From contig JAFTON010000055.1 of assembly GCA_017463765.1 (NCBI GenBank), positions 1 through 56,262 of the forward strand: DNA of 56,262 bases. Reading direction: 5' to 3'. Source of the DNA: Clostridia bacterium. Its GTDB lineage: Bacteria; Bacillota; Clostridia; Oscillospirales; CAG-272. The stretch's first letter is position 1, and every line of letters begins with the position of its first letter. Shown piece by piece: positions 1 through 56,262 of this stretch. Below the pieces are notes generated by a model. The model was given only the letters and a program-made list of their open reading frames with translations. It had not been told where the DNA came from and ran no database searches. Position numbers and translations under genes: made by a program.

Positions 1-1847
1 AAATTCTCCTTATCAAAGACGGTGCTGTCCTTTACAATAGGTGTCTGGGTGAGAAGATATCCGTCACCCTCGGCAGCAAGTCCGTAGATAACGGGGATAG
101 TCATACCCGATCCGTTCCATACCTTTCTTGCGTTTGCATAAATACCACTGTCGGTATCTACGGGAACTCCTGCGAACCAGTGGATACCAACTGTCTTGCC
201 GAAGTAGTCGCTAGACTCATCTCTGATGCTGAAGGTCTGCGCCGCATAGGAGTCGGGACCGAAGTCCATCTTCTGAATATCACTCTGATCTATTGCGCCA
301 CCGTCCTTATCGGTGAATACGATGGAATTGCCGTCGTAGTTAAACTTACCTACAATGTACTCTCTCGAGGTAAGGGTCAGAACGTTGAATACCTCACCGT
401 CGTCGGCAGTCAGCGTCAGAACGTCGGGACACTCGGGAACCTGCGCAACGAATTGACCTGCATAGGACCAATCGAGAAGGTTGGTGGATTTCATAAACCA
501 AACCTTGTTTTCCTGCTGACCTGTAACGACCATACCCCATACGGTAGTCTTGCCGTTTTCATCAAACGCTACGGGGAATACCTTGGGGTCGCGGCAGGCA
601 ACCTTATGGAAGATGCCGTCTGCACCTGTTGCCACGTCCTGAGGAATCATCTTACGCTTTGTCCAGGTCATACCACCGTCATCGCTTGACATAATCATCT
701 GGTCCTGTCTGCCACCGTCACGGGTATAGAAGGCGATAATACCGTTGCCCTCACCGCTTGGGAACCAATTGAGTGCGTCTATGTCGGCGCTGTCACCGAG
801 TCTGTACTCATATGCAGAGCCGGACCACATATAGCCTACGCCCTCGCCCCAGTCTTCATCGGGGAAGAGGCATATGGGGAGAAGCTCCCAATGAGCAAGG
901 TCCTTACTTCTTGCATGACCCCAATACATATCGCCCCAATAGTTGTTATAGGGATGATGCTGATAGTAAAGGTGATAATATCCGTCGAAATAGATAAGAC
1001 CGTTAGGGTCATTGTTCCAGTGTGCGTACTGGGAGAAGTGATACTGATTACGGTAGAGCTCGGTATAATAGGAATAGTCACTCTTTCCGTAGTAGATATC
1101 GTCAAACTTTACTTTAGAGTTAAAGCAGTTAAATCCGATCTTACCACCCTCGTAGCTAACCTCCTCGGGCAGCTGCTCAAGCGAATTAAGCTCAATCGTA
1201 TTTTCGATACCGAATCTACGGATATTGTCTGCATAGAACTCTGCGTAAACGCCATCCTCCTCGGGAGTGATAACCACCTTAAGCTGAACCTTATCAATGT
1301 TCTTTACCTTATCACCGACAAGGCGTCTTTCGCTGTCGGTCATCTTATCGTTTCCGATAAAGTAGTCGGTTAACAGCTCTGTTGCAGTAGTCTTACCGTC
1401 CTGAGCGCTGAAGTAAAGCAGCTTCACACGGTTAGCCTGTCTGTCTACGTTGAACACCCAATAATGAGCGCCGTCCTCTGCGCCGAAGGCAAGACCTGCA
1501 GCCACACCGTTTTCAAATGCAACGGTTGCTGTGTAAACAAAGCTCTCCTCTGCACCGTAGGTGATTTCCGAAAGAGTAAAGCTGTCAGTGCTGCTCTCCA
1601 TGCTGACGTTATCCATTACTGCGTCGTAGCTTGTGGCATCGGAGAAGATAACGTCACTGTTACCGATCTCCTTATCGGCGCCGTTGTTTTTACCTGTGGT
1701 ATCAGCCTCAGGAAGAGTAAAACCGTTGTTTCCACTTCCTACACTTACCGTACCGTCTGCAGTACCGTTAGTAAAGCTGCATGCCACAAATGAAAAACTC
1801 ATAACGACAATTAATGCCAGGGATAAAATTTTGTACCAATTTTTCAT
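1..1847 (-). CDS. GH32 beta-fructosidase/levanase-type lipoprotein; partial, C-terminus lies beyond the left edge
   Basis: Absent from the ORF track because it runs off the window. Reverse-complement translation from ATG 1847-1845 (GGAAGGAG 7 nt upstream) gives MKNWYKILSLALIVVMSFSFVAC (lipobox), then a ~240-aa lectin/ConA-like N-module. The three GH32 signatures follow: WNNDPNG (about 1001-1021), CRDPKVF (RDP) and VPECPDV (EC). The frame stays open to nt 1. Confidence 0.9.
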   Translation of the reverse strand, partial: MKNWYKILSLALIVVMSFSFVACSFTNGTADGTVSVGSGNNGFTLPEADTTGKNNGADKEIGNSDVIFSDATSYDAVMDNVSMESSTDSFTLSEITYGAEESFVYTATVAFENGVAAGLAFGAEDGAHYWVFNVDRQANRVKLLYFSAQDGKTTATELLTDYFIGNDKMTDSERRLVGDKVKNIDKVQLKVVITPEEDGVYAEFYADNIRRFGIENTIELNSLEQLPEEVSYEGGKIGFNCFNSKVKFDDIYYGKSDYSYYTELYRNQYHFSQYAHWNNDPNGLIYFDGYYHLYYQHHPYNNYWGDMYWGHARSKDLAHWELLPICLFPDEDWGEGVGYMWSGSAYEYRLGDSADIDALNWFPSGEGNGIIAFYTRDGGRQDQMIMSSDDGGMTWTKRKMIPQDVATGADGIFHKVACRDPKVFPVAFDENGKTTVWGMVVTGQQENKVWFMKSTNLLDWSYAGQFVAQVPECPDVLTLTADDGEVFNVLTLTSREYIVGKFNYDGNSIVFTDKDGGAIDQSDIQKMDFGPDSYAAQTFSIRDESSDYFGKTVGIHWFAGVPVDTDSGIYANARKVWNGSGMTIPVIYGLAAEGDGYLLTQTPIVKDSTVFDKEN

Positions 1848-1863
1848 TTTTGCTCCTTCCCTC

Positions 1864-2778
1864 TTATATGTTAATTTTATTAAGATTTTCATTTACAGTG
1901 TCAAGACCGGGCAGATTATCTATCGCGCCACGGCCTGTGGTATTAAGCGCGCCTGCTATATTACCGAACCTGAGCGATTCGTTAAGCACCTGCTCGGTAA
2001 GGGGCATACCCACCTTCTTATCAATAACCGAAAGCGCTCCTGCAAAGAATGCGTCGCCTGCTCCGGTGGTGTCTACCGGCTTAACCGTGATGGTTGGTAC
2101 GGCATTTCTCTTACCCTTATATCTCCATTCACTGCCGTTCTTACCTAACGTAATAAGAACCAGCTTGTCGGTTAAGGAATTTACGTAATCCTCGGTAAAG
2201 ATTTCAACCTCATCCTCGGAGAATTTAACTATATCCGATTCTGCAAGTATTTTCTTATATGTTTCGGTAGCGCTTTCCGTATCTCTGAAAATGTCGGTAC
2301 GGTAATTTACGTCGAAAGCAACCGTTTTGCCAAAGGAATGTGCACGTCTGATTATTTCAAGAGCATAATCAACGCAGCTTTCATCTGCCAGCATAAGCGA
2401 GCCGATGCATACTATATCTGCCGATCCGATAAGCTCGTCGCTTACTTTCGGCATACAGTAATCTGCCGTATTCTTACGGTAGAAGCAGAAGGATCTGTCC
2501 CCCTCCTCATTCAGCTCTACGAATGCAAGAGTGGTGTTGCGCTCGGTATTCTGATGAATGTAAGTGGTATCCATACCGAAATCCTCTGCATATTTTATCA
2601 GGAATCTACCTATCAGATCGTCACCGACGCTGCCGACGAACTTAACATCTGCACCGAATTTCTTTAACGCGCATGCAACGTTGAAGGGTGCACCACCGGC
2701 CTTTCTCTCATAGGTAGTGACTCCATTTTTTTCCTCACCGATCATATCGGCAAGAATTTCACCAATACAAACTAACAA
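1864..2778 (-). CDS. PfkB-family sugar kinase, probable fructokinase
   Basis: 304 aa. TTG start 6 nt after GGAGG. Contains the PfkB motifs GGAPFNVA and DTTGAGDAF. Lies 16 nt upstream of the GH32 gene in the same operon. Confidence 0.85.
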   Translation of the reverse strand: MLVCIGEILADMIGEEKNGVTTYERKAGGAPFNVACALKKFGADVKFVGSVGDDLIGRFLIKYAEDFGMDTTYIHQNTERNTTLAFVELNEEGDRSFCFYRKNTADYCMPKVSDELIGSADIVCIGSLMLADESCVDYALEIIRRAHSFGKTVAFDVNYRTDIFRDTESATETYKKILAESDIVKFSEDEVEIFTEDYVNSLTDKLVLITLGKNGSEWRYKGKRNAVPTITVKPVDTTGAGDAFFAGALSVIDKKVGMPLTEQVLNESLRFGNIAGALNTTGRGAIDNLPGLDTVNENLNKINI

Positions 2779-2779
2779 T

Positions 2780-4105
2780 TTAAACCTCCGTTTGTTCAGC
2801 CTGTTGCTGTTTTGGCTGCATCTTATTCAGTCTGCTTTCGTTCAGGGCAAATATCACTGCTCGTATCACAAGTGCCACAAAGAACAGCACAAGTGGCAGC
2901 AGGCTTATCAGGCTGCGATTTACAAAGAACATTGCCGTCACGGTAATAACGGCTGAAATCACGCCCGAGAACCATACGAAAGATCCGACGATTTTAATCA
3001 TTGCACCAAGAGATGATATACTCTCAACGCCACAAAGCCTTAATATAGAATAAGGTAGAAGAGCTGCAACCATAATCATCAGTGCAATAAAGGGTGCAAG
3101 CGATACGGTATTCAGAAGGTAGGCATATGCACTTAAAAACCAATTTGACTTGAAAGCGCTTTTGATAAAGCCGTCTGCCTTATCGTTTGCCACCTGCTGC
3201 GTATCCTTGTCAGAGATAAGCTCACCGTTTTCAAGGCTGCTGTAGAAGCCGTAGAAGGAAACCTCTCTACCTCCCTTTGTTTCAAAGGAGCCACTCATAT
3301 AATCATCAAAAATCAATATATACTTGGTAAGACCCTGACTTATATAATTATGGTAGTAATAATTACGGAGCAGTGGAATTTTCGAGCTGCTCTCATAGGC
3401 GTCTATAGCAGGATAATAGCTTTCAAAATAAGCCTCGTAAATCGCTCTGTTATATTCAGCCTCGCTGATTTTTCCTTCGGCGAGCTCGCTTGCCAGCGTC
3501 TTTGTTAATTCCTTCTTCTCTTCACCCAGTCCGTCAAGATACTCTATGTATCCCTTAACCTTTTCACCGTCAAGCACAAGCTCCTTTGACGTATACTTTA
3601 GCTTAAAATCAAAATTAAGTCTTGCGACCTCGCTCAGCGTAAGATAATCCTGATATGAAATCTCGGTATTCTTGCCGTCGTTTGAAAGGCAGTAGGCGTA
3701 AACCTCGCAGGGAGTATCTGCAGCACGCAGATCAACAACCACGTTATAGCCGTTTACCGAGTAAGCCTGTCTGTCCTCATCATTCTCAAGTGTGTTTATC
3801 AGAAGGCTGCCTGCGTAGTCTGCACCCTGCCCCTTAAGCTTCAGGTCACCGTTATCTATTACCATGTCAATTCGCTTATCGCTATCGGCATTTGCAAACA
3901 CACCACGGACAGTTTCCACGAAATCAGGTGAATTGTCGAAGTGGACTGCAAATGGCAGCATATCACCTGCAAAAAAGCTTATCCATAAAAACGACAGCGC
4001 CAGCATAAAGCCTAAAAATACGTTTGTGTATCCACGCTTCGCGCCTTCCTTTGCAGCTTTATGTGAGAAAAAGCTGAGGAAGAAAAATCTGAACCATTTT
4101 TTCAT
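2780..4105 (-). CDS. Hypothetical membrane protein: N-terminal TM, ~300-aa extracytoplasmic domain, C-terminal multi-TM bundle
   Basis: 441-aa ORF packed 3 nt after the ATPase gene and 1 nt before the kinase gene. Hydrophobic segments are FLGFMLALSFLWISFFAG and the C-terminal 100 aa. No motif recognised. Its position resembles that of YvdJ-type membrane proteins in sugar operons, which is a weak analogy only. Confidence 0.7.
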   Translation of the reverse strand: MKKWFRFFFLSFFSHKAAKEGAKRGYTNVFLGFMLALSFLWISFFAGDMLPFAVHFDNSPDFVETVRGVFANADSDKRIDMVIDNGDLKLKGQGADYAGSLLINTLENDEDRQAYSVNGYNVVVDLRAADTPCEVYAYCLSNDGKNTEISYQDYLTLSEVARLNFDFKLKYTSKELVLDGEKVKGYIEYLDGLGEEKKELTKTLASELAEGKISEAEYNRAIYEAYFESYYPAIDAYESSSKIPLLRNYYYHNYISQGLTKYILIFDDYMSGSFETKGGREVSFYGFYSSLENGELISDKDTQQVANDKADGFIKSAFKSNWFLSAYAYLLNTVSLAPFIALMIMVAALLPYSILRLCGVESISSLGAMIKIVGSFVWFSGVISAVITVTAMFFVNRSLISLLPLVLFFVALVIRAVIFALNESRLNKMQPKQQQAEQTEV

Positions 4106-4108
4106 AAT

Positions 4109-5569
4109 TTACTTATTGCCGTATTCTCTCGACATAATAGACAGCTCGCTCTCCCTGTCGAAGAGATGTACGAACTTTTCCGTAAAGCTGACACCCACTG
4201 CATCACCGGGGATAAGATCGTTCCTTTCGGGAACGCTTACAATAAAGTCGTTATCCTCTCCATTGAAGCGAAGGAACAGCTGAGTGGTATTACCAAGAAC
4301 CTCTTTAATGGTAAGCGTTGCCTTGATTCCCGACTCATCAAGTCTGATATTTTCACCTCTCACGCCAAGATAAACGCTGTGAGGCTTTCCGTCAAGATAC
4401 TCATCCTGTATGCTACGAAGCTCCGAGAGCTTAAGGCTTACGTTCTGACCGTCCTTAAAGGTAACGTTAAGCTTATCACCCTCTCGCTTTATCTCAGACT
4501 CGAAGAAGTTCATCTGAGGTGTGCCGATAAATCCTGCTACAAACTTGTTATCGGGATAATCGAACAGATTGGTAGGTGTGTCTATCTGCTGAATAACGCC
4601 GAGCTTCATAACCACTATTCTGGTACCCATCGTCATTGCTTCTATCTGGTCGTGGGTAACGTAAATAAAGGTGGTCTTAAGCTGATTATGTAATTTAACT
4701 ATCTCAGCTCTCATCGCCGTTCTCAGCTTAGCATCAAGATTGGAGAGAGGCTCGTCAAGCAGAAATACCTTAGGTCCACGAACCATTGCACGTCCAAGCG
4801 CGATACGCTGACGCTGTCCACCCGACATCTCTGCAGGCTTGGAGTCAAGAAGCTCCTCTATTCCGAGAACGCCTGCTGCCCACTGTACCTTCTCATCAAT
4901 CTCTTCCTTGCTCATATGAACGTAATTAAACTGAGGCACGGGTGTGGTCTGGTAGTATTTCAATGACTTCTCTGCTTCCTCAATACGCTTCTCAAGCAGT
5001 GCCTTCTTTTCCGAATAGTAACGGATATCGGCTTCAGCCTGCTCTCTGTCAAGCTTGTCGGAGCTCTTAAGCGCTTCAATATCCTTTGCTAAAGCTTCGT
5101 TTTCCTTTTGCAGCTTCTTAAGTTTCTTAGCTGTCTCGCTAATCTTCTTATTATCAATTTTAGCAACCTGATTGCCGTCCTTATCAAGCTTGGCAACAGG
5201 AATCTTACGCATCTTCAGACCGAATGCGATGTTGTCATATGCAGTAAGATGTGGATAAAGTGCATAGCTCTGGAACACCATCGCTATATCTCTGTCTTTA
5301 GCATCGACGTCGTTAACCAACTGATCATCTATATAAAGCTCACCACCACTTATGTCCTCAAGACCGGCAATCATTCTCAGCGTGGTTGATTTACCACATC
5401 CCGAAGGACCGACGAATACGATAAACTCACCGTCGTTGATCTCCATGTTAAAATCCTTAACTGCAACGAAATCGCCACTTCTCTTTTTTGCCTCGGCCTT
5501 AGCATTCTTTTTAACCTTACCAACGCCTGCATAAACCTTGTATACATGCCTTAATAATAATTTCGCCAT
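4109..5569 (-). CDS. MalK/MsmX/UgpC-type sugar ABC transporter ATP-binding protein with a ~97-aa coiled-coil insertion
   Basis: Walker A GPSGCGKST, Q-loop MVFQSYALYP, signature MSGGQRQR, Walker B FLLDEP, and a C-terminal MalK-like regulatory domain. The preferred start is MAKLLL (ATG 5569-5567), preceded by AAGGGGAAG. The track ORF starts 13 codons earlier, at 5608. Confidence 0.9.
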   Translation of the reverse strand: MAKLLLRHVYKVYAGVGKVKKNAKAEAKKRSGDFVAVKDFNMEINDGEFIVFVGPSGCGKSTTLRMIAGLEDISGGELYIDDQLVNDVDAKDRDIAMVFQSYALYPHLTAYDNIAFGLKMRKIPVAKLDKDGNQVAKIDNKKISETAKKLKKLQKENEALAKDIEALKSSDKLDREQAEADIRYYSEKKALLEKRIEEAEKSLKYYQTTPVPQFNYVHMSKEEIDEKVQWAAGVLGIEELLDSKPAEMSGGQRQRIALGRAMVRGPKVFLLDEPLSNLDAKLRTAMRAEIVKLHNQLKTTFIYVTHDQIEAMTMGTRIVVMKLGVIQQIDTPTNLFDYPDNKFVAGFIGTPQMNFFESEIKREGDKLNVTFKDGQNVSLKLSELRSIQDEYLDGKPHSVYLGVRGENIRLDESGIKATLTIKEVLGNTTQLFLRFNGEDNDFIVSVPERNDLIPGDAVGVSFTEKFVHLFDRESELSIMSREYGNK

Positions 5570-5661
5570 AGATGACTTCCCCTTTTCCTTAAATAACTTT
5601 CCTTCCAATTAATAAATAAACAAGTTCGGATAATATGAAAATTATCCAATTCAAGCATTTT

Positions 5662-5675
5662 TGGAAATGTTTCCA
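5662..5675. promoter_or_regulatory. Operator-like inverted repeat TGGAAATGTTTCCA, proximal copy overlapping the predicted TSS
   Basis: 12 of 14 positions are palindromic. It is the exact reverse complement of the copy at 5716-5729. One mismatch to the cre/LacI-type pattern WTGNAANCGNWNNCW, at the central CG. Confidence 0.6.
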
Positions 5676-5680
5676 TTTAC

Positions 5681-5708
5681 ATTATACACAACGAAAATAA
5701 AAAATCAA
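5681..5708 (-). promoter_or_regulatory. Sigma-A promoter of the fructan operon
   Basis: On the minus strand: TTGATT (5708-5703), a 16-nt spacer, then TATAAT (5686-5681). About 110 nt upstream of the ATPase start. Confidence 0.65.
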
Positions 5709-5715
5709 GGGGTTT

Positions 5716-5729
5716 TGGAAACATTTCCA
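5716..5729. promoter_or_regulatory. Operator-like inverted repeat TGGAAACATTTCCA, distal copy just upstream of the -35
   Basis: Exact reverse complement of 5662-5675. Centre-to-centre spacing is 54 bp, about five helical turns, so the two copies bracket the promoter. Confidence 0.6.
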
Positions 5730-5842
5730 AATTTAATAAAAATAAATTTTGGTTTTTCGTGATTTCTCACAAAAAACAGAGTGCGAATATAGGCAAATTG
5801 ACTAAAGTACATTTTTTACCTGTAAAAACCCGTTTAAATTGA

Positions 5843-5875
5843 CAAAAAAACGAACCTTGATTTCTCGAGGTTCGT
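5843..5875 (-). terminator. Rho-independent terminator closing a short unit at 5877-6180
   Basis: Stem ACGAACCT (5850-5857) / AGGTTCGT (5868-5875). On the minus strand the stem is followed by TTTTTTTG, the complement of the A-run at 5843-5849. Confidence 0.6.
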
Positions 5876-6182
5876 CTTATTCTTGTTTGGTGAGCCACAT
5901 ACCGATGTTTCCGAATATAACACCAAGCATAAGACCCACAAGCTTCTGCGAGCCGACTTTCTTCGCACCGAGAGAAAACCTGACCGAGATATGCGATCTT
6001 ATTTGCCGTCGGAGCAAACTCGATGGTTTTTGAAAGTAAAAGCAAAAGGTATCCGAGATTTAGAACGTATACGCAGAGATATAAAACTAAAAGTCAGGGT
6101 TCTCTTTGCTTTTCCCTACCTCCGAGATAATTCTAAAAGTAAATTTTTATTTACATAATTAGTGTTTTTAACAAAATAATAA

Positions 6183-6226
6183 GAAAAAAAGCCTACCCTC
6201 TTTACAAAAAACGCAGAGGATAGGCT
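6183..6226 (-). terminator. Rho-independent terminator of the 32-kb operon
   Basis: 12-bp stem AGCCTACCCTCT (6190-6201) / AGAGGATAGGCT (6215-6226) with one mismatch. On the minus strand it is followed by TTTTTTTCTTATTATTTT. Also T-rich on the plus side, so it may be bidirectional. Confidence 0.7.
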
Positions 6227-6263
6227 TAATATATTTTTTAGATAGCTTGCTTTGATTTTTGAT

Positions 6264-6292
6264 TCTCGAGGGGCTTTGAGTGCCCCTCGAGA
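6264..6292. other. GC-rich 11-bp hairpin immediately 3' of the 2094-aa gene
   Basis: TCTCGAGGGGC (6264-6274) / GCCCCTCGAGA (6282-6292). No U-tract on the minus strand, so probably an RNA-stabilising or pause hairpin rather than the terminator itself. Confidence 0.5.
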
Positions 6293-6308
6293 TATATTTT
6301 GCTAAGCT

Positions 6309-9300
6309 TTAAGCAATGGGAGCGATAACGAGTGTAAGGGTAACGGTATCATCACCACTGTTTCCGCTGCTGTCCTTCTTGTAAGCAAAGTAGATGCTGT
6401 CGCCTTCTGCAAGAGTAGCAGTCTTGGAGCCGCTATCTTCACCCGATGCACCGCTTACAGTGGTGGTGGATGTACCGGATATAGTTTCCTCTACAGAGAA
6501 CTTATCCCAGCCACTCTCGGTGGATACATCGTAATTATAAGTAACGCTGTAGCTACCAAGCATAGTAATGGTCATAGCTGCGGTAGAAGAACCAATACCC
6601 TTGTTATTGCTTACCAAAGCACCGTTCTTATTAACGAAGTTATAAGTACCGTAGGTAACGTTTGCAGCCTTTACACCGTAAACAGTCATATCGCCTGTAA
6701 TGATTGCGGTCGTGATAGGCTGAGTGCATGCCTCGTCAGCAAACCAGATATAGAGGCCTGTTCCGTCGGAAGAAAGACCTGCGCCAAATGTTACTTCAGA
6801 ACCCGAGGTATATGTTGAAGAAACGTTTTCCATGCCTTCACCGTATACCATAGTTACGGTGTAAAGAGCGGACCACTTTGCATAGTAGGTCATGTCGCTG
6901 TTTTCTTCATACCAGTATTCTCTGCTGCCACTGAAATCTGCGGTGGTGTACCAGCCCTCGAACTTGTAGCCTTCGTAAGCGACGTCGGAAGGCAGACGAT
7001 ACTCTGCATTATGCTCTACCTCAACGCTGTCAATGATAAAGCCGTCAATACCTGTAACGAAGCTCACGGTATACTTAACGTGTACGATAGAATAGGTGTT
7101 TTCGGAAATGGTTACGTGATAGTATGCATCGCCGATGACAACCTCGAGATCGTATGCTACGTCATCTCCCATAACAGTATAGGTAAGAGCAGCATTCTCA
7201 AGTCCCTCTGCAGCATTGGTAATAGTACCTGCACCGTAGCCGTTAAGAACAAGTGCGTTGTTCTCGCCGTCGGTGTAGTAGCTGCCGCCCATGCCGTCGT
7301 TGATCTTCTGAACAAGGCCCTTGCTGCCGTCCTTAGCGAAGTAAGCGATAAGCTCGCCCTCGCTGTCGTAAACGTAAAGATTGGATGCCTGGTATGCGTT
7401 GAGGGCTGTTACGTCGCCATCATCGGATGCCCAGGTAACGTCAGAATAGATACGATCTTTAAACAGGAAGAAGTTAACAGCGCCTGCATCACCCTGAATA
7501 GTACCGAGCTTGATCATACCACTGTTCCAATAGCAACCGTTATAGCCGAAGCTTGTGCCGGAAACATAGATGTTTACGTCATCGTCAATAACCTCGCCAC
7601 CGGCGCTATAATTACAAATAAGCACGCCGGATGCTGCATCAAAGAGACCGAGAAAACGCTTGCCATCGGATGTATAAGCCTTGAACAAGCATGTTTCAGG
7701 ATCATATTCAGTGATCGTAGCGGTGTTATTGCCAAAAGTAGCATTACCGAGTGCATCAACAACAAACGTTGAGCTGCCCGAGCTGGTGGTCTTAGATCCA
7801 CCACTCTGAGTGCTACCGTAAATGTTAGCGCCCTTGTAAGAACCGAACATAGGATGAGCGTCAACCCACTTTGCGTAAATTGTAATGCTTTCGCTGATAG
7901 GACCGGAAACGTATGCTACTGTGCAATCAGCATCAGTATACCAACCGTCAAACGCCTTGCCGTTGGTGTAACCGGGCTCAACAAGAACGGGAGTATCACC
8001 TGCGCCGTAGTAATCTACAACAGTCTCAAGAGTGTTGCCGTAAACAACGCTTACGCTGAGCATAGCATCCCACTTAGCTACGAGAGTAACGCTACCGTCG
8101 GTAACGAATGCGTTAATATCTACGATAGTCTGAGCCTCGTCACCCTGAACGTACCAGCCTCTGAATACGAAGCCTTCTGCAGAAAGGGTAGGAAGAGATG
8201 TGGGAACGTTAGCAAATGCGCTCTTGGGATCAGCTGCGCCGTGATCGCTCACGAAGGTGATGGTTACGGGAACGGGAGCAGCTACGTAGGTCTTGTTTTC
8301 CTTATCAATATCTACAACATAGTACATATTTACAGTATTATCCTCATTGAAGGTATATACTCCAAAGGTATCGTCGTCGATCTTGGTGTAGGTACCGTTA
8401 AGACCTGCGATTGTGAGTGCGCCATAGCCCGAAACAACAACGTCACCGTTCTCGCCGGTATAGGTGCCTTCATAGCCGTCAAGCTGACACATGGTTGTGC
8501 CGTTGTAACCGAAGTAAGCAATAAGGTTGCCCTCTCTGTCCTTTACGTAAAGCATAGAGGACTGGTAGCAAGCATTAGCTGCTACAGCGTTGCCGTCAGC
8601 ATCCTCGAAGGATACGCCGAAGTAAACAACGTTGTTATTTACGAAGATGGTGTAGCTGGTTGCATCGTCGAAGTTATATACGATACAAGCAGTATTACCG
8701 TTATTCCAGTAAGAACCAACCATCATAGATGTAATGCTATTGGTTGAGAGGGGATTAAGGAAGAAGAATTCCTGCATATCTGCATCGCCTGTTACATAGT
8801 TAAGAAGGATAATACCTGTTTCCTTATCAATGTAACCCTTATAGGACTTACTTCCACAGTTGAGCACAAGAGTGCCTGCTACGGGATCGTAATCGGTAAT
8901 GGAGATATCACCTGTTGCGAAGGGATAGCTGGTCTTAGGAGACTTACCGTCGGGATCGATAGTGAAGCATGCAGCCGTACGAGTGTAGAACTTGTAAAGA
9001 TCGGTTGCATTCGAATCGTTCTTTCTCTCTATCTCGGTAACGGTGTAAGTAAGGTTGTAGATAGGAGCATCAGACCACTTAGCGTAAATGGTGATGCTTT
9101 CGGTCATAGCGGAGCCACTTGCCCACTCTGTACCCTCTGCGAAATCAGCGGTGGTGAACCAACCGTCGAACTTATGCTTTGCATAGGTAGGATTGTCGAT
9201 CGTTGCGATCTCGCCCTCACCGTAAATGAACTGGCCATTCTCGGTTACGTTGTCGTTATAAACAACGTTAAGAACGAACTCAGCCTTCCAGAGAGCTACG

Positions 9301-12300
9301 AGTGTAACGTCTGCTGTGGGAGTATAGCTGTCGCCAACTGCAGTCATGGTCTCATCGCCCTGTACGTACCAGCCACGGAATACGAAGCCTTCTGCAGAAA
9401 GGGTGGGAAGAGCAACTGCAATATTGATGTTAACAGAGCCGATCTGCTCAAATTCAACGTTCTTGCCGTTAGCATCGAGTGTAACGTTTGCCATAGGCTT
9501 GGTAAGCGTTGCAGTTCTTGCTGCGGTGTCAAGAGTCATTACGTAGTATTCGGTGTTTACACCGTCAACTGCGAAGTATACGTCGAAGCCGTTCTCGGTT
9601 GCAGTGTAGGTACCTGTCTTATCGCCATATATAATTGTGCCTGTACCGTCGAGAGCGATAGTTTCATCACCCATAGCGTAGCTGCCGTAGTAAGCATCAA
9701 GCGCCATTGTGTTGTTGTTATCGCTAAAGGAAGAACCGATAGAGGTTACGGCAACGATTATGTTACCGGTCTTGTTATCCTTAACGATAACAGTCTTGGA
9801 ATCCTTAACAGTAGAGGGAGTAAGAACCTCACCTATTGCAGAAGTGATAGTTACGTTGTTGTAGATATGGTTGTTGTAGAGGAAGATGGTAGTATCCTCG
9901 CCAAGCTTTGTATCTACAGTGATGAACTGTGCATAGTAGTTAAATTCGGTGCTACCGGGAGTCTTGGGAGCCTTTACACCGTAGTGTGCGTCTACCTTAC
10001 CGTTTGTAGCCTCTGTATAACGGCTGTAGAAGTAGTAGTCATTACCGATATCGTAATTACTATACATACCTGCGATAACGCCGGTCTCAGCATCGAAGTA
10101 GAAGGTATAGGTTGAAGTAGCAGTTGCGCTTGTCTTCCACTGAACAACCTGAGTTGCAGGATCGTAGGATACGATTATACCGGTCTTGAAGCCGGAAATA
10201 TTACCGTTTTCATCAATGGTAATAGGAGTCTTTGAGCTATTACCATAGCTTGCATTCCAGATCTCAACACCATAGTATGTGCCGTAGTAAGCGGGAAGAT
10301 CGATCCACTGAGCGATAATGGTTGCGCCTGTGTCCTCTGCACCGATGGTGGTTTCAAGGTCAAGTGCAAAGTCCTCGCCGTCAATCTCGCCGTTGCCGTT
10401 AGCATCAACGTACCAAGCTACAAACTTCTTGTAGTTGTCGAGGTCAAGGCCGTAGGTAGGAAGGAAGTCGCCGATAACGTCGCCCTCGCCAAGATAGAGA
10501 GTATCAGCGTCATCACCGATAGTTCCTACAAGAGTGATAACAACCTTTGCCTTCCAGCTTGCGTAAAGGGTTACGTCGGTGGTAGGAATGAAGTCAGCTT
10601 CTACGGGCTGAGTGCAATCTGCATCATAGTACCAGCCCTTGAAGGTCATGGTAGGATGAGTGTAGGTAGGAAGAGTCTGAGGTACGTTCTTGTTGTACTC
10701 GATAGGCTCCTGCTCAGCATATTCGCCTGTTACAAAGCTTACGTTAACCTTAGGCATTTCAAGGGTGTAGGAAGCGTCATCGCCAAGAGCTACAACGTAG
10801 AAGTGAGTAACCTTGCCGTCTGCATCCTTAAGATATACGTTAATGCCGTCATCTGCAACGGTGTAGCTACCGCTAACGCCGCCAAGAGTAAGTGTGCCGA
10901 AGCCCGAGATAACGAGATCGCCGTTGTCGCTATTGGAGTAGGTTCCTTCATAACCGTCAAGAGCGTTCTGCTTCTCGCCATCATAACCGTAGGAAGCGAT
11001 AAGCTCGCCTGCAGAATTCTTAACGTAAACGTATGCTGCATTATAGCAAGCATCTGCGCTTACTGCGTTACCTGCCATATCAGAGAAGCTTACGCCGATG
11101 TATGCTCTGTCTGCTGTGCAGAATACGCTGTATGCGTTATCGTTTACGGTATAGGTAAATGCCATTGCGTTGCCGTTCCAGGAGGAAGCAACTGCAGAGT
11201 TATAAGAGGGATCTGCCTCAAAGGGAGTATAAAGAACAACGTAATCGAAAGCAGAGTTTCTCGCACGAACGATTATGCCTGTAGCAAAATCAACGTATGC
11301 GGGATATGTAATGTAGCTTTCATAGTTGGGTACTTCATTACCGTCTTCATCGGTAGCAATGTCGTAGATGACAATATCAATTCTACCTGTTTCAGCATCA
11401 ACCATTCTGATCTGGGTAAAGCCACGGTAAGGATAGGATGTGCAGAATCCGAAGCCGTTAGCATCAAGAGTCAAGGTAGCATTGCTCCAGGTATCCTGAG
11501 CAGTAACAACCTTATTGCTTTCCTCAAGCTCGCCGTCGAATACAAGGTTGGTGTAGGTCTTTCCGTCATAAGGAGCAACGAGCTTTGCGATCGCCACATC
11601 TACTGTGCCGTAGATAGAGGAATAGGTCATCACGCCTGCCTCGTTGTAGGTTGCGGGAGTAGCTACGGTAGCTGTCCATACGGTAGCATCGGTAAGAACG
11701 GGGATTATTCCCTGCTCCTTTGCGCCACAAGCACACTCGCGCTCAGCTGTGCCGGCTGCGGTCTCGGTAGCCTGTGTAATAACTGTCCATGCACCGTAAG
11801 CGTGACCCTCGGTCTTAGCAAGAGTAACCTTTACTGTGCCGTAAAGCTCGGAGGTGTAAACCTTCTCGCCCTCTTCAAGATGAGAGGGAGCCTTGGTGAT
11901 CTCGGCAGTCCATACGGTAGCATCGGTAAGAACGGGAATTACGCCCTGTTCCTTATCGCCACAGATACATTCACGCTCAGCTGTGCCTGCTGCGGTCTCG
12001 GTAGCCTGTGTAATAACTGTCCATGCGCCGTAGGAGTGTCCCTCGGTCTTGGGAAGAGTAACCTTTACTGTTCCGTAAAGCTCGGAGGTGTAGGTCTTCT
12101 CACCCTCTGTGGTGTGAGTAGGCTCGGTGGTAACCTCTGCCGACCATACGGTAGTATCTGCAAGAGCAGGTACGCTTACGTTTTCGGTTGCACCGCACTC
12201 ACAAGTCTTTCTTGCCTGGCCCTCAGATGCCTCGGTAGGATTTACGGTCAAGGTGTAAGTCCATTCGTGAGGAATTATAGCCAGCTCGAATTCTACAGAT

Positions 12301-12593
12301 CCGTACGATGAGGTATAAACCTCTGCACCTGCAGAATTGTGTGTTGCGGGAGTTACCTGCTTTGTCCAGAACTCACCGTCGGTGAGAGGAGGCAGAGTAA
12401 CTTCCTTGGTCTCGTTGCATTCACATTTACCAATAGCAGCACCGGAAGCCTGTTCGGTTGGGGCTGTCTGTATACTCCAGTTGGAATATACGTGCTCATG
12501 CTCTTCTGCCGGGAACAATATGTCACAGCAGGTAAGCACCGCAACCATTGTAAATGTCAAAACAAGTATCGCCAAAATTTTCTTTGCGTTCAT
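6309..12593 (-). CDS. Giant (2094 aa) secreted/lipid-anchored modular surface protein with InlB-B/Flg_new repeats
   Basis: The preferred start is MNAKKILAILVLTFTMVAVLTCC (ATG 12593-12591, GGAGAAAAAACA upstream). The track ORF extends 32 codons further. It has several Flg_new-type motifs, for example FKGWYYDADCTQPV...VTLYASWKA, FRGWYVQGDE...TLVALWKA and FEGWYTTADF...TYYAKWSA. Four large super-modules are present. No LPXTG signal and no C-terminal TM. Confidence 0.85.
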   Translation of the reverse strand: MNAKKILAILVLTFTMVAVLTCCDILFPAEEHEHVYSNWSIQTAPTEQASGAAIGKCECNETKEVTLPPLTDGEFWTKQVTPATHNSAGAEVYTSSYGSVEFELAIIPHEWTYTLTVNPTEASEGQARKTCECGATENVSVPALADTTVWSAEVTTEPTHTTEGEKTYTSELYGTVKVTLPKTEGHSYGAWTVITQATETAAGTAERECICGDKEQGVIPVLTDATVWTAEITKAPSHLEEGEKVYTSELYGTVKVTLAKTEGHAYGAWTVITQATETAAGTAERECACGAKEQGIIPVLTDATVWTATVATPATYNEAGVMTYSSIYGTVDVAIAKLVAPYDGKTYTNLVFDGELEESNKVVTAQDTWSNATLTLDANGFGFCTSYPYRGFTQIRMVDAETGRIDIVIYDIATDEDGNEVPNYESYITYPAYVDFATGIIVRARNSAFDYVVLYTPFEADPSYNSAVASSWNGNAMAFTYTVNDNAYSVFCTADRAYIGVSFSDMAGNAVSADACYNAAYVYVKNSAGELIASYGYDGEKQNALDGYEGTYSNSDNGDLVISGFGTLTLGGVSGSYTVADDGINVYLKDADGKVTHFYVVALGDDASYTLEMPKVNVSFVTGEYAEQEPIEYNKNVPQTLPTYTHPTMTFKGWYYDADCTQPVEADFIPTTDVTLYASWKAKVVITLVGTIGDDADTLYLGEGDVIGDFLPTYGLDLDNYKKFVAWYVDANGNGEIDGEDFALDLETTIGAEDTGATIIAQWIDLPAYYGTYYGVEIWNASYGNSSKTPITIDENGNISGFKTGIIVSYDPATQVVQWKTSATATSTYTFYFDAETGVIAGMYSNYDIGNDYYFYSRYTEATNGKVDAHYGVKAPKTPGSTEFNYYAQFITVDTKLGEDTTIFLYNNHIYNNVTITSAIGEVLTPSTVKDSKTVIVKDNKTGNIIVAVTSIGSSFSDNNNTMALDAYYGSYAMGDETIALDGTGTIIYGDKTGTYTATENGFDVYFAVDGVNTEYYVMTLDTAARTATLTKPMANVTLDANGKNVEFEQIGSVNINIAVALPTLSAEGFVFRGWYVQGDETMTAVGDSYTPTADVTLVALWKAEFVLNVVYNDNVTENGQFIYGEGEIATIDNPTYAKHKFDGWFTTADFAEGTEWASGSAMTESITIYAKWSDAPIYNLTYTVTEIERKNDSNATDLYKFYTRTAACFTIDPDGKSPKTSYPFATGDISITDYDPVAGTLVLNCGSKSYKGYIDKETGIILLNYVTGDADMQEFFFLNPLSTNSITSMMVGSYWNNGNTACIVYNFDDATSYTIFVNNNVVYFGVSFEDADGNAVAANACYQSSMLYVKDREGNLIAYFGYNGTTMCQLDGYEGTYTGENGDVVVSGYGALTIAGLNGTYTKIDDDTFGVYTFNEDNTVNMYYVVDIDKENKTYVAAPVPVTITFVSDHGAADPKSAFANVPTSLPTLSAEGFVFRGWYVQGDEAQTIVDINAFVTDGSVTLVAKWDAMLSVSVVYGNTLETVVDYYGAGDTPVLVEPGYTNGKAFDGWYTDADCTVAYVSGPISESITIYAKWVDAHPMFGSYKGANIYGSTQSGGSKTTSSGSSTFVVDALGNATFGNNTATITEYDPETCLFKAYTSDGKRFLGLFDAASGVLICNYSAGGEVIDDDVNIYVSGTSFGYNGCYWNSGMIKLGTIQGDAGAVNFFLFKDRIYSDVTWASDDGDVTALNAYQASNLYVYDSEGELIAYFAKDGSKGLVQKINDGMGGSYYTDGENNALVLNGYGAGTITNAAEGLENAALTYTVMGDDVAYDLEVVIGDAYYHVTISENTYSIVHVKYTVSFVTGIDGFIIDSVEVEHNAEYRLPSDVAYEGYKFEGWYTTADFSGSREYWYEENSDMTYYAKWSALYTVTMVYGEGMENVSSTYTSGSEVTFGAGLSSDGTGLYIWFADEACTQPITTAIITGDMTVYGVKAANVTYGTYNFVNKNGALVSNNKGIGSSTAAMTITMLGSYSVTYNYDVSTESGWDKFSVEETISGTSTTTVSGASGEDSGSKTATLAEGDSIYFAYKKDSSGNSGDDTVTLTLVIAPIA
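11583..12503 (-). repeat. Four tandem ~77-aa coding repeats with a 234-nt period, each carrying a His-aromatic motif and a CxC(G/N) pair
   Basis: The anchor CCATACGGTAG recurs at 11676, 11910 and 12144, exactly 234 nt apart. Copies 3 and 4 share long identical runs, for example GCGGTCTCGGTAGCCTGTGTAATAACTGTCCATGC. At protein level: GHSYGAWTVITQATETAAGTAERECICG versus GHAYGAWTVITQATETAAGTAERECACG. Confidence 0.85.
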
Positions 12594-12710
12594 TGTTTTT
12601 TCTCCTTTACTATCCGAGAAGTGATGTACGTCAGGGTATTTGCTCGTCCGGCACTGATAAGCATTACGTCCCGCCGTATCATTCCTCATAAATTAGATTT
12701 TTATATACAA

Positions 12711-15700
12711 TCAATCTGCAATAAGCAGAGCACCTATTGAAATATAGCCCTGCGCATCGGATGAAAGATTGGTGGATTGAAGCTTAAGCTGATTGATGGA
12801 GATCACGTCCTCCACGTAGAAGGTGAAGAAAACGTCGCCGACAGAAACCGTCAGCATATCAGCCGAAAGCGAATAGGTAGCCACCCTGGTATCAGAGGTG
12901 GTGAAGATGGGTGAATAGCTATCAACCGTACATCCGTCCGTCTCGCTGTCGTGGGAGGGAGAGATGGAGGTGATATTCACCCTGCCGTCCTCAAGGAAGG
13001 CAAAGGTTGTTTCGGCGTCGTAAATGACGTCGTCACATACGAATCTATAGCTTATGCTATAGGACTTTCCTACAAAGCTGCTTGCGCTGAAGGGCAAGGC
13101 TTCTTCTGTGTAGGTCATTGTATCGGTGTTCAGGATAAAGCCGTGAAGCTCCTTGAAATTAACCACGATCCACTTGCCGTTCTGACGGTAGCTTCCCACG
13201 TTATCTCCAAGCTTTGCCTTGCCGAATCCGTCAAGGATAAGATCACCCTTACCCTCTGCGGTGAAAGTACCACGCCAGGCATCAGACTCTGTAAGTCCCT
13301 TATTTGAGCTGCCCCAGCTGTCAATTCTGACGTATACGGTCTTAGCCGGGCTATCTACCTTAAGAATTGCGCCGACAACGAAGGGATTGTCTGAATTAAG
13401 ACAGGTTACGGTCGCCTCATCACCGATAGATGAAAGAGAAGCAGCCAGGCGATACACCGTTTTTCCACCCACCGTGAAGGCACGAAGCACGACGCCCTCT
13501 CCTCCTGCCACGTAGGAGGTTCCTGTGGTGTAAAGCTCGGTGAAGTTTGCTGCACCGGAGGCAACGACCTTAAGCACGCCGTCGTGAAGCATATTGCCAC
13601 GAAGGGTGATCATACCTCCGTCCTCGCCGTAAACTCTGCCGCTGAACTCATTGTTCTCTGCCCCAAGGGTTGCAAGACCCTCATAGGTAACGTCACCGAT
13701 ACTGAGCTTCATTCTGCCGTAAAGATCAAGCGAGAAGAAGCTGTTCTGGAAGAGCACGCCCTGTCCGAAGATCTGGGCAACGGGAGCGCTGTCTGCCAGG
13801 GGAGCAAGGATCTGAACCGTGTAATAAGATGTTACCGTCTCACCACCCACCGAGATGCTTACTCCGAAGCGATAGAAGCCCGGAGCAGTCCATTTTACCG
13901 TGTTGGTGGTAAGGCAAGCCTTCTTTTGCGCATCGTTCATCACACCGTCCTTGGTCGTGATGGTAATACGCTGATAGAAATCATCCTTGGCGTTTACGCT
14001 TGCGCCGATCTGAAGTGTCGACATATCAACGATAGCACCGTCAACTATAGTGCTGTTACGCCAGGTTGCCCCAACCTCACAGACGTCTGCAAAGGATTTA
14101 GCCACAAGCAGATTTCCGAGAGGATGAGTATAAAGCACTGCACCCTTACCGTGAGTAAAGGTTGGAATCGTGTCGAGATAGGTGATATGAAGCTCCTGTC
14201 CAACAAGCTCATAGGAAAGCTCGGTGACGGTATATGAGGACCTGTTGAAATTGATAACGCCGTGTCCGTAGCCGTTAAGGAACAGATACATATTTCCGAG
14301 CTCGTAGAAGCCGAACAGATTATCTCTTTCCACAAGGGTGAAGCTGTGCGACGCCTCGTCGATCATAAAATGATAGGAATAGGGATCGTATTCATCATCT
14401 GCATAATCGTAGAGAAGAAGCGATGAGCTTGCCTCGTTTACACCGCCATATTTCATACGGTAGAAGGATTGCATATCGGTTGTGAACTGCTTTACGCCGT
14501 CCACGTATAAGGTATAGTGTCCGTAATTATTTACCTGAATGCTTGCGGTCTTGCCGTCTACGGTACCGCTGAAGGTCTGGTTAGCCCATTTCTTATTGAT
14601 CTCATCCTCACGGTTGATCTTTCCCTGCTTAAGAGAGGAAAGAGTGAACTCATAGGACTGTCCGTCAAGAGTTACCGTAGCAACGTCACCCGCTACAGCG
14701 GTATCGAAATTGTTGCTGAGTCGGGCTTCGCCCCAGGTATTCACGTATACGGTGTCGGATGAAAGCTTTGAAACGAGATGCACCTTCTGTCCGTACCAGA
14801 AGGAAGTATTATCCTCATTTGAGGTGATGTAGAACAGGTCGATGCTGTAGTGAGCACCGTTTGCTGAATCAAGCACGTAATCGCTGGTCTGATTTACGAT
14901 GAAGCGTTTTTCAACGGTCCAATCCCTCTCGTGGAAATAAACCGCAGGACGCTTCTCGTTGCTATAGCTTAAGCAAATAGAGTTCTCGGGATCAACCGTG
15001 ATAATACCGTTATCGTAATGAATGGTATGAAGGAATGAGAAATACTGAACGTTGAAGGTATGCTCGTCTATAGCGGATACGATAGGACATACCCTGCCCT
15101 GCATTCTGACCGTACCGTCATCATAGATGATAAGGTCACTGAGCTGAGTTGCCTTCTCGCCCTCCTCGATATATCCGTCGCCGTCCTCGCTGTCGCTTGA
15201 GCCTATAGTGGTAAGCTTGGTGTGATAGGTACCGAGCATACCGTCATCAAGAACGATAACCTTAGCCTCGGTATTAATACCACGGTATACCATCGAAACG
15301 GTATAGCTACCGGGGGTGAATACGTCAACCTTGCCCGAGATCATATCATAGCTTACGGGAACGGATTTACCCGCCTCGGTGATATGGAACAGATCCTTTA
15401 CAAGCAAGGGACTTCCCGCAAAGACGGTTGCGCCGTCTGCGGTGATCGAAATATCAGCCTCTACACGAAGCAGGTAAGAAACCTCAACAGGCTCGCTGTC
15501 AGGGCCGTTTACGTAAACAGCAACACGAACCTCCTGATCTGCCACGCTATTGAAATCAATGGGATCGGACAGCACCCTTGCGTAGCAGGAGATGATATCC
15601 ACGTGGTCGGGATTTGTCGTAAGAGTCTGATTATATCCGTTGATCTTAACCTGAATATTGTTAAACACGTTATAGGACGTAGTTCCTATGCCGAGAAGCA

Positions 15701-17048
15701 GCGAGGGCGCCTTTACAGAAACCTCGTATGTGGTGTCGGTGACGGAATAGATGATCGTCTTTTTCACGTCCTCGTATTTAGCAACACCCGAAAGACCCGA
15801 AAGAGGAGTCTTGTTATAACGGATGGTAAGTGTTACGGGATAATCGCCTGTCTTCGTAAAATCAACGCTTGAAAGATCGAAGCAGGTGATGGGGATCTGG
15901 GAGAAGCGTACGCCGTTTATTATTACGGTAACGTCGTTTTCGAAGGGATAATCCGAAAGAGAGGTTCCACGCTTTACGGTAACCCTCTCGGGTGAGAGGA
16001 TAACCACTCCACCCTTTACCTCAACCTGCGCCACTATGGGCTCCTGGTCGGGATAGCTAAGGGTGATGGGATATATTCCCTCCTTGGTGTAATCAATAGC
16101 TCCCGTAATATAGCGCACGGGGGTTTCAAGAAGCTTCTCGCCCTTTCTGATCTCGAAAAGCGAGGCAAGATCAATAGCAGCACCGTTGGGATAGGTCACG
16201 ATGCTTTTCGCCGTAATACTGATCTGCTCCTCCTCTACGATACGAATGATTGTTTCGCTTTCACATAACGTACCATCATAGACGTAGGAGAGTTTTACGG
16301 TATAGCTCTCTCCGAGCCTTGCATCCGAAAGAGCCGAGGCATCGATCATATCAGAGGTGACACGCACGGGAGCTCCGTCAACAAAAAGCGAGAAGAGAGT
16401 GGTGAAGTCAAAGCCCTCAAGCTCCGAGAGGGTCACAGGCAGTTCACGGTATGCCGCAATAGCCTCTACCCAATGGTTGGGGTTGACGGTAATGCTGAGC
16501 GTGCGGGAGATGCCACCGAAGGTGACGGTGTACTCATACACGCCTGCCTTGTTTTCAAGGTTAGTAAAGATCATTTCATCGGTGATAGCCACGGTCTCGC
16601 CATCCTTTTCGGCAGTAAAGAGTGCCGAGAAGTCGTAGGACGCAGCCTCCGATTGAGTAAGGACTATGCTGTCCTTGGATAAGCTGAGCTTATATACCGT
16701 AGCCATTACCTTTACGATAACGGTTGCCTGCTTGCCTCCGTAGGTGCAATAGACGGTATATTCGCCTGCAGTAGCGCTCACCTCATTCTTATCAATAGAA
16801 TTGGCAGGCACGGTGACAGATTCACCGTTTTCGGTGATCTTAAAGAGGGTGGTGTAGTCATAATCGGCTACCTGCTCGTCTTTAATGGTAACGCTGGTGA
16901 CTACACCTGCGACCTCCACGCCCATATCATCAGGCTCATCGTCTATGATCGGCGGGTGGTCGCCATTGAGGTCTTCCCACAGCCCGCAGGATGCGAGAAA
17001 AAGGATACATAGTACGCATAATAATGCGACTGTGAGTATTTTTTTCAT
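12711..17048 (-). CDS. Giant (1445 aa) lipoprotein: about eight or nine tandem Ig-like ~70-aa domains plus an ~800-aa C-terminal region of unnamed modules
   Basis: The preferred start is MKKILTVALLCVLCILFLASC (canonical LASC lipobox; ATG 17048-17046 after AAAGGGG). The N-terminal repeats have the form T..D...D...LF....G..V......I......G.Y.V......G......V.V. The C-terminal part shares the G-x-(Y/F)...L-x-L-x-G-x-G...G-x-Y module with the 2094-aa protein. Confidence 0.85.
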   Translation of the reverse strand: MKKILTVALLCVLCILFLASCGLWEDLNGDHPPIIDDEPDDMGVEVAGVVTSVTIKDEQVADYDYTTLFKITENGESVTVPANSIDKNEVSATAGEYTVYCTYGGKQATVIVKVMATVYKLSLSKDSIVLTQSEAASYDFSALFTAEKDGETVAITDEMIFTNLENKAGVYEYTVTFGGISRTLSITVNPNHWVEAIAAYRELPVTLSELEGFDFTTLFSLFVDGAPVRVTSDMIDASALSDARLGESYTVKLSYVYDGTLCESETIIRIVEEEQISITAKSIVTYPNGAAIDLASLFEIRKGEKLLETPVRYITGAIDYTKEGIYPITLSYPDQEPIVAQVEVKGGVVILSPERVTVKRGTSLSDYPFENDVTVIINGVRFSQIPITCFDLSSVDFTKTGDYPVTLTIRYNKTPLSGLSGVAKYEDVKKTIIYSVTDTTYEVSVKAPSLLLGIGTTSYNVFNNIQVKINGYNQTLTTNPDHVDIISCYARVLSDPIDFNSVADQEVRVAVYVNGPDSEPVEVSYLLRVEADISITADGATVFAGSPLLVKDLFHITEAGKSVPVSYDMISGKVDVFTPGSYTVSMVYRGINTEAKVIVLDDGMLGTYHTKLTTIGSSDSEDGDGYIEEGEKATQLSDLIIYDDGTVRMQGRVCPIVSAIDEHTFNVQYFSFLHTIHYDNGIITVDPENSICLSYSNEKRPAVYFHERDWTVEKRFIVNQTSDYVLDSANGAHYSIDLFYITSNEDNTSFWYGQKVHLVSKLSSDTVYVNTWGEARLSNNFDTAVAGDVATVTLDGQSYEFTLSSLKQGKINREDEINKKWANQTFSGTVDGKTASIQVNNYGHYTLYVDGVKQFTTDMQSFYRMKYGGVNEASSSLLLYDYADDEYDPYSYHFMIDEASHSFTLVERDNLFGFYELGNMYLFLNGYGHGVINFNRSSYTVTELSYELVGQELHITYLDTIPTFTHGKGAVLYTHPLGNLLVAKSFADVCEVGATWRNSTIVDGAIVDMSTLQIGASVNAKDDFYQRITITTKDGVMNDAQKKACLTTNTVKWTAPGFYRFGVSISVGGETVTSYYTVQILAPLADSAPVAQIFGQGVLFQNSFFSLDLYGRMKLSIGDVTYEGLATLGAENNEFSGRVYGEDGGMITLRGNMLHDGVLKVVASGAANFTELYTTGTSYVAGGEGVVLRAFTVGGKTVYRLAASLSSIGDEATVTCLNSDNPFVVGAILKVDSPAKTVYVRIDSWGSSNKGLTESDAWRGTFTAEGKGDLILDGFGKAKLGDNVGSYRQNGKWIVVNFKELHGFILNTDTMTYTEEALPFSASSFVGKSYSISYRFVCDDVIYDAETTFAFLEDGRVNITSISPSHDSETDGCTVDSYSPIFTTSDTRVATYSLSADMLTVSVGDVFFTFYVEDVISINQLKLQSTNLSSDAQGYISIGALLIAD

Positions 17049-17124
17049 AAAAGTACCCCTTTGTTGGTGTAGATTGGTCACAAGGGTTGTTAATAAAGCT
17101 TAATAACTGTCAGTCAAAAGCAGA

Positions 17125-19536
17125 TCACATTGGAGTCTGGAGATCGCAGAAGTAAATCCAGAGATATTTAGTATGATTGTTTTCGATAACGATCTTAACG
17201 CCGCTCTCGTGAATGAGAGTAACGTAACGGTCTGCCTTACCGCTCTCGCCACCCGACATATCGGTGTTAGCTGCAGAGAGGCTGAAGCCGTACTTTGCAA
17301 GCTCGTCGATCACATTCTGCATAAGCTCCTCGTAATTGGTGATCTTTGCATTCTCATCAAACTCGGTGCTGTAGGTGGTGATGCTCATATAACCGTGATT
17401 CTCACCGTTTACCTCCTTCCAGTTATAGAAGGGACCGCTGATGTTATCGCCAAAGAGCTTCATAAGAACCTCGGGAGAGGGTACGTTTGTCCACGCCTCG
17501 CCGAGAACACCCTGAAGAACGACGTCAGCAGTTGCAACGTGGCCCTTGTGGTTGTATGTACCTGTAGCCTCGTCATAGCAGCCGTAGTTCTTGCAAAGAG
17601 TGGTGTAGAGGTGATAGTAATCGTCAAGAGTGTACTGACTCCAAGCTGTCTCGGGAACTCTGGGACGGTAGTTGTCGAATGCGCCCTCTGCGATGGTGGT
17701 GCTGCCAACGTTCTCATAGGAAACGATGCAGGAGCCACCGTATACACCGCTGAGGTCATAGGGGAACTCAACCGAGATAAGATTTCCATCCTCGTCTACC
17801 TTGATGGTGAAGAGCATAGCGGAGGTTGCTGCAGCATCGTCAGCATAGCTGTAAGCGCAAAGCTCCATAGCAACCTCTCTGGTGATAGCAGACTCACGGA
17901 GAGCGAAGGTGTACTCATACTTATCGGTATCAACGTTGATCATCATACCGGTAAGACGGAAGATATTTGCAGATACGTCGAAGTCGGGCATAATGTCAAG
18001 GATGTTGCCCACAACCTTCTTGGTACCGTAGAAGCCGTTTGCGTCGGACTCGAACTCATCGTATGTTCCATCGCTGTTCTGCTTATATCCCGAATATTCG
18101 GTGTGATAGTTCTTACCGTCAAGGCTGTAGCTGTACTTACCTGTTACGCCGATAACGATCGCCTCGGGAGTTACGAAGCCAACAGAGCCTGCAGTACCGA
18201 CAGAGGAGACGGTGTTCTGGTAGGGATGGCCTGCAGTGGCGGTGGGAGAAAGTGTAATAGCCGATGCGCCGCCGTTTACACTGTAAAGATCGTAGTCACC
18301 TGTGTCGGGCATAGAATTCATGCTGTCAACAACACGGAAGGTGTAGTTGGTTGCATCCTTCATCTTATCGAAGGCTGCCTGAAGCTTATCTGCATACTGA
18401 GCAGCCTCATAGGGAGCAGGATCGGATACAACGGTAGTACCAACGTTAGAGAAATCGATCGAGATGGTTGTATACTGAGTAGCATCGGGATTCTCGGGAT
18501 CGTCACCGATCATAATAACCGAGGTCTGTGCCACAAGCTTGGTGATAGCGCCGTCCTCAACGTAGAGGTAAAGCTCCATAAAGGTATCCTCGTTACCAAG
18601 GATAGGAGTAAGAGAGAATGCGAAATATGTCATAAGATACATATCGTCAATGCTCTCGGGATCAATGCTGTACTTATAAACGTCTTTTTCTACGTCATAG
18701 CTGAACTTATTTACGTTAAGGTTGCTGAGGTGATTCCAGAGATGCTGGCTCTCCCAAACTGCAGGATAGCTCATATAGTCCTTAACGGGCTTAGCGTAAA
18801 CCTGGTTGTTCTTATCAATAATCATCTCGAGCATCTCGTGACCCGAATTACCGTTCTGGTCCTTAACGCCCTCCTTATCGCCTCTGCGATAGTTGCTTAC
18901 GATAACATTCTTGGAGCCCTGGTGATTCCAGCTGCCCTTCCAAGCGCCGTCAGCCATTTCGATGGTATATTCATACACATCCTTAGAGCTGTTTGCAGGA
19001 TTATTGATATCGTTATAAATATCTGTAACGGTACCGTTAAGAGTGATGCTGGGGTTACCTACCGCAACAAGCATATCGGAGGTAAGCTCACCTACTCTGC
19101 CGTCAACAACGGGAGCCTTGGCAATAAGTGTCTTGGTTGCCTTAACTGTGTTGTTCTCCTCGGAGGTAGCAGTAACGGTGATGATGGTATCAATGGTGAT
19201 GTCACCAACCATAGTTACAACACCGTTTTCATCAACGGTTACTACGTCGGGATGAGAAACAGACCAGGTTACCTTGGTGTTCTTCGCACCTGTAACACGG
19301 GCGGTTACCTGTACGGTGTCACCCTTCTGGATCTGGGATGCAGTAGCAGACATTTCGATCTTTACGATATCTGCAGGGGGAGGAGTTGTACCGCCGTCAT
19401 CGGGGGGATTGGGCGTATCGCTGGTACCACCGCCACCGTTGTCATTATTATCGGGCTTAACACAAGCCGCAAACGAAGGCAGCACCATCACAAAAACAAG
19501 GATAAGCGCCAATACACGAACAATAGAGTTTTTCAT
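17125..19536 (-). CDS. Lipoprotein (803 aa) with one Big_2-type Ig domain and a ~650-aa unknown region; paralogue of the 783-aa protein
   Basis: Lipobox PSFAAC, a Gly/Pro-rich linker, and a Big_2-like segment KGDTVQVTARVTGAKNTKVTWSVSHPDVVTVDENGVVT. AAAGGA ribosome-binding site. The equally long plus-strand ORF 17173-19587 is an in-phase shadow ORF. Confidence 0.85.
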   Translation of the reverse strand: MKNSIVRVLALILVFVMVLPSFAACVKPDNNDNGGGGTSDTPNPPDDGGTTPPPADIVKIEMSATASQIQKGDTVQVTARVTGAKNTKVTWSVSHPDVVTVDENGVVTMVGDITIDTIITVTATSEENNTVKATKTLIAKAPVVDGRVGELTSDMLVAVGNPSITLNGTVTDIYNDINNPANSSKDVYEYTIEMADGAWKGSWNHQGSKNVIVSNYRRGDKEGVKDQNGNSGHEMLEMIIDKNNQVYAKPVKDYMSYPAVWESQHLWNHLSNLNVNKFSYDVEKDVYKYSIDPESIDDMYLMTYFAFSLTPILGNEDTFMELYLYVEDGAITKLVAQTSVIMIGDDPENPDATQYTTISIDFSNVGTTVVSDPAPYEAAQYADKLQAAFDKMKDATNYTFRVVDSMNSMPDTGDYDLYSVNGGASAITLSPTATAGHPYQNTVSSVGTAGSVGFVTPEAIVIGVTGKYSYSLDGKNYHTEYSGYKQNSDGTYDEFESDANGFYGTKKVVGNILDIMPDFDVSANIFRLTGMMINVDTDKYEYTFALRESAITREVAMELCAYSYADDAAATSAMLFTIKVDEDGNLISVEFPYDLSGVYGGSCIVSYENVGSTTIAEGAFDNYRPRVPETAWSQYTLDDYYHLYTTLCKNYGCYDEATGTYNHKGHVATADVVLQGVLGEAWTNVPSPEVLMKLFGDNISGPFYNWKEVNGENHGYMSITTYSTEFDENAKITNYEELMQNVIDELAKYGFSLSAANTDMSGGESGKADRYVTLIHESGVKIVIENNHTKYLWIYFCDLQTPM

Positions 19537-19568
19537 TTTTTTATTCCTTTCTTATTTATTTTAATATG

Positions 19569-21920
19569 TTATTCAATCCATACATAAATGGTGAAGTCCA
19601 AGCTAACATCGAGTGGGGATATATGAAGATTACCCTTAACGAATTCGCCACGGGAGTTACGTGTAAAGCCCTCCTCCACAAGGAATTCATTCACAAGGGC
19701 GAGAGAATCGTCAATGGTGTAATCCATATCGAGAGGCACGTCGTAGTAGAATACTATAGCGGGCTTTGCAGAATCCGATCCACTGGGCAAATGGAATGTT
19801 GTCAGACCAAAGCCGTAGGTGTCACCGAGAACCTTTCCGAAGAAGGGGAGCTTTTCCGCCATCTCGGGATCGTCGAAGAATTCGTTCAGCGCAAGGTCTG
19901 CCCTCATCTCCTTATCCTCCTCAATGGAGCTCTCGTCGCTTGACATAATGATTGTCAGCTCGTTCCATTCGGTAGGGATCTCACGGCTCTCAAAGGCGGG
20001 AGCCTCAAGCTTCTCTGTCTCCTCAACGTCAACAGCTGCGCTGCCGAAATCGCTGTATTTGATCTCAACCACGCCATAGATGCTGCCGATATAGAAGTAG
20101 AAGCAAGCCTCGGTGATGATATATCCGATTCCGTCAACCTTCTCAACCACCACGAAGGGAGTGAAGCTTTCCGTCGAGGAAATATATCCCGTGGTAGCGA
20201 AGATGCCGTAAAGCTGGATATCGTTACCCACACCGTAGTAGAAGGTAGAGGCAACCGCCGACATAGGCGCATCAACGTAATAGGTGATGGAGGTAACCTC
20301 ATCGGTATCCTCGTCCTTCTCCTCGTAATATGAGGTGAATATCTCGGCGGCGAATGCGAAGGTAGGCTTGGTGGAATCAAAGTCACCCTTCCATGCACGT
20401 GTGGCTGCGAAGCCGCCGGTGTCATTGCTGTAGAAGGCGTTATAGAGCGTATCGCTAACCTTAATATATCCGTAAGGCGCCTCGGTATAGGTACGGATCT
20501 CCTGACCGTCGCTGCTGTACTTCACGGTGAAGGGATCGAAGTAGCAAAGGTCGTCCGTAACGGTTTCGGTAAATCCTGAAACAACGTATCCGTTGGTAAG
20601 ATAGGATGCAGTGGTTTCAACGAAATCAAGAGTATAGTTGGTCTGATTCTGCATATTGGCAATCGCCTCTTTAAGAGGATCGTGATTGCCGTCGGGGTCG
20701 GTAGGATACTTGGAAATGGTAGGCACGTCTACGGTCTCACCGAAGTTTACCGCTACGGTAAGCTCCTGAACGGCACGGTAGCCACTTGCAATTCCGTAAT
20801 CGTCGGCGGAGATGGCACGTATGCCCATTATCTCGCCCTCCTCAATAATGAGGGAAAGACCGATCGCTTTGAAATCATAGGGGTTGGCGGCAGAAACCAT
20901 TCTCTGAGGAAGGTCCTTGTCATTTCCTACGTACTCGTAGCACCATTTCTCCTCGTTAAACTTGAAGTCGGATACGGTAAGCCCCTTGAAGTTGTTATAA
21001 AGTCCACTGTCGATCCAGCTTACCTTACTTCCGTTCTCGTCGAGCATAGGAGCGTATTCCTCCTCGTTCTCAAAGCTTACGCCGACCTGAGAAGCAATAC
21101 CGTTGTCATTCTTGAAATAGAGCTGGGAAACGATGCCCATATCCAGATTATCATATTCGGCATACCAATGCTCGCCGTCAAGCGAGGTCTTTACGGTGGT
21201 GGAGGAGGACATATAGAACTTCTCCATTACACCGATGGTGTAAAGCGAAATGTTGATAAAGCCCTCAAAGCCGAGCTTCGTCTGATTTCCAAGCAGGTCG
21301 ATCATCTCCTGGGTAAGTTCGGGAGGGGTCAGCACGGTGATTATCTTCGAGCCGTAGCAGGATTCGTCTGCAAGGCTTATTGCACGAACCTCAACAATAC
21401 CACCCTTATCCAAGGACTTGGCAGTAAGCTTACCCGAGATGGCGTCAATGGTAACGAGCTCGCCTCCGCTTACCACGCTCCAGATGACCGTCTGATCCTC
21501 GGTTCCCGAAACGGTAGCCGAAAGGGTGATGGGTGTGCCGTAGCGAACCTCGGACTTGCCGCTGATCGCAACAGCTATTTCGGGAGTGGTATCAACGGGT
21601 GGCGTATAGGGCACACGGTAGGTTCCCTGCGCTGAGGGAAGCGAGCTTGTATACCCTTCTGCATTAGCCACAACCGAATAGGTAAAGTCTACCGAAAGAG
21701 ATGTTACCTGATAGGAATTTTTGTCTGTTGAGTAGGTCTTGTCACCTATCGTGACGGTATAGCTCTCGGCATTCTCAACCGCATCCCAAGTGATAAGTCC
21801 CGTGTCGGAAAGCGAAACGTTCTGAGGAGTGGCAAGGACCTTAGCCTCATCACCGACGCAGGCAGAAAGAGATGCTATCAGAAGCACTGCGATAAATATT
21901 AAACTGATCAGTCTTTTCAT
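19569..21920 (-). CDS. Lipoprotein (783 aa) with FN3-like and Big_2-type domains and a ~600-aa unknown region; paralogue of the 803-aa protein
   Basis: Lipobox SLSAC. Big_2-like segment ITLSATVSGTEDQTVIWSVVSGGELVTIDAISGKLTA. The start ATG overlaps the protease stop (ATGA at 21917-21920). Shares LKEAIANMQNQTNYTLDFVE with LQAAFDKMKDATNYTFRVVD in the 803-aa protein. Confidence 0.85.
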   Translation of the reverse strand: MKRLISLIFIAVLLIASLSACVGDEAKVLATPQNVSLSDTGLITWDAVENAESYTVTIGDKTYSTDKNSYQVTSLSVDFTYSVVANAEGYTSSLPSAQGTYRVPYTPPVDTTPEIAVAISGKSEVRYGTPITLSATVSGTEDQTVIWSVVSGGELVTIDAISGKLTAKSLDKGGIVEVRAISLADESCYGSKIITVLTPPELTQEMIDLLGNQTKLGFEGFINISLYTIGVMEKFYMSSSTTVKTSLDGEHWYAEYDNLDMGIVSQLYFKNDNGIASQVGVSFENEEEYAPMLDENGSKVSWIDSGLYNNFKGLTVSDFKFNEEKWCYEYVGNDKDLPQRMVSAANPYDFKAIGLSLIIEEGEIMGIRAISADDYGIASGYRAVQELTVAVNFGETVDVPTISKYPTDPDGNHDPLKEAIANMQNQTNYTLDFVETTASYLTNGYVVSGFTETVTDDLCYFDPFTVKYSSDGQEIRTYTEAPYGYIKVSDTLYNAFYSNDTGGFAATRAWKGDFDSTKPTFAFAAEIFTSYYEEKDEDTDEVTSITYYVDAPMSAVASTFYYGVGNDIQLYGIFATTGYISSTESFTPFVVVEKVDGIGYIITEACFYFYIGSIYGVVEIKYSDFGSAAVDVEETEKLEAPAFESREIPTEWNELTIIMSSDESSIEEDKEMRADLALNEFFDDPEMAEKLPFFGKVLGDTYGFGLTTFHLPSGSDSAKPAIVFYYDVPLDMDYTIDDSLALVNEFLVEEGFTRNSRGEFVKGNLHISPLDVSLDFTIYVWIE

Positions 21921-24900
21921 TCCTCGTCATCTCCTTCCTTGGTTTCTTCATTTTCCTTTATTTCTGTTTCTTCTTCGATTTCAGAGGCCAGGGCTTCCTG
22001 TTCAATAACGGGATCCGACGCTGCCTCGGAGGATTTTTTCTTCTTACGTATGATAAAGATATATACGCAAGCGCCGATCGCCACAACGGCTACCACCGAT
22101 ACCGAAACGATCACAACCACAATCCAGGGGGATGTGGGCTCGTCGGGATTTGTGGGAGTAGGCTCGGGCTTCTCGGGTGTCACCTCGGGAACGTCTGCCT
22201 CATAGGCAGGAAGAAGCGCCGTGTATTTTGTAAGATCGAGCAGCACCTTGTCTGCAGGCTTCAGTGCGGATATCGCCGCCTTGATAGCATCCATCGCTGC
22301 CTTATAGGCGCTTGAATAGGTATCGGGAAGCGCTAAAATGTCAGCCTGAAGCTTCTGAAGTGCGGGAGATGCGCTCTGCAGCTTTATGCTATTAAGCTTA
22401 GCCTTGGCGTTCTGGACAGCGAGTGTCATCTCCTGCCAACGCTCCTCTGTATAGCCAAACTGAGTATAATCCTGCTTCATCGCATTAAGAGCAGCCACAG
22501 CGGAATTGATGAGGCTCTCGTGCTTAACAGCAATATCGGTGATAGCCTCGATCTGTGTAGCGTAGTCAATGAAGCTTGTAGTTGTTTTATCCATAGCAAC
22601 GTAGTCGCTATGCTCTGCGTCCTCAAGCTTACCGAAGCAAACGAGGTAGATAATACCGTCGTAGCCCTGGGTATCCATATTGGAGGGCAGAATCATCTTG
22701 ATGGGCTCTTTTTTACCCGCAAGATCAATGAAGGTGTAGTAGCAAAGCTCAAGCTCGAATACGTCGTAGTAATTCTGCAGGATGCTGAAGCCGGGATCAT
22801 CCTCATCAAGCTTGGCATCGGGAATATACGAGCTCTCAAGTGCGGGAGCAACGAAGGAACGGAATTCAACACATTCAAGGGCATCGTATCCGAAGAATGC
22901 GTAATTTCCGATAAGCTTAAGCGATTCGGGAAGAATAAGCTTTTTAATTGCCTTATTCTGATTTCCCGCATACTGATCGATACGAACCGTTCCGTCAACC
23001 ACCTCAAGCTCCTCGATAGCCTTACCGCCCGGGATGGCAGTCAGCTGAAGCTTACCTGAGGGTAATACGGTGTAGAGAATGCCGTCGTAAAGAACTGCAA
23101 AATCGTTTATCTTACCGTCCTTGCTTGACGAGCCGTTGTTATCGAAGCTGAAATCAGCAAGGCTTGAGCAGCCCCAGAAGGCTCTGTCACCGATAAAGCT
23201 AAGCTTATCGGAGAAGCTGAAGGAGGTGAGATTTTCATTATCCTGGAAGGCACACACGCCGATCCTCTCGAGCACAGGAGCCTTTACACTGATAAGGTTC
23301 GTGCCGCTGAAGGCGTGATCTGCAACCTCAACGAGCGCAGGTGCTTCACCGATGCTCTCAAGGAAGCGGCAGCCTGTGAATGCGGCAAAGCCGATAAACT
23401 CTGCAGAGGCAAGATCTATTTCCTCAAGATAAACGCATTCGTAGAACGCAAGCTCGTCGATCTCGGTAACATGAGAGAGATTGATGATCTCAAGGCTCTC
23501 ACAGCCTGCAAAGGCATACTTACCGATTCGGGTCATAGCCTCAGGCAATACGACCTCATTAAGATTTTCGCAATATGCAAAGAGATAGTTCCAATATTTC
23601 TCCGCCTGCTCCTCCTCGGTCTTATCCTCCATAGAGGGAGGAGTAAGTCTGTTGCCCTCAAAGACAACGATCTCAATACCCGTACAGCCGATAAACGCAC
23701 CGTCACCGAGATGGGTGAGGGTTTCGGGAAGGATAAGTGCGGTCTTGCCCTCGGAGTTCAAACCGGTGCCTCCAAAGATGGGAGCCTGACCGTACTGCTC
23801 GTACTGGCTGAATGCGCCCTCGCCGATCTCCTCAACAACGGGGAAACGAACGTAGAAGAGCGATGCACAGTCGGCAAAGGCGTATGCGCCGATCTTAACA
23901 GCGATCTGCATATCTGCCCTTCTGAGAGAGGTACACTCAAAGAATGCCTGATCGGGAATGATCTCTACCTTGGAAAGATCAATAGCTTCAAGTGCGGTGT
24001 CATAAGCAAAGCAGCTTTCACCGAGAGTCACTCCACCGTCGGAGGGCATAACGACCTCATTAAGTGAGGTACATCTCTGGAATGCGCCCATACCGAAGCT
24101 GCTGTTCTTGCCTACGGTCACTCTCTCGAGCTTTGAGGAGAAGAATGCTCCCTCTCCGTAGGTAGCACCCTCGGCAAGTATTACCTCGGTAAGACCTGTG
24201 TTGGAGAATGCGTAGTCGCCTACTGTCTTAACCTTATCAAGATTAACAGACGTAAGCTTCTCTGCGTAGCGGAAGGCGCTGTTGCCGATAGATGCAACGC
24301 CCTCCTCGGGGAAGGTGATGGTTTCAAGCGTCTCGCAATTTGCGAAGGCGTAATCGGATATCACCGTCTCGGGATTTGTGAAAATAAGATGCTTGATATC
24401 TATACCGCAGAAGGCTCCCTGCCCTACCACGTCGGCAGAGATCGTATAGCTTTCACCGAAATCTGCGCCTGTGGCTGCAAGATAGATAGCTCCACCATCC
24501 TTCGAAAGAAGGAGCTTACCGTCCTGTGATACAGAATAGTAGGGATTGCTCTCGTCAACCTCAAAGCTCTTGATAGAGGTGGACTGGAAGGCTGCGCCAT
24601 TCATATCCTCTATCCAGGTATCAGAGCCGATAACGAGCTTTTCAAGTCCAACGCACTCATAGAAGCAATAGTTCTCAAGAGTAACGGTGGAGTTGGGTAA
24701 GGTGAGCGTGCTGAGCGCAGGGCAATCGTAGAATGCCTGCTCACCGATAATGTCCACGCTTCCCTCGAAGATGACCTCGGTAAGCTTATCGTTTTCACAA
24801 AAAGCGCCGTAGCCGATCTTCCAGATATCGTTTTTGAGAGTAACCGACACAAGCTCGCTACACTCTGCGAAGCAATAATCGGGAATCTCGAGGGTCTCGT

Positions 24901-27900
24901 AAAGCAGAACCTCCTTTACACCCGACTGAGCAAACATAGCGAAGGAGAGCTTCGTCTTTTCACCAAAGACCACCGTGTCAAGCGAGCTACAGCCCTTGAA
25001 CGCCTCCTTACCTGTGTTACGGAGTGTGGTGAGATCTACACCCGTGATCGAGGCGCAGTTTTCAAATGCTCTCTCACCGATAGCATAGGTTTTACGAAGA
25101 TCCTTTTCGGGATCAAGAGTAAGCTTTGCGCATCCTGCGAAGGCTCTGGCACCGATCGCCTCTACGTTCGAGAGGTCAACCTCCTCAAGCTTTCCGTCGC
25201 CGTAAAAGGCATACTCACGAATAAAGCGAACGCTTTCGGGAACTGTAACCTTTTTAAGTCCTACACAGTTGTAAAAAGCGTATTTCTGAATTTCCTGAAC
25301 GGTTGCGGGGATCACAACCGAGGTAACTGTGGTGTTAGTAGAGGGGATCTTGTTGGCATCGTAATCCTCCTCGGTCAGCTCTACGGTATTATCGGTATCG
25401 TAAAGGCAGAATGCGAAGGGACCGATATAGAGAATTCCCTCATCGTCGGGAATAATTACCTCACCGCCAAGTCCCTTATATGCCACAAGGGTACGGTTCT
25501 CAATAACGAACTCGCTGTTTACGGTGATCTTCACGCTGGCACGGAGAGATGATCCCTCAAGCCTTGCCTGAATGGTGGTAGTTCCCTTCTTCAAAGCGGT
25601 AACCACGCCCTCCTCGTCTACGATAGCAACATTCTCGTTGGTAGAGGTGAAGGTAACGGGATATTTATCCGTCACGTACCAGGGGTCGAGATCGTAAAAC
25701 AGCTGTATCTTTTCACCCGGATAGAAGCTTATGCCCCCACCCTCCATAGCAGAAAGATAATGTCTGTCACCCGTCTCGCCGATCTTACTGGTCTGTGCGG
25801 CACGGGAATAAGCAAAGATGGTGTCGAAATAGCTGAAGCGAATCGACTCTACGTATTCATCCTTTACGTTGTCAACCGCTTTTCTCGGGCTGACCTCACG
25901 TCCTCCCTCTCTCGACTCCTCCTCGGGACGAGCCTTAACGTTTATGAGCAGGTTCGTCTGTTTACCGTCAAGCTGCTCGGTAACCGTAACGGTGGTTCTT
26001 CCCGCCTTAACGCCAAGGAGCTCGCCGTCCTTAACGGTGGCAACCTTCTCATTTGAGGATTCCCAGTTAAGATAACGCAGATAATCCTTGAATGCGTCAA
26101 CCGAGGTGTCGGAGGTGTAAAGATAACGTGTAAGGTCTACTACCTCACCCTCGTAAAGAGTGAGAATAGAAAGATCCGTGCCGTCCTCGGTGCCGTCCTT
26201 GGTGAACTTGAAGTCACCCTTGGTGCCGGGAAGCTGGCAGATATAGATGTTTGAATTAAGAGCATAGTCATCAATGGAGAATGATAGTGCAGAGGTGATC
26301 AGCTCATCCTTATAAAGATCCTCGAGATAATCGGTGATCTCGATGCGCACCACGTTGTCCTGTCCCTTCTGGCTGTAGACGGGAATGGGATTTTCGCTGA
26401 GGAAGGCATAGGTCTGGGATGAGGTGAAGGTGATGGGAGTGATAGACTGAACGTAATGATTATCGTAGATCGTCATCGTAAGATAATAACGGTCCTTCTT
26501 AAGAGTCTTATCATACTCCTTCTCATATTTCACGTCCTTAAGGATTGGTGCCTCGTTATCAAGGCAGAAATCAAAGGTAAAGTGATTACGGATATTGCTT
26601 GCAACACCGCCGTCACCGTAGTCGAGAGTTCCTTCCATAAGGAAGGTGTACTCACGGTTGTTCACAAGGCCAAGCTGATGTGACTTGACGTTGAGGAACT
26701 CATAGTTGGGAACGGGAGCGTTTGCAAAATACGCCTTGTTGGCGTTTATTACCTCTTTGCGATATACCTCCTCGCCCGTAACCTTATCAACTATGGTATA
26801 GGTCATAGTCTTTGCATTACGGAGAAGTCCTGCATATACGGCGGAAAGACCGTCGATGGTGCCGAGGGTATCCGACATCGCAATATGATCCTCGGTAGCG
26901 GGGATAGCGTCGTACATATTCGTATCCACGTCGTAGAGGTAGGTGCCGAGAGGAATTATGTAATTGTAATAATATGATCCGTAGGGGGTGGTGGCGTAAT
27001 AATCTGCCTTAAGCTTATCCTCATCGTCGATAGCGGCGTTGTGCGCCTCCGACTCTACCTCATAGTAGGTCTTATCGAACATAGGAGCCTGTGTCCAGTC
27101 GCCAAAGAAGGCGAGGAACGGAATGTTAAGGTCGATCCCGGTATCAGCCGAGGCAGTAAGCTTTACAAATCCCTCAACGAACATACCGTTGGGGAACAGA
27201 CGGTCGATCATCTGCTTATCTGCATCGGTCATAGTATAGGTTGCCAAAACCTTAACGGTGGTGTTGGCGGGAACGGTAAGGGTCTTGCCCGAAAGCGAGC
27301 CGCCGTCTACAGAGAATACGGTATTGCCACCGAGGATCTGCGCCTTCTCAGCTACGTATTCGCTATCCGACTTGGAAACCGTTTCGGTCATAGCGATAAG
27401 CGACAGATCGTAGGTAAGAGTGTCCTCGGAAAGATTAACCACCGAGAAGGTCATATCGTATACACCACGCTTTTCCTTATCGTCACCAAGCTCGAGCTTG
27501 GTGCGATCAATGCCGTCTACGGTAAGGTAAGCCTTTGTGCTTACAACGTTGGCAAGGCTTGCAAGTCCTGCTCCCTGCTTTCTCGGGGAGTAGGGGTTAG
27601 CCTGCTGGTCAACGATAATGGTAGCAGTAGACATCAGCATCTGGTTTGCCATAACCGATATCTGCTGATAGGTATAATCAGGATATTTTTCCTTAAGATA
27701 CTGACGGATAAGAACTACGATACCGCAAAGGTTGGGAGTAGCCATTGACGTACCGCTCAGCTCATCGTATCCACCACCGGGAACAGAGGAAAGAATGTTT
27801 CCACCGTGGGCAGTGATCTCAGGCTTAAGCTTAAGGTCGGGAGTGGGACCCCAGCTCGAGAAATCAGACATAAAGGGACCTGCCTGATTCTGATAGGTAA

Positions 27901-29647
27901 GAGTGATCGTTCCTCTGGGTGTCTGCGAGAGGACAGCACCGTCCTCCTTGGAAATAGAGATGGTGGGAATATGATCCGACTTACCCATAGACATAAGGAT
28001 ATCGCCCTCTACGTTATTGTAGATGATACACGCAGCAGCACCTGCCAGCTTTGCCTGCAGAGCCTTATCCTCAAAGGTATTTTCACCACGGCGTACCAGG
28101 GCGATCTTGCCCTTCAGCTCATCCTTGGAGAAGGCGGCGTAATTTGCCTTCATACCAACGCCGGGAATAGTGACGTATTCAAAGGTCTTTGACTGAACCT
28201 GACCCTCACCCATACCGATATTAAGCTCGCCGAAGAAATCGTTGGGGTCGCCCGAGATATCGTTGGACTCGGTGAAGAATATGATCTGCTGATCGTTTGC
28301 TACGATATATTTGCTCTTCGTTCCACTGATGGATGCAACAGAAAGCGCACCGGGATAGGTGGAGGGAGAGCCAACGGTAGCAGAATCGGGGTTGGCAGCC
28401 TTGTTGGTATTACCACCCTCACCACCGTATGCCGAGCTGTAGCTGTTGCTGGCTGCGGTTATAAGGCTGATACCGCTCTGATTGATCTTATCATATACGG
28501 CGTTGATAGCATCGCCGTCAGCCTCTCTTGAGAAGCCGCAGGATGAACCGAGTGACATATTGATAGCGTCAACGCCAAGGAGGACTGCATCCTCAAGGGC
28601 TGCTAAAATATCCTCGGTCTTACCACCCTCGTCAAGGTCGGGGAAAACCTTCATAAGCACAAGCTGCGTATCAACGGCGATGCCCGTGATGGTTTCATCA
28701 AGACCGCCGATAATGCCTGCAACGTGAGTGCCGTGCTCGGAATCATAGGGATTTACGTTCTTGTCCTTGTCGGCATAGTCGAATACGAAGGGGATCTTAT
28801 CGCTGTAATACACGTCCATAAGCTCAAGTGTCTTATCAAGCTTGATGGCTGTAGTATCTGCGAGAACCGAGGACACAAACTGCTGTGTAATGAGAAGCTC
28901 GCCGTCAGGTCTCTTCTGGAATACGGTATGCTCACAGTCAAAGCCGGAGTCAAGCACCGCAACGGCGGTATGCTTACCCGTAAAATGCTCGCCCGTTAAG
29001 GATACGGCAGAGGAGGAATTGAAGATACCCGTGGGGTATACGTCAACGGGGTTTACAATACCCGATGCGTCGGTTCCCTCAAGAGCCTGAGGACGGTTAA
29101 AGGTATCAGACAAAATGGTCTGATAAACGTTATTCTTTTCTGCTATTTTCTTAAAATTGCCGTAGGTGGTATGAACAGCCACACCGTTCATAATCGTGGA
29201 ATAGCTATATGCTACCTCCGAGATAAGTCCCTCGGCATAAAGCTCGTCTGTTAATTTACGCTGCTCAGCGAGAATGATCTCCTCGGCTGCTCTTCCCTCC
29301 TCCGACTTAACGTAATCAGACACACTGCCCGTAACGTTTTTACTGATATAGTCATCCATAAGAGAAGCGCCCGGAAGCGTAATTATCGCTACGATAGGAT
29401 CGCTGTCAGCATATCCGCCGTTTTCAATAAGATGCTCTGCCTTTATGCGGGAGAGAAGCTGATCCTGTGTAAGCTTCGCATTGCTTTTGAGAATCTGCAG
29501 GGTCTGACCGTTACCGTCTGCAGTGTCCGACAGGTCGGGATTATATTCACCGACGGGGGGATCAGAGACTATAAGGTCGCACGCCGTAAGTAATATCGGG
29601 CACACCATTGCGACAAGCAAAAGCATACATATTAGTCTTCTTGACAT
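21917..29647 (-). CDS. Giant (2576 aa) cell-envelope subtilisin-like (S8) protease with PA domain, Big_2 domains, a long BspA-type LRR region and a C-terminal TM anchor
   Basis: Lipobox LLTAC. The catalytic triad is Asp in AVLDSGFD (codon 28949-28951), His in HGTHVAGIIGG (28733-28735) and Ser in SGTSMATP (27746-27748). A PA-like insert lies between Asn and Ser. Architecture resembles lactocepin or C5a peptidase. Confidence 0.9.
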   Translation of the reverse strand: MSRRLICMLLLVAMVCPILLTACDLIVSDPPVGEYNPDLSDTADGNGQTLQILKSNAKLTQDQLLSRIKAEHLIENGGYADSDPIVAIITLPGASLMDDYISKNVTGSVSDYVKSEEGRAAEEIILAEQRKLTDELYAEGLISEVAYSYSTIMNGVAVHTTYGNFKKIAEKNNVYQTILSDTFNRPQALEGTDASGIVNPVDVYPTGIFNSSSAVSLTGEHFTGKHTAVAVLDSGFDCEHTVFQKRPDGELLITQQFVSSVLADTTAIKLDKTLELMDVYYSDKIPFVFDYADKDKNVNPYDSEHGTHVAGIIGGLDETITGIAVDTQLVLMKVFPDLDEGGKTEDILAALEDAVLLGVDAINMSLGSSCGFSREADGDAINAVYDKINQSGISLITAASNSYSSAYGGEGGNTNKAANPDSATVGSPSTYPGALSVASISGTKSKYIVANDQQIIFFTESNDISGDPNDFFGELNIGMGEGQVQSKTFEYVTIPGVGMKANYAAFSKDELKGKIALVRRGENTFEDKALQAKLAGAAACIIYNNVEGDILMSMGKSDHIPTISISKEDGAVLSQTPRGTITLTYQNQAGPFMSDFSSWGPTPDLKLKPEITAHGGNILSSVPGGGYDELSGTSMATPNLCGIVVLIRQYLKEKYPDYTYQQISVMANQMLMSTATIIVDQQANPYSPRKQGAGLASLANVVSTKAYLTVDGIDRTKLELGDDKEKRGVYDMTFSVVNLSEDTLTYDLSLIAMTETVSKSDSEYVAEKAQILGGNTVFSVDGGSLSGKTLTVPANTTVKVLATYTMTDADKQMIDRLFPNGMFVEGFVKLTASADTGIDLNIPFLAFFGDWTQAPMFDKTYYEVESEAHNAAIDDEDKLKADYYATTPYGSYYYNYIIPLGTYLYDVDTNMYDAIPATEDHIAMSDTLGTIDGLSAVYAGLLRNAKTMTYTIVDKVTGEEVYRKEVINANKAYFANAPVPNYEFLNVKSHQLGLVNNREYTFLMEGTLDYGDGGVASNIRNHFTFDFCLDNEAPILKDVKYEKEYDKTLKKDRYYLTMTIYDNHYVQSITPITFTSSQTYAFLSENPIPVYSQKGQDNVVRIEITDYLEDLYKDELITSALSFSIDDYALNSNIYICQLPGTKGDFKFTKDGTEDGTDLSILTLYEGEVVDLTRYLYTSDTSVDAFKDYLRYLNWESSNEKVATVKDGELLGVKAGRTTVTVTEQLDGKQTNLLINVKARPEEESREGGREVSPRKAVDNVKDEYVESIRFSYFDTIFAYSRAAQTSKIGETGDRHYLSAMEGGGISFYPGEKIQLFYDLDPWYVTDKYPVTFTSTNENVAIVDEEGVVTALKKGTTTIQARLEGSSLRASVKITVNSEFVIENRTLVAYKGLGGEVIIPDDEGILYIGPFAFCLYDTDNTVELTEEDYDANKIPSTNTTVTSVVIPATVQEIQKYAFYNCVGLKKVTVPESVRFIREYAFYGDGKLEEVDLSNVEAIGARAFAGCAKLTLDPEKDLRKTYAIGERAFENCASITGVDLTTLRNTGKEAFKGCSSLDTVVFGEKTKLSFAMFAQSGVKEVLLYETLEIPDYCFAECSELVSVTLKNDIWKIGYGAFCENDKLTEVIFEGSVDIIGEQAFYDCPALSTLTLPNSTVTLENYCFYECVGLEKLVIGSDTWIEDMNGAAFQSTSIKSFEVDESNPYYSVSQDGKLLLSKDGGAIYLAATGADFGESYTISADVVGQGAFCGIDIKHLIFTNPETVISDYAFANCETLETITFPEEGVASIGNSAFRYAEKLTSVNLDKVKTVGDYAFSNTGLTEVILAEGATYGEGAFFSSKLERVTVGKNSSFGMGAFQRCTSLNEVVMPSDGGVTLGESCFAYDTALEAIDLSKVEIIPDQAFFECTSLRRADMQIAVKIGAYAFADCASLFYVRFPVVEEIGEGAFSQYEQYGQAPIFGGTGLNSEGKTALILPETLTHLGDGAFIGCTGIEIVVFEGNRLTPPSMEDKTEEEQAEKYWNYLFAYCENLNEVVLPEAMTRIGKYAFAGCESLEIINLSHVTEIDELAFYECVYLEEIDLASAEFIGFAAFTGCRFLESIGEAPALVEVADHAFSGTNLISVKAPVLERIGVCAFQDNENLTSFSFSDKLSFIGDRAFWGCSSLADFSFDNNGSSSKDGKINDFAVLYDGILYTVLPSGKLQLTAIPGGKAIEELEVVDGTVRIDQYAGNQNKAIKKLILPESLKLIGNYAFFGYDALECVEFRSFVAPALESSYIPDAKLDEDDPGFSILQNYYDVFELELCYYTFIDLAGKKEPIKMILPSNMDTQGYDGIIYLVCFGKLEDAEHSDYVAMDKTTTSFIDYATQIEAITDIAVKHESLINSAVAALNAMKQDYTQFGYTEERWQEMTLAVQNAKAKLNSIKLQSASPALQKLQADILALPDTYSSAYKAAMDAIKAAISALKPADKVLLDLTKYTALLPAYEADVPEVTPEKPEPTPTNPDEPTSPWIVVVIVSVSVVAVVAIGACVYIFIIRKKKKSSEAASDPVIEQEALASEIEEETEIKENEETKEGDDEE
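22049..22126 (-). other. C-terminal transmembrane anchor of the protease, followed by a 43-aa basic-then-acidic cytoplasmic tail
   Basis: WIVVVIVSVSVVAVVAIGACVYIFII followed by RKKKK and the Glu-rich tail ...EEETEIKENEETKEGDDEE. Preceded by the Pro-rich linker PEKPEPTPTNPDEPTSP. No LPXTG. Confidence 0.8.
22780..25510 (-). other. BspA-type leucine-rich repeat (LRR_5-like) region, ~900 aa (sub-feature; boundaries approximate)
   Basis: Dozens of about 23-aa units of the type I(P/G)..AF..C..L..V.(L/I)P..V..I, for example IGERAFENCASITGVDL, IGNSAFRYAEKLTSVNL and IGAYAFADCASLFYVRF. Confidence 0.75.
27600..28990 (-). other. S8 peptidase catalytic domain with PA-domain insertion (sub-feature of the 2576-aa CDS)
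   Basis: Residues roughly 220-680 contain the D/H/N/S motifs listed above. KGKIALVRRGENTFEDKALQAKLAGAAACIIYNN is typical of PA domains. Confidence 0.8.
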
Positions 29648-29665
29648 AATTGGAATACTCCTTGA

Positions 29666-29911
29666 TTAACTAAGCCATAGCGCTATCAGCAGCATCACAA
29701 GAACAAAGCTACCCAGTACGATAAGAAGCACGGGGAGATAACATTCAAATGCGGCTGCTATGGCTGCGATTTTTTCTTTTCCTGAAAGCCCGATATGCTG
29801 TGTCGGGCGTTTATTGTTTTCGCCTGTAAGACCCGACATATCATAGACGGTATGACCGTCGTCCACGTAGGGCTTTTTCTTCGGCTTCGGTTTTTTCTCG
29901 GGCTTATTCAT
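29666..29911 (-). CDS. Small (81 aa) tail-anchored membrane protein of unknown function
   Basis: The preferred start is MNKPEKKPKPKKKP (ATG 29911-29909), which overlaps the oppF stop by 8 nt. It has a Lys/Pro-rich N-terminus and a single C-terminal TM, LPVLLIVLGSFVLVMLLIALWL. The track ORF extends to 29974, inside oppF. Confidence 0.6.
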   Translation of the reverse strand: MNKPEKKPKPKKKPYVDDGHTVYDMSGLTGENNKRPTQHIGLSGKEKIAAIAAAFECYLPVLLIVLGSFVLVMLLIALWLS

Positions 29912-31034
29912 CAGTCTTCTCGCCTTCCTCCGACTCAACGGGTGGAGTATAGGGAGTAAGATCATACTCATCACCGCGATTCATAATCTCGGTATCGTAA
30001 AGGTGACACGCAACGAAGTGTCCCGCCTCCGCCTCTACGTAGCGAGGAGCCTTTGCCGCACAGACGCCCATACACTTTGAGCATCTGGTATGGAATTTAC
30101 AGCCGGAGGGAGGATTTGCGGGAGAAGGAATATCTCCCTCAAGAATAATCCTTTTCATCTTTACGTCGGGATCGGGTACGGGAACCGCAGAGAACAGCGC
30201 CTGTGTATAGGGATGCAGGGGATTTCTGAAAATGCCTGCGGTGTCGCCCGTCTCCATCATATTACCGAGATACATAACCATAATTCTGTCGGTTATATAC
30301 TTAACTACCGAAAGATCGTGAGAGATGAATATATAGGTCAGACCCATCCTGGTCTGAAGCTCCTTAAGCAGATTGATGATCTGCGCCTGGATCGATACGT
30401 CAAGAGCGCTTACAGGCTCGTCACATATCACAAGCTTCGGCTTCACGGCAAGGGCTCTCGCAATACAGATACGCTGACGCTGTCCACCGGAGAACTCGTG
30501 GGGATAGCGATCGTAAAACTGAGGACGGAGTCCGCACTTCTTCATAATGTCAAGCACGTAATCGTGAACCTCATCCTTAGGAACAATATTATGCTGACGA
30601 ACTGCCTCGCCGATGATATTACCTACCGTCATTCTTGGCGACAGGCTTGAATAGGGGTCCTGGAAAATAAGCTGCATATCGGTACGGTATTTCTTCATCG
30701 CAGACTTACTGAGGCCTGTGATGTTATTTCCTTCAAAGTAGATCTCACCGTCGGTGATGTCATACAGCTTCAGAATAGTTCTTCCAAGAGTCGTTTTACC
30801 GCATCCCGACTCTCCTACGATACCGATTGTCTTTCCCCTCTCGAGAGTAAAGCTGATATCGTCCACCGCACGTAAATAGGCGGTAGGTCTGCCGAAGAAA
30901 TCGGTGGCAATCGGGAAATATTTTTTTAAATGCTCCACACGTAAGACCACGTCCTTTGAGGAGGATACAGTTACCTTTTCCTCGGAAACGGGTGCGGAGT
31001 CGGTTACAGAATTATCTTTCTTTTGCTCAATCAT
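29904..31034 (-). CDS. oppF: Oligopeptide/dipeptide ABC transporter ATP-binding protein
   Basis: Walker A GESGCGKTT, signature FSGGQRQR, Walker B VICDEP, and an Opp-type C-terminal Cys-containing domain. The ATGA overlap with oppD suggests translational coupling. Confidence 0.9.
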   Translation of the reverse strand: MIEQKKDNSVTDSAPVSEEKVTVSSSKDVVLRVEHLKKYFPIATDFFGRPTAYLRAVDDISFTLERGKTIGIVGESGCGKTTLGRTILKLYDITDGEIYFEGNNITGLSKSAMKKYRTDMQLIFQDPYSSLSPRMTVGNIIGEAVRQHNIVPKDEVHDYVLDIMKKCGLRPQFYDRYPHEFSGGQRQRICIARALAVKPKLVICDEPVSALDVSIQAQIINLLKELQTRMGLTYIFISHDLSVVKYITDRIMVMYLGNMMETGDTAGIFRNPLHPYTQALFSAVPVPDPDVKMKRIILEGDIPSPANPPSGCKFHTRCSKCMGVCAAKAPRYVEAEAGHFVACHLYDTEIMNRGDEYDLTPYTPPVESEEGEKTDE

Positions 31035-32197
31035 TTTGCATCCGCCTTTTCTTCATACAAATAGCAACAAACCCAATGGGTGTCGCTTACCTGAACGCCT
31101 CTGGGATATTCTCCCTCGCATTTCTCCACGCATTTGCTGCAGCGGCTCTTGAAATAGCAGGAGTTGGGAAGATTGATGGGGTTGGGAACCTGTCCCGGAA
31201 TAGAATAGAGGGGCTCGTTTACGTCGGAGTTTATCATAGGCTTGCTCTTCTGAAGTCCTATGGTATAGGGGTGCAGGGGGTTGTGGAAGATATCGTGGGC
31301 AGTTCCCTTTTCGATAACACGTCCCGCATACATTACTACAACCTCGTCAGCCATCTCTGCAATTACGCCGAGATCGTGGGTTATCAGCATAATCGAGCAG
31401 CCCTGCTTTTTCTGCAGGTCCTTCAGAAGCTCAAGGATCTGAGCCTGAATGGTAACGTCAAGCGCCGTTGTGGGCTCGTCTGCAATAATAAGCTTTGGGT
31501 CTCCTACAAGCGCCATGGCGATCATTACTCTCTGACGCATACCGCCCGACAGCTCGTGAGGATAGCTTGCATAGGTATGCTCGGGCATAGAGATGCCGAC
31601 CTTCTTGAGCATTTCAATAGAGTGCGCCTTCGCATCCTCGGCCGAAATGCCGGGATTATGAATGAAGGATGCCTCGTCAAGCTGATAGCCGATCGTAAAT
31701 ACGGGATTAAGGCTTGTCATAGGCTCCTGGAAGATCATAGTAATATCCTTACCACGAATGCGGTACATCTCGGCGGTGGGGGTTTTCGCAATATCATAGC
31801 CGATATCACGTCCGTCCTCGGTCTGACCGAGATCGCCTGCATTAAAACGGATCTGTCCCTCTATGACCTGTCCCTGAGGCGCCTGAACGAGCTGCATGAT
31901 CGAGAGCGAGGTAACACTTTTACCGCAGCCCGACTCTCCTACGACGCCAACGATCTTACACTTGGGAATATCGAAGGACACGCCGTTTACAGACATAACG
32001 GTGCCGTTGTCTGTGAAGAAGCAGGTTTTAAGCGAATCTATTTCAATGAGATTACGATTATCTCTCATAGGAACGGTATATTCAGCCAAGGTACGGGGCT
32101 TTCTCTTCTCTGCCTCGTAATGCTTCATCTGCTTTATGTTATATCGAATGATAGCACGGCTGTCCTTTACAGATAAATAATTACCTTTTTGTTTCAT
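31031..32197 (-). CDS. oppD: Oligopeptide/dipeptide ABC transporter ATP-binding protein
   Basis: Walker A GESGCGKS, signature LSGGMRQR, Walker B IIADEPTTALD. The N-terminal ~45 aa are an extension relative to typical OppD, so the start is uncertain. Confidence 0.88.
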   Translation of the reverse strand: MKQKGNYLSVKDSRAIIRYNIKQMKHYEAEKRKPRTLAEYTVPMRDNRNLIEIDSLKTCFFTDNGTVMSVNGVSFDIPKCKIVGVVGESGCGKSVTSLSIMQLVQAPQGQVIEGQIRFNAGDLGQTEDGRDIGYDIAKTPTAEMYRIRGKDITMIFQEPMTSLNPVFTIGYQLDEASFIHNPGISAEDAKAHSIEMLKKVGISMPEHTYASYPHELSGGMRQRVMIAMALVGDPKLIIADEPTTALDVTIQAQILELLKDLQKKQGCSIMLITHDLGVIAEMADEVVVMYAGRVIEKGTAHDIFHNPLHPYTIGLQKSKPMINSDVNEPLYSIPGQVPNPINLPNSCYFKSRCSKCVEKCEGEYPRGVQVSDTHWVCCYLYEEKADAK

Positions 32198-32247
32198 TGA
32201 TACGAAAATTCCTTTCTATGCCAATGGCATATTCGGAGTTAATAATT

Positions 32248-33306
32248 TTACTTTCTTGCCTTGGGGTCCATAGCGTCACGCAGACCGTCACCTACGAAGT
32301 TGAATCCGAGAACGGCGATCACGATCATAAATCCTGCGGGCAACCACATATTCACGTGGTAGGAAAGAACCTGAGGATCGTTTGCAGTTGCGATCATAGT
32401 ACCCCACGCAGCCTTGGGCAGCTGAACGCCGAGGCCGAGATAGCTGAGGGTGGACTCATAAAGAATTACGCTGCCGAGGCCGAGCGTCATAGACACGATA
32501 AGCTGAGGCATAACGTTGGGGATGAGGTGGAAAAATATCTTACGCCAAATTGAAAGACCCATAACCTCGGTGGCAGTGATATACTCCTGCTCCCTGAGCG
32601 AGAGGATCTGTCCTCTTACAAGACGTGCCACACCACTCCAGCTGAAGATGGTGATGATAACCATTAAAATATAAATTCTCTGATCGGGCTCGATATTCCA
32701 GGAATCGATCATAGCAGAGGCGATAAGCAGAATGGGAAGCATTGGGATACAGTTGAAGATATCCACTATTCTCATAATAAGCTGATCCACCCAGCCGCCG
32801 AAGTATCCCGAAATTCCACCGAGGACCACGCCGATGAGCGTTTCGAGAATAACAACGATAAAGCCGATGGTAAGCGAAATTCTTCCACCATACATCAGAC
32901 GAACGAAAACGTCCATCCCCTTATCGTCTGTTCCGAGAAGATGCTCCTTGTCGGGAGAGGCATAGTTGTTGATACCGCTGACGTGCTCAAGCTGCTCAAC
33001 CACCTCGATCTTATTACCGTTTTCATCGGTATATTCATAGGTTTGATAAATGAAATTGGAAACCTCTGTTCTGTCAACCGTTTCCTCACCCCACTTCTGA
33101 TAGATAACGGGGCCGAGGAAGGAGAAGAGGAAGAGGAATGCGATCATCAGAATACCCACGATAGAAAGCTTGGATCTGAAGAATCGACGCATAACGAGCC
33201 TTATAGGGCTCATCTCCTGATAGGTTTCCTCCTGCTCACCTGTAACGGTAACGGGAGCTTCGTCATTCTCTGTTGAGGCGATGAACTGTTTATCCTTTTC
33301 TGACAT
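32248..33306 (-). CDS. oppC: Oligopeptide ABC transporter permease
   Basis: 352 aa. BPD-transporter core with the EAA-like region REQEYITATEVMGLS. The first external loop is enlarged. GTGAGG ribosome-binding site. Confidence 0.88.
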   Translation of the reverse strand: MSEKDKQFIASTENDEAPVTVTGEQEETYQEMSPIRLVMRRFFRSKLSIVGILMIAFLFLFSFLGPVIYQKWGEETVDRTEVSNFIYQTYEYTDENGNKIEVVEQLEHVSGINNYASPDKEHLLGTDDKGMDVFVRLMYGGRISLTIGFIVVILETLIGVVLGGISGYFGGWVDQLIMRIVDIFNCIPMLPILLIASAMIDSWNIEPDQRIYILMVIITIFSWSGVARLVRGQILSLREQEYITATEVMGLSIWRKIFFHLIPNVMPQLIVSMTLGLGSVILYESTLSYLGLGVQLPKAAWGTMIATANDPQVLSYHVNMWLPAGFMIVIAVLGFNFVGDGLRDAMDPKARK

Positions 33307-33315
33307 CTCTTAACC

Positions 33316-34323
33316 TCACTTTCCAAGCTTGACACGGGGGTCAACGATAGAATACATAATATCGGAGCAAAGCGTACCGATAACCGTCAGCACCGCAAGG
33401 AACATATTGTATCCCATAATAAAGGGAATGTCGCCCTCCTTAAGCGCCTGATAAGCAAGTCTACCTATACCGTCAATACCGAATACCTGCTCGGTGATCA
33501 TCATACCGCCGAATAGCGAGGGGAGAATACCCGCAAGAAGAGTTGCGAGAGGAATCATGGTATTACGGAATGCGTGAACGTAAATAACCTTGTTTTCAGA
33601 CAGACCCTTTGCTCTTGCAGTACGGATATAGTCAGCACCGAGAACCTCGAGGGTGTTGGTACGTGTGTAACGCATAAGTCCGCCGATCGAAAGAATTACG
33701 CTTACGAAAATGGGAAGGATAAGATGCTGAATGATATCGAGAAATTTCTCAAATCCACCTGCAAAGCTGTCGGCATAGTCCTTCGTAGCGTCGATAAGTC
33801 CGTTTGCAGGAAGCCAGCCGAGATCTACGGCAAAGACCTTGATAACGATGGCGGCAAAGAAATATGTAGGAAGCGACAGACCTATCATCGTAAACACGGT
33901 GACGGCGTAGTCCCTTACAGAATACTGATGAGTGGCACTTGAAATGCCGAGGGGGATGGCAATCAGGAACTGAAGCACCGTTGCCACCGCTGCGATGGCG
34001 AAGGAAATCCACATATTTTCACCGATGACCTGAGCCACAGGCTTATCATATTTAAAGGAATTTCCAAGGTCGCCCTGCAGCAGCTTGGTTATCCAGTTGA
34101 AATAACCGCTGGCAATTCCCTTGAATGAGGAATCACCTATTCCGTACAGCTCCTTGAAATGGTCCACGTCCTCTTGCTTTATGGCACCCGTCTGGAGCTG
34201 TGTTGCGAACTTCAGATCCACATAGTCGTTGGGCATCAGACGCACCATCGTATAGATGATGATCGATACGCCGAAAAGTATGAGGAGAGAGATCAGCAAT
34301 CGTTTTACAACATATTTAAACAT
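33316..34323 (-). CDS. oppB: Oligopeptide ABC transporter permease
   Basis: 335 aa. Typical OppB/DppB N-terminus MFKYVVKRLLISLLILFGVSIIIY and EAA motif ADYIRTARAKGLSE. Confidence 0.9.
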   Translation of the reverse strand: MFKYVVKRLLISLLILFGVSIIIYTMVRLMPNDYVDLKFATQLQTGAIKQEDVDHFKELYGIGDSSFKGIASGYFNWITKLLQGDLGNSFKYDKPVAQVIGENMWISFAIAAVATVLQFLIAIPLGISSATHQYSVRDYAVTVFTMIGLSLPTYFFAAIVIKVFAVDLGWLPANGLIDATKDYADSFAGGFEKFLDIIQHLILPIFVSVILSIGGLMRYTRTNTLEVLGADYIRTARAKGLSENKVIYVHAFRNTMIPLATLLAGILPSLFGGMMITEQVFGIDGIGRLAYQALKEGDIPFIMGYNMFLAVLTVIGTLCSDIMYSIVDPRVKLGK

Positions 34324-34373
34324 TTTTTCTTCCGTTTTTCTTATTTAATAAGTGAAACACGACTCTGCGAGCA

Positions 34374-37052
34374 TCAGCGCTCGACGTTGAGAGAAACCTT
34401 ATGCAGATCGTTGGTAAGACCGCAGTAGGGAGAAAGCTCGCTCTCGGGAGTAAGAGAGTCAACGTCGATCTTGTCGGTGTTGAATGCGAACAGGTCGTCT
34501 CTCTGGTATGTGGGAAGCTCGATAGCAAGCTGCATTACGATATCAAGAGCCTGAGAATAAAGGTTTGCACGGATTGCCTTACCCTCGGGAGTGTCGTCGA
34601 GTGTCTTACGAGCCTCGTCGATGATCTCGGAGAGCTCCTCAATAAGAGCCTTCTCTGCATCGTACTTACCGCCTACGTTAAGCTTGATCTGCTTATATCC
34701 CCAGTTAAGAGTTGAGGATGCGTTGGAGTCGATGTGATATACCTGATACATATCGGGGTCAATGGTAGAGCCCCAAGCAGCCGCCCATACGGTAAGGTCA
34801 CCTGTGGAAAGCTTCTTAAGAGCGTTAGCGTCGGTGGTAACGTTTACCTGGAAGCCAACCTCGTTAAGGAACTCACCTGCGTGCCACATAGCCTGCCAAG
34901 CGGGATGGTCGGTCTCCTCGCCTGCGATGGTGAAGGTATACTTGAGAGTATGGTTGCCCTTTACGTATACACCGTTAGCATCAAAAGTATAGCCTGCGCC
35001 CTCTACGAGAGAGGTGATGAACGCCTGCTGCTCCTCCTTTGTAAAGGTATCGCCGGCCTTCTTGCCGCAAGCTAAAACGTAGTCACGGTAAGCAGGGTTT
35101 ACAACCGAGAGATCCTCCGGAACCTTGCCACCGATGTAAGGATAATATGCGGTTGCCTTGTTGGGATAAGCCCAGCTGGACTTGGACATAGAACGGTAGA
35201 TAGCCTGAGCTGTGGTTTCGTAGTAGTCTACACACTCCTGGGTATTGATGGTGTGCATAATAGCCTGACGAACCGCCATATCAGGAACCTTACCTGCATT
35301 GATGCCGATATATCCGTAGCCTGCGGTCTGGATGGACTGGTTACCGATGCCCTGATCCTTCTTGCCGTCAAGCTCGTCTATGGTCTCGGGATTTGCGTTA
35401 GGCTCTGCAAAGTCGATCTCCTTGTTGTAAAGAGCATTAAGCATCTGAGTAGAGGATACTACCTGATAACGAACCTTCTTGATAGTTGCGGGTCCCATAA
35501 TGTAATAGGGATTACGCTCAAAGTAGATAACGCCCTTATCGTAGAAATCACCTGCGCCGATACCGTCAAGACCGCCACTGGACTTACTTGCTGCGTAAGG
35601 ACCTGCGCCAACGGGAACGCCAAGCTTCGAGGGGTTCTTAACTACGTTTTCCATAAAGCTCTGAGAACCACGCTCAACACCGAAGTTTGAAACAAAGTCA
35701 AATGCCTCGATATGCTCCTTATCTGAATAGTAGTACATAGGAGCTACGCTGAATGCAAAGTTCCAGATAGCCTTGGGGTCAACGTCATGAATGGTGATGG
35801 AGAGAACCTCGTGGCTCTCTGCCTGACCGTCTGGGGAATATGTAGGTACGGGATATTCCACGCCGTTTACGGTAACGGGCGCTTCCATATTAGCAAACTT
35901 GATGCCCGAGATGTTGGGGAACTTAATAGTAGCGTTCTGAGTAGCGTTCTGGAAATAGTTTTCCATAGCTACGTTGGTAAGATAGCTGTTAAGAGTAGAG
36001 GCGGTTGCCCAATACTGAATAACGGTAGCGATATCGTGAGGAATGTTTGCGTCATAAACAAACTCGATGGCACGCTCCTTGCTCCAGGTAAGCACGTTCT
36101 CCTTAAAGTCGGCTTTGTAATCAAGCTTACCGTCGTTTCTGTTCCATACGATCCAGCCCTTGTTGTAGAGGAATGCCTCAACGTCGGTGGTAAGAAGGTT
36201 CTTGTATACTGTTCCCTCCTTATCCGAGAAGCTGATCTGATCGTAGGAGTTAAGCGAGTTGGACCAGTCGTTGTTAAGCTCCTCTCTGAAGAGCTCAAGC
36301 GCCTTTTCATAGTCCTCTACAAGATGAGCGTAGGCAGGACCGTTTTCGGAATACTCCTCAAGCTTTGCCTTGAAGCCGTCGCTGTCAAGATTACCGTTCT
36401 CATCCTCGGAGAAGATATCGGCTGACGCATCAACAAGGGCGTCAATACGTGCGGTAGCATCGGTCTGGAACTGAAGCATAAAGGCATCCTGCTCCTTCTC
36501 GTTCTTGGTCTGTGTGCGGTAAGCCTTAAGACCTACGATATCGGTGGAATAGATGGTGCTGGAGCCTGTATATGCGGGATCGAGATATACGTAGAGATTG
36601 AAAAGAACGTCCTTAATGGTAAGATAAGAGCCGTTCGAGAAGCGTACGTTGTTTTTAAGAACGAAATAATAGGTTGTGGTCTGATCCACGTCCTCGGTGC
36701 CCTTGGTGATAATCTGAAGATCCTTGGTAACGGCTGCCTCGTCGTCACCGTAGGTATACTTACCGTCCTTATCGTTGGACAGCATACCGATCTGGGTCAT
36801 ACCTACCACGCTGCTGTCGGTTGCAGAGGTGGAGAAGAAGGGGTTGAATACCTTATCGACCTCGAGGGTAGCGAACACCAACGGATCGGTTTCATTGTTA
36901 TATGCGGTCTTATCCTCATCCTTGCCGAAAACGATAATGAGGGTTACTACTATAGCGATAACCGCTACTGCTGCGGCGGCAACAGGCCACCATTTTTTCC
37001 AGAATGCCTTGCTGGCAATCTTCGACCATAAGTTAGTGAAAAAATCTTTCAT
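34374..37052 (-). CDS. oppA: Family-5 (OppA/DppA-type) substrate-binding protein, oversized (892 aa) and membrane-tethered by an N-terminal signal anchor
   Basis: The SBP_bac_5-like core includes YYFVLKNNVRFSNGSYLTIKDVLFN, YGYIGINAGK and DLTVWAAAWGSTIDPDMYQ. The N-terminal TM WWPVAAAAVAVIAIVVTLIIVFG lacks a lipobox Cys. A ~230-aa insert follows the first lobe. AAAGGAG ribosome-binding site. Confidence 0.85.
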   Translation of the reverse strand: MKDFFTNLWSKIASKAFWKKWWPVAAAAVAVIAIVVTLIIVFGKDEDKTAYNNETDPLVFATLEVDKVFNPFFSTSATDSSVVGMTQIGMLSNDKDGKYTYGDDEAAVTKDLQIITKGTEDVDQTTTYYFVLKNNVRFSNGSYLTIKDVLFNLYVYLDPAYTGSSTIYSTDIVGLKAYRTQTKNEKEQDAFMLQFQTDATARIDALVDASADIFSEDENGNLDSDGFKAKLEEYSENGPAYAHLVEDYEKALELFREELNNDWSNSLNSYDQISFSDKEGTVYKNLLTTDVEAFLYNKGWIVWNRNDGKLDYKADFKENVLTWSKERAIEFVYDANIPHDIATVIQYWATASTLNSYLTNVAMENYFQNATQNATIKFPNISGIKFANMEAPVTVNGVEYPVPTYSPDGQAESHEVLSITIHDVDPKAIWNFAFSVAPMYYYSDKEHIEAFDFVSNFGVERGSQSFMENVVKNPSKLGVPVGAGPYAASKSSGGLDGIGAGDFYDKGVIYFERNPYYIMGPATIKKVRYQVVSSTQMLNALYNKEIDFAEPNANPETIDELDGKKDQGIGNQSIQTAGYGYIGINAGKVPDMAVRQAIMHTINTQECVDYYETTAQAIYRSMSKSSWAYPNKATAYYPYIGGKVPEDLSVVNPAYRDYVLACGKKAGDTFTKEEQQAFITSLVEGAGYTFDANGVYVKGNHTLKYTFTIAGEETDHPAWQAMWHAGEFLNEVGFQVNVTTDANALKKLSTGDLTVWAAAWGSTIDPDMYQVYHIDSNASSTLNWGYKQIKLNVGGKYDAEKALIEELSEIIDEARKTLDDTPEGKAIRANLYSQALDIVMQLAIELPTYQRDDLFAFNTDKIDVDSLTPESELSPYCGLTNDLHKVSLNVER

Positions 37053-37080
37053 ATCTAAAATCTCCTTTGATTATTCTATC

Positions 37081-38265
37081 TTAAGGCTCGTCTGTTTTGT
37101 CGAGCATATTTACCGTAACGTCGGTTATCTCCGAGCCGTCGCCCTCGGGAATGAAATAAACCGCCTTATCCTCGATAACGATCAGCGAGGACTCCTTGTC
37201 AAAGCCGTTTGGCAGCTGAGAGCAGGTGACGGTAGCGTTTGAAACCGTCAGACCTGTAAGCTTACTGTTCTCAATCTTCATAACGAGAGGAGCTACCATA
37301 ATAAGCTTGGTACCCGGGTATCCGGCATTGATATCAACCGTGAAGTCCGAGAAATTAAGATCGCTGACCGTAGCGTTCTTAAGTGAACCGAACAGGCTGA
37401 TGCAGAGGATGCCTCCCTCGGTGCTTAGGTCGGGGTCTGTGATAAGACCGTTCTTACTGTTATCGTAAGAGAGTGTGAAGTTCCTGATGGTAAAGCCGTT
37501 GCCCTTTATAATTCCCTTGTAATCACCGAATCCCGAGAACGCCTCGCCCTCGAAATCTATATCACAGGTGAAATAAAGGTTTTTATTCTTGTTGGCAAGC
37601 AGCTTACGTGGCGAATCCACAAGCACGAAGTCACCCTCTATGTAGTGAAGGAAAACACGCACGGCTGTATCGGTTTCTCCTCCCGGATGAGTGAAGCCTG
37701 CGTTCCAGGGCTCATCGTTCTCGTCATAGATGCCGTCGAGCGCCGTGTAGCCGAAGCGCTTGTTTCCGAAGTAGGAAGCATAGAAGTCATTGAAGGTGTC
37801 ACCCTCGTTTACCTCATAGCTGCCGAGAGAGTGAACCGACTGATCCTTCTCGTCACGGTAGCATACCTCGTAGGTATAGATGATATTTTTCTTCCATTTC
37901 GCATAAAGCGTTACGCCATCGGCGTCTACCTTATCCTTTTCAAAATCCCACTTATTCTCGTAGGTTACGCTGTCACCGTCAACAACCTTTTTGGTGTACC
38001 AGCCCTCAAGGCTGTAGCCAGTACGGATGATCTCCTGCTTTGAGAAGGATGAAAGCTCTTTGATAAGATGTCCGCCCTCACCTTTAAAATCGTAATACTG
38101 GATAACGGGCTGCTCACAGTTCTGATAAACTCCGCCCTCCAGCTGATAAATAACCTTTACCCTGTCCTCAAAGGTTCTTGTGCTGTCGCTGCATCCTATA
38201 AGCGATACGGCAAGACACACAAGGCATAGACAAAGTATCAGATAAGCTATTGCATTTCTACGCAC
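37081..38265 (-). CDS. Lipoprotein (394 aa) with InlB-B/Flg_new repeats and a beta-helix-like C-terminal half; first gene of the operon
   Basis: GTG start 8 nt after GAGGAGG. Lipobox SLIGC. Flg_new-like segment YSLEGWYTKK...GVTLYAKWKK. The C-terminal repeats (NGFTIRNFTL, NATVSDLNFSDFTV, LTGLTVSNATV) suggest a parallel beta-helix. Confidence 0.8.
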   Translation of the reverse strand: MRRNAIAYLILCLCLVCLAVSLIGCSDSTRTFEDRVKVIYQLEGGVYQNCEQPVIQYYDFKGEGGHLIKELSSFSKQEIIRTGYSLEGWYTKKVVDGDSVTYENKWDFEKDKVDADGVTLYAKWKKNIIYTYEVCYRDEKDQSVHSLGSYEVNEGDTFNDFYASYFGNKRFGYTALDGIYDENDEPWNAGFTHPGGETDTAVRVFLHYIEGDFVLVDSPRKLLANKNKNLYFTCDIDFEGEAFSGFGDYKGIIKGNGFTIRNFTLSYDNSKNGLITDPDLSTEGGILCISLFGSLKNATVSDLNFSDFTVDINAGYPGTKLIMVAPLVMKIENSKLTGLTVSNATVTCSQLPNGFDKESSLIVIEDKAVYFIPEGDGSEITDVTVNMLDKTDEP

Positions 38266-38303
38266 GAAAAATAACCTCCTCAGTTTTTGAGAAACAAATT
38301 TAG

Positions 38304-38365
38304 ATAAAAATAGTTGTCATTCCGCATGGGATGAGCTCCCTTCAGATGTAACGGTGATGACAACT
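38304..38365 (-). promoter_or_regulatory. Leader hairpin plus U-tract (candidate transcription attenuator) between promoter and first gene
   Basis: In RNA sense: AGUUGUCAU(CA)CCG ... CGG(A)AUGACAACU, followed by AUUUUUAU. An alternative pairing is possible between the upstream CAUCCGCAU (38387-38395) and AUGCGGAAUG, which lies in the 3' arm of the hairpin. Confidence 0.4.
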
Positions 38366-38414
38366 CAAGCTTTTTATAAATTATTAATGCGGATGCGCTT
38401 AATAATAATATAAT

Positions 38415-38443
38415 ATTTTAGCACCATGAAAAAATATTGTCAA
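38415..38443 (-). promoter_or_regulatory. Strong sigma-A promoter of the 32-kb operon
   Basis: On the minus strand: TTGACA (38443-38438), a 17-nt spacer ending in TGc (extended -10), then TAAAAT (38420-38415). About 140-nt leader. Confidence 0.7.
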
Positions 38444-38850
38444 TAGAAATGGACGGATTTTTCGTGGTACGATTATACAAAACTTATTGCACTTTTTTAG
38501 TCAATTTGACGAAAAAACGCAAAAAAAGACCAAATAATTGACATTAAATATACTTTTGTATATTTTCTTTGAGGATTTTTTAACGGTTGTGATACAAATC
38601 CGGTACAGAATCAGCTTCGCAAAAATGAAGAATCAGGCATTTAAAAAGTCATATTTTGAATAAAATACCCTTGTATAAAACGAAAAATGACAGTTTTATC
38701 AAATCCATCCGTCAGCAATTTGCAGGTTTTTTCACCCTCAAAAAAGGAAGAAAAAGCCATCCTGTGCTTATTTTTTATTATAATCTAATGTAGAAAAATT
38801 TCGGTTTTTGGCATCGCCGACAAGAAAAAAAGAAGAAAATCAAGGCTGCA

Positions 38851-38878
38851 AAAAAGAAAAGCACCGCAAAACGGTGCT
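38851..38878 (-). terminator. Rho-independent terminator of the 202-aa gene
   Basis: AGCACCG (38860-38866) / CGGTGCT (38872-38878). On the minus strand it is followed by TTTTCTTTTT. Confidence 0.75.
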
Positions 38879-38891
38879 TCAATATTAAAAT

Positions 38892-39500
38892 TTATACTTT
38901 CCAAATCAAAGGCTCGCCTCTTACACAAACTCCTACTTTGTACTTTCTTTTTGGAAACGCTTTGGAATGAAAATTAATCACTAAAGCATATTCTGGTCCA
39001 TCGTTGATAAGTATTTCTCTTAAATAACTAATACTTTTGGGGTTATCAGTAGCAATTTTGCCTTGTTGCTCTAAATCACAAATGTACTTATGAATTTCCC
39101 AAAAAGGAGATTCCCATCCTCCTAATGTTTTTGCTGTTTTTTTGTTTTTTTGGTAGTTATTAATCATCGAATCAAGCTTATCAAAAAGCTGTTTTTCGTC
39201 GTTGAAATCCGTAAAAGGTGCGAAGTCTATTTTCTTACATAACTTATCGCATGACTTATCACTTACGGAAAAAATATGAAAATGTCCCAAACCATATTCG
39301 TATGCAGTGAAAAAAGCAATATTTGTTTTTGAAACAACATAAAACAGCTGTGAATAAAAAGGATTTATAACATTTTTCTTTCCGTAAATCAAAACAGGTT
39401 TTTGAAATTCATTCCAGTCAAGTTGCATTATTTTTATATTGTTAATTTCAATGTCAGAGCCTAATGGATAAAATCCCAAATAACTTACTTTAACAAACAT
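38892..39500 (-). CDS. Hypothetical protein (202 aa), AT-rich orphan
   Basis: ORF with an AAGGGGGG ribosome-binding site 6 nt upstream. It has its own promoter and terminator. No motif recognised. Its composition is clearly more AT-rich than the flanking operon. Confidence 0.6.
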   Translation of the reverse strand: MFVKVSYLGFYPLGSDIEINNIKIMQLDWNEFQKPVLIYGKKNVINPFYSQLFYVVSKTNIAFFTAYEYGLGHFHIFSVSDKSCDKLCKKIDFAPFTDFNDEKQLFDKLDSMINNYQKNKKTAKTLGGWESPFWEIHKYICDLEQQGKIATDNPKSISYLREILINDGPEYALVINFHSKAFPKRKYKVGVCVRGEPLIWKV

Positions 39501-39529
39501 ATTGAACCCCCCTTATATTTTCCATTTTT

Positions 39530-39558
39530 ATTCTATCACATTTTTGCTTATTTTTCAA
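39530..39558 (-). promoter_or_regulatory. Sigma-A promoter of the 202-aa gene
   Basis: On the minus strand: TTGAAA (39558-39553), a 17-nt spacer, then TAGAAT (39535-39530). Confidence 0.55.
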
Positions 39559-39585
39559 TGGTTTTTATCGTCCAGATGCTATTTT

Positions 39586-39658
39586 TAACGAATACATCCA
39601 TAAATCTAACGAATACACCATGATTTTAACGAATACGCCCCATAGTTTTAACGAAAAC
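39586..39658. repeat. Four direct repeats TAACGAA(T/A)AC phased at 20-22 bp
   Basis: Copies at 39586-39595, 39607-39616, 39627-39636 and 39649-39658 (the last is TAACGAAAAC). Most are preceded by TTT. They lie 28-100 bp upstream of the -35 of the 202-aa gene. Confidence 0.8.
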
Positions 39659-39760
39659 AAAAGAGACCATCCACCAAAGGCTCAAACACCTCTGAAAGAT
39701 AGGCTCTTTTTATCACAAACTATAAAGTTTATGCCAAAAAGGCAAAAATACCCCTAAAAA

Positions 39761-39790
39761 GCAAAAAAACGTAGAATTGTCACAATTTCT
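39761..39790 (-). terminator. Terminator-like hairpin plus U-tract downstream of element A
   Basis: AGAATTG (39773-39779) / CAATTTCT (39783-39790, one bulge). On the minus strand it is followed by ACGTTTTTTTGC. Confidence 0.5.
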
Positions 39791-39814
39791 TGTATCCTAT
39801 TCTGCGTTTCTTTT

Positions 39815-39936
39815 TGGTGACCCGGAATATTACAAGGTCGAATACGGGAATTTCGCCTAAAGCGAATATTTGCTCGCTCTACGCCTGACAAGCGAGCTTG
39901 CCGATCTCCGAGCGGCAAATGCGAACCCATATTCGT
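39815..39936 (-). ncRNA. Structured RNA-like element A, derived from the tRNA-Glu 3' half
   Basis: In RNA sense: AUGGGUUCG, a 70-nt three-helix insert, AUUCCCGUA, an 18-nt insert, then CGGGUCACCA. The flanking pieces match the T-arm and acceptor 3' end of the adjacent tRNA-Glu. The helices covary with copy B. No 5' tRNA half is present. Confidence 0.4.
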
Positions 39937-40030
39937 GCAGGTGATGAGTTGCAAGATAAGCAAATCAATGCTATGGAATGCTTAATTTGCAAAGCGCGAG
40001 TGGGTTTGATGAGCGTACGGGTCAACCAAC

Positions 40031-40066
40031 GACAGAAAAAAGAAAAAGCAGGACTTCTGTCCTGCT
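40031..40066 (-). terminator. Rho-independent terminator downstream of element B
   Basis: AGCAGGAC (40047-40054) / GTCCTGCT (40059-40066). On the minus strand it is followed by TTTTTCTTTTTT. The outer arms CGACAG / CTGTCG extend the stem. Confidence 0.7.
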
Positions 40067-40075
40067 TTCTGTCGT

Positions 40076-40196
40076 TGGTGAGCCATGCTATTACAATATC
40101 GAACTACGGGAATTTCAGCAAAGCTGAATATTTGCGCACTCTCCGCCTGAAGAGCAAGCTCTTCGATCTCCGAGTGGCAAATGCGAACCCATATCC
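40076..40196 (-). ncRNA. Structured RNA-like element B, derived from the tRNA-Glu 3' half (paralogue of A)
   Basis: Roughly 80 percent identical to A by eye, with the same architecture, and ends in GGCUCACCA. It is preceded by a perfect 10-bp hairpin, CCTGAAAATC / GATTTTCAGG (40195-40217). Confidence 0.4.
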
Positions 40197-40244
40197 TGAA
40201 AATCACAGATTTTCAGGGTGGGTCGATCCCGACGGAGTCGCAAC

Positions 40245-40285
40245 AAAAAGAGACAGGCACCCACTAGGAGTGCCTGTCTCTTTTT
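40245..40285 (-). terminator. Rho-independent terminator of tRNA-Glu
   Basis: 16-bp stem AAAAAGAGACAGGCAC (40245-40260) / GTGCCTGTCTCTTTTT (40270-40285). The U-tract is part of the 3' arm. Confidence 0.8.
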
Positions 40286-40287
40286 GT

Positions 40288-40362
40288 TGGTGACCCGTAC
40301 GGGAATCGAACCCATGTTTTCAGCGTGAGAGGCTAACGTCTTAACCGCTTGACCAACGGGCC
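40288..40362 (-). tRNA. tRNA-Glu (anticodon CUC), CCA encoded
   Basis: The reverse complement GGCCCGTTGGTCAAGCGGTTAAGACGTTAGCCTCTCACGCTGAAAACATGGGTTCGATTCCCGTACGGGTCACCA is 75 nt. It folds as a cloverleaf with anticodon loop CUCUCAC. The acceptor, D and T arms closely match Bacillus-type tRNA-Glu. Confidence 0.95.
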
Positions 40363-40382
40363 TTGCTGTGTTCAGCTTGTCT

Positions 40383-40411
40383 ATTATACTATTTTTTTAT
40401 CGATTTGTCAA
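40383..40411 (-). promoter_or_regulatory. Consensus sigma-A promoter of tRNA-Glu
   Basis: On the minus strand: TTGACA (40411-40406), a 17-nt spacer, then TATAAT (40388-40383). About 14-20 nt upstream of the mature 5' end. Confidence 0.8.
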
Positions 40412-40512
40412 GGGGTTTTGAAAAGTTTTTTTATTTTTTTTGCATCAAGCTGAAAATTACAAGAAAAGGCATAGTTTTTGCAGGCTTTGGGTTAGTTTTT
40501 TTATATTTTCTA

Positions 40513-40541
40513 TTGATTTTATAGCCAAAAGATGATAAAAT
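40513..40541 (+). promoter_or_regulatory. Sigma-A promoter of the AraC-family gene
   Basis: TTGATT (40513-40518), a 17-nt spacer, then TAAAAT (40536-40541). Confidence 0.6.
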
Positions 40542-40584
40542 TACTATGTATAATTATAAGTAAATGCTTTCGAAGGAGATAAAA

Positions 40585-41424
40585 ATGGACTATACGAGAC
40601 TGAACCCGGTGATACGCTCGGTATCACTTTACGAAAAAATAAATCGCACCGACGAGTGCATTGGATATGATTCCCGAGTTATTTATATTGTATCGGGCGA
40701 GCTGACGGCTGTGGTCGATGGCGAGAAGCTGGGACATCTGTCGCCCGGAAACCTTCTTTATATTCCCGCGGGAGTGAGCTATAAGCTGAAGAGCAAGTAT
40801 CTGAGGGCTGTGGTCATTACCTTCGACCCTTATGACACAAGACCGGAGCCCGTGGACAGACTTGCTCCCGTAAGGGTAGACGAGTACAACCGGGAGCTAT
40901 GCCATCTTGAAGGAGTAGAGGGTCCTCTCGGCAAGCATATTTTATTGCCCGATATGGAGTCCGACCGTGATTTGTTTATAAGGATGAGCAATATTTTCAC
41001 CTCGGCAGAGGGGCATTACAGGGCTCAGATTTCTGCGATGTTCAAGCTTGTTCTGCTTAAAATAATAGAAGCCTCTGACGAAAACGCCCTGCCTGCGAGA
41101 ATGGTTGAGGAGCTTGACAACTATATAAGGGAGAATGTATCTGACGAGATCTCAAATACCGAGATCGGCGCGATCTTCGGCTATCACCCCTTTTATGTCA
41201 GCCGTATGTTAAAGGAAAGAAAGGGTATGACCCTCCGTCAGTATATAATTTCCTACAGGCTTAAGAATGCAAAAAGGCTGCTTGAGCTTTCTAACAAAAG
41301 CGCAGCCGAGATCGCAGTGGAATGCGGTTTTACCGATGCATCCTATTTCGCCAAAACATTTAAAGCAGCTTTCGGTATGACTCCAAAGGAGTATAGAAAC
41401 ACATTTAAGGAAGATTTTATTTGA
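40585..41424 (+). CDS. AraC-family transcriptional regulator (cupin sensor domain plus HTH_18)
   Basis: The preferred start is MDYTRLNP (ATG 40585 after GAAGGAG). The C-terminus, ...SAAEIAVECGFTDASYFAKTFKAAFGMTPKEYR, is a classic AraC HTH. Confidence 0.88.
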   Translation: MDYTRLNPVIRSVSLYEKINRTDECIGYDSRVIYIVSGELTAVVDGEKLGHLSPGNLLYIPAGVSYKLKSKYLRAVVITFDPYDTRPEPVDRLAPVRVDEYNRELCHLEGVEGPLGKHILLPDMESDRDLFIRMSNIFTSAEGHYRAQISAMFKLVLLKIIEASDENALPARMVEELDNYIRENVSDEISNTEIGAIFGYHPFYVSRMLKERKGMTLRQYIISYRLKNAKRLLELSNKSAAEIAVECGFTDASYFAKTFKAAFGMTPKEYRNTFKEDFI

Positions 41425-41462
41425 TTTTGACAACTTTTGTTGTCATTTAAAAGGGTTTTGAT

Positions 41463-42845
41463 ATGAAATTAAAGAAAAACGACAGCTTTGTGTCGGAGAT
41501 AATTGATATAACTAATCTTGGCTTCGGGGTGGCAAAAGTTGACGGTGCAGTGGTCTTTGTATCGGGTACCGTGCCCCAGGACGTTGCAAGGATAAAGATA
41601 ATAAAGGTTGGTTCATCCTACTCTGTCGGACGGGTGGAGGAGCTTATCACACCATCGCCACTTCGCTTTGAGGGACGGTGTGCCAACGGTGGCTGCCGTA
41701 GTTGCGCATACAAATGCCTTTCCTATGAGTTCGAAAAGGGGCTTAAGGAGGAGGCAGTGCGACAGATTTTCAAGAAAAGTGGGCTTGATGAAATAAAAAT
41801 CATGCCTCTTGTGGGCTCGCCAATCGAGGAGGGCTATCGAAACAAAGCGCAATACCCTGTCAGCCGTGACAAAAGTGGCGAGTATATTATCGGCTTCTAT
41901 GCACCGAAGAGCCACCGTGTTACCGAGGCTGCAAGCTGCCCTCTCGCACCCGAGATTTTCAGCAGAATTCTCTGCGAGCTGCGCGCATTTTTCAGAAAGC
42001 ATCAGTTGTCGGTATACAACGAGGAGAGTGGCGAGGGACTTATTCGCCATATTTATCTCAGACGTGGAGAGGTCTCGGGCGAGGTGTTGCTAACCCTTGT
42101 GATTAATGGCACTTCCCTGCCTCATTCGGAGGAGCTTAATGAGCTTTTGCAGGAGAAATTCCCCGAGATTGTGGGAGTTTTACTCAACGTGAACCGTGAA
42201 AACACCAATATCATTCTTGGCGAGGAGTTTATCACCCTCAGTGGCAGAGATTACATTTTTGACACGCTTGGTGGGGTGACGCTTAAGATTACTGCGCCTT
42301 CCTTCTACCAGGTGAATCACGCTGCAGCAGAGCTCTTGTATGCGAAGGCAAAGGAGCTTGCTGCCCCTACCAAAAAGGATTTGCTGCTCGATCTGTACTG
42401 TGGCGCAGGCTCAATCGGTCTGTCAATGGCTGACGAGGCAGGAGAGGTTATCGGCATTGAGATTGTGGAGAGCGCAGTGGAGTGCGCCACCTTTAACGCC
42501 GAGATCAATCATATATTCAATGCGTCCTTCTACGCCGGCGATGCATCTGACACCAAGAAGATTCTCGAGCCTGCCGAAAAGGCAAGAGGCGAGAAGATAA
42601 ACCCGAATATCGTTATCCTCGACCCACCGAGAGGTGGCACAACCGAGGAGCTTATCGAACACATTTCAAGCCTTAATCCGCAAAGAATAGTTTACATTTC
42701 CTGCAATCCGTCAACGCTTGCAAGAGATATGGTAGCATTTAAAAAATATGGATATACAGGAAACGAAGTGACTCCTTTTGATTTGTTCCCGATGACAGGA
42801 CACGTCGAAAGTGTGGTTTGTCTCACGAGAAAGGAGTTGCTATGA
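41463..42845 (+). CDS. rlmD: 23S rRNA (uracil-C5)-methyltransferase, RlmD/RumA family
   Basis: TRAM-like N-terminus, Fe-S cysteines (CANGGCRSCAYKC ... SCPL), SAM-binding LDLYCGAGSIG, motif DPPRGG and catalytic ISCNPSTLARD. Confidence 0.88.
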   Translation: MKLKKNDSFVSEIIDITNLGFGVAKVDGAVVFVSGTVPQDVARIKIIKVGSSYSVGRVEELITPSPLRFEGRCANGGCRSCAYKCLSYEFEKGLKEEAVRQIFKKSGLDEIKIMPLVGSPIEEGYRNKAQYPVSRDKSGEYIIGFYAPKSHRVTEAASCPLAPEIFSRILCELRAFFRKHQLSVYNEESGEGLIRHIYLRRGEVSGEVLLTLVINGTSLPHSEELNELLQEKFPEIVGVLLNVNRENTNIILGEEFITLSGRDYIFDTLGGVTLKITAPSFYQVNHAAAELLYAKAKELAAPTKKDLLLDLYCGAGSIGLSMADEAGEVIGIEIVESAVECATFNAEINHIFNASFYAGDASDTKKILEPAEKARGEKINPNIVILDPPRGGTTEELIEHISSLNPQRIVYISCNPSTLARDMVAFKKYGYTGNEVTPFDLFPMTGHVESVVCLTRKELL

Positions 42846-43183
42846 TTTTATTCCGACCTGTTGGCGAGAAAGAAAAAGAACTGATAGAGCAAAGCAATTT
42901 TACGAAGTTTCCACCAAGACTCGAATGGCAACCAATTTTTTATCCCGTTTTGAACCAACGATATGCAGAAGAAATCGCCGGGAAATGGAATACCAAAGAC
43001 CCCGATTCAGGATATAAGGGGTATATCACTCGATTCGAAATTGAAGATGATTATATATCTTCTTTTGCTGTGCAAACGGTTGGAGCATCTTATCATCAGG
43101 AGCTTTGGATACCTGCAGAAGAACTTGATAATTTTAATAATCATATTATCGGTAAAATTGAAATAATCAAGGTACTTACGTAA
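42842..43183 (+). CDS. Conserved hypothetical protein (113 aa), translationally coupled to rlmD
   Basis: The start ATG at 42842 overlaps the rlmD stop (ATGA). Sequence begins MILFRPVGEKEKELIEQSNFTKFPPRLEWQPIFYPVLNQRYAEEIA... I recall similar small proteins in Firmicutes but cannot name the family. Confidence 0.6.
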   Translation: MILFRPVGEKEKELIEQSNFTKFPPRLEWQPIFYPVLNQRYAEEIAGKWNTKDPDSGYKGYITRFEIEDDYISSFAVQTVGASYHQELWIPAEELDNFNNHIIGKIEIIKVLT

Positions 43184-43289
43184 TATAAATATGCCTTTCG
43201 GAGTTGCACCCTCCGTTTTTGGTACAAAAATATACCTTTTGGAATCCCCGCCCACGTTGAAAGTATCGTGTGTCTCGAAAGGAGATTGT

Positions 43290-43751
43290 ATGAATAATAA
43301 GATATCCGAGCGAAAAACATTTTCTTTTCATAGTGTTTCTTCTCCTTATGATTTTGCTGCAAGGATCAAGGAAGAAGCGATTAATTCAAATCTGAAAATT
43401 GAGCAAAACAATACAGACTTTATTTTACAGCTAAATAGCAATCACGGGGGAAGGATCGTTTACAAAGCAACAGTAACAGCAGATGAAAGTGGTGGCTCTT
43501 ACATAAGTGGAGAAATAGTAACAGTTCCTTGGAACGACAAGCCGGGCAAAAAGAGAGGTATAACAGAAAAGATTTTTTCGATAGTTGGTTATATCGTTGC
43601 TGTTCCTTTCGTGTTGATTTTCTTATTTTGCTACGGCGCATATATGCTATTTGTCAGGTTGTTTCGAGGTAAAAATATGAAAGTTACAAATGAAGAAAAG
43701 CTTTGTGATTTTATGACAAATAAAATGTGCTGTCGGAAGATAGAAGCATAA
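43290..43751 (+). CDS. Hypothetical protein (153 aa) with one C-terminal TM helix
   Basis: The preferred start is MNNKISERK, after AAAGGAG. TM segment IVGYIVAVPFVLIFLFCYGAYMLF. AT-rich. Confidence 0.55.
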   Translation: MNNKISERKTFSFHSVSSPYDFAARIKEEAINSNLKIEQNNTDFILQLNSNHGGRIVYKATVTADESGGSYISGEIVTVPWNDKPGKKRGITEKIFSIVGYIVAVPFVLIFLFCYGAYMLFVRLFRGKNMKVTNEEKLCDFMTNKMCCRKIEA

Positions 43752-43817
43752 AGCAACAAAATCTTATCTATCTTCGCAGTCAAAAACCTTATCAATCAAC
43801 TTTAAGGAAGGGACTAT

Positions 43818-44378
43818 ATGAAAAAACAAGGATATAAAAGATTATCTTTCGACGATAGGAAAGTTATAGAAAGAATGTTAAAAAAGGGGGGTTCCGTGTC
43901 CGAGATTGCGAAAACTTTGAATAAGTCAGACCAGGCAATTTACCACGAATTAAAACGATGTAAAGGCTTAGAACGATATAACGCAGATTTCGCGCAGCAA
44001 GACTACCTCAAATGTAATAAATATAACGGAAGAGAGGCTAAGCTCGAATTGGATAATGAGCTTGCTAAATATATTTCAAAAATGATTTTAGAAGAATCAC
44101 TTTCTCCTGTCGAAATCATTAACCGTTTGCGTTCTGAAAATTATCCTAACTTTCCTTCTTCAAAAACTACAATTTATGCAGCGATAGATAACGGATTAAT
44201 TCCTTCTGTAACTCGTAAAACTTTATTGTCAAAGCGCAAAAAAACACATATGTTTTCTAACGGATTGATAAAAATACCTAGATGGATTTGTGATGAACTT
44301 AGTTTAGAGGATAACGAAGATTTGGAAATTGATATAGTTCACGATAAAATAATCATAAAAAAAGCAAGTAATAATTAA
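43818..44378 (+). CDS. Chimeric DNA-binding protein: IS30-transposase N-terminal HTH region fused to a SpoVT/AbrB-like C-terminal domain; no DDE domain
   Basis: Residues 1 to ~140 follow the IS30 N-terminal pattern (LSFDDRKVIERMLKKGGSVSEIAKTLNKSDQAIYHELKR..., SPVEIINRL, TTIYAAI, SKRKK). The last ~45 aa, GLIKIPRWICDELSLEDNEDLEIDIVHDKIIIKK, fit the AbrB swapped-hairpin motif. Confidence 0.6.
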   Translation: MKKQGYKRLSFDDRKVIERMLKKGGSVSEIAKTLNKSDQAIYHELKRCKGLERYNADFAQQDYLKCNKYNGREAKLELDNELAKYISKMILEESLSPVEIINRLRSENYPNFPSSKTTIYAAIDNGLIPSVTRKTLLSKRKKTHMFSNGLIKIPRWICDELSLEDNEDLEIDIVHDKIIIKKASNN

Positions 44379-44429
44379 CGAATTCCAATTTAAATTATTA
44401 GTCATTAATATCGAATTAAGGAGGCTAAT

Positions 44430-45203
44430 ATGCATTTCAGAAGAATAGAATTTGTAAAAAAAGCAGAGTTCGATCGGGAAAAAATCGAAAGTCTTTTGTG
44501 GGAGTTTGCGTTCAGCTTAGAGTGCAGTGGGCAAATTCTCAGAGACTATAAAATTATAAAAAAAGAAAGCTATAATTTATACGTTACACTTCCCCACGAG
44601 GACTCTTTCGATGAAATCCACGACAATGATTACGTCAAATCCCACCGAGAAGAGCTGCTAAAATACTTCAATATGCGTATTTTTGGTGAAGGAATAAATC
44701 TGGAAAGCAAACCGTACTGCAAGTGTAAAAACCGTTCTGCAATAGAAATGCAAACCTTTTCCCTGGATATAGACAGCGTATTTAGCTGCTGTGACTGTGG
44801 AATGCCTATTGCGCTATACGAGCTTCCCTTCCCGGCAGAAAACCAGAATACTTATGACTGGGTCGAAAGCTGGCAGACAAACTTTTCTTCAATGGATAAG
44901 CTTTGGTGGAACTGCCTGTGCGATAGATATACCGGAAATCAGCGTGTCAAGCCCGACTCGGCACTAAACAAGCAGGGCATTGAAATTGCAATATATATGA
45001 GTAAGGAGCTTAAGATACCCGTATATTATCATTTAGCCTCTGATTATGGTAAAAGCGTAAAAATAGAATCGGTTGATAACACTACGGTTCACGTCTGCCC
45101 CATATGCCAAAAGAAAATGATACCTGTAACGGTATCCGAAAACTTTAAAATTGATGTTTGTAATGAATGTAATCTTTCTTATGACCAACCGTCAGACTAC
45201 TAA
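44430..45203 (+). CDS. Hypothetical Cys-rich (double zinc-ribbon-like) protein, 257 aa
   Basis: AAGGAGG ribosome-binding site. Cys clusters are CKCKN...CCDCG and CPICQKK...CNECN. It may resemble DUF2310-type Zn-ribbon proteins; this is from memory and unverified. Confidence 0.55.
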   Translation: MHFRRIEFVKKAEFDREKIESLLWEFAFSLECSGQILRDYKIIKKESYNLYVTLPHEDSFDEIHDNDYVKSHREELLKYFNMRIFGEGINLESKPYCKCKNRSAIEMQTFSLDIDSVFSCCDCGMPIALYELPFPAENQNTYDWVESWQTNFSSMDKLWWNCLCDRYTGNQRVKPDSALNKQGIEIAIYMSKELKIPVYYHLASDYGKSVKIESVDNTTVHVCPICQKKMIPVTVSENFKIDVCNECNLSYDQPSDY

Positions 45204-45229
45204 TTAACATGGTAATATCACGTTAAATT

Positions 45230-45772
45230 ATGAAAAAGAATAAAGAAAAAAGCAAAAGTAAAGCGACCTTCAAGGATGCGCTTTTAGAGTTGGGATTGGA
45301 AATCGCGATTGGACTTGTGACGTTTGTTGTCGGAGCAGTCATACTAAATCTGATTTCGCCCGACCTGTTAGACGGAGAGCTTGATTTCGTTATGTTTTTC
45401 GGTATGATAGTCCTCGTTGCTGTAAGCTGTTTTGTTGCTATTCCGATATGGATCATAAAAAAGCACAGAAAGCCGAAGGATATTAAGCGAATTTACAAGC
45501 TGCTTAAAGAAAAGTACGCGCTCGAGCTGGTGATGCGCAACAAGAAGATTGACGGTGTATACAAGGAGCTATACGTCATAAAGGGTCACAGCGACGAGGG
45601 AATGTTTGAGCTCTATAAAAACGGAGATGGGTATATTTTCACCGTTGAATATTTCAGGCTGCCCGTTGATGAGAAATTAAAAACGGAGAGTCTCTTGACC
45701 GAGGCTGATGCAATAGAGTGTATAGAAAAATTTATGGAAAAGAAAAGCGAGAAAAATGAAATTAATAACTAA
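45230..45772 (+). CDS. Hypothetical membrane-anchored protein (180 aa; two N-terminal TM helices plus a soluble domain)
   Basis: ORF with a weak ribosome-binding site. TM segments IAIGLVTFVVGAVILNLI and FFGMIVLVAVSCFVAIPIWII. Overlaps the next gene by 17 nt. Confidence 0.5.
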   Translation: MKKNKEKSKSKATFKDALLELGLEIAIGLVTFVVGAVILNLISPDLLDGELDFVMFFGMIVLVAVSCFVAIPIWIIKKHRKPKDIKRIYKLLKEKYALELVMRNKKIDGVYKELYVIKGHSDEGMFELYKNGDGYIFTVEYFRLPVDEKLKTESLLTEADAIECIEKFMEKKSEKNEINN

Positions 45773-46187
45773 ATATTTCGACGAGCTTTCGGCTCGGGAG
45801 CTATATGAGATAGTCAGGGCGAGGCAGGAGATATTCCTGATGGAGCAGCGAATCGTCTGCCGTGACTTTGACGGAGTGGATTATGATGCGCTGCACTGCT
45901 TTCTGTGGGAAGATAACAAGGTGGTTGCATATATGCGCGCATTTATGCAGGATGGCGAAATTCGCCTCGGCAGATTCCTTACCGTAAGGCATGGTGAGGG
46001 GCTTGGCAGACGGCTGATGGAGCTGTCGTTGCCGATTGTAAAGGCAAGCTTTAACTGCGATAAAATAAGCTTCCACGCGCAGAAGCATGCCGAGGGCTTT
46101 TACCTGAAGCTGGGCTTTAAAACGGTGTCCGACGTCTTTCTGGAGGAAGGAATCGAGCATGTAGAAATGATAATAAATAATAACTAA
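45756..46187 (+). CDS. GNAT-family N-acetyltransferase (ElaA-like)
   Basis: 143 aa. ELYEIVRARQEIFLMEQ ... RHGEGLGRRLME ... AQKHAEGFYLKLGF matches ElaA-type GNATs. Confidence 0.8.
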   Translation: MKLITKYFDELSARELYEIVRARQEIFLMEQRIVCRDFDGVDYDALHCFLWEDNKVVAYMRAFMQDGEIRLGRFLTVRHGEGLGRRLMELSLPIVKASFNCDKISFHAQKHAEGFYLKLGFKTVSDVFLEEGIEHVEMIINNN

Positions 46188-46207
46188 TAACTAATAAAGG
46201 AAGTATT

Positions 46208-46570
46208 ATGAACGCATTTTTAGACAAGCTTAGTAACGTTTTTTCGCTGCGCGAGTGCGACGGGGGAGTTATGATTTCAACCCCGATTATGTATCAGGGA
46301 GCAGATCACGGTTTTTCCTTTTTCGTTGAAAAAAGCCGAAACGGATTCAGCATAAATGACCGTGGACAAACTATCGAATATTTAAGAGAAAATCTTGATC
46401 CGGGTCGATATGAGGACAGGATTACTACCATATGCGAAAGGTTCGAGATAACCCTTGAGGACGGAGTTTTTTACGGCAGGCTTGCCTCTCTCGAATCCGG
46501 GCAGACGATGAGAAATCTGTTTAAATTCATCGGCGTGATGAATATGATTGCAAATATTGATACCTTTTAA
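46208..46570 (+). CDS. Hypothetical protein (120 aa)
   Basis: AAAGGAAG ribosome-binding site. No motif recognised with confidence. A possible DUF1828-like family assignment is from memory and unverified. Confidence 0.55.
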   Translation: MNAFLDKLSNVFSLRECDGGVMISTPIMYQGADHGFSFFVEKSRNGFSINDRGQTIEYLRENLDPGRYEDRITTICERFEITLEDGVFYGRLASLESGQTMRNLFKFIGVMNMIANIDTF

Positions 46571-46603
46571 TTTTTAAAAATAATTACACAGGAGATAACA
46601 ACC

Positions 46604-48256
46604 ATGGAAAAGAAAAGATGGTACAAGGATATGGTATTTTACCAGATCTGGCCAAGGTCGTTTAAGGATGGCGACGGCGACGGAATGGGAGACCTTCACG
46701 GTGTTTTTGAAAAGCTTGACTACATAAAGTCGCTTGGATGCGACGGTATATGGTTCTCACCCCTTTATCCCTCTCCCGGAGTGGACTGTGGATACGATAT
46801 TTCAAACTACCTTGATATTGCTGAGGAGTTCGGTGGCATGGCTGCCTTTAAAAAGGTGCTTGACGGTGCACACGAGAGAGGAATGAAGGTCATCATGGAC
46901 CTTGTTGTAAACCACACCTCCACCGAGCATGAGTGGTTCAAGAAGAGCCGTCAGAGAATAGACCCCTATACCGACTACTACATCTGGAGACCTAAAAAAA
47001 GCAACGGCAGGCTGCCTAACAACTGGGACTCTCTCTTTGAGGGCAAGGCATGGGCATGGGACGATGTAAGACAGGAATACTATATGCATCTATTTGCCAT
47101 TGAGCAGGCAGATCTGAATATGGACAATCCTCTGGTGCGCGAGGAGGTAAAGAATATTCTGAAATTCTGGCTGGATATGGGTGTAGACGGCTTCAGAGAG
47201 GACGTTATCACCTTTATTTCAAAGCCCGAGGGACTTCCCAACGACAATTATATGCCTGCGTCCAAGGGTATCTTTATGTTCAACCACGGTCCACATCTTC
47301 ACGAATATCTTGAGGAGTTCAAGCGCGACGTATTCGATAAGTACGATGCTATGATCCTTGCAGAAGCACCCCTTGTTACTCCTAAAAAGGCGCTGGAATA
47401 CATTGATGAAAAGAATGAGCCTGTTCTGGATATGATGATTCAGTTTGCAACCCAGGAGGCAGACTCCTTTATGACCGACTATATCCATATGCCCTTCAAT
47501 CTTAAGAAGCTTAAGAGAACCTACACCAAATGGCAGACACAGCTTGACGGCAAGGGCTGGAACATGCTTTATATCGAGAACCACGACCATCCCCGTATGG
47601 TATCGCGCTACGGCAGCGAGAAGTACAGGGAGGAAAGCGCAAAGATGCTTGCAGTATCCTATCTGTTCCAGAAGGGAACGCCCTTTATCTATCAGGGACA
47701 GGAGATCGGTATGACAAACTGGTATCCCACTGATCCCGAGATGTACGAGGACGTACAGACAAGGTGGCAGTATTTTAACGTTGCTACAAGGAAATCCCCC
47801 GAGAAGCGTCTTGAAAGACTCTGGCACGGCTCGCGCGATTCGGCAAGAACACCTGTGCAGTGGTCTGCTGAAGCAAACGCAGGCTTTACCACCGGAACAC
47901 CCTGGTTCTACGTTAACGAAAACTACACCGAGATAAACGTTGCCGATCAGGAAGGTGATCCCGACTCGGTGCTTAACTTCTATCGCAAGGCGATCGAGCT
48001 GAGAAAGACGCTGTCGGCAGTAAGACACGGAAATTATACCGAGCACTTCAAGTCCTCCTCCAAGGTATACACCTACACCCGTGAGGATAAGAGGCAGAAG
48101 CTGCTTGTCGTCTGCTCCTTCACCGACAAGGCAGTTAAGATGAAGGCTCCTAAGGACTTTGATACAAGCAAGGCAACACTTATCCTGGCTAACTATAAAG
48201 AAAACACGGATATACTGAAGCCCTATGAGGTCAGAGTGTATCTTTTAAGTAAATAA
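46604..48256 (+). CDS. GH13 alpha-glucosidase / oligo-1,6-glucosidase-type enzyme
   Basis: WYKDMVFYQIWPRSFKDGDGDGMGDL. Conserved regions are DLVVNHTS, GVDGFREDVI (nucleophile Asp), ILAEAP (acid/base Glu) and YIENHDHPR. Confidence 0.9.
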   Translation: MEKKRWYKDMVFYQIWPRSFKDGDGDGMGDLHGVFEKLDYIKSLGCDGIWFSPLYPSPGVDCGYDISNYLDIAEEFGGMAAFKKVLDGAHERGMKVIMDLVVNHTSTEHEWFKKSRQRIDPYTDYYIWRPKKSNGRLPNNWDSLFEGKAWAWDDVRQEYYMHLFAIEQADLNMDNPLVREEVKNILKFWLDMGVDGFREDVITFISKPEGLPNDNYMPASKGIFMFNHGPHLHEYLEEFKRDVFDKYDAMILAEAPLVTPKKALEYIDEKNEPVLDMMIQFATQEADSFMTDYIHMPFNLKKLKRTYTKWQTQLDGKGWNMLYIENHDHPRMVSRYGSEKYREESAKMLAVSYLFQKGTPFIYQGQEIGMTNWYPTDPEMYEDVQTRWQYFNVATRKSPEKRLERLWHGSRDSARTPVQWSAEANAGFTTGTPWFYVNENYTEINVADQEGDPDSVLNFYRKAIELRKTLSAVRHGNYTEHFKSSSKVYTYTREDKRQKLLVVCSFTDKAVKMKAPKDFDTSKATLILANYKENTDILKPYEVRVYLLSK

Positions 48257-48311
48257 TAGTTTACAATTTATCCAATTCTCCTTATTATAGAGCAATTCTC
48301 CGTTATGTTTC

Positions 48312-48340
48312 TTGCAAAGCTTCATTACTTCTGATATCAT
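48312..48340 (+). promoter_or_regulatory. Sigma-A promoter of the XRE gene, preceded by two direct repeats
   Basis: TTGCAA (48312-48317), a 17-nt spacer, then TATCAT (48335-48340). Direct repeats CAATTCTCC lie at 48273-48281 and 48293-48301. Confidence 0.55.
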
Positions 48341-48361
48341 TTAGCTGAAGGAGGTGATTAC

Positions 48362-48940
48362 ATGTGTATATCCGATAAGATCGCAGAAATGCGCAAGCAG
48401 AATAATATGACTCAGAAGGACTTGGCAGAAAAATTAAACGTATCCGATAAGGTTATTTCAAAATGGGAAACAGGCAAATGCCTGCCCGACGTGGAAATGA
48501 TGATGAAGCTGTCAAGAGCTTTAGGAGTTTCAATTTCCGAGCTTTATGAATGCGTAGAAAAAACAACCACGGGAACAGCCGAGGATTATAACGAGGAAAG
48601 AATCTGGCAATATAAAAAATATAGCATAGTTTCCTATTTTTTAATTCTGTTATCTCTCGTCTTTCTACTTTTTCTGACGGTAAACTGGTCAAGATTTGAT
48701 AACATTGAGGATATTCTCCGCTTCATCCTGATAATGCTATCTATAGCCTCGTTTACATTGGGTATTTTCTTTCAGATTACTCAATTTATTCGCTTGTATA
48801 GCTATAGCAAAAACAAATATTATAGAGAAGAATATGTCAAGGTTATGAAAAAATACGGTATTATTTTTCTTGTATGCCTCTCGGTAGTTTTAATTTTTCC
48901 TCTTATTGTTACTATTATCGCTAACGTTGTTGATTTTTAA
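48362..48940 (+). CDS. XRE-family HTH regulator with C-terminal transmembrane region
   Basis: The N-terminus KIAEMRKQNNMTQKDLAEKLNVSDKVISKWETGKCLPDVEMMMKLSRALGVSISEL is a Cro/C1 HTH. Three or four hydrophobic helices follow. Confidence 0.8.
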   Translation: MCISDKIAEMRKQNNMTQKDLAEKLNVSDKVISKWETGKCLPDVEMMMKLSRALGVSISELYECVEKTTTGTAEDYNEERIWQYKKYSIVSYFLILLSLVFLLFLTVNWSRFDNIEDILRFILIMLSIASFTLGIFFQITQFIRLYSYSKNKYYREEYVKVMKKYGIIFLVCLSVVLIFPLIVTIIANVVDF

Positions 48941-48957
48941 ATTAAAGGAGATTATAA

Positions 48958-50025
48958 ATGAGGCTTGTATCATTTGTTTTAGTATTGTGTATTTTATGTT
49001 CTTTGCTTGGTTCTTGTTGCTCAGTATTTACTATAGAACCGAAGGACTCCAATATTACTCATAATGAGTCATCCCTTGACTATGTTTTTAACGCTACCAA
49101 TACCATTGATCATCACTTAGAAGCAGACAATATCATCATTTACGGAAATTATAAGAATTTTGACTCATCGCTACTGTATTCACTGATTCAGGACAAAGAT
49201 AAAATTTGTATTTTTTACGACCTGGATTTATCGGATAACGTAAACGACAGTCTTGAAATTATGCGAAACAACGCAGTAGTCTATTATTATAAAAATGATA
49301 TTCCCCATATTCACTCATATGTAAGCAGCTCATCAGACTCAAAATCCTTAATACCAGACGTTAATAATTATGTAAATAATATTCTCTCGGAAATAGGCAA
49401 TGAATTAGATTACGTCAACACGAAAGCACTTGCAAATTGCGAGCTATATACGTCCGGCAACGAAGACTTCGTAGGGATCCGACAGGGCTCCTTCAGAGAA
49501 GAAGAAAAGCCGTATGGATATATAGAATGTGATTACGTTATTAAAAAACACAAAGCAGATGACGTAAGCCTATACGTTGTTGAAGCCCGTTTTTTCTTCA
49601 CTCCGGGAAAGGTCGCTAATGATTTAGGTGATGATAGCTATGATAATTGGTTCAATAGCTCGGGTTATGCTAAAATAAAGGCAAAAAGAGTTAATAACGA
49701 GGTGATCTTCAATCGGTCGGCTCCGGTTTTTAAGGATGCGTATCCTATAAATCAAGCTTTTCATAATTCAAAAGCCAGGCTTTCTGCACAAAAGGATCCT
49801 ATGGACGTAGAAAAATATACCTGGCTTTATACATACGAGTACCCCGAAGCCGAAACGTATAATCCGATCGTTGGATATATATTTGAAATGAGCACTCCCT
49901 CTGACGATTCGCCGGAATATAATATTTCTTTAGAGTTTGAATATCGAATGACGGTAGAAAACAACAGGCGAATATTTAAAAAAAGCAAAATATTTAGTGG
50001 CCATACCTTCCACAATTACTATTGA
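48958..50025 (+). CDS. Hypothetical secreted protein or lipoprotein (355 aa)
   Basis: AAAGGAG ribosome-binding site. Signal peptide MRLVSFVLVLCILCSLLGSCC. AT-rich. No motif recognised. Confidence 0.6.
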   Translation: MRLVSFVLVLCILCSLLGSCCSVFTIEPKDSNITHNESSLDYVFNATNTIDHHLEADNIIIYGNYKNFDSSLLYSLIQDKDKICIFYDLDLSDNVNDSLEIMRNNAVVYYYKNDIPHIHSYVSSSSDSKSLIPDVNNYVNNILSEIGNELDYVNTKALANCELYTSGNEDFVGIRQGSFREEEKPYGYIECDYVIKKHKADDVSLYVVEARFFFTPGKVANDLGDDSYDNWFNSSGYAKIKAKRVNNEVIFNRSAPVFKDAYPINQAFHNSKARLSAQKDPMDVEKYTWLYTYEYPEAETYNPIVGYIFEMSTPSDDSPEYNISLEFEYRMTVENNRRIFKKSKIFSGHTFHNYY

Positions 50026-50036
50026 TCTTAATGCTA

Positions 50037-50067
50037 ACGGAGCAGCCTCGGTTGCTCCGTTTTTTTG
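50037..50067 (+). terminator. Rho-independent terminator
   Basis: ACGGAGCA (50037-50044) / TGCTCCGT (50053-50060), followed by TTTTTTT. Confidence 0.8.
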
Positions 50068-50082
50068 TTTTTCTCTCAAATC

Positions 50083-50112
50083 TTGACATCGAGGGGTCAA
50101 GTGATGTATAAT
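50083..50112 (+). promoter_or_regulatory. Sigma-A promoter of the APH-like gene, with an overlapping inverted repeat
   Basis: TTGACA (50083-50088), an 18-nt spacer, then TATAAT (50107-50112). The inverted repeat CTTGAC-N8-GTCAAG overlaps the -35. Confidence 0.6.
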
Positions 50113-50171
50113 ATTTTAAATAAGATATTTATTACTGACTTTGACGGAAAGGCAGACTATATAAATTTGCA

Positions 50172-50975
50172 ATGAAGAAAACCGAAATTGAGAGAATACC
50201 GATTCTTCTGCCCGAGGAGCTTCGGAGAATATGTGACGGTGCGAGGATATACGACAGCTCCTCCTCACCCGAGGCGAGGGTGTATTTCATCGACCGTGGA
50301 GACGGCTTTTACCTGAAAACTGCCACGAAGGGCAGCCTTGAAAGAGAGGCTGTGATGACAGGGTATTTTTATAAAAAAGGGCTTGGTGGCGAGGTTTTAA
50401 GCTATATTTCGGGTGAGAGTGATATTCTTCTCACACGGGCTGTGCCCGGTGATGACTGCACCACGGCAAAATATCTTAATGAGCCAAAGCGCCTTTGCGA
50501 CCTTATAGCCGAGAGACTGCGTATGCTGCACGAAACAGATCCCTCGGACTGTCCTGTAAAAGACAGGGTGGGTGAATATATTGCTCTCGCCGAGAGAAAC
50601 TATAGAAATGATAACTACAATAAAGAGCACTTCCCCGACTCCTTCGGCTACTCCTCGGGAGAGGAGGGGTTCTCTGCCCTGTCCCGTGGCAAGCATCTAT
50701 TAAAAAACGAGGTGCTGATTCACGGTGACTACTGCCTGCCGAATATAATGCTTTTTGGCTGGGAGTTCTCGGGCTTTATCGACCTTGGTAACGCCGGAAT
50801 AGGTGACAGGCATATAGATCTGTTCTGGGGCAGGTGGACAATGGGCTTTAATTTATCACTATACAATCTGCCCGATGCCGATAAATACGGCGAAAGATTT
50901 CTTGACGCCTACGGAAGAGACAAAATTGATACAGATATACTTAATACCGTTGCTGCAGCAGAGGTATTCGGATAA
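50172..50975 (+). CDS. Aminoglycoside 3'-phosphotransferase-family kinase (APH(3')-like)
   Basis: 267 aa. HGDYCLPNIMLFGWEFSGFIDLGNAGIGDRHIDL closely parallels the catalytic and Mg-binding loops of APH(3')-II/III enzymes (HGDACLPNIM...GFIDCGRLGVADRYQD). The ribosome-binding site is weak. Confidence 0.75.
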   Translation: MKKTEIERIPILLPEELRRICDGARIYDSSSSPEARVYFIDRGDGFYLKTATKGSLEREAVMTGYFYKKGLGGEVLSYISGESDILLTRAVPGDDCTTAKYLNEPKRLCDLIAERLRMLHETDPSDCPVKDRVGEYIALAERNYRNDNYNKEHFPDSFGYSSGEEGFSALSRGKHLLKNEVLIHGDYCLPNIMLFGWEFSGFIDLGNAGIGDRHIDLFWGRWTMGFNLSLYNLPDADKYGERFLDAYGRDKIDTDILNTVAAAEVFG

Positions 50976-51002
50976 AAAATAATAAAAAAGGATGTAAAAA
51001 AA

Positions 51003-52010
51003 ATGAAAGCAATCAGAATTATTTCGACCATACTGTTATGTCTTGCTTTGCTTATCACCGTAGTTAACGTCATTCCCCAAAAGAAAAACATTGAAAGCAA
51101 TCCCTTCATAGTTGAAAATGGAGCGCTACCCATGATAGCTGCCCATCGCGGTGGAGGCGACAATAATCCCGAGAACACAATGCTCGCCTTCCGTGAGGCA
51201 GTAAACACCTATAGAGTTGACATTATCGAGAGCGACCTGTATCTTACCAAGGACGGCTATCTTGTATACAACCACGACGGATATATTGACCGTACATCCA
51301 ACGTTAACGGAGATATTTCCTACGAGGAGATGAAGGAGCTTATAAAGGATAAGGAAAAGCGTCATTACATAGAGGATATGACCCTTGATGAGCTTCGCCG
51401 GTACAACTTCGGATACTATTTCGAGAACGAGGACGGCGAGAGAATATATAAGGATGAGAGTGATATCAAGTCCCGTGGGCTGCAGATTGCCACGGTTGAG
51501 ATGCTGTTCGAGGAGTTTTATGAGAGTAACCCCGACCTGCTATTTATTGTAGAGATAAAGAACGGTGGCGAGAGGGGCTATGAGGCTGCAAGAAAGCTTG
51601 CGTCGGTGCTTGAAGAATATCCCGAATATAAGGATAATATAGTAATTGGAACCTTCCACCCCGAGATTGAGGAGCATCTTGAAAGCGAGTATCCGAATCT
51701 TATGAGAGGCGCATCCACAAGTGGCGCAGCAGGATTTATTCTCACCCAGTTCGCAGGACTTAATATTTTCGACAACAGCAGCTTTGCCTGCCTGCAGATA
51801 CCGCTCAGCTATGATCTTGGAATCGAGATAAATCTGGAGCAAAAAACAATAATTAACCGTGCGCACAGAAGAAATATTGCGGTACAGTATTGGACAATAA
51901 ACGATGAGGACGAGATGCACCGACTTATCAAGCTCGGTTGCGACTGTATTATGACAGATAATCCTGCCCTTATGCGCGAGGTTTTGTCGGAATATAGTGC
52001 CGAAAAGTAA
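51003..52010 (+). CDS. Glycerophosphodiester phosphodiesterase-family protein, membrane-anchored
   Basis: N-terminal TM. GDPD motifs IAAHRGGGDNNPENT and ESDLYLTKDG, plus the C-terminal WTINDE motif. Confidence 0.85.
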   Translation: MKAIRIISTILLCLALLITVVNVIPQKKNIESNPFIVENGALPMIAAHRGGGDNNPENTMLAFREAVNTYRVDIIESDLYLTKDGYLVYNHDGYIDRTSNVNGDISYEEMKELIKDKEKRHYIEDMTLDELRRYNFGYYFENEDGERIYKDESDIKSRGLQIATVEMLFEEFYESNPDLLFIVEIKNGGERGYEAARKLASVLEEYPEYKDNIVIGTFHPEIEEHLESEYPNLMRGASTSGAAGFILTQFAGLNIFDNSSFACLQIPLSYDLGIEINLEQKTIINRAHRRNIAVQYWTINDEDEMHRLIKLGCDCIMTDNPALMREVLSEYSAEK

Positions 52011-52080
52011 TTTTTTGACAACATTTGTTTACAAACAATTAAAAATACTTATAATATAAATAAAAACGGGAGAATTGATT

Positions 52081-52602
52081 ATGAAAAGCTGTATGGAAAT
52101 TATCCTCACACGCAGGAGTGTGAAAAAATATAAATCGGATATGCCAAAGAGAGAGGATATAGACAAGATAATCGAAGCAGGACTTGCTGCAGCAAGTGGA
52201 CGAAATCTTCAGGCATCGGTTATTGTAGCAGTAACCAACAAGGAGATACGCGACAGACTTTCCCGTGATAATGCTGCCGTTATGGGCGCAGGAGCAGACC
52301 CCTTTTACGGTGCACCCTGCGTGCTTGTGGTTCTTGCAAAAAAGACTGCCCACACCTACCTTTACGACGGCTCGCTGACTCTCGGCAATATGATGCTGGC
52401 AGCTCACGAGCTGGGGCTTGGCTCCTGCTGGATTCACAGAGCCAAGGAGGTAATGGCGCAGCCCCAGTGGCAGGAATGGATAGCATCGCTCGGATTTGAA
52501 GGCGAGTATGAGGGTATAGGCAATCTTGTGGTAGGATACCTTGACGGAGAGTATCCTGCACCCAAAGAAAAAAGAGAGGGGCGCGTAGTTTACGTGGACT
52601 AA
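52081..52602 (+). CDS. Nitroreductase-family protein
   Basis: The preferred start is ATG 52081, 7 nt after GGGAGA. The track starts at TTG 52075. Motifs: ILTRRSVKKY, SGRNLQ and ELGLGSCWI. Confidence 0.85.
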   Translation: MKSCMEIILTRRSVKKYKSDMPKREDIDKIIEAGLAAASGRNLQASVIVAVTNKEIRDRLSRDNAAVMGAGADPFYGAPCVLVVLAKKTAHTYLYDGSLTLGNMMLAAHELGLGSCWIHRAKEVMAQPQWQEWIASLGFEGEYEGIGNLVVGYLDGEYPAPKEKREGRVVYVD

Positions 52603-52605
52603 TAT

Positions 52606-53694
52606 ATGAAGTTAAGTGAAATCAAAAATTTGAAGCAGAAAACAAAGCTTATTATCATTCTGGCAGTTGAGTTTATCGCTATAATCGCGATTCTTGCCTT
52701 GATTTTCTTCGCGGGAAAGAAGACGCATACCGTCACCTTCGACCTTAACGGTGGAATACTTCTCAGTGGTGACGTGGAGCAGCGAGTTACTCAGGGTCAG
52801 AACGCCTATCCACCAAGCGTAGCAAAATACGGTCACTACCTTATGGGCTGGTCGGGCTCATATAAGTCGGTAACCCGTGACGTTACCGTAAAGGCTATCT
52901 GGGAGTATGAAACCAGCCCGGGTATCGAATACTCTGTTCCCGAGAACACAAATTACTGTGAAATTTCGGGCTCCTTCAAGGAGATTCAGGGCGAGGTGTT
53001 TATCGGTGCGTTCTATGAGGGACGTCAGGTGCTTGGTATTCAGGCAGGCGCCTTCAAGGACAGAACCGGCATTACCGGCGTATACCTTCTTGACGGAATT
53101 CTTGCCATCGAGGACGAGGCGTTCTCGGGCTGTACCTCTCTTGAGGTGGTGGATATTCCCTCCACCGTAGTCCGTATCGGTGCCTCTGCCTTCAAGGGCT
53201 GTGAGAGCCTTAAGGAGATAATCCTGCCCGAGTCGCTTACCACAATTGAGGAGGGCGCTTTTGAGGGCTGCACCTCTCTTGAAAAGATTACCTTTAGCGA
53301 CAAGCTTATTACCATAGGTGACTCCGCGTTCAAGGGTTGCAAAGCGCTTAACGACGCAGTTCTTGCCGATGGAGTCAAGAGCATTGGTGAATATTCCTTC
53401 TACGGTTGCGAGGCTCTTAAGGAATTTTTCATTCCCGAAAGTGTACTTAAAATCGGTAAAAACGCCTTCAATACCACAGATATGACAATAAAGCTTTACA
53501 TTTTGGAAGAAAATATTCCCGAAGGCTTTGTTGACGGTTGGTTCACGGAGGGTATAAAAACAGAATATGGTTATATACCCGAGGACGATACTCTAAACGA
53601 TAAGGATACCGATAAGAATCCTAATGACAAAAACGGAAAGCAGAATAAAGACGGCGAGGATGATGACGAAGGCTTCTGGGGTGGTATTCTATGA
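52606..53694 (+). CDS. Membrane-anchored surface protein with one Flg_new repeat and BspA-type LRRs
   Basis: N-terminal TM LIIILAVEFIAIIAILALIFFA. Flg_new-like segment HTVTFDLNGG...YLMGWSG...VTVKAIWEY. LRR_5 units IEDEAFSGCTSLEVVDIP, IGASAFKGCESLKEIILP and IEEGAFEGCTSLEKITF. Confidence 0.8.
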   Translation: MKLSEIKNLKQKTKLIIILAVEFIAIIAILALIFFAGKKTHTVTFDLNGGILLSGDVEQRVTQGQNAYPPSVAKYGHYLMGWSGSYKSVTRDVTVKAIWEYETSPGIEYSVPENTNYCEISGSFKEIQGEVFIGAFYEGRQVLGIQAGAFKDRTGITGVYLLDGILAIEDEAFSGCTSLEVVDIPSTVVRIGASAFKGCESLKEIILPESLTTIEEGAFEGCTSLEKITFSDKLITIGDSAFKGCKALNDAVLADGVKSIGEYSFYGCEALKEFFIPESVLKIGKNAFNTTDMTIKLYILEENIPEGFVDGWFTEGIKTEYGYIPEDDTLNDKDTDKNPNDKNGKQNKDGEDDDEGFWGGIL

Positions 53695-54479
53695 ATATGA
53701 TGCAGATGGTCGGTATAATGGTAGTCTGCTACTTTATAACGCTGACGCTTCTTGCCATTTACCGTAACATTATTAACGTTAAGGTAGGAAATATTGTTTT
53801 CATTATCGTTGACGTGATTTTCTTCTTTTTCTGGAACTATGCTGCATACCAGAGGGGCTGGCTCCAGGACGGCTTTATGACCCTTGAAAACATCAGCCCG
53901 TTTATTATGACGCTTATTCCACTTACTGTGTTTATGAGTAAGCGAGTGCGTTCATACTGTAACAGCGCTATTGCTTTTCTGTGGATCGGAATGTTCCTTG
54001 CCCTGCTTATCAGCCCACAGCACGCATATATATTCAGCTATCATATCGAGGCGTCTCCTATCTATACGGCAGAGGCTGCCTGTCACCTTATCGCATCTCT
54101 TTACGGCGCGTATCTTATAATTACGAAGCAGGTTTCCTGCGATGCAAGGCATTGGCGAAGATCGGTGGTCTGTATGTACTCGGTTATCGGCTTCGGCGTA
54201 ATCCTTAACTACGCATTCCATACAAGAAACTTCGGTATGGACCCTTACGGCGACTATACCATATATATGTTGGATATTTTCGGCAGCTTTGAGGCTACGC
54301 TTGTGGCATATCTGCTGGGCGTCCTTGTCGTGCTTACGATGGGAATGCAGATAGGCTATCTCTTCTTCAGGCTGGTTGACTCTACGCACAACGGGGATAA
54401 TGCAGAATGCAAAATGCAGAATGCAGAATTGCCTTCTAACACAACAGAATCTGATGACAAAAAGGAGGATACTGTGTAA
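53691..54479 (+). CDS. Hypothetical polytopic membrane protein (262 aa, about seven TM helices)
   Basis: ATGA overlap with the upstream gene and a 1-nt overlap (TAATG) with the downstream gene. Hydrophobic throughout. No motif recognised. Confidence 0.65.
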   Translation: MNMMQMVGIMVVCYFITLTLLAIYRNIINVKVGNIVFIIVDVIFFFFWNYAAYQRGWLQDGFMTLENISPFIMTLIPLTVFMSKRVRSYCNSAIAFLWIGMFLALLISPQHAYIFSYHIEASPIYTAEAACHLIASLYGAYLIITKQVSCDARHWRRSVVCMYSVIGFGVILNYAFHTRNFGMDPYGDYTIYMLDIFGSFEATLVAYLLGVLVVLTMGMQIGYLFFRLVDSTHNGDNAECKMQNAELPSNTTESDDKKEDTV

Positions 54480-54982
54480 TGGAAAATCCTATACTTAAAA
54501 GACGAAGCGTAAGAAAGTTCAAAGAAACTCCCGTCTCGCGCGAGATGATTGATAAGCTGCTCGAGGCAGCAATGGCAGCGCCAAGCGCCTGCAACAAACG
54601 TCCGGTGGATTTTTACGTTATCACAGATGAAGAAAAGCTTCAGGAAATCTCTATGGCAGGCAGGTTCACACGAATGAAAGCCCCACTTATCATCCTGGTT
54701 GTGGGAAATCTTAAGCGCGCTCTACCCTTACAGCTTGCAGACTACTGGATTCACGATGCTGCCGCGGCAAGCGAAAATATTCTCATAGAAGCGACGGCGC
54801 TGGGGCTTGGCTCCTGCTGGTGTGGAATACATCCACAAAAGAGAATGATGCAGAAGGTGAGCCAGATACTTGGTCTTGGTGAAAAGCAGCTTCCCTTCTC
54901 TCTTATCAAAATCGGACATCCCGACGAGTTTCCCGAGCCACATTCGGGCTATGATAAAAGCCGTGTGACCTTCCTGGAATAG
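54479..54982 (+). CDS. Nitroreductase-family protein (second copy, divergent)
   Basis: AAGGAGGA ribosome-binding site. Motifs ILKRRSVRKF, PSACNKRP and ALGLGSCW. Confidence 0.85.
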   Translation: MENPILKRRSVRKFKETPVSREMIDKLLEAAMAAPSACNKRPVDFYVITDEEKLQEISMAGRFTRMKAPLIILVVGNLKRALPLQLADYWIHDAAAASENILIEATALGLGSCWCGIHPQKRMMQKVSQILGLGEKQLPFSLIKIGHPDEFPEPHSGYDKSRVTFLE

Positions 54983-55047
54983 CTTCAAAAATTCCATAAA
55001 CAAGCTCAAAACAAATTGATTAAAACACAAAAGTGAGGACGTAAAAA

Positions 55048-55737
55048 ATGAGACCGATTATCGGTATTTTCCCTATGGTTTCGCCCGATGGCAATTCCTA
55101 TATCAAGCCCGACTACGTTTCTGCAATCGAGCGTGCAGGTGGACGTGCAATTCTTCTGCCTGTCAGTCATCTTGAAGAATCTGTAGACAGTTTTATAGAC
55201 ATGTGCGACGGCTTTGTATTTGCAGGAGGACCCGACATTGAACCTGTGCGATACGGTGAGAAAAAGAGCGAAAAGTGCTTTGACACCGTACCCGAGAGAG
55301 ATGAGTTCGAGTTTTTCGTGTTCCCGAGGGTTCTTGCATCGAAAAAGCCACTGCTTGGCATCTGCCGTGGCTCCCAGCTTATGAACACAGCTCTTGGTGG
55401 TACGCTCTATCAGGATATTCCAACCGAGGTAGCAAGCGAGGTTGCCCACCGTGAGGGTGGCCGTGACACAAGACACGAGATGAATATTATCGAGGGCACG
55501 CCTCTCTTCCGTATTATCGGAAAGGAGCGCATTAACATAAACAGCTATCATCACCAGGCAGTTAAGGCTCTGGGACGTGGCATCATTGCTATGGCTGTGG
55601 CAGACGATCATATTATTGAGGCGATCTGCATTGAGGGACACAAATTTGCCGTTGGTCTGCAGTGGCATCCCGAAAGAATGAAGAACGAGCACGGCGATGC
55701 TATTTTCCGGGCACTTATCGCTGCCTGCAAGGACTAA
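55048..55737 (+). CDS. Class I glutamine amidotransferase / gamma-glutamyl-GABA hydrolase-like (peptidase C26) protein
   Basis: GICRGSQLMN (nucleophile Cys), SYHHQA and GLQWHPE. Confidence 0.85.
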   Translation: MRPIIGIFPMVSPDGNSYIKPDYVSAIERAGGRAILLPVSHLEESVDSFIDMCDGFVFAGGPDIEPVRYGEKKSEKCFDTVPERDEFEFFVFPRVLASKKPLLGICRGSQLMNTALGGTLYQDIPTEVASEVAHREGGRDTRHEMNIIEGTPLFRIIGKERININSYHHQAVKALGRGIIAMAVADDHIIEAICIEGHKFAVGLQWHPERMKNEHGDAIFRALIAACKD

Positions 55738-55758
55738 TAAGCTTTTTGGAGATTGACT

Positions 55759-56262
55759 ATGACAAGCTTTAGCGTCAGAACAAAGGGTGGCGCAGACCCG
55801 AGGGGAAAGCCGAGGGTGTATTTTACCTGTCATCCCGATGACTTCAACACTTATTTTGATAAAATATGCGAGGACGTATTTAAGACTCAGGACTGCGCGA
55901 TATATTATACGCCCGATATGAGCGAGCCTCTTGACGAGGCGAATATTGACGTTGATCTGGGTCGAATGAATCTGTTCCTTGTTCCCGTAACATTCAGGCT
56001 GATGAACCAGCCCTGCAGAGCCATGTCGGTGGATATAACCTATGCTAAGGAGAAGAATATACCCATTCTGCCCTTTATGATGGAGAGTGGAATCGACGCG
56101 GTTTATTCACTGCCAAAGAACTTTGGCGAGAGGCAGTATCTCTCGCCATTCAGCACCGACACAACCGAGGTGAGCTACGCTGAAAAGCTAAAGAAAATCC
56201 TCGAGGCAATACTTATCTCTGACGAGATGGCAAATCGTGTCAGAGCTGCTTTTGACGCATAC
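55759..56262 (+). CDS. Partial CDS (N-terminal 168 aa) of a probable TIR-domain-associated protein; continues beyond the right edge
   Basis: Absent from the ORF track because it runs off the window. ATG 55759 follows TGGAGA. Translation begins MTSFSVRTKGGADPRGKPRVYFTCHPDDF...AIYYTPD...LFLVPVT...IPILPFMME...RAAFDAY. From memory, this N-terminal module precedes a TIR domain starting around ...AFDAYIFLSYRKKD in gut Clostridia proteins; unverified. Confidence 0.5.
   Translation, partial: MTSFSVRTKGGADPRGKPRVYFTCHPDDFNTYFDKICEDVFKTQDCAIYYTPDMSEPLDEANIDVDLGRMNLFLVPVTFRLMNQPCRAMSVDITYAKEKNIPILPFMMESGIDAVYSLPKNFGERQYLSPFSTDTTEVSYAEKLKKILEAILISDEMANRVRAAFDAY

Follow-up and report, generated by a model that had tools for sequence, protein, structure and literature searches.

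Twelve co-directional genes on the minus strand (38265–6309; 10,519 aa across 31,957 nt) bring together, between one promoter and one terminator, a giant surface protease, an oligopeptide-type importer and a series of large lipoproteins, and the same gene order recurs in about 75 uncultured gut bacterial species. Comparative sequence evidence for the linkage of protease, Opp importer and lipoproteins is now strong. As for its role, we consider it an even chance that the cluster, predicted to be one conserved operon from its promoter, terminator and gene order, encodes a membrane-anchored apparatus that would digest extracellular protein and import peptides in uncultured gut Firmicutes. We found no published description of the 12-gene cluster, and a protease-importer-lipoprotein operon of this kind appears new to the literature.

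Layout and transcription signals

The ORF list and translations of the window (the whole stretch of DNA analysed here, 56,262 nt) gave the twelve-gene layout and gene sizes of the preliminary description; the genes are numbered g1 to g12 in the direction of transcription, all on the minus strand. ORFs overlap at g5/g6 (4 nt), g6/g7 (8 nt) and g8/g9 (4 nt), and the largest gap, between g11 and g12, is 117 nt. The single strong promoter claimed upstream was located as a near-consensus TTGACA-17-TAAAAT site with a TG extension (11/12 matches; 38415–38443, minus strand). It leaves a 5' UTR of about 140 nt before g1, whose fold is not significant (z -1.7) and in which neither an Rfam family nor a CodY box was found. 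Past the g12 stop lie two strong hairpins (6190–6292, minus strand) in a region with an MFE of -44.5 kcal/mol and a z of -6.6, none of 200 shuffles folding equally well; the second hairpin (about 6227–6190), followed by U7, is a predicted intrinsic terminator. Terminator-like hairpins numbered 22 between 5600 and 25000 (15.0 +/- 4.1 expected from shuffles) and 14 between 25000 and 40600 (13.8 +/- 3.8 expected), and those within the cluster are weak and poor-tailed, in agreement with the claim of a terminator only at the distal end. In the window the cluster is flanked by sugar genes encoding a MalK-like ATPase, PfkB and an alpha-amylase.

Predicted products of the twelve genes

By their Pfam and NCBIfam matches, g2 to g6 are predicted to form a complete PepT/Opp/Dpp-type ABC importer with its own membrane-anchored binding protein, bearing out the Opp-type assignment made previously. 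The oversized 892-aa family-5 solute-binding protein g2 (34374–37052; Pfam SBP_bac_5, 3e-29) has relatives of 865–900 aa at 64–98% identity among its 120 best matches. It has no PDB match by phmmer and scores far under the cut-off of NCBIfam Opp4A; a profile of its family aligned in three segments with cluster-C binding proteins in PDB, from which an insertion of about 300 aa can be located roughly between residues 170 and 499. Given this divergence, the ligand of g2 is not readable from sequence. The nearest NCBIfam models of the permeases g3 (335 aa, OppB-type; 33316–34323; BPD_transp_1, 2.4e-36) and g4 (352 aa, OppC-type; 32248–33306; BPD_transp_1 and OppC_N) are Opp4B (1e-77) and Opp4C (7e-98), respectively, each under its cut-off. 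Both ATPases, g5 (388 aa, OppD-type; 31031–32197) and g6 (376 aa, OppF-type; 29904–31034), contain ABC_tran and oligo_HPY, and the top-scoring NCBIfam model for the latter is a murein tripeptide/oligopeptide OppF. Ahead of the importer, g1 (37081–38265) is a 394-aa lipoprotein with a GTG start, an LIGC lipobox and one Flg_new/InlB-B-repeat-like domain (E 8e-6, slightly under the Pfam cut-off); its C-terminal half could be assigned no family in Pfam or NCBIfam.

The oppF gene overlaps g7 (29666–29911), which encodes a tail-anchored membrane protein of 81 aa. Its N-terminus is basic, its C-terminal TM helix ends in LWL, it contains the motif Y-V/I-DDGHT-x-Y-x-M, and no family was found for it in Pfam, NCBIfam or PHROGs. 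The protease gene g8 (21917–29647) starts 18 nt further on. Its 2576-aa product, assigned to the cell-envelope-proteinase type through Pfam, NCBIfam and PDB, consists of a lipobox signal, a pro-region, an S8 domain with an inserted PA domain, fn3_5 and Big_2, followed by ~1000 aa of BspA-type LRR_5, a helical and Pro-rich spacer and a TM anchor in place of LPXTG. Residues 179–886 match C5a peptidase, SpyCEP and CEP in PDB (E 1e-65), the NCBIfam SGO_0316/0317 model is matched at 6.5e-82, and the LRR region also matches the HupY/LrrG adhesin model of NCBIfam. The D/H/S catalytic motifs are intact in 74 of the 74 orthologues, so that g8 is best seen as an enzyme and more than an adhesin; the S8-LRR protease of the preliminary description is a C5a-peptidase/lactocepin-type S8 enzyme, predicted to be active from its intact triad. 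In most orthologues examined the C-terminal TM anchor is followed by a short, mostly basic tail. No PrtM/PrsA-like maturase was detected with Pfam within the 12-gene cluster.

The six lipobox products reported before (g1, g8, g9, g10, g11 and g12) were recovered in the translations, as were the anchors of the binding protein (an uncleaved N-terminal TM helix in g2) and of the protease (the C-terminal helix of g8). A simple pattern detects the lipobox in 59/73 to 68/70 of the g8–g11 orthologues. The 783-aa g9 (19569–21920), whose start overlaps the g8 stop, has no Pfam or NCBIfam match. Its AF2 model (pLDDT 85) suggests a pair of Ig-like domains, a region resembling the LolA/LprG half-barrel and, at the C-terminus, an alpha/beta domain, with mycobacterial LprG and LppX and proteobacterial LolA and LolB as best Foldseek matches (E 1.4e-5 to 1e-3, probability 0.97–1.0, target TM about 0.3–0.5). 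This LolA/LprG-like domain, absent from the preliminary description, could bind a hydrophobic ligand. In an exhaustive search, about 70 of the 150 best matches covered the family-specific core of g9, and none of these carries a name.

The 803-aa g10 (17125–19536; weak Big_2 match) is a g9 paralogue, as had been proposed (22–26% identity, E 4e-10). In the 1445-aa g11 (12711–17048), several Big_3-like repeats at the N-terminus are followed by about 850 aa without a family, including the module that it was said to share with g12 (g11 residues 1208–1342 align with g12 residues 514–658 at about 31%). The 2094-aa g12 (6309–12593) has a CxC repeat of about 77 aa in four copies and a super-repeat of about 410 aa, likewise in four copies, in which a beta-rich module (about 270 aa) is combined with two Flg_new; a C-terminal domain completes the protein. 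Flg_new was found six times in g12 and thus occurs, as stated earlier, in both the first and the last gene. The beta-rich module has no Pfam family, and its model (pLDDT 66) no PDB match. Altogether, roughly 5000 aa of g9–g12 gave no family match. Homology to phage receptors or cell-wall synthesis, named in the preliminary description as evidence that would speak against its proposal, was looked for and none was found.

Conservation in gut genomes

The order oppD-oppF-g7-protease-783-803-1445-2094 is colinear in 85/85 related loci, within contig limits, with g9 identity as low as 38%; recurrence on this scale indicates that the arrangement is more than chance. Homologues of the 783/803 family, for which a gene-neighbourhood check had been suggested, have the S8-LRR protease and Opp genes as neighbours in every sufficiently long locus. 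The best conserved parts are g5, g6 and g7 (about 65–85% identity), with g5 at about 80% and g6 at about 65–78% in distant loci. Related loci contain g7 in 69 cases, its motif being kept in those listed, and g10 orthologues in 80. Distant g11 orthologues (26–49% identity) follow g10 wherever the contig extends, and g12 orthologues are present in related loci that reach that far (1448–1879 aa in three lineages, L001–L006, with gene calls listed). The two distant loci examined for the promoter-proximal end, from one low-GC and one high-GC lineage (L086 and L087), keep a g1-like gene, the binding protein, oppB and oppC, and their flanks are unrelated and differ between genomes. Their g1-position genes (379–383 aa) adjoin the binding protein upstream and are equated with g1 by position and size; the one in L087 has a weak Flg_new match and that in L086 no recorded Pfam match. 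A distant short variant (L089) has only oppD, oppF, g7, the protease and one 783-like gene, which we take as the predicted core.

Cluster GC follows host-genome GC over 28–60%, implying long residence in the genome, and the split between carriers of 28–31% and 39–60% GC suggests that they come from two Firmicutes classes. All belong to gut-associated uncultured lineages. Bacilli orders suggested among them are reported to be in part thin-walled or wall-deficient, and for some carrier orders a need for scavenged muropeptides is predicted (PMC10868615); for the former reason the label 'Gram-positive' should be qualified. RF39 genomes are without several pathways for amino acids and fatty acids, among them fatty-acid biosynthesis (PMC6784871).

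Proposed function and its alternatives

In the peptide-uptake reading, the most likely one, LRR and Ig-like arrays would bind a polymer (protein from the diet or the host, or the surface of another cell), which the g8 protease would cut beside the membrane; tethered g2 would capture oligopeptides and OppBCDF would import them to feed amino-acid-auxotrophic cells. Since g9 is always translationally coupled to the protease and is retained in the minimal variant, it may be a partner subunit, with a LolA/LprG-like pocket for a hydrophobic ligand, an acyl group or a peptide moiety. The proteins g10–g12 may have been added in the main clade as extensions for capture or scaffolding. Of the surface capture, proteolysis and uptake system first proposed, the gene linkage and the identities of protease and importer have found support, while the single transcript, the peptide ligand and the capture role of the lipoproteins stay putative. 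Some observations count against peptide uptake: the closest solved relatives of the protease include the immune-evasion enzymes C5a peptidase and SpyCEP beside nutritional ones, the modelled fold of g9 would suggest lipid over protein binding, the cluster is without a maturase, g2 is too divergent to name a ligand, and most of g9–g12 is without a family.

Those protease relatives, together with the typical adhesin modules (BspA-type LRR, Big_2, Big_3, Flg_new), the HupY/LrrG match and the gut association of all carriers, would also fit an adhesion or interaction coat, in which the giant proteins with LRR, Ig and Flg_new domains fasten the cell to mucus, epithelium or other microbes, the protease cuts back proteins of the host or partner or processes the coat, and Opp is merely co-transcribed. 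We regard this as somewhat unlikely, as oppD/oppF and g7 are the most conserved genes and always accompany the protease, also in the minimal variant without g10–g12, and tight spacing joins oppF, g7 and protease. Mycobacterial LprG works with a same-operon transporter. Its resemblance to the g9 model, like the lack of fatty-acid biosynthesis in RF39 (PMC6784871), is what scavenging of lipids or other hydrophobic nutrients would predict: g9 and g10 would draw lipids, fatty acids or lipopeptides out of other cells or the surroundings for organisms without fatty-acid synthesis, and the protease would open lipoprotein or membrane substrates. This is rather improbable, given modest TM scores and a transporter that falls in the peptide/nickel/opine family and not among known lipid importers. 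The LolA-like fold, moreover, also occurs in proteins without lipid binding.

Oligosaccharide and murein-peptide binders are known among family-5 binding proteins, and g2 might accordingly serve glycan, glycoprotein or muropeptide utilisation, with the family-less modules as novel carbohydrate-binding or -active domains. The murein-type OppF score, the muropeptide scavenging predicted in some carrier orders (PMC10868615) and the flanking sugar genes point this way, but those flanks vary between genomes, the sole enzyme is a protease conserved as active, and no glycoside hydrolase, carbohydrate-binding, lyase or esterase domain was detected in the 12 products at E up to 1, making this quite improbable. 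That functionally unrelated neighbours merely stand in a row is extremely improbable with the same order and orientation in 85 loci at identities down to about 25–40% and GC of 28–60%; synteny effectively refutes chance adjacency.

Among known systems, Bacteroidota polysaccharide-utilisation loci (SusC/D) are alike in concept: one locus encodes capture lipoproteins, an enzyme at the surface and an importer of its own. The earlier analogy stands at that level but not as homology: the parts are not homologous (TonB-dependent versus ABC, glycosidase versus protease), and Pfam revealed no domain of the SusC/D, glycoside-hydrolase or carbohydrate-binding kind. LprG, like g9, is a lipoprotein in an operon with a membrane transporter, but sequence identity to LprG/LppX/LolA/LolB is only 7–14%, and g9 is four times their size, has Ig-like domains and an extra C-terminal domain, and its lipid binding is only putative. 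The dentilisin accessory lipoproteins of Treponema denticola form a surface complex with an S8 protease. By description, this PrcB-PrcA-PrtP system, a topic that turns up in PMC7586716, is alike in its lipoprotein S8 protease and operon accessory lipoproteins, but is a small complex of a diderm organism with no linked Opp operon. ScpA/ScpB C5a peptidase, SpyCEP and challisin-type SGO_0316/0317, the best sequence matches (g8 residues 128–886), have the catalytic-PA-Fn3 architecture of g8; these streptococcal enzymes are, however, sortase-anchored, stand-alone virulence or immune-evasion proteases with no LRR array or linked transporter.

Lactic acid bacteria, as is well established, utilise casein by means of a cell-envelope proteinase and Opp. 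That system (PrtP/lactocepin, PrtM and Opp) follows the same pathway logic, cleavage outside and then peptide import, with a surface S8 protease, PA insert, Fn3-like domains and an Opp-type importer. Here, in contrast, the protease has a TM anchor in place of LPXTG or a wall-binding domain and about 1000 aa of BspA-type LRR, the cluster encodes no PrtM/PrsA-like maturase, g2 is about 300 aa larger, and six extra conserved genes (g1, g7, g9–g12) are without characterised relatives. If the peptide-uptake reading is true, these gut bacteria would pair protease and importer in a single operon, unlike the separately encoded lactic-acid-bacterial route.

Gene layout and transcription signals

The cluster consists of twelve minus-strand genes (g1 to g12 in the order of transcription), with coordinates taken from the ORF list and translations after choosing the most plausible start for each gene. 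A lipoprotein (g1, 38265–37081, 394 aa) and a binding protein (g2, 37052–34374, 892 aa) are followed by two OppB/OppC-type permeases (g3, 34323–33316, 335 aa; g4, 33306–32248, 352 aa), two OppD/OppF-type ATPases (g5, 32197–31031, 388 aa; g6, 31034–29904, 376 aa), a small membrane protein (g7, 29911–29666, 81 aa), a giant S8-LRR protease (g8, 29647–21917, 2576 aa) and four large lipoproteins (g9, 21920–19569, 783 aa; g10, 19536–17125, 803 aa; g11, 17048–12711, 1445 aa; g12, 12593–6309, 2094 aa). The preliminary description had counted twelve co-directional genes encoding 10,519 aa over 31,957 nt, and we obtained the same totals. Its gaps of at most 117 nt also hold (the widest is exactly 117 nt), as do its three start/stop overlaps, which couple translation at the ATPase/ATPase (g5/g6), ATPase/g7 (g6/g7) and protease/g9 (g8/g9) junctions. 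Every product outside the transporter bears a membrane or lipid anchoring signal.

The promoter claimed upstream of the cluster was found as TTGACA-17-TAAAAT with a TG extension at 38443–38415, and a search upstream of g1 revealed no riboswitch, T-box or CodY box in the 5' UTR. Terminator-like hairpins within the cluster are weak (22 vs 15.0 ± 4.1 and 14 vs 13.8 ± 3.8 expected from shuffles in two region scans). Two strong hairpins lie 3' of g12, the second of them (about 6227–6190) followed by U7; the fold of this region has a z-score of -6.6, and none of 200 shuffles folded equally well. Immediately past the g12 stop, an 11-bp GC-rich hairpin at 6264–6292 looks like a terminator on the plus strand, where it has a T-rich tail, and is without a U-tract on the minus strand; it may function bidirectionally or have a stabilising role in front of the actual terminator.

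The stretch between the cluster and the next genes (38270–40420) is AT-rich (GC 0.345 vs 0.46 for the window). It contains a 202-aa ORF (38892–39500, minus) with no Pfam or PHROGs family and its own terminator-like hairpin (38880–38858), as well as a tRNA-Glu(CTC) at 40362–40288 behind a perfect TTGACA-17-TATAAT site (40411–40383); no RNA family other than a tRNA-Glu was found in the window. Downstream of the cluster lies a MalK-like ABC ATPase (4109–5608, minus; ABC_tran, OB_MalK and TOBE_2), unusually long at 499 aa, in which the ABC_tran match falls in two stretches and so suggests an insertion. After it come a 441-aa protein that has no family and a PfkB kinase. At a distance of 14 kb from the cluster there is another BspA-type LRR_5 protein, this one stand-alone and 362 aa long (52606–53694, plus; E 1.3e-58).

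Protease, importer and accessory proteins

The protease g8 begins with a lipobox signal and a pro-region; then come an S8 domain into which a PA domain is inserted, fn3_5, Big_2, an LRR_5 array (seven matches across about 1000 aa), a helical and proline-rich spacer and, at the C-terminus, a TM helix. Pfam places Peptidase_S8 at residues 224–694 (2.8e-41), PA within that range at 497–572 and fn3_5 at 727–845, while residues 128–886 match the NCBIfam model of the SGO_0316/0317 (challisin-type) peptidases at 6.5e-82. Residues 179–886 align without a break to solved C5a peptidases (E 1.5e-65), SpyCEP and cell-envelope proteinases (E about 1e-65), and the D, H and S catalytic motifs are present in g8 and in all 74 orthologues (74/74). 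By its catalytic, PA and Fn3 features, and not by its anchoring, g8 can be assigned to the cell-envelope-proteinase/C5a-peptidase group of subtilases. It has neither an LPXTG sortase signal nor a wall-spanning domain, and its C-terminus runs from a proline-rich linker through a TM helix into a cytoplasmic tail; most of the orthologues examined likewise have a C-terminal TM segment and a short tail. A pairing of the acidic g8 tail with the basic N-terminus of g7 was rejected because only close relatives of the window have the acidic tail, most orthologues having a short basic one. Neither Pfam nor NCBIfam detected a rotamase or PrsA domain, as in PrtM/PrsA-type PPIase maturases, in any of the twelve products.

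Genes g3 to g6 encode a complete ABC importer of the PepT/Opp-Dpp family (TC 3.A.1.5): a pair of BPD_transp_1 permeases, of which one has OppC_N, and a pair of ATPases that both carry the oligo_HPY C-terminal extension (Pfam; 8.9e-18 and 1.4e-18). Among NCBIfam models, the permeases come closest to Staphylococcus Opp4B and Opp4C, and g5 and g6 to OppD/OppF and Dpp ATPases. Since nearly all of these scores fall under the equivalog cut-offs (g6 just reaches only a generic dipeptide-ATPase subfamily model), the ligand cannot be read from sequence. The binding protein g2, held in the membrane by an uncleaved N-terminal TM helix, is a family-5 (cluster C) solute-binding protein (SBP_bac_5, 3e-29). 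It has no PDB relative by phmmer; a profile of its family aligns to PDB cluster-C binding proteins in three pieces, and some 300 aa lying between residues about 170 and 499 are left as an insertion. This oversized form (865–900 aa) is a conserved family in its own right; the g2 sequence is too divergent for mapping ligand-contact residues.

The remaining products are largely without known relatives. The lipoprotein g1 has a single Flg_new-like repeat (8e-6) and, in a lenient Pfam scan, a faint GLUG motif. The tail-anchored g7 belongs to no known family; homologues were assigned in 69 loci, and the ones listed share the basic N-terminus, the Y-V/I-DDGHT-x-Y-x-M motif and a KE-R-AAI-AA segment, and finish with a TM helix whose last residues are LWL. 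No match to g9 exists in Pfam, NCBIfam or PHROGs, and g10 is its paralogue at 22–26% identity. Big_3-like repeats open g11 and are followed by about 850 residues without a family. In g12, four CxC repeats of about 77 aa precede four super-repeats of about 410 aa, each a beta-rich module without a family plus two Flg_new domains, and a C-terminal domain; the second half of the module recurs in g11. The CxC repeats (residues 64–371; 11577–12500, minus) give a borderline CILP_C match (2.4e-6, 27.5 bits vs a cut-off of 27), and the 71% identity of the two most alike copies suggests a recent internal duplication. Taken as a whole, the lenient scan of all unassigned segments returned nothing credible. 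An 804-aa ORF antisense to all of g10 (17173–19587, plus) was rejected as a codon-bias artefact: g10 has zero TTA, CTA and TCA codons vs about 8 expected from neighbouring genes, its orthologues have 0–12 of them at varying positions, and the antisense frame is broken already in the 99%-identical locus L008.

An AlphaFold2 model of g9, built on a 28-sequence family alignment, reached a mean pLDDT of 85. Its only fold-specific Foldseek matches in the PDB are LprG, LppX, LolA from four species, LolB and SAOUHSC_02783 (E 1.4e-5 to about 2e-3, probability 0.97–1.0, but with a target TM of only about 0.3–0.53 and an rmsd of about 8 Å); all others are generic Ig or cadherin arrays. From these matches, g9 is predicted to combine a pair of Ig-like domains with a half-barrel region of LolA/LprG type and an alpha/beta domain at the C-terminus; the resemblance to LolA, LolB and LprG-LppX has no sequence-level match. 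The model of the g12 module, made from its five in-window copies, has a pLDDT of 66 and no PDB match below E 1e-3. Among the matches that would speak against its proposal, the preliminary description had listed phage receptors; compared with viral models, g9 yields nothing beyond generic Ig, Fn3 and Big_2-type matches (TM about 0.1), and this objection falls away. A phage or defence origin was rejected on that search and on PHROGs, which gave only weak Ig-type matches.

Distribution and conservation of the cluster

A word-indexed search recovered at least 191 relatives of g9, all from MAGs and all unnamed or annotated as 'hypothetical protein', and searching 1.84 billion representatives exhaustively with an HMM of the g9 family gave 305 proteins at E <= 1e-30. 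Only about 70 of the 150 best matches cover the family-specific core, the others aligning to the Ig-like N-terminus alone, and none is named; the family is thus narrow and without a characterised member. Scanning one genome per GTDB species for g9 found 109 relatives, from which 79 loci were retrieved. Part of the carrier records are titled Christensenellaceae, 'Christensenella sp. UBA...', Candidatus Fimimonas, Gallimonas, Limihabitans or 'Clostridia bacterium', the other part Mollicutes, Acholeplasmatales, Anaeroplasmataceae, 'Coprobacillus sp. CAG:698', 'Staphylococcus sp. CAG:324' or 'Bacilli bacterium', a class assignment that follows record titles and GC content, not marker phylogeny, NCBI names being noisy. 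The named sources are gut or faeces of humans, sheep, goats and deer. NCBI places Candidatus Fimimonas (taxid 2840648) under Myxococcaceae, yet its MAG has a Firmicutes-type cluster; the placement is probably wrong, and record titles are therefore unreliable at class level.

When the twelve window proteins were searched by tblastn, the order g5/g6-g7-g8-g9-g10-g11-g12 on one strand was found in 85 of 85 loci, as far as the contigs reach, with no exception, and gene calls on independent contigs match this order. Typical identities in distant loci are about 80% for OppD, 75% for OppF, 55% for g8, 38–60% for g9, about 40% for g10, about 37% for g11 and 27–50% for g12. Anchoring on the binding protein gave a low-GC locus ('Anaeroplasmataceae') and a high-GC locus ('Clostridia'); each comprises a g1-like gene and the binding protein, then oppB, C, D and F, and next the small gene and the protease, with unrelated upstream flanks. 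A simple lipobox pattern is present in 59/73 orthologues of g8, 64/77 of g9, 68/70 of g10, 64/72 of g11 and 22/27 of g12. Some changes are lineage-specific: in loci L004–L006 the protease is separated from the g9 orthologue by an additional 178-aa gene that has no family (9452–9988), and in L002 the g12 orthologue is split into genes of 281 and 1448 aa (18711–19556).

GC content is bimodal (28–31% in Bacilli- and Mollicutes-titled loci, 39–60% in the remainder), and the cluster has therefore taken on the composition of each host. In a neighbour-joining tree of g9, the 25 low-GC loci fall within one 27-tip clade. The pattern fits a long residence of the cluster and no more than a few ancient transfers.

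Locus L089 (1–13541) holds a shorter cluster that includes a distant relative of g9 (27% identity, E 2e-27) and is ordered oppD, oppF, a 79-aa g7-like gene that retains the g7 motif, a 2633-aa S8/PA/fn3_5/LRR_5 protease and a 968-aa g9-like gene, with purE 130 nt further on and without g10 to g12. The invariant core therefore comprises Opp (its ATPase genes seen directly in this contig), g7 and the protease together with a single lipoprotein of the g9 family, and g10 to g12 are additions of the main clade.

Proposed function and significance

In its working logic the cluster resembles the PrtP-PrtM-Opp pathway of lactic acid bacteria, but it is not the same system: all the genes form a single operon, PrtM is missing, the protease bears LRRs and is TM-anchored, the binding protein is enlarged, and six conserved genes of no known family are added. 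The analogy to a polysaccharide-utilisation locus drawn in the preliminary description survives in concept only; neither the cluster nor its flanks encode the SusC-like TonB-dependent transporter or SusD-like lipoprotein of the Bacteroidota loci. A full-text literature search found no paper describing this cluster.

We consider that there is about an even chance that auxotrophic gut lineages acquire nutrients through this operon by surface proteolysis and peptide import. The LRR, Ig and Flg_new arrays would grip a polymeric target, g8 would cut it at the membrane surface, and the binding protein with OppBCDF would take up the peptides. By analogy, g9 may be a partner subunit of the protease, much as dentilisin has accessory lipoproteins and PrtP requires PrtM. 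Low-GC record titles point to RF39 as one of the orders concerned, an order whose genomes are missing fatty-acid synthesis as well as several amino-acid pathways (PMC6784871). RF39, RFN20 and ML615J-28 are predicted to be in part thin-walled or wall-deficient, and the latter two lack sortases (PMC10868615); thin or deficient walls and missing sortases would be the reason for TM and lipid anchors in place of LPXTG.

The same genes could be read in other ways. An adhesion or interaction coat, with the protease acting on host or partner proteins, is rather unlikely. Scavenging of lipids or other hydrophobic ligands through g9 and g10, as putatively LolA/LprG-like proteins, is improbable. A glycan or muropeptide system is distinctly improbable, the lenient Pfam scan having found no carbohydrate-active or carbohydrate-binding domain in the unassigned segments, and a chance row of unrelated neighbours is effectively excluded by synteny. 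Surface proteolysis with peptide import might also be one part of a wider, quite speculative scheme, in which all twelve products form a single lipid-anchored, contact-dependent scavenging machine, the feeding organ that defines lineages of uncultured gut Firmicutes with partly reduced walls. The arrays would grip a host glycoprotein or another cell for the protease to open; lipids or lipopeptides would be extracted by g9 and g10, and peptides imported by the binding protein with OppBCDF; the whole would have been inherited or exchanged between Clostridia- and Bacilli-type lineages long ago, its GC since fully adapted. Such an apparatus, if true, would have no described counterpart.

The conservation of the cluster is striking and its carriers matter; its function is what we infer. 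These carriers are abundant, uncultured gut lineages of humans, ruminants, chickens, rabbits and mice, and for such genomes a 32-kb, never-rearranged operon is a very large investment, which makes it a strong candidate for nutrient acquisition or for holding on to a partner. The locus defines unannotated protein families (g7, g9/g10 and the modules of g11 and g12) and would be a case of a cell-envelope proteinase and an Opp pathway fused into one genetic unit with dedicated accessory subunits. Its substrate, once known, could guide the design of cultivation media, by indicating which protein, peptide or lipid to supply.

Follow-up and report, generated by a model that had tools for sequence, protein, structure and literature searches.

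What are the two related elements that stand, one behind the other, downstream of a single tRNA gene in the genome of a Clostridia bacterium? The window, i.e., the whole stretch of DNA that was analysed, comprises 56,262 nucleotides, and a reading of its sequence alone had offered two answers: the elements could represent a tRNA-like noncoding RNA (ncRNA) family, or they could be attachment-site (att) scars of integrative elements. Both alternatives prove to be partly supported, each for a different part of the element. The reading favored here, to which we assign a probability of roughly 0.55, is that of a new ncRNA motif residing on cassettes that resemble cis-mobilizable elements (CIMEs), being miniature in size, flanked by att sites and accreted at the 3' ends of tRNAs.

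The tRNA-Glu(CUC) gene, located at 40288..40362 on the (-) strand by ARAGORN and Rfam, is intact and is the only tRNA of the window; the Rfam tRNA model matches 40291-40362 alone, even at E<=10. Its T-arm reads ATGGG-TTCGATT-CCCGT and its 3' end ACGGGTCACCA, and it is preceded on the same strand by a perfect sigma-70 promoter (TTGACA-17-TATAAT; 40383..40411), the sole consensus promoter that the promoter scan placed upstream of the array. Downstream on the same strand lie element B (40076-40196) and element A (39815-39936), each composed of ATGGGTTCG, an insert of about 70 nt, ATTCCCGTA, a further 18-20 nt, and (C/T)GG(G/C)TCACCA. Patterns made from the parts of A and B matched the window at these two places and shuffled sequence nowhere, in agreement with the layout first described.

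Two features of the neighborhood deserve mention in their own right. Divergently from the tRNA gene and just upstream of its promoter, 40564-42845 (+) holds genes for an AraC-family regulator and an RlmD/TrmA-like (uracil-5) RNA methyltransferase; AraC genes recur beside related arrays on account of synteny. Serine-recombinase elements are known to target a methyltransferase gene, rumA, in streptococci (PMC5704250). Beyond element A, at 39590-39670 (-), GTATTCGTTA(A/G)A forms a series of three to four direct repeats, spaced at about 22 nt, just upstream of a promoter-like site and a 202-aa ORF (38892-39500, (-)) that has no Pfam match; these repeats look like iterons or an operator array.

The conserved unit of the elements, termed the type-1 motif, is a three-way junction of about 90 nt with a T-stem as its closing helix; it interrupts the T-loop between nucleotides 57 and 58. 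Its two copies occupy 40103..40192 in B and 39841..39930 in A, both on the (-) strand, and score 104.8 and 108.9 bits, respectively, with a covariance model (CM) of the family. From 5' to 3', the motif consists of the 5' strand of the T-stem (P0), UUCG, helix P1 enclosing a 7x7 internal loop and P2, helix P3, A(U/A)U, and the 3' strand of P0. The internal loop of P1 is purine-rich, symmetric and invariant (GGAGAUC/AGGCGNA; GGAGAUC/AGGCGGA in copy B). Across the family, GGAGAUC, AGCU.G.U at the apex of P2, and AGGCG.AG are nearly invariant, which extends the conservation of GGAGAUC and AGGCG originally noticed between A and B. K-turn and loop-E readings of the internal loop were discarded by eye, as a symmetric 7x7 loop fits neither consensus.

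The compensatory differences between A and B in three helices were found as claimed, and they recur on a larger scale among relatives. In a MAFFT alignment of 31 relatives, 96.4% of the cells were paired and 16 pairs showed changes on both sides; none of 500 shuffles reached the observed value, and slid controls stayed at or below 52%. Homologues with intact helices were likewise recovered with the CM, whose alignment leans towards its own model (the MAFFT alignment being the independent check): among 67 distinct relatives, 95% of the cells were paired and 25 of the 28 pairs changed on both sides, with covariation in all four helices, the T-stem included. Outside the T-stem, G.U pairs outnumbered A.C mismatches by 30 to 10, which points to a single-stranded function on the tRNA strand, and the T-loop residues UUCG...AUU are kept across the family. 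Relative to shuffled sequence, A folds much better (z = -3.5) and B does not (z = -0.5). Judging from these substitution patterns, the insert of about 70 nt, together with the T-stem, appears clearly to be under selection for secondary structure on the tRNA strand.

The relatives were gathered in two scans. A loose pattern applied to 185,579 species genomes yielded about 30 true relatives, all from MAGs assigned to Clostridia, Eubacteriales, Oscillospiraceae or Acutalibacteraceae of the gut or rumen, the other matches being chance ones in high-GC genomes. A core pattern devoid of the T-arm, applied to metagenomes, yielded at least 28 additional true relatives; among the matches listed, every true one was embedded in a T-arm, with P1 immediately preceded by GGTTCG or GGTCCG and P3 followed by a matching stem. 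Because a pattern free of the T-arm still finds T-arm-embedded copies, the insert must lie between T-loop positions 57 and 58, so that the insertion after UUCG proposed for A and B is a property of the whole family. A CM built from 31 copies gave 70 matches in 55 loci and, within the window, matched A and B only. The family comprises at least 67 distinct members in gut and rumen Clostridia MAGs and metagenomes.

No known RNA family had been recognized in A or B at the outset, and database searches agree. Infernal searches of the region against Rfam 15 gave no credible match over A or B, at either the gathering score or E<=10, and 11 related loci gave tRNAs only at the gathering score, with none for the sister inserts described below. 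Searches of IMG/VR with two patterns returned chance matches only, in high-GC coding DNA; unit A had no blastn match among INPHARED phages or PLSDB plasmids, and literature searches found no description of the type-1 motif. Among 111 ORFs within 2.5 kb of the motif, Pfam revealed no recurrent family beyond two large serine recombinases (LSRs) and the syntenic AraC genes, and the genes directly downstream of motif copies are mutually unrelated. An assignment to PATE or REPIN elements of the IS200/IS605 type was also rejected, given that no transposase family is enriched among these ORFs and that P1 encloses P2, unlike two terminal hairpins. Strong covariation, the excess of G.U over A.C, at least 67 distinct members and absence from Rfam 15 thus support a new structured RNA family.

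As to whether homologues always sit beside tRNA-Glu, they do not: units occur on the same strand as a tRNA-Glu, Cys, Ser, Ala or Gln gene, at a distance of 90-400 nt downstream of it. In each case, the closing stem copies the T-stem of the neighboring tRNA, and P0 covaries in step with that tRNA: its 5' and 3' strands read ATGGG/CCCGT behind tRNA-Glu, CCGG/CCGG behind tRNA-Cys, AGGG/CCCT behind tRNA-Ser, and TGGG/CCCA behind tRNA-Ala. The acceptor/CCA end and the 18-nt stretch, which had been counted as parts of the element, are not conserved across the family. Instead, the 3' flank is of three kinds, namely the cognate acceptor strand with CCA, a GTTCGA...GGCTCACCA tail, or a terminator that follows directly. 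On the 5' side, there is indeed no D or anticodon arm, in line with the claim that the 5' tRNA half is lacking, but the tRNA 3' half recurs ahead of each unit as an inverted and degenerate copy. This copy is near-perfect in L117 and degenerate in most units; as a conserved pairing partner, it rises only marginally above shuffled controls across units and is therefore treated as a decaying remnant. In L160 (~11960-12020, (+)) and L035, tandem uninterrupted tRNA-Ala 3' fragments (GGTCATGGGTTCGAATCCCACCATCTC, then TGGGTTCGAATCTCACCATCTCTC) stand directly upstream of a type-1 unit, and by their sequence they appear to be classic att scars beside a structured unit.

These flanks bear on the proposal that each unit of ~120-220 nt is a host tRNA-like small RNA, a tRNA mimic with an acceptor-like helix, T-arm and CCA. 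Its maturation would fall to RNase P, RNase Z or the CCA-adding enzyme, and its effector domain would be the insert. In its favor, distant strands of unit A can pair into an acceptor-like helix that terminates in ACCA. The cognate acceptor 3' strand and CCA are copied exactly in the Ser, Cys and Ala units, L117 possesses a near-perfect complementary 5' strand as well, and the retained T-loop residues would also suit a mimic. However, many members lack the acceptor strand and CCA or have something else in their place (in L064, L037 and L054, a terminator directly follows the T-stem), the complementary upstream strand has degenerated in the majority of units, the presence of cassettes varies from strain to strain, and neither ARAGORN nor the Rfam tRNA, tmRNA and Y-RNA models match units A and B. 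A mimic of this kind is accordingly judged quite unlikely. From the original suggestion of a tRNA-like ncRNA family, the structured RNA family with covariation stands, and the tRNA-like features, not being conserved, fall away; the 'tRNA-like 3' end' would be attachment-site material lying outside the RNA.

The units are embedded in gene-less cassettes, of 212 bp for B and about 261 bp for A, in which a terminator, an inverted tRNA 3'-half remnant, a leader hairpin, the type-1 motif and a recombinase-arm-like tail follow one another. The cassettes are arranged head to tail behind tRNA-Glu, and the tRNA 3' end (TCACCAA) recurs in direct orientation at their boundaries: TCACCAAC is found at the tRNA end (40293-40286) and after the B tail (40081-40074), and TCACCAA after the A tail. 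On the (-) strand, cassette B opens with the terminator hairpin 3' of the tRNA (40243..40286), which the boundary of an indel marks as supplied by the cassette. It continues with a degenerate inverted copy of the tRNA-Glu 3' half (X'(B), TTGTTGCGACTCCGTCGGGATCGACCCA; 40218..40244) and a leader hairpin (CCTGAAAATCTGTGATTTTCAGG; 40195..40217) that in relatives bears other insert types. After the motif, the B tail (AGTTCGATATTGTAATAGCATGGCTCACCA; 40076..40105) resembles the last ~30 nt of LSR genes, i.e., an attP arm, and ends in the direct repeat.

Cassette A, on the same strand, starts with the terminator after B (40029..40075), followed by its own inverted copy of the tRNA 3' half (X'(A), TGGTTGACCCGTACGCTCATCAAACCCA; 40001..40029), the 5' part of which (40029-40018) pairs with CGGGUCACCAA at the 3' end of A, and by a hairpin-containing leader (39931..40000). 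The A tail (39815..39843) combines an attP-arm-like stretch (ATTCGACCTTGTAATATTC) with a displaced tRNA-Glu 3' end (CGGGTCACCA). The hairpin and U-tract that RNAfold places after A (39760..39814) are probably the original terminator of the tRNA. The claim that the tRNA, B and A each have a terminator of their own is borne out, for B by the terminator scan and for the tRNA and A by hairpins with U-tracts in RNAfold that a simple scan did not call.

Such cassettes vary in presence among strains. In a contig from the DNA metagenome run X3, the tRNA ACCA is joined directly to the B terminator; the joint (40073->40286) skips 212 bp, with the 8 letters TCACCAAC common to both sides. As the joint falls at the tRNA-3'-end repeats, cassette B constitutes a presence/absence polymorphism bounded by direct repeats. 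In other contigs, from metatranscriptome and DNA runs, the 70-nt leader of A is swapped for the 14-nt palindrome GCGACGTACGTCGC, and one 218-bp unit is deleted in the metatranscriptome contig X21. A 1-kb intermediate in L039 comprises a type-1 unit, a promoter, a 180-aa ORF that is not homologous to the 202-aa ORF of the window, a tail, a terminator and the next unit. By these criteria of sequence, tRNA-Glu is the apparent source of the T-stem copied in A and B as well as the putative attachment site (attB).

No recombinase or integrase ORF occurs in 39750-40290, but relatives carry such genes at the equivalent repeats, as the att-scar alternative had predicted: LSR genes encoding Resolvase, Recombinase and Zn_ribbon_recom domains end at the TCACCA-terminator junction in L002, L004 and L204. 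In L002 and L004, the array starts right after the LSR gene, whose reading frame crosses ...GCTTCACCA into the terminator; in L204, an LSR homologue of 89% identity has the same ending, ...AGTTCGGAGACCAGAGCGTTTGCTTCACCA plus terminator. L038 retains a 117-aa C-terminal LSR remnant where L026 and L018 hold an intact tRNA-Glu. The L004 LSR gene aligns at its 3' end with the tails of both A and B, and the acceptor 3' strand, CCA and 18-nt insert behave, to all appearances, as attachment-site material. A full-size LSR element with type 1 at its left end was not seen, and L204 and L205, LSR homologue contigs of 15-22 kb, contain neither a tRNA nor a type-1 match. Moreover, the recombinase-like tail is absent from many units, namely those that follow tRNA-Ser, Cys and Ala, and these call for other recombinases or mechanisms.

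Two further observations concern the recombinases. Homologues of the L004 LSR (P0001-P0120) range from about 490 to 660 aa in length, and this variation may reside at the C-terminus; if so, it would fit a reading frame that crosses the attachment junction into the DNA beyond. In L038 (~3500-3600, (-)), a perfect TTGACA-17-TACAAT promoter beside the recombinase remnant drives a sequence of ~62 nt with TTGGTAGAGC, ending in ATGGCTCACCA and a terminator. If this sequence is a truncated Firmicute tRNA-Lys, as its resemblance to one suggests, the TGGCTCACCA end of B would be tRNA-Lys-like and not tRNA-Glu-like.

Taken at face value, these junctions could mean that the elements are inert att scars, decaying leftovers of integrative elements in which the helices are DNA-level palindromes, e.g., binding sites for a recombinase or accessory protein or single-stranded DNA hairpins, and not RNA. 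The recombinase genes at the same junctions, the polymorphic cassettes with tRNA 3'-end direct repeats on either side, the recombinase-arm-like tails, and a metatranscriptome depth profile like that of DNA all accord with such scars. Yet the covariation of 25 of 28 pairs and the preference for G.U over A.C on one strand speak against purely DNA-level palindromes, the loops are nearly invariant across at least five tRNA contexts and differing kinds of 3' flank, the core is kept while the flanking inverted copies decay, and a three-way junction would not be expected to persist without selection. Inert scars thus appear to be a very improbable account of the whole element. The att-scar alternative fits the tail, the 3' end and the repeats, but it does not explain away the RNA fold.

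A different possibility arises from the other structured inserts at the same T-loop point, of which there are at least three: type 2, type 1-long and type 1b. Type 2, seen in L012 (~4100-4160, (-)), L004 (~480-540, (-)), L039 (~4960-5020, (+)) and L020, folds into P1, a hairpin, CUUGYAR and P1', has no Rfam match, and covaries, both helices being wholly different between the L012/L004 and L039/L020 versions. Type 1-long, of ~165 nt and near-identical in two MAGs (L012 3853-4016, (-); L050 7209-7370, (-)), shares the P1 base and P3 with type 1 but has GAAGAUU/AGGUAGCG and an extra domain of ~95 nt. Type 1b is present in L092, L184 and L039. A third kind of unit, in L018 (~250-400, (+)), L038 (~3130-3300, (-)) and L026, has a structured leader of ~100 nt, with CCCCG...CGGGG around a hairpin and GCGTGCGCA...TGCGCACGC, followed by an uninterrupted T-arm and acceptor end (CAGGGTTTCAGATTCCCGTACGGGTCACCA).

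Accordingly, the insert of about 70 nt could itself be mobile, e.g., as a mini transposon, reverse-splicing RNA or ribozyme-like module that invades dispensable tRNA 3' fragments at the 57/58 point of the T-loop, with the other insert types being similar elements. Copied T-arms of Glu, Cys, Ser, Ala and Gln tRNAs all have the insert at one and the same point, and the variety of structured inserts found there would be expected of such elements. Inserts are about 96% identical in different tRNA contexts (L160 or L055 behind tRNA-Ala versus L117 behind tRNA-Ser), and identical leaders bear different inserts, the leader of A in the window carrying type 2 in L039 and L004. Yet the Ala and Ser copies in L160 and L117 also have in common the leader upstream of the T-stem, the T-stem itself differing by one compensated pair, which indicates that a larger module moves and not the insert alone. 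Furthermore, no filled and empty pair differing by the insert alone was found, no transposase or reverse transcriptase is linked to the motif among the 111 neighboring ORFs, no intact tRNA bears an insert, and no Rfam ribozyme matches either element at E<=10. Scanning by brute force for arbitrary inserts in T-loop-like surroundings proved too noisy to be of use. Autonomous movement of the insert is consequently held to be unlikely.

Nevertheless, the recombination of leaders with inserts, the occurrence of inserts across tRNA contexts and the existence of several insert types leave room for a T-loop-specific insertion or exchange mechanism, and accretion of cassettes by itself gives no account of the fixed 57/58 insertion point or of several unrelated inserts there. 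Tentatively, and as a speculation that we do not expect to hold, the 57/58 gap in T-loops of displaced tRNA 3' fragments might serve as a docking site for exchangeable structured RNA modules (types 1, 1-long, 1b and 2). These would form an unrecognized class of mobile noncoding cassettes encoding RNA effectors or ribozymes that act for or against integrative elements and are made only behind a strong tRNA promoter.

The preferred reading of CIME-like cassettes carrying an ncRNA motif builds on the structure, the family, its linkage to tRNAs, the cassette polymorphism, and the recombinase genes at the same junction in relatives. Under this reading, the cassettes would be miniature deletion derivatives of integrative elements that use an LSR at the tRNA 3' end and would have accreted by site-specific recombination. 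The type-1 module would represent the tRNA-proximal left end of the integrative element and the cassette tail the last ~30 nt of the recombinase gene. The promoter scan found no sigma-70 consensus promoter for A or B, and each unit lies behind a terminator; the motif would presumably be transcribed by read-through from the tRNA promoter. Assembled metatranscriptome contigs cover the core at a core:tRNA depth of about 0.05-0.1; since DNA metagenomes show the same relative depth profile, these contigs were not counted as evidence for expression. The motif presumably works as RNA, the invariant internal loop and the P2 loop would bind a partner, and possible roles include regulation or maintenance of the element or a function for the host.

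Should the motif function as an RNA, uncultured Clostridia of the gut and rumen would harbor a new, well-supported structured-RNA family and probably several sister families. It would offer a natural 'tRNA scaffold' in which a foreign domain emerges from a gap in the T-loop. Att-site accretion could then leave noncoding cassettes of less than 300 bp whose only conserved content is an RNA fold, and tools that delimit islands by tRNA 3' fragments would misread such arrays. The cassettes also provide a concrete test case for whether LSRs mobilize miniature non-autonomous elements.

Several known systems invite comparison. The orphan motifs ROOL, GOLLD, Drum and HEARO and the RAGATH candidates were found by covariation, are often multi-copy, and occur beside tRNAs or integrases. 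Type 1 resembles them in covariation, copy number and neighborhood, with no Rfam match to any of them, and we know of no description of an orphan motif that resides within a T-loop or duplicates the T-stem of its neighboring tRNA. Among bacterial tRNA-like ncRNAs, the tRNA-like domain of tmRNA and Y RNA/YrlA (PMC4201824) similarly build a further RNA domain onto a T-arm (GGUUCG...CC) and, in some cases, an acceptor-like helix. In contrast to type 1, their T-loop is intact and the extra domain leaves elsewhere; moreover, they are single conserved host genes with known partners (SmpB and Ro60), and their Rfam models do not match type 1.

With respect to recombination, serine-recombinase IMEs have been described mostly within protein genes (PMC5704250). 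Another precedent is found in the Dehalococcoides islands that target ssrA (tmRNA) by means of a serine recombinase and leave tandem repeats of the ssrA 3' end (PMC3146451). Like the arrays described here, they combine a serine recombinase at the 3' end of a tRNA-like gene with tandem direct repeats of that end, but the repeats are plain 3'-end copies between large islands and lack a T-loop insert. The tandem accretion of CIMEs and of ICE/IME remnants at tRNA gene 3' ends is also established (Pavlovic 2004; Guedon 2017, PMC5704250). Unlike CIMEs, the present cassettes measure just ~210-260 bp and contain no gene, and their conserved content is a structured RNA motif in a copied T-arm; in addition, an LSR is the recombinase implicated here, at a tRNA 3' end. 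As with CIMEs, the cassettes lack an integrase, have the tRNA 3' end directly repeated on either side, lie in tandem behind a target tRNA that stays intact, and vary in presence between strains with breakpoints in the repeats, and related recombinase-bearing elements occupy the same site (L002, L004 and L204, with a remnant in L038). Together, the repeats, the polymorphism, the L039 intermediate and the LSR genes at the junction suggest the pattern of CIME decay and tandem accretion (PMC5704250), here at a miniature scale.
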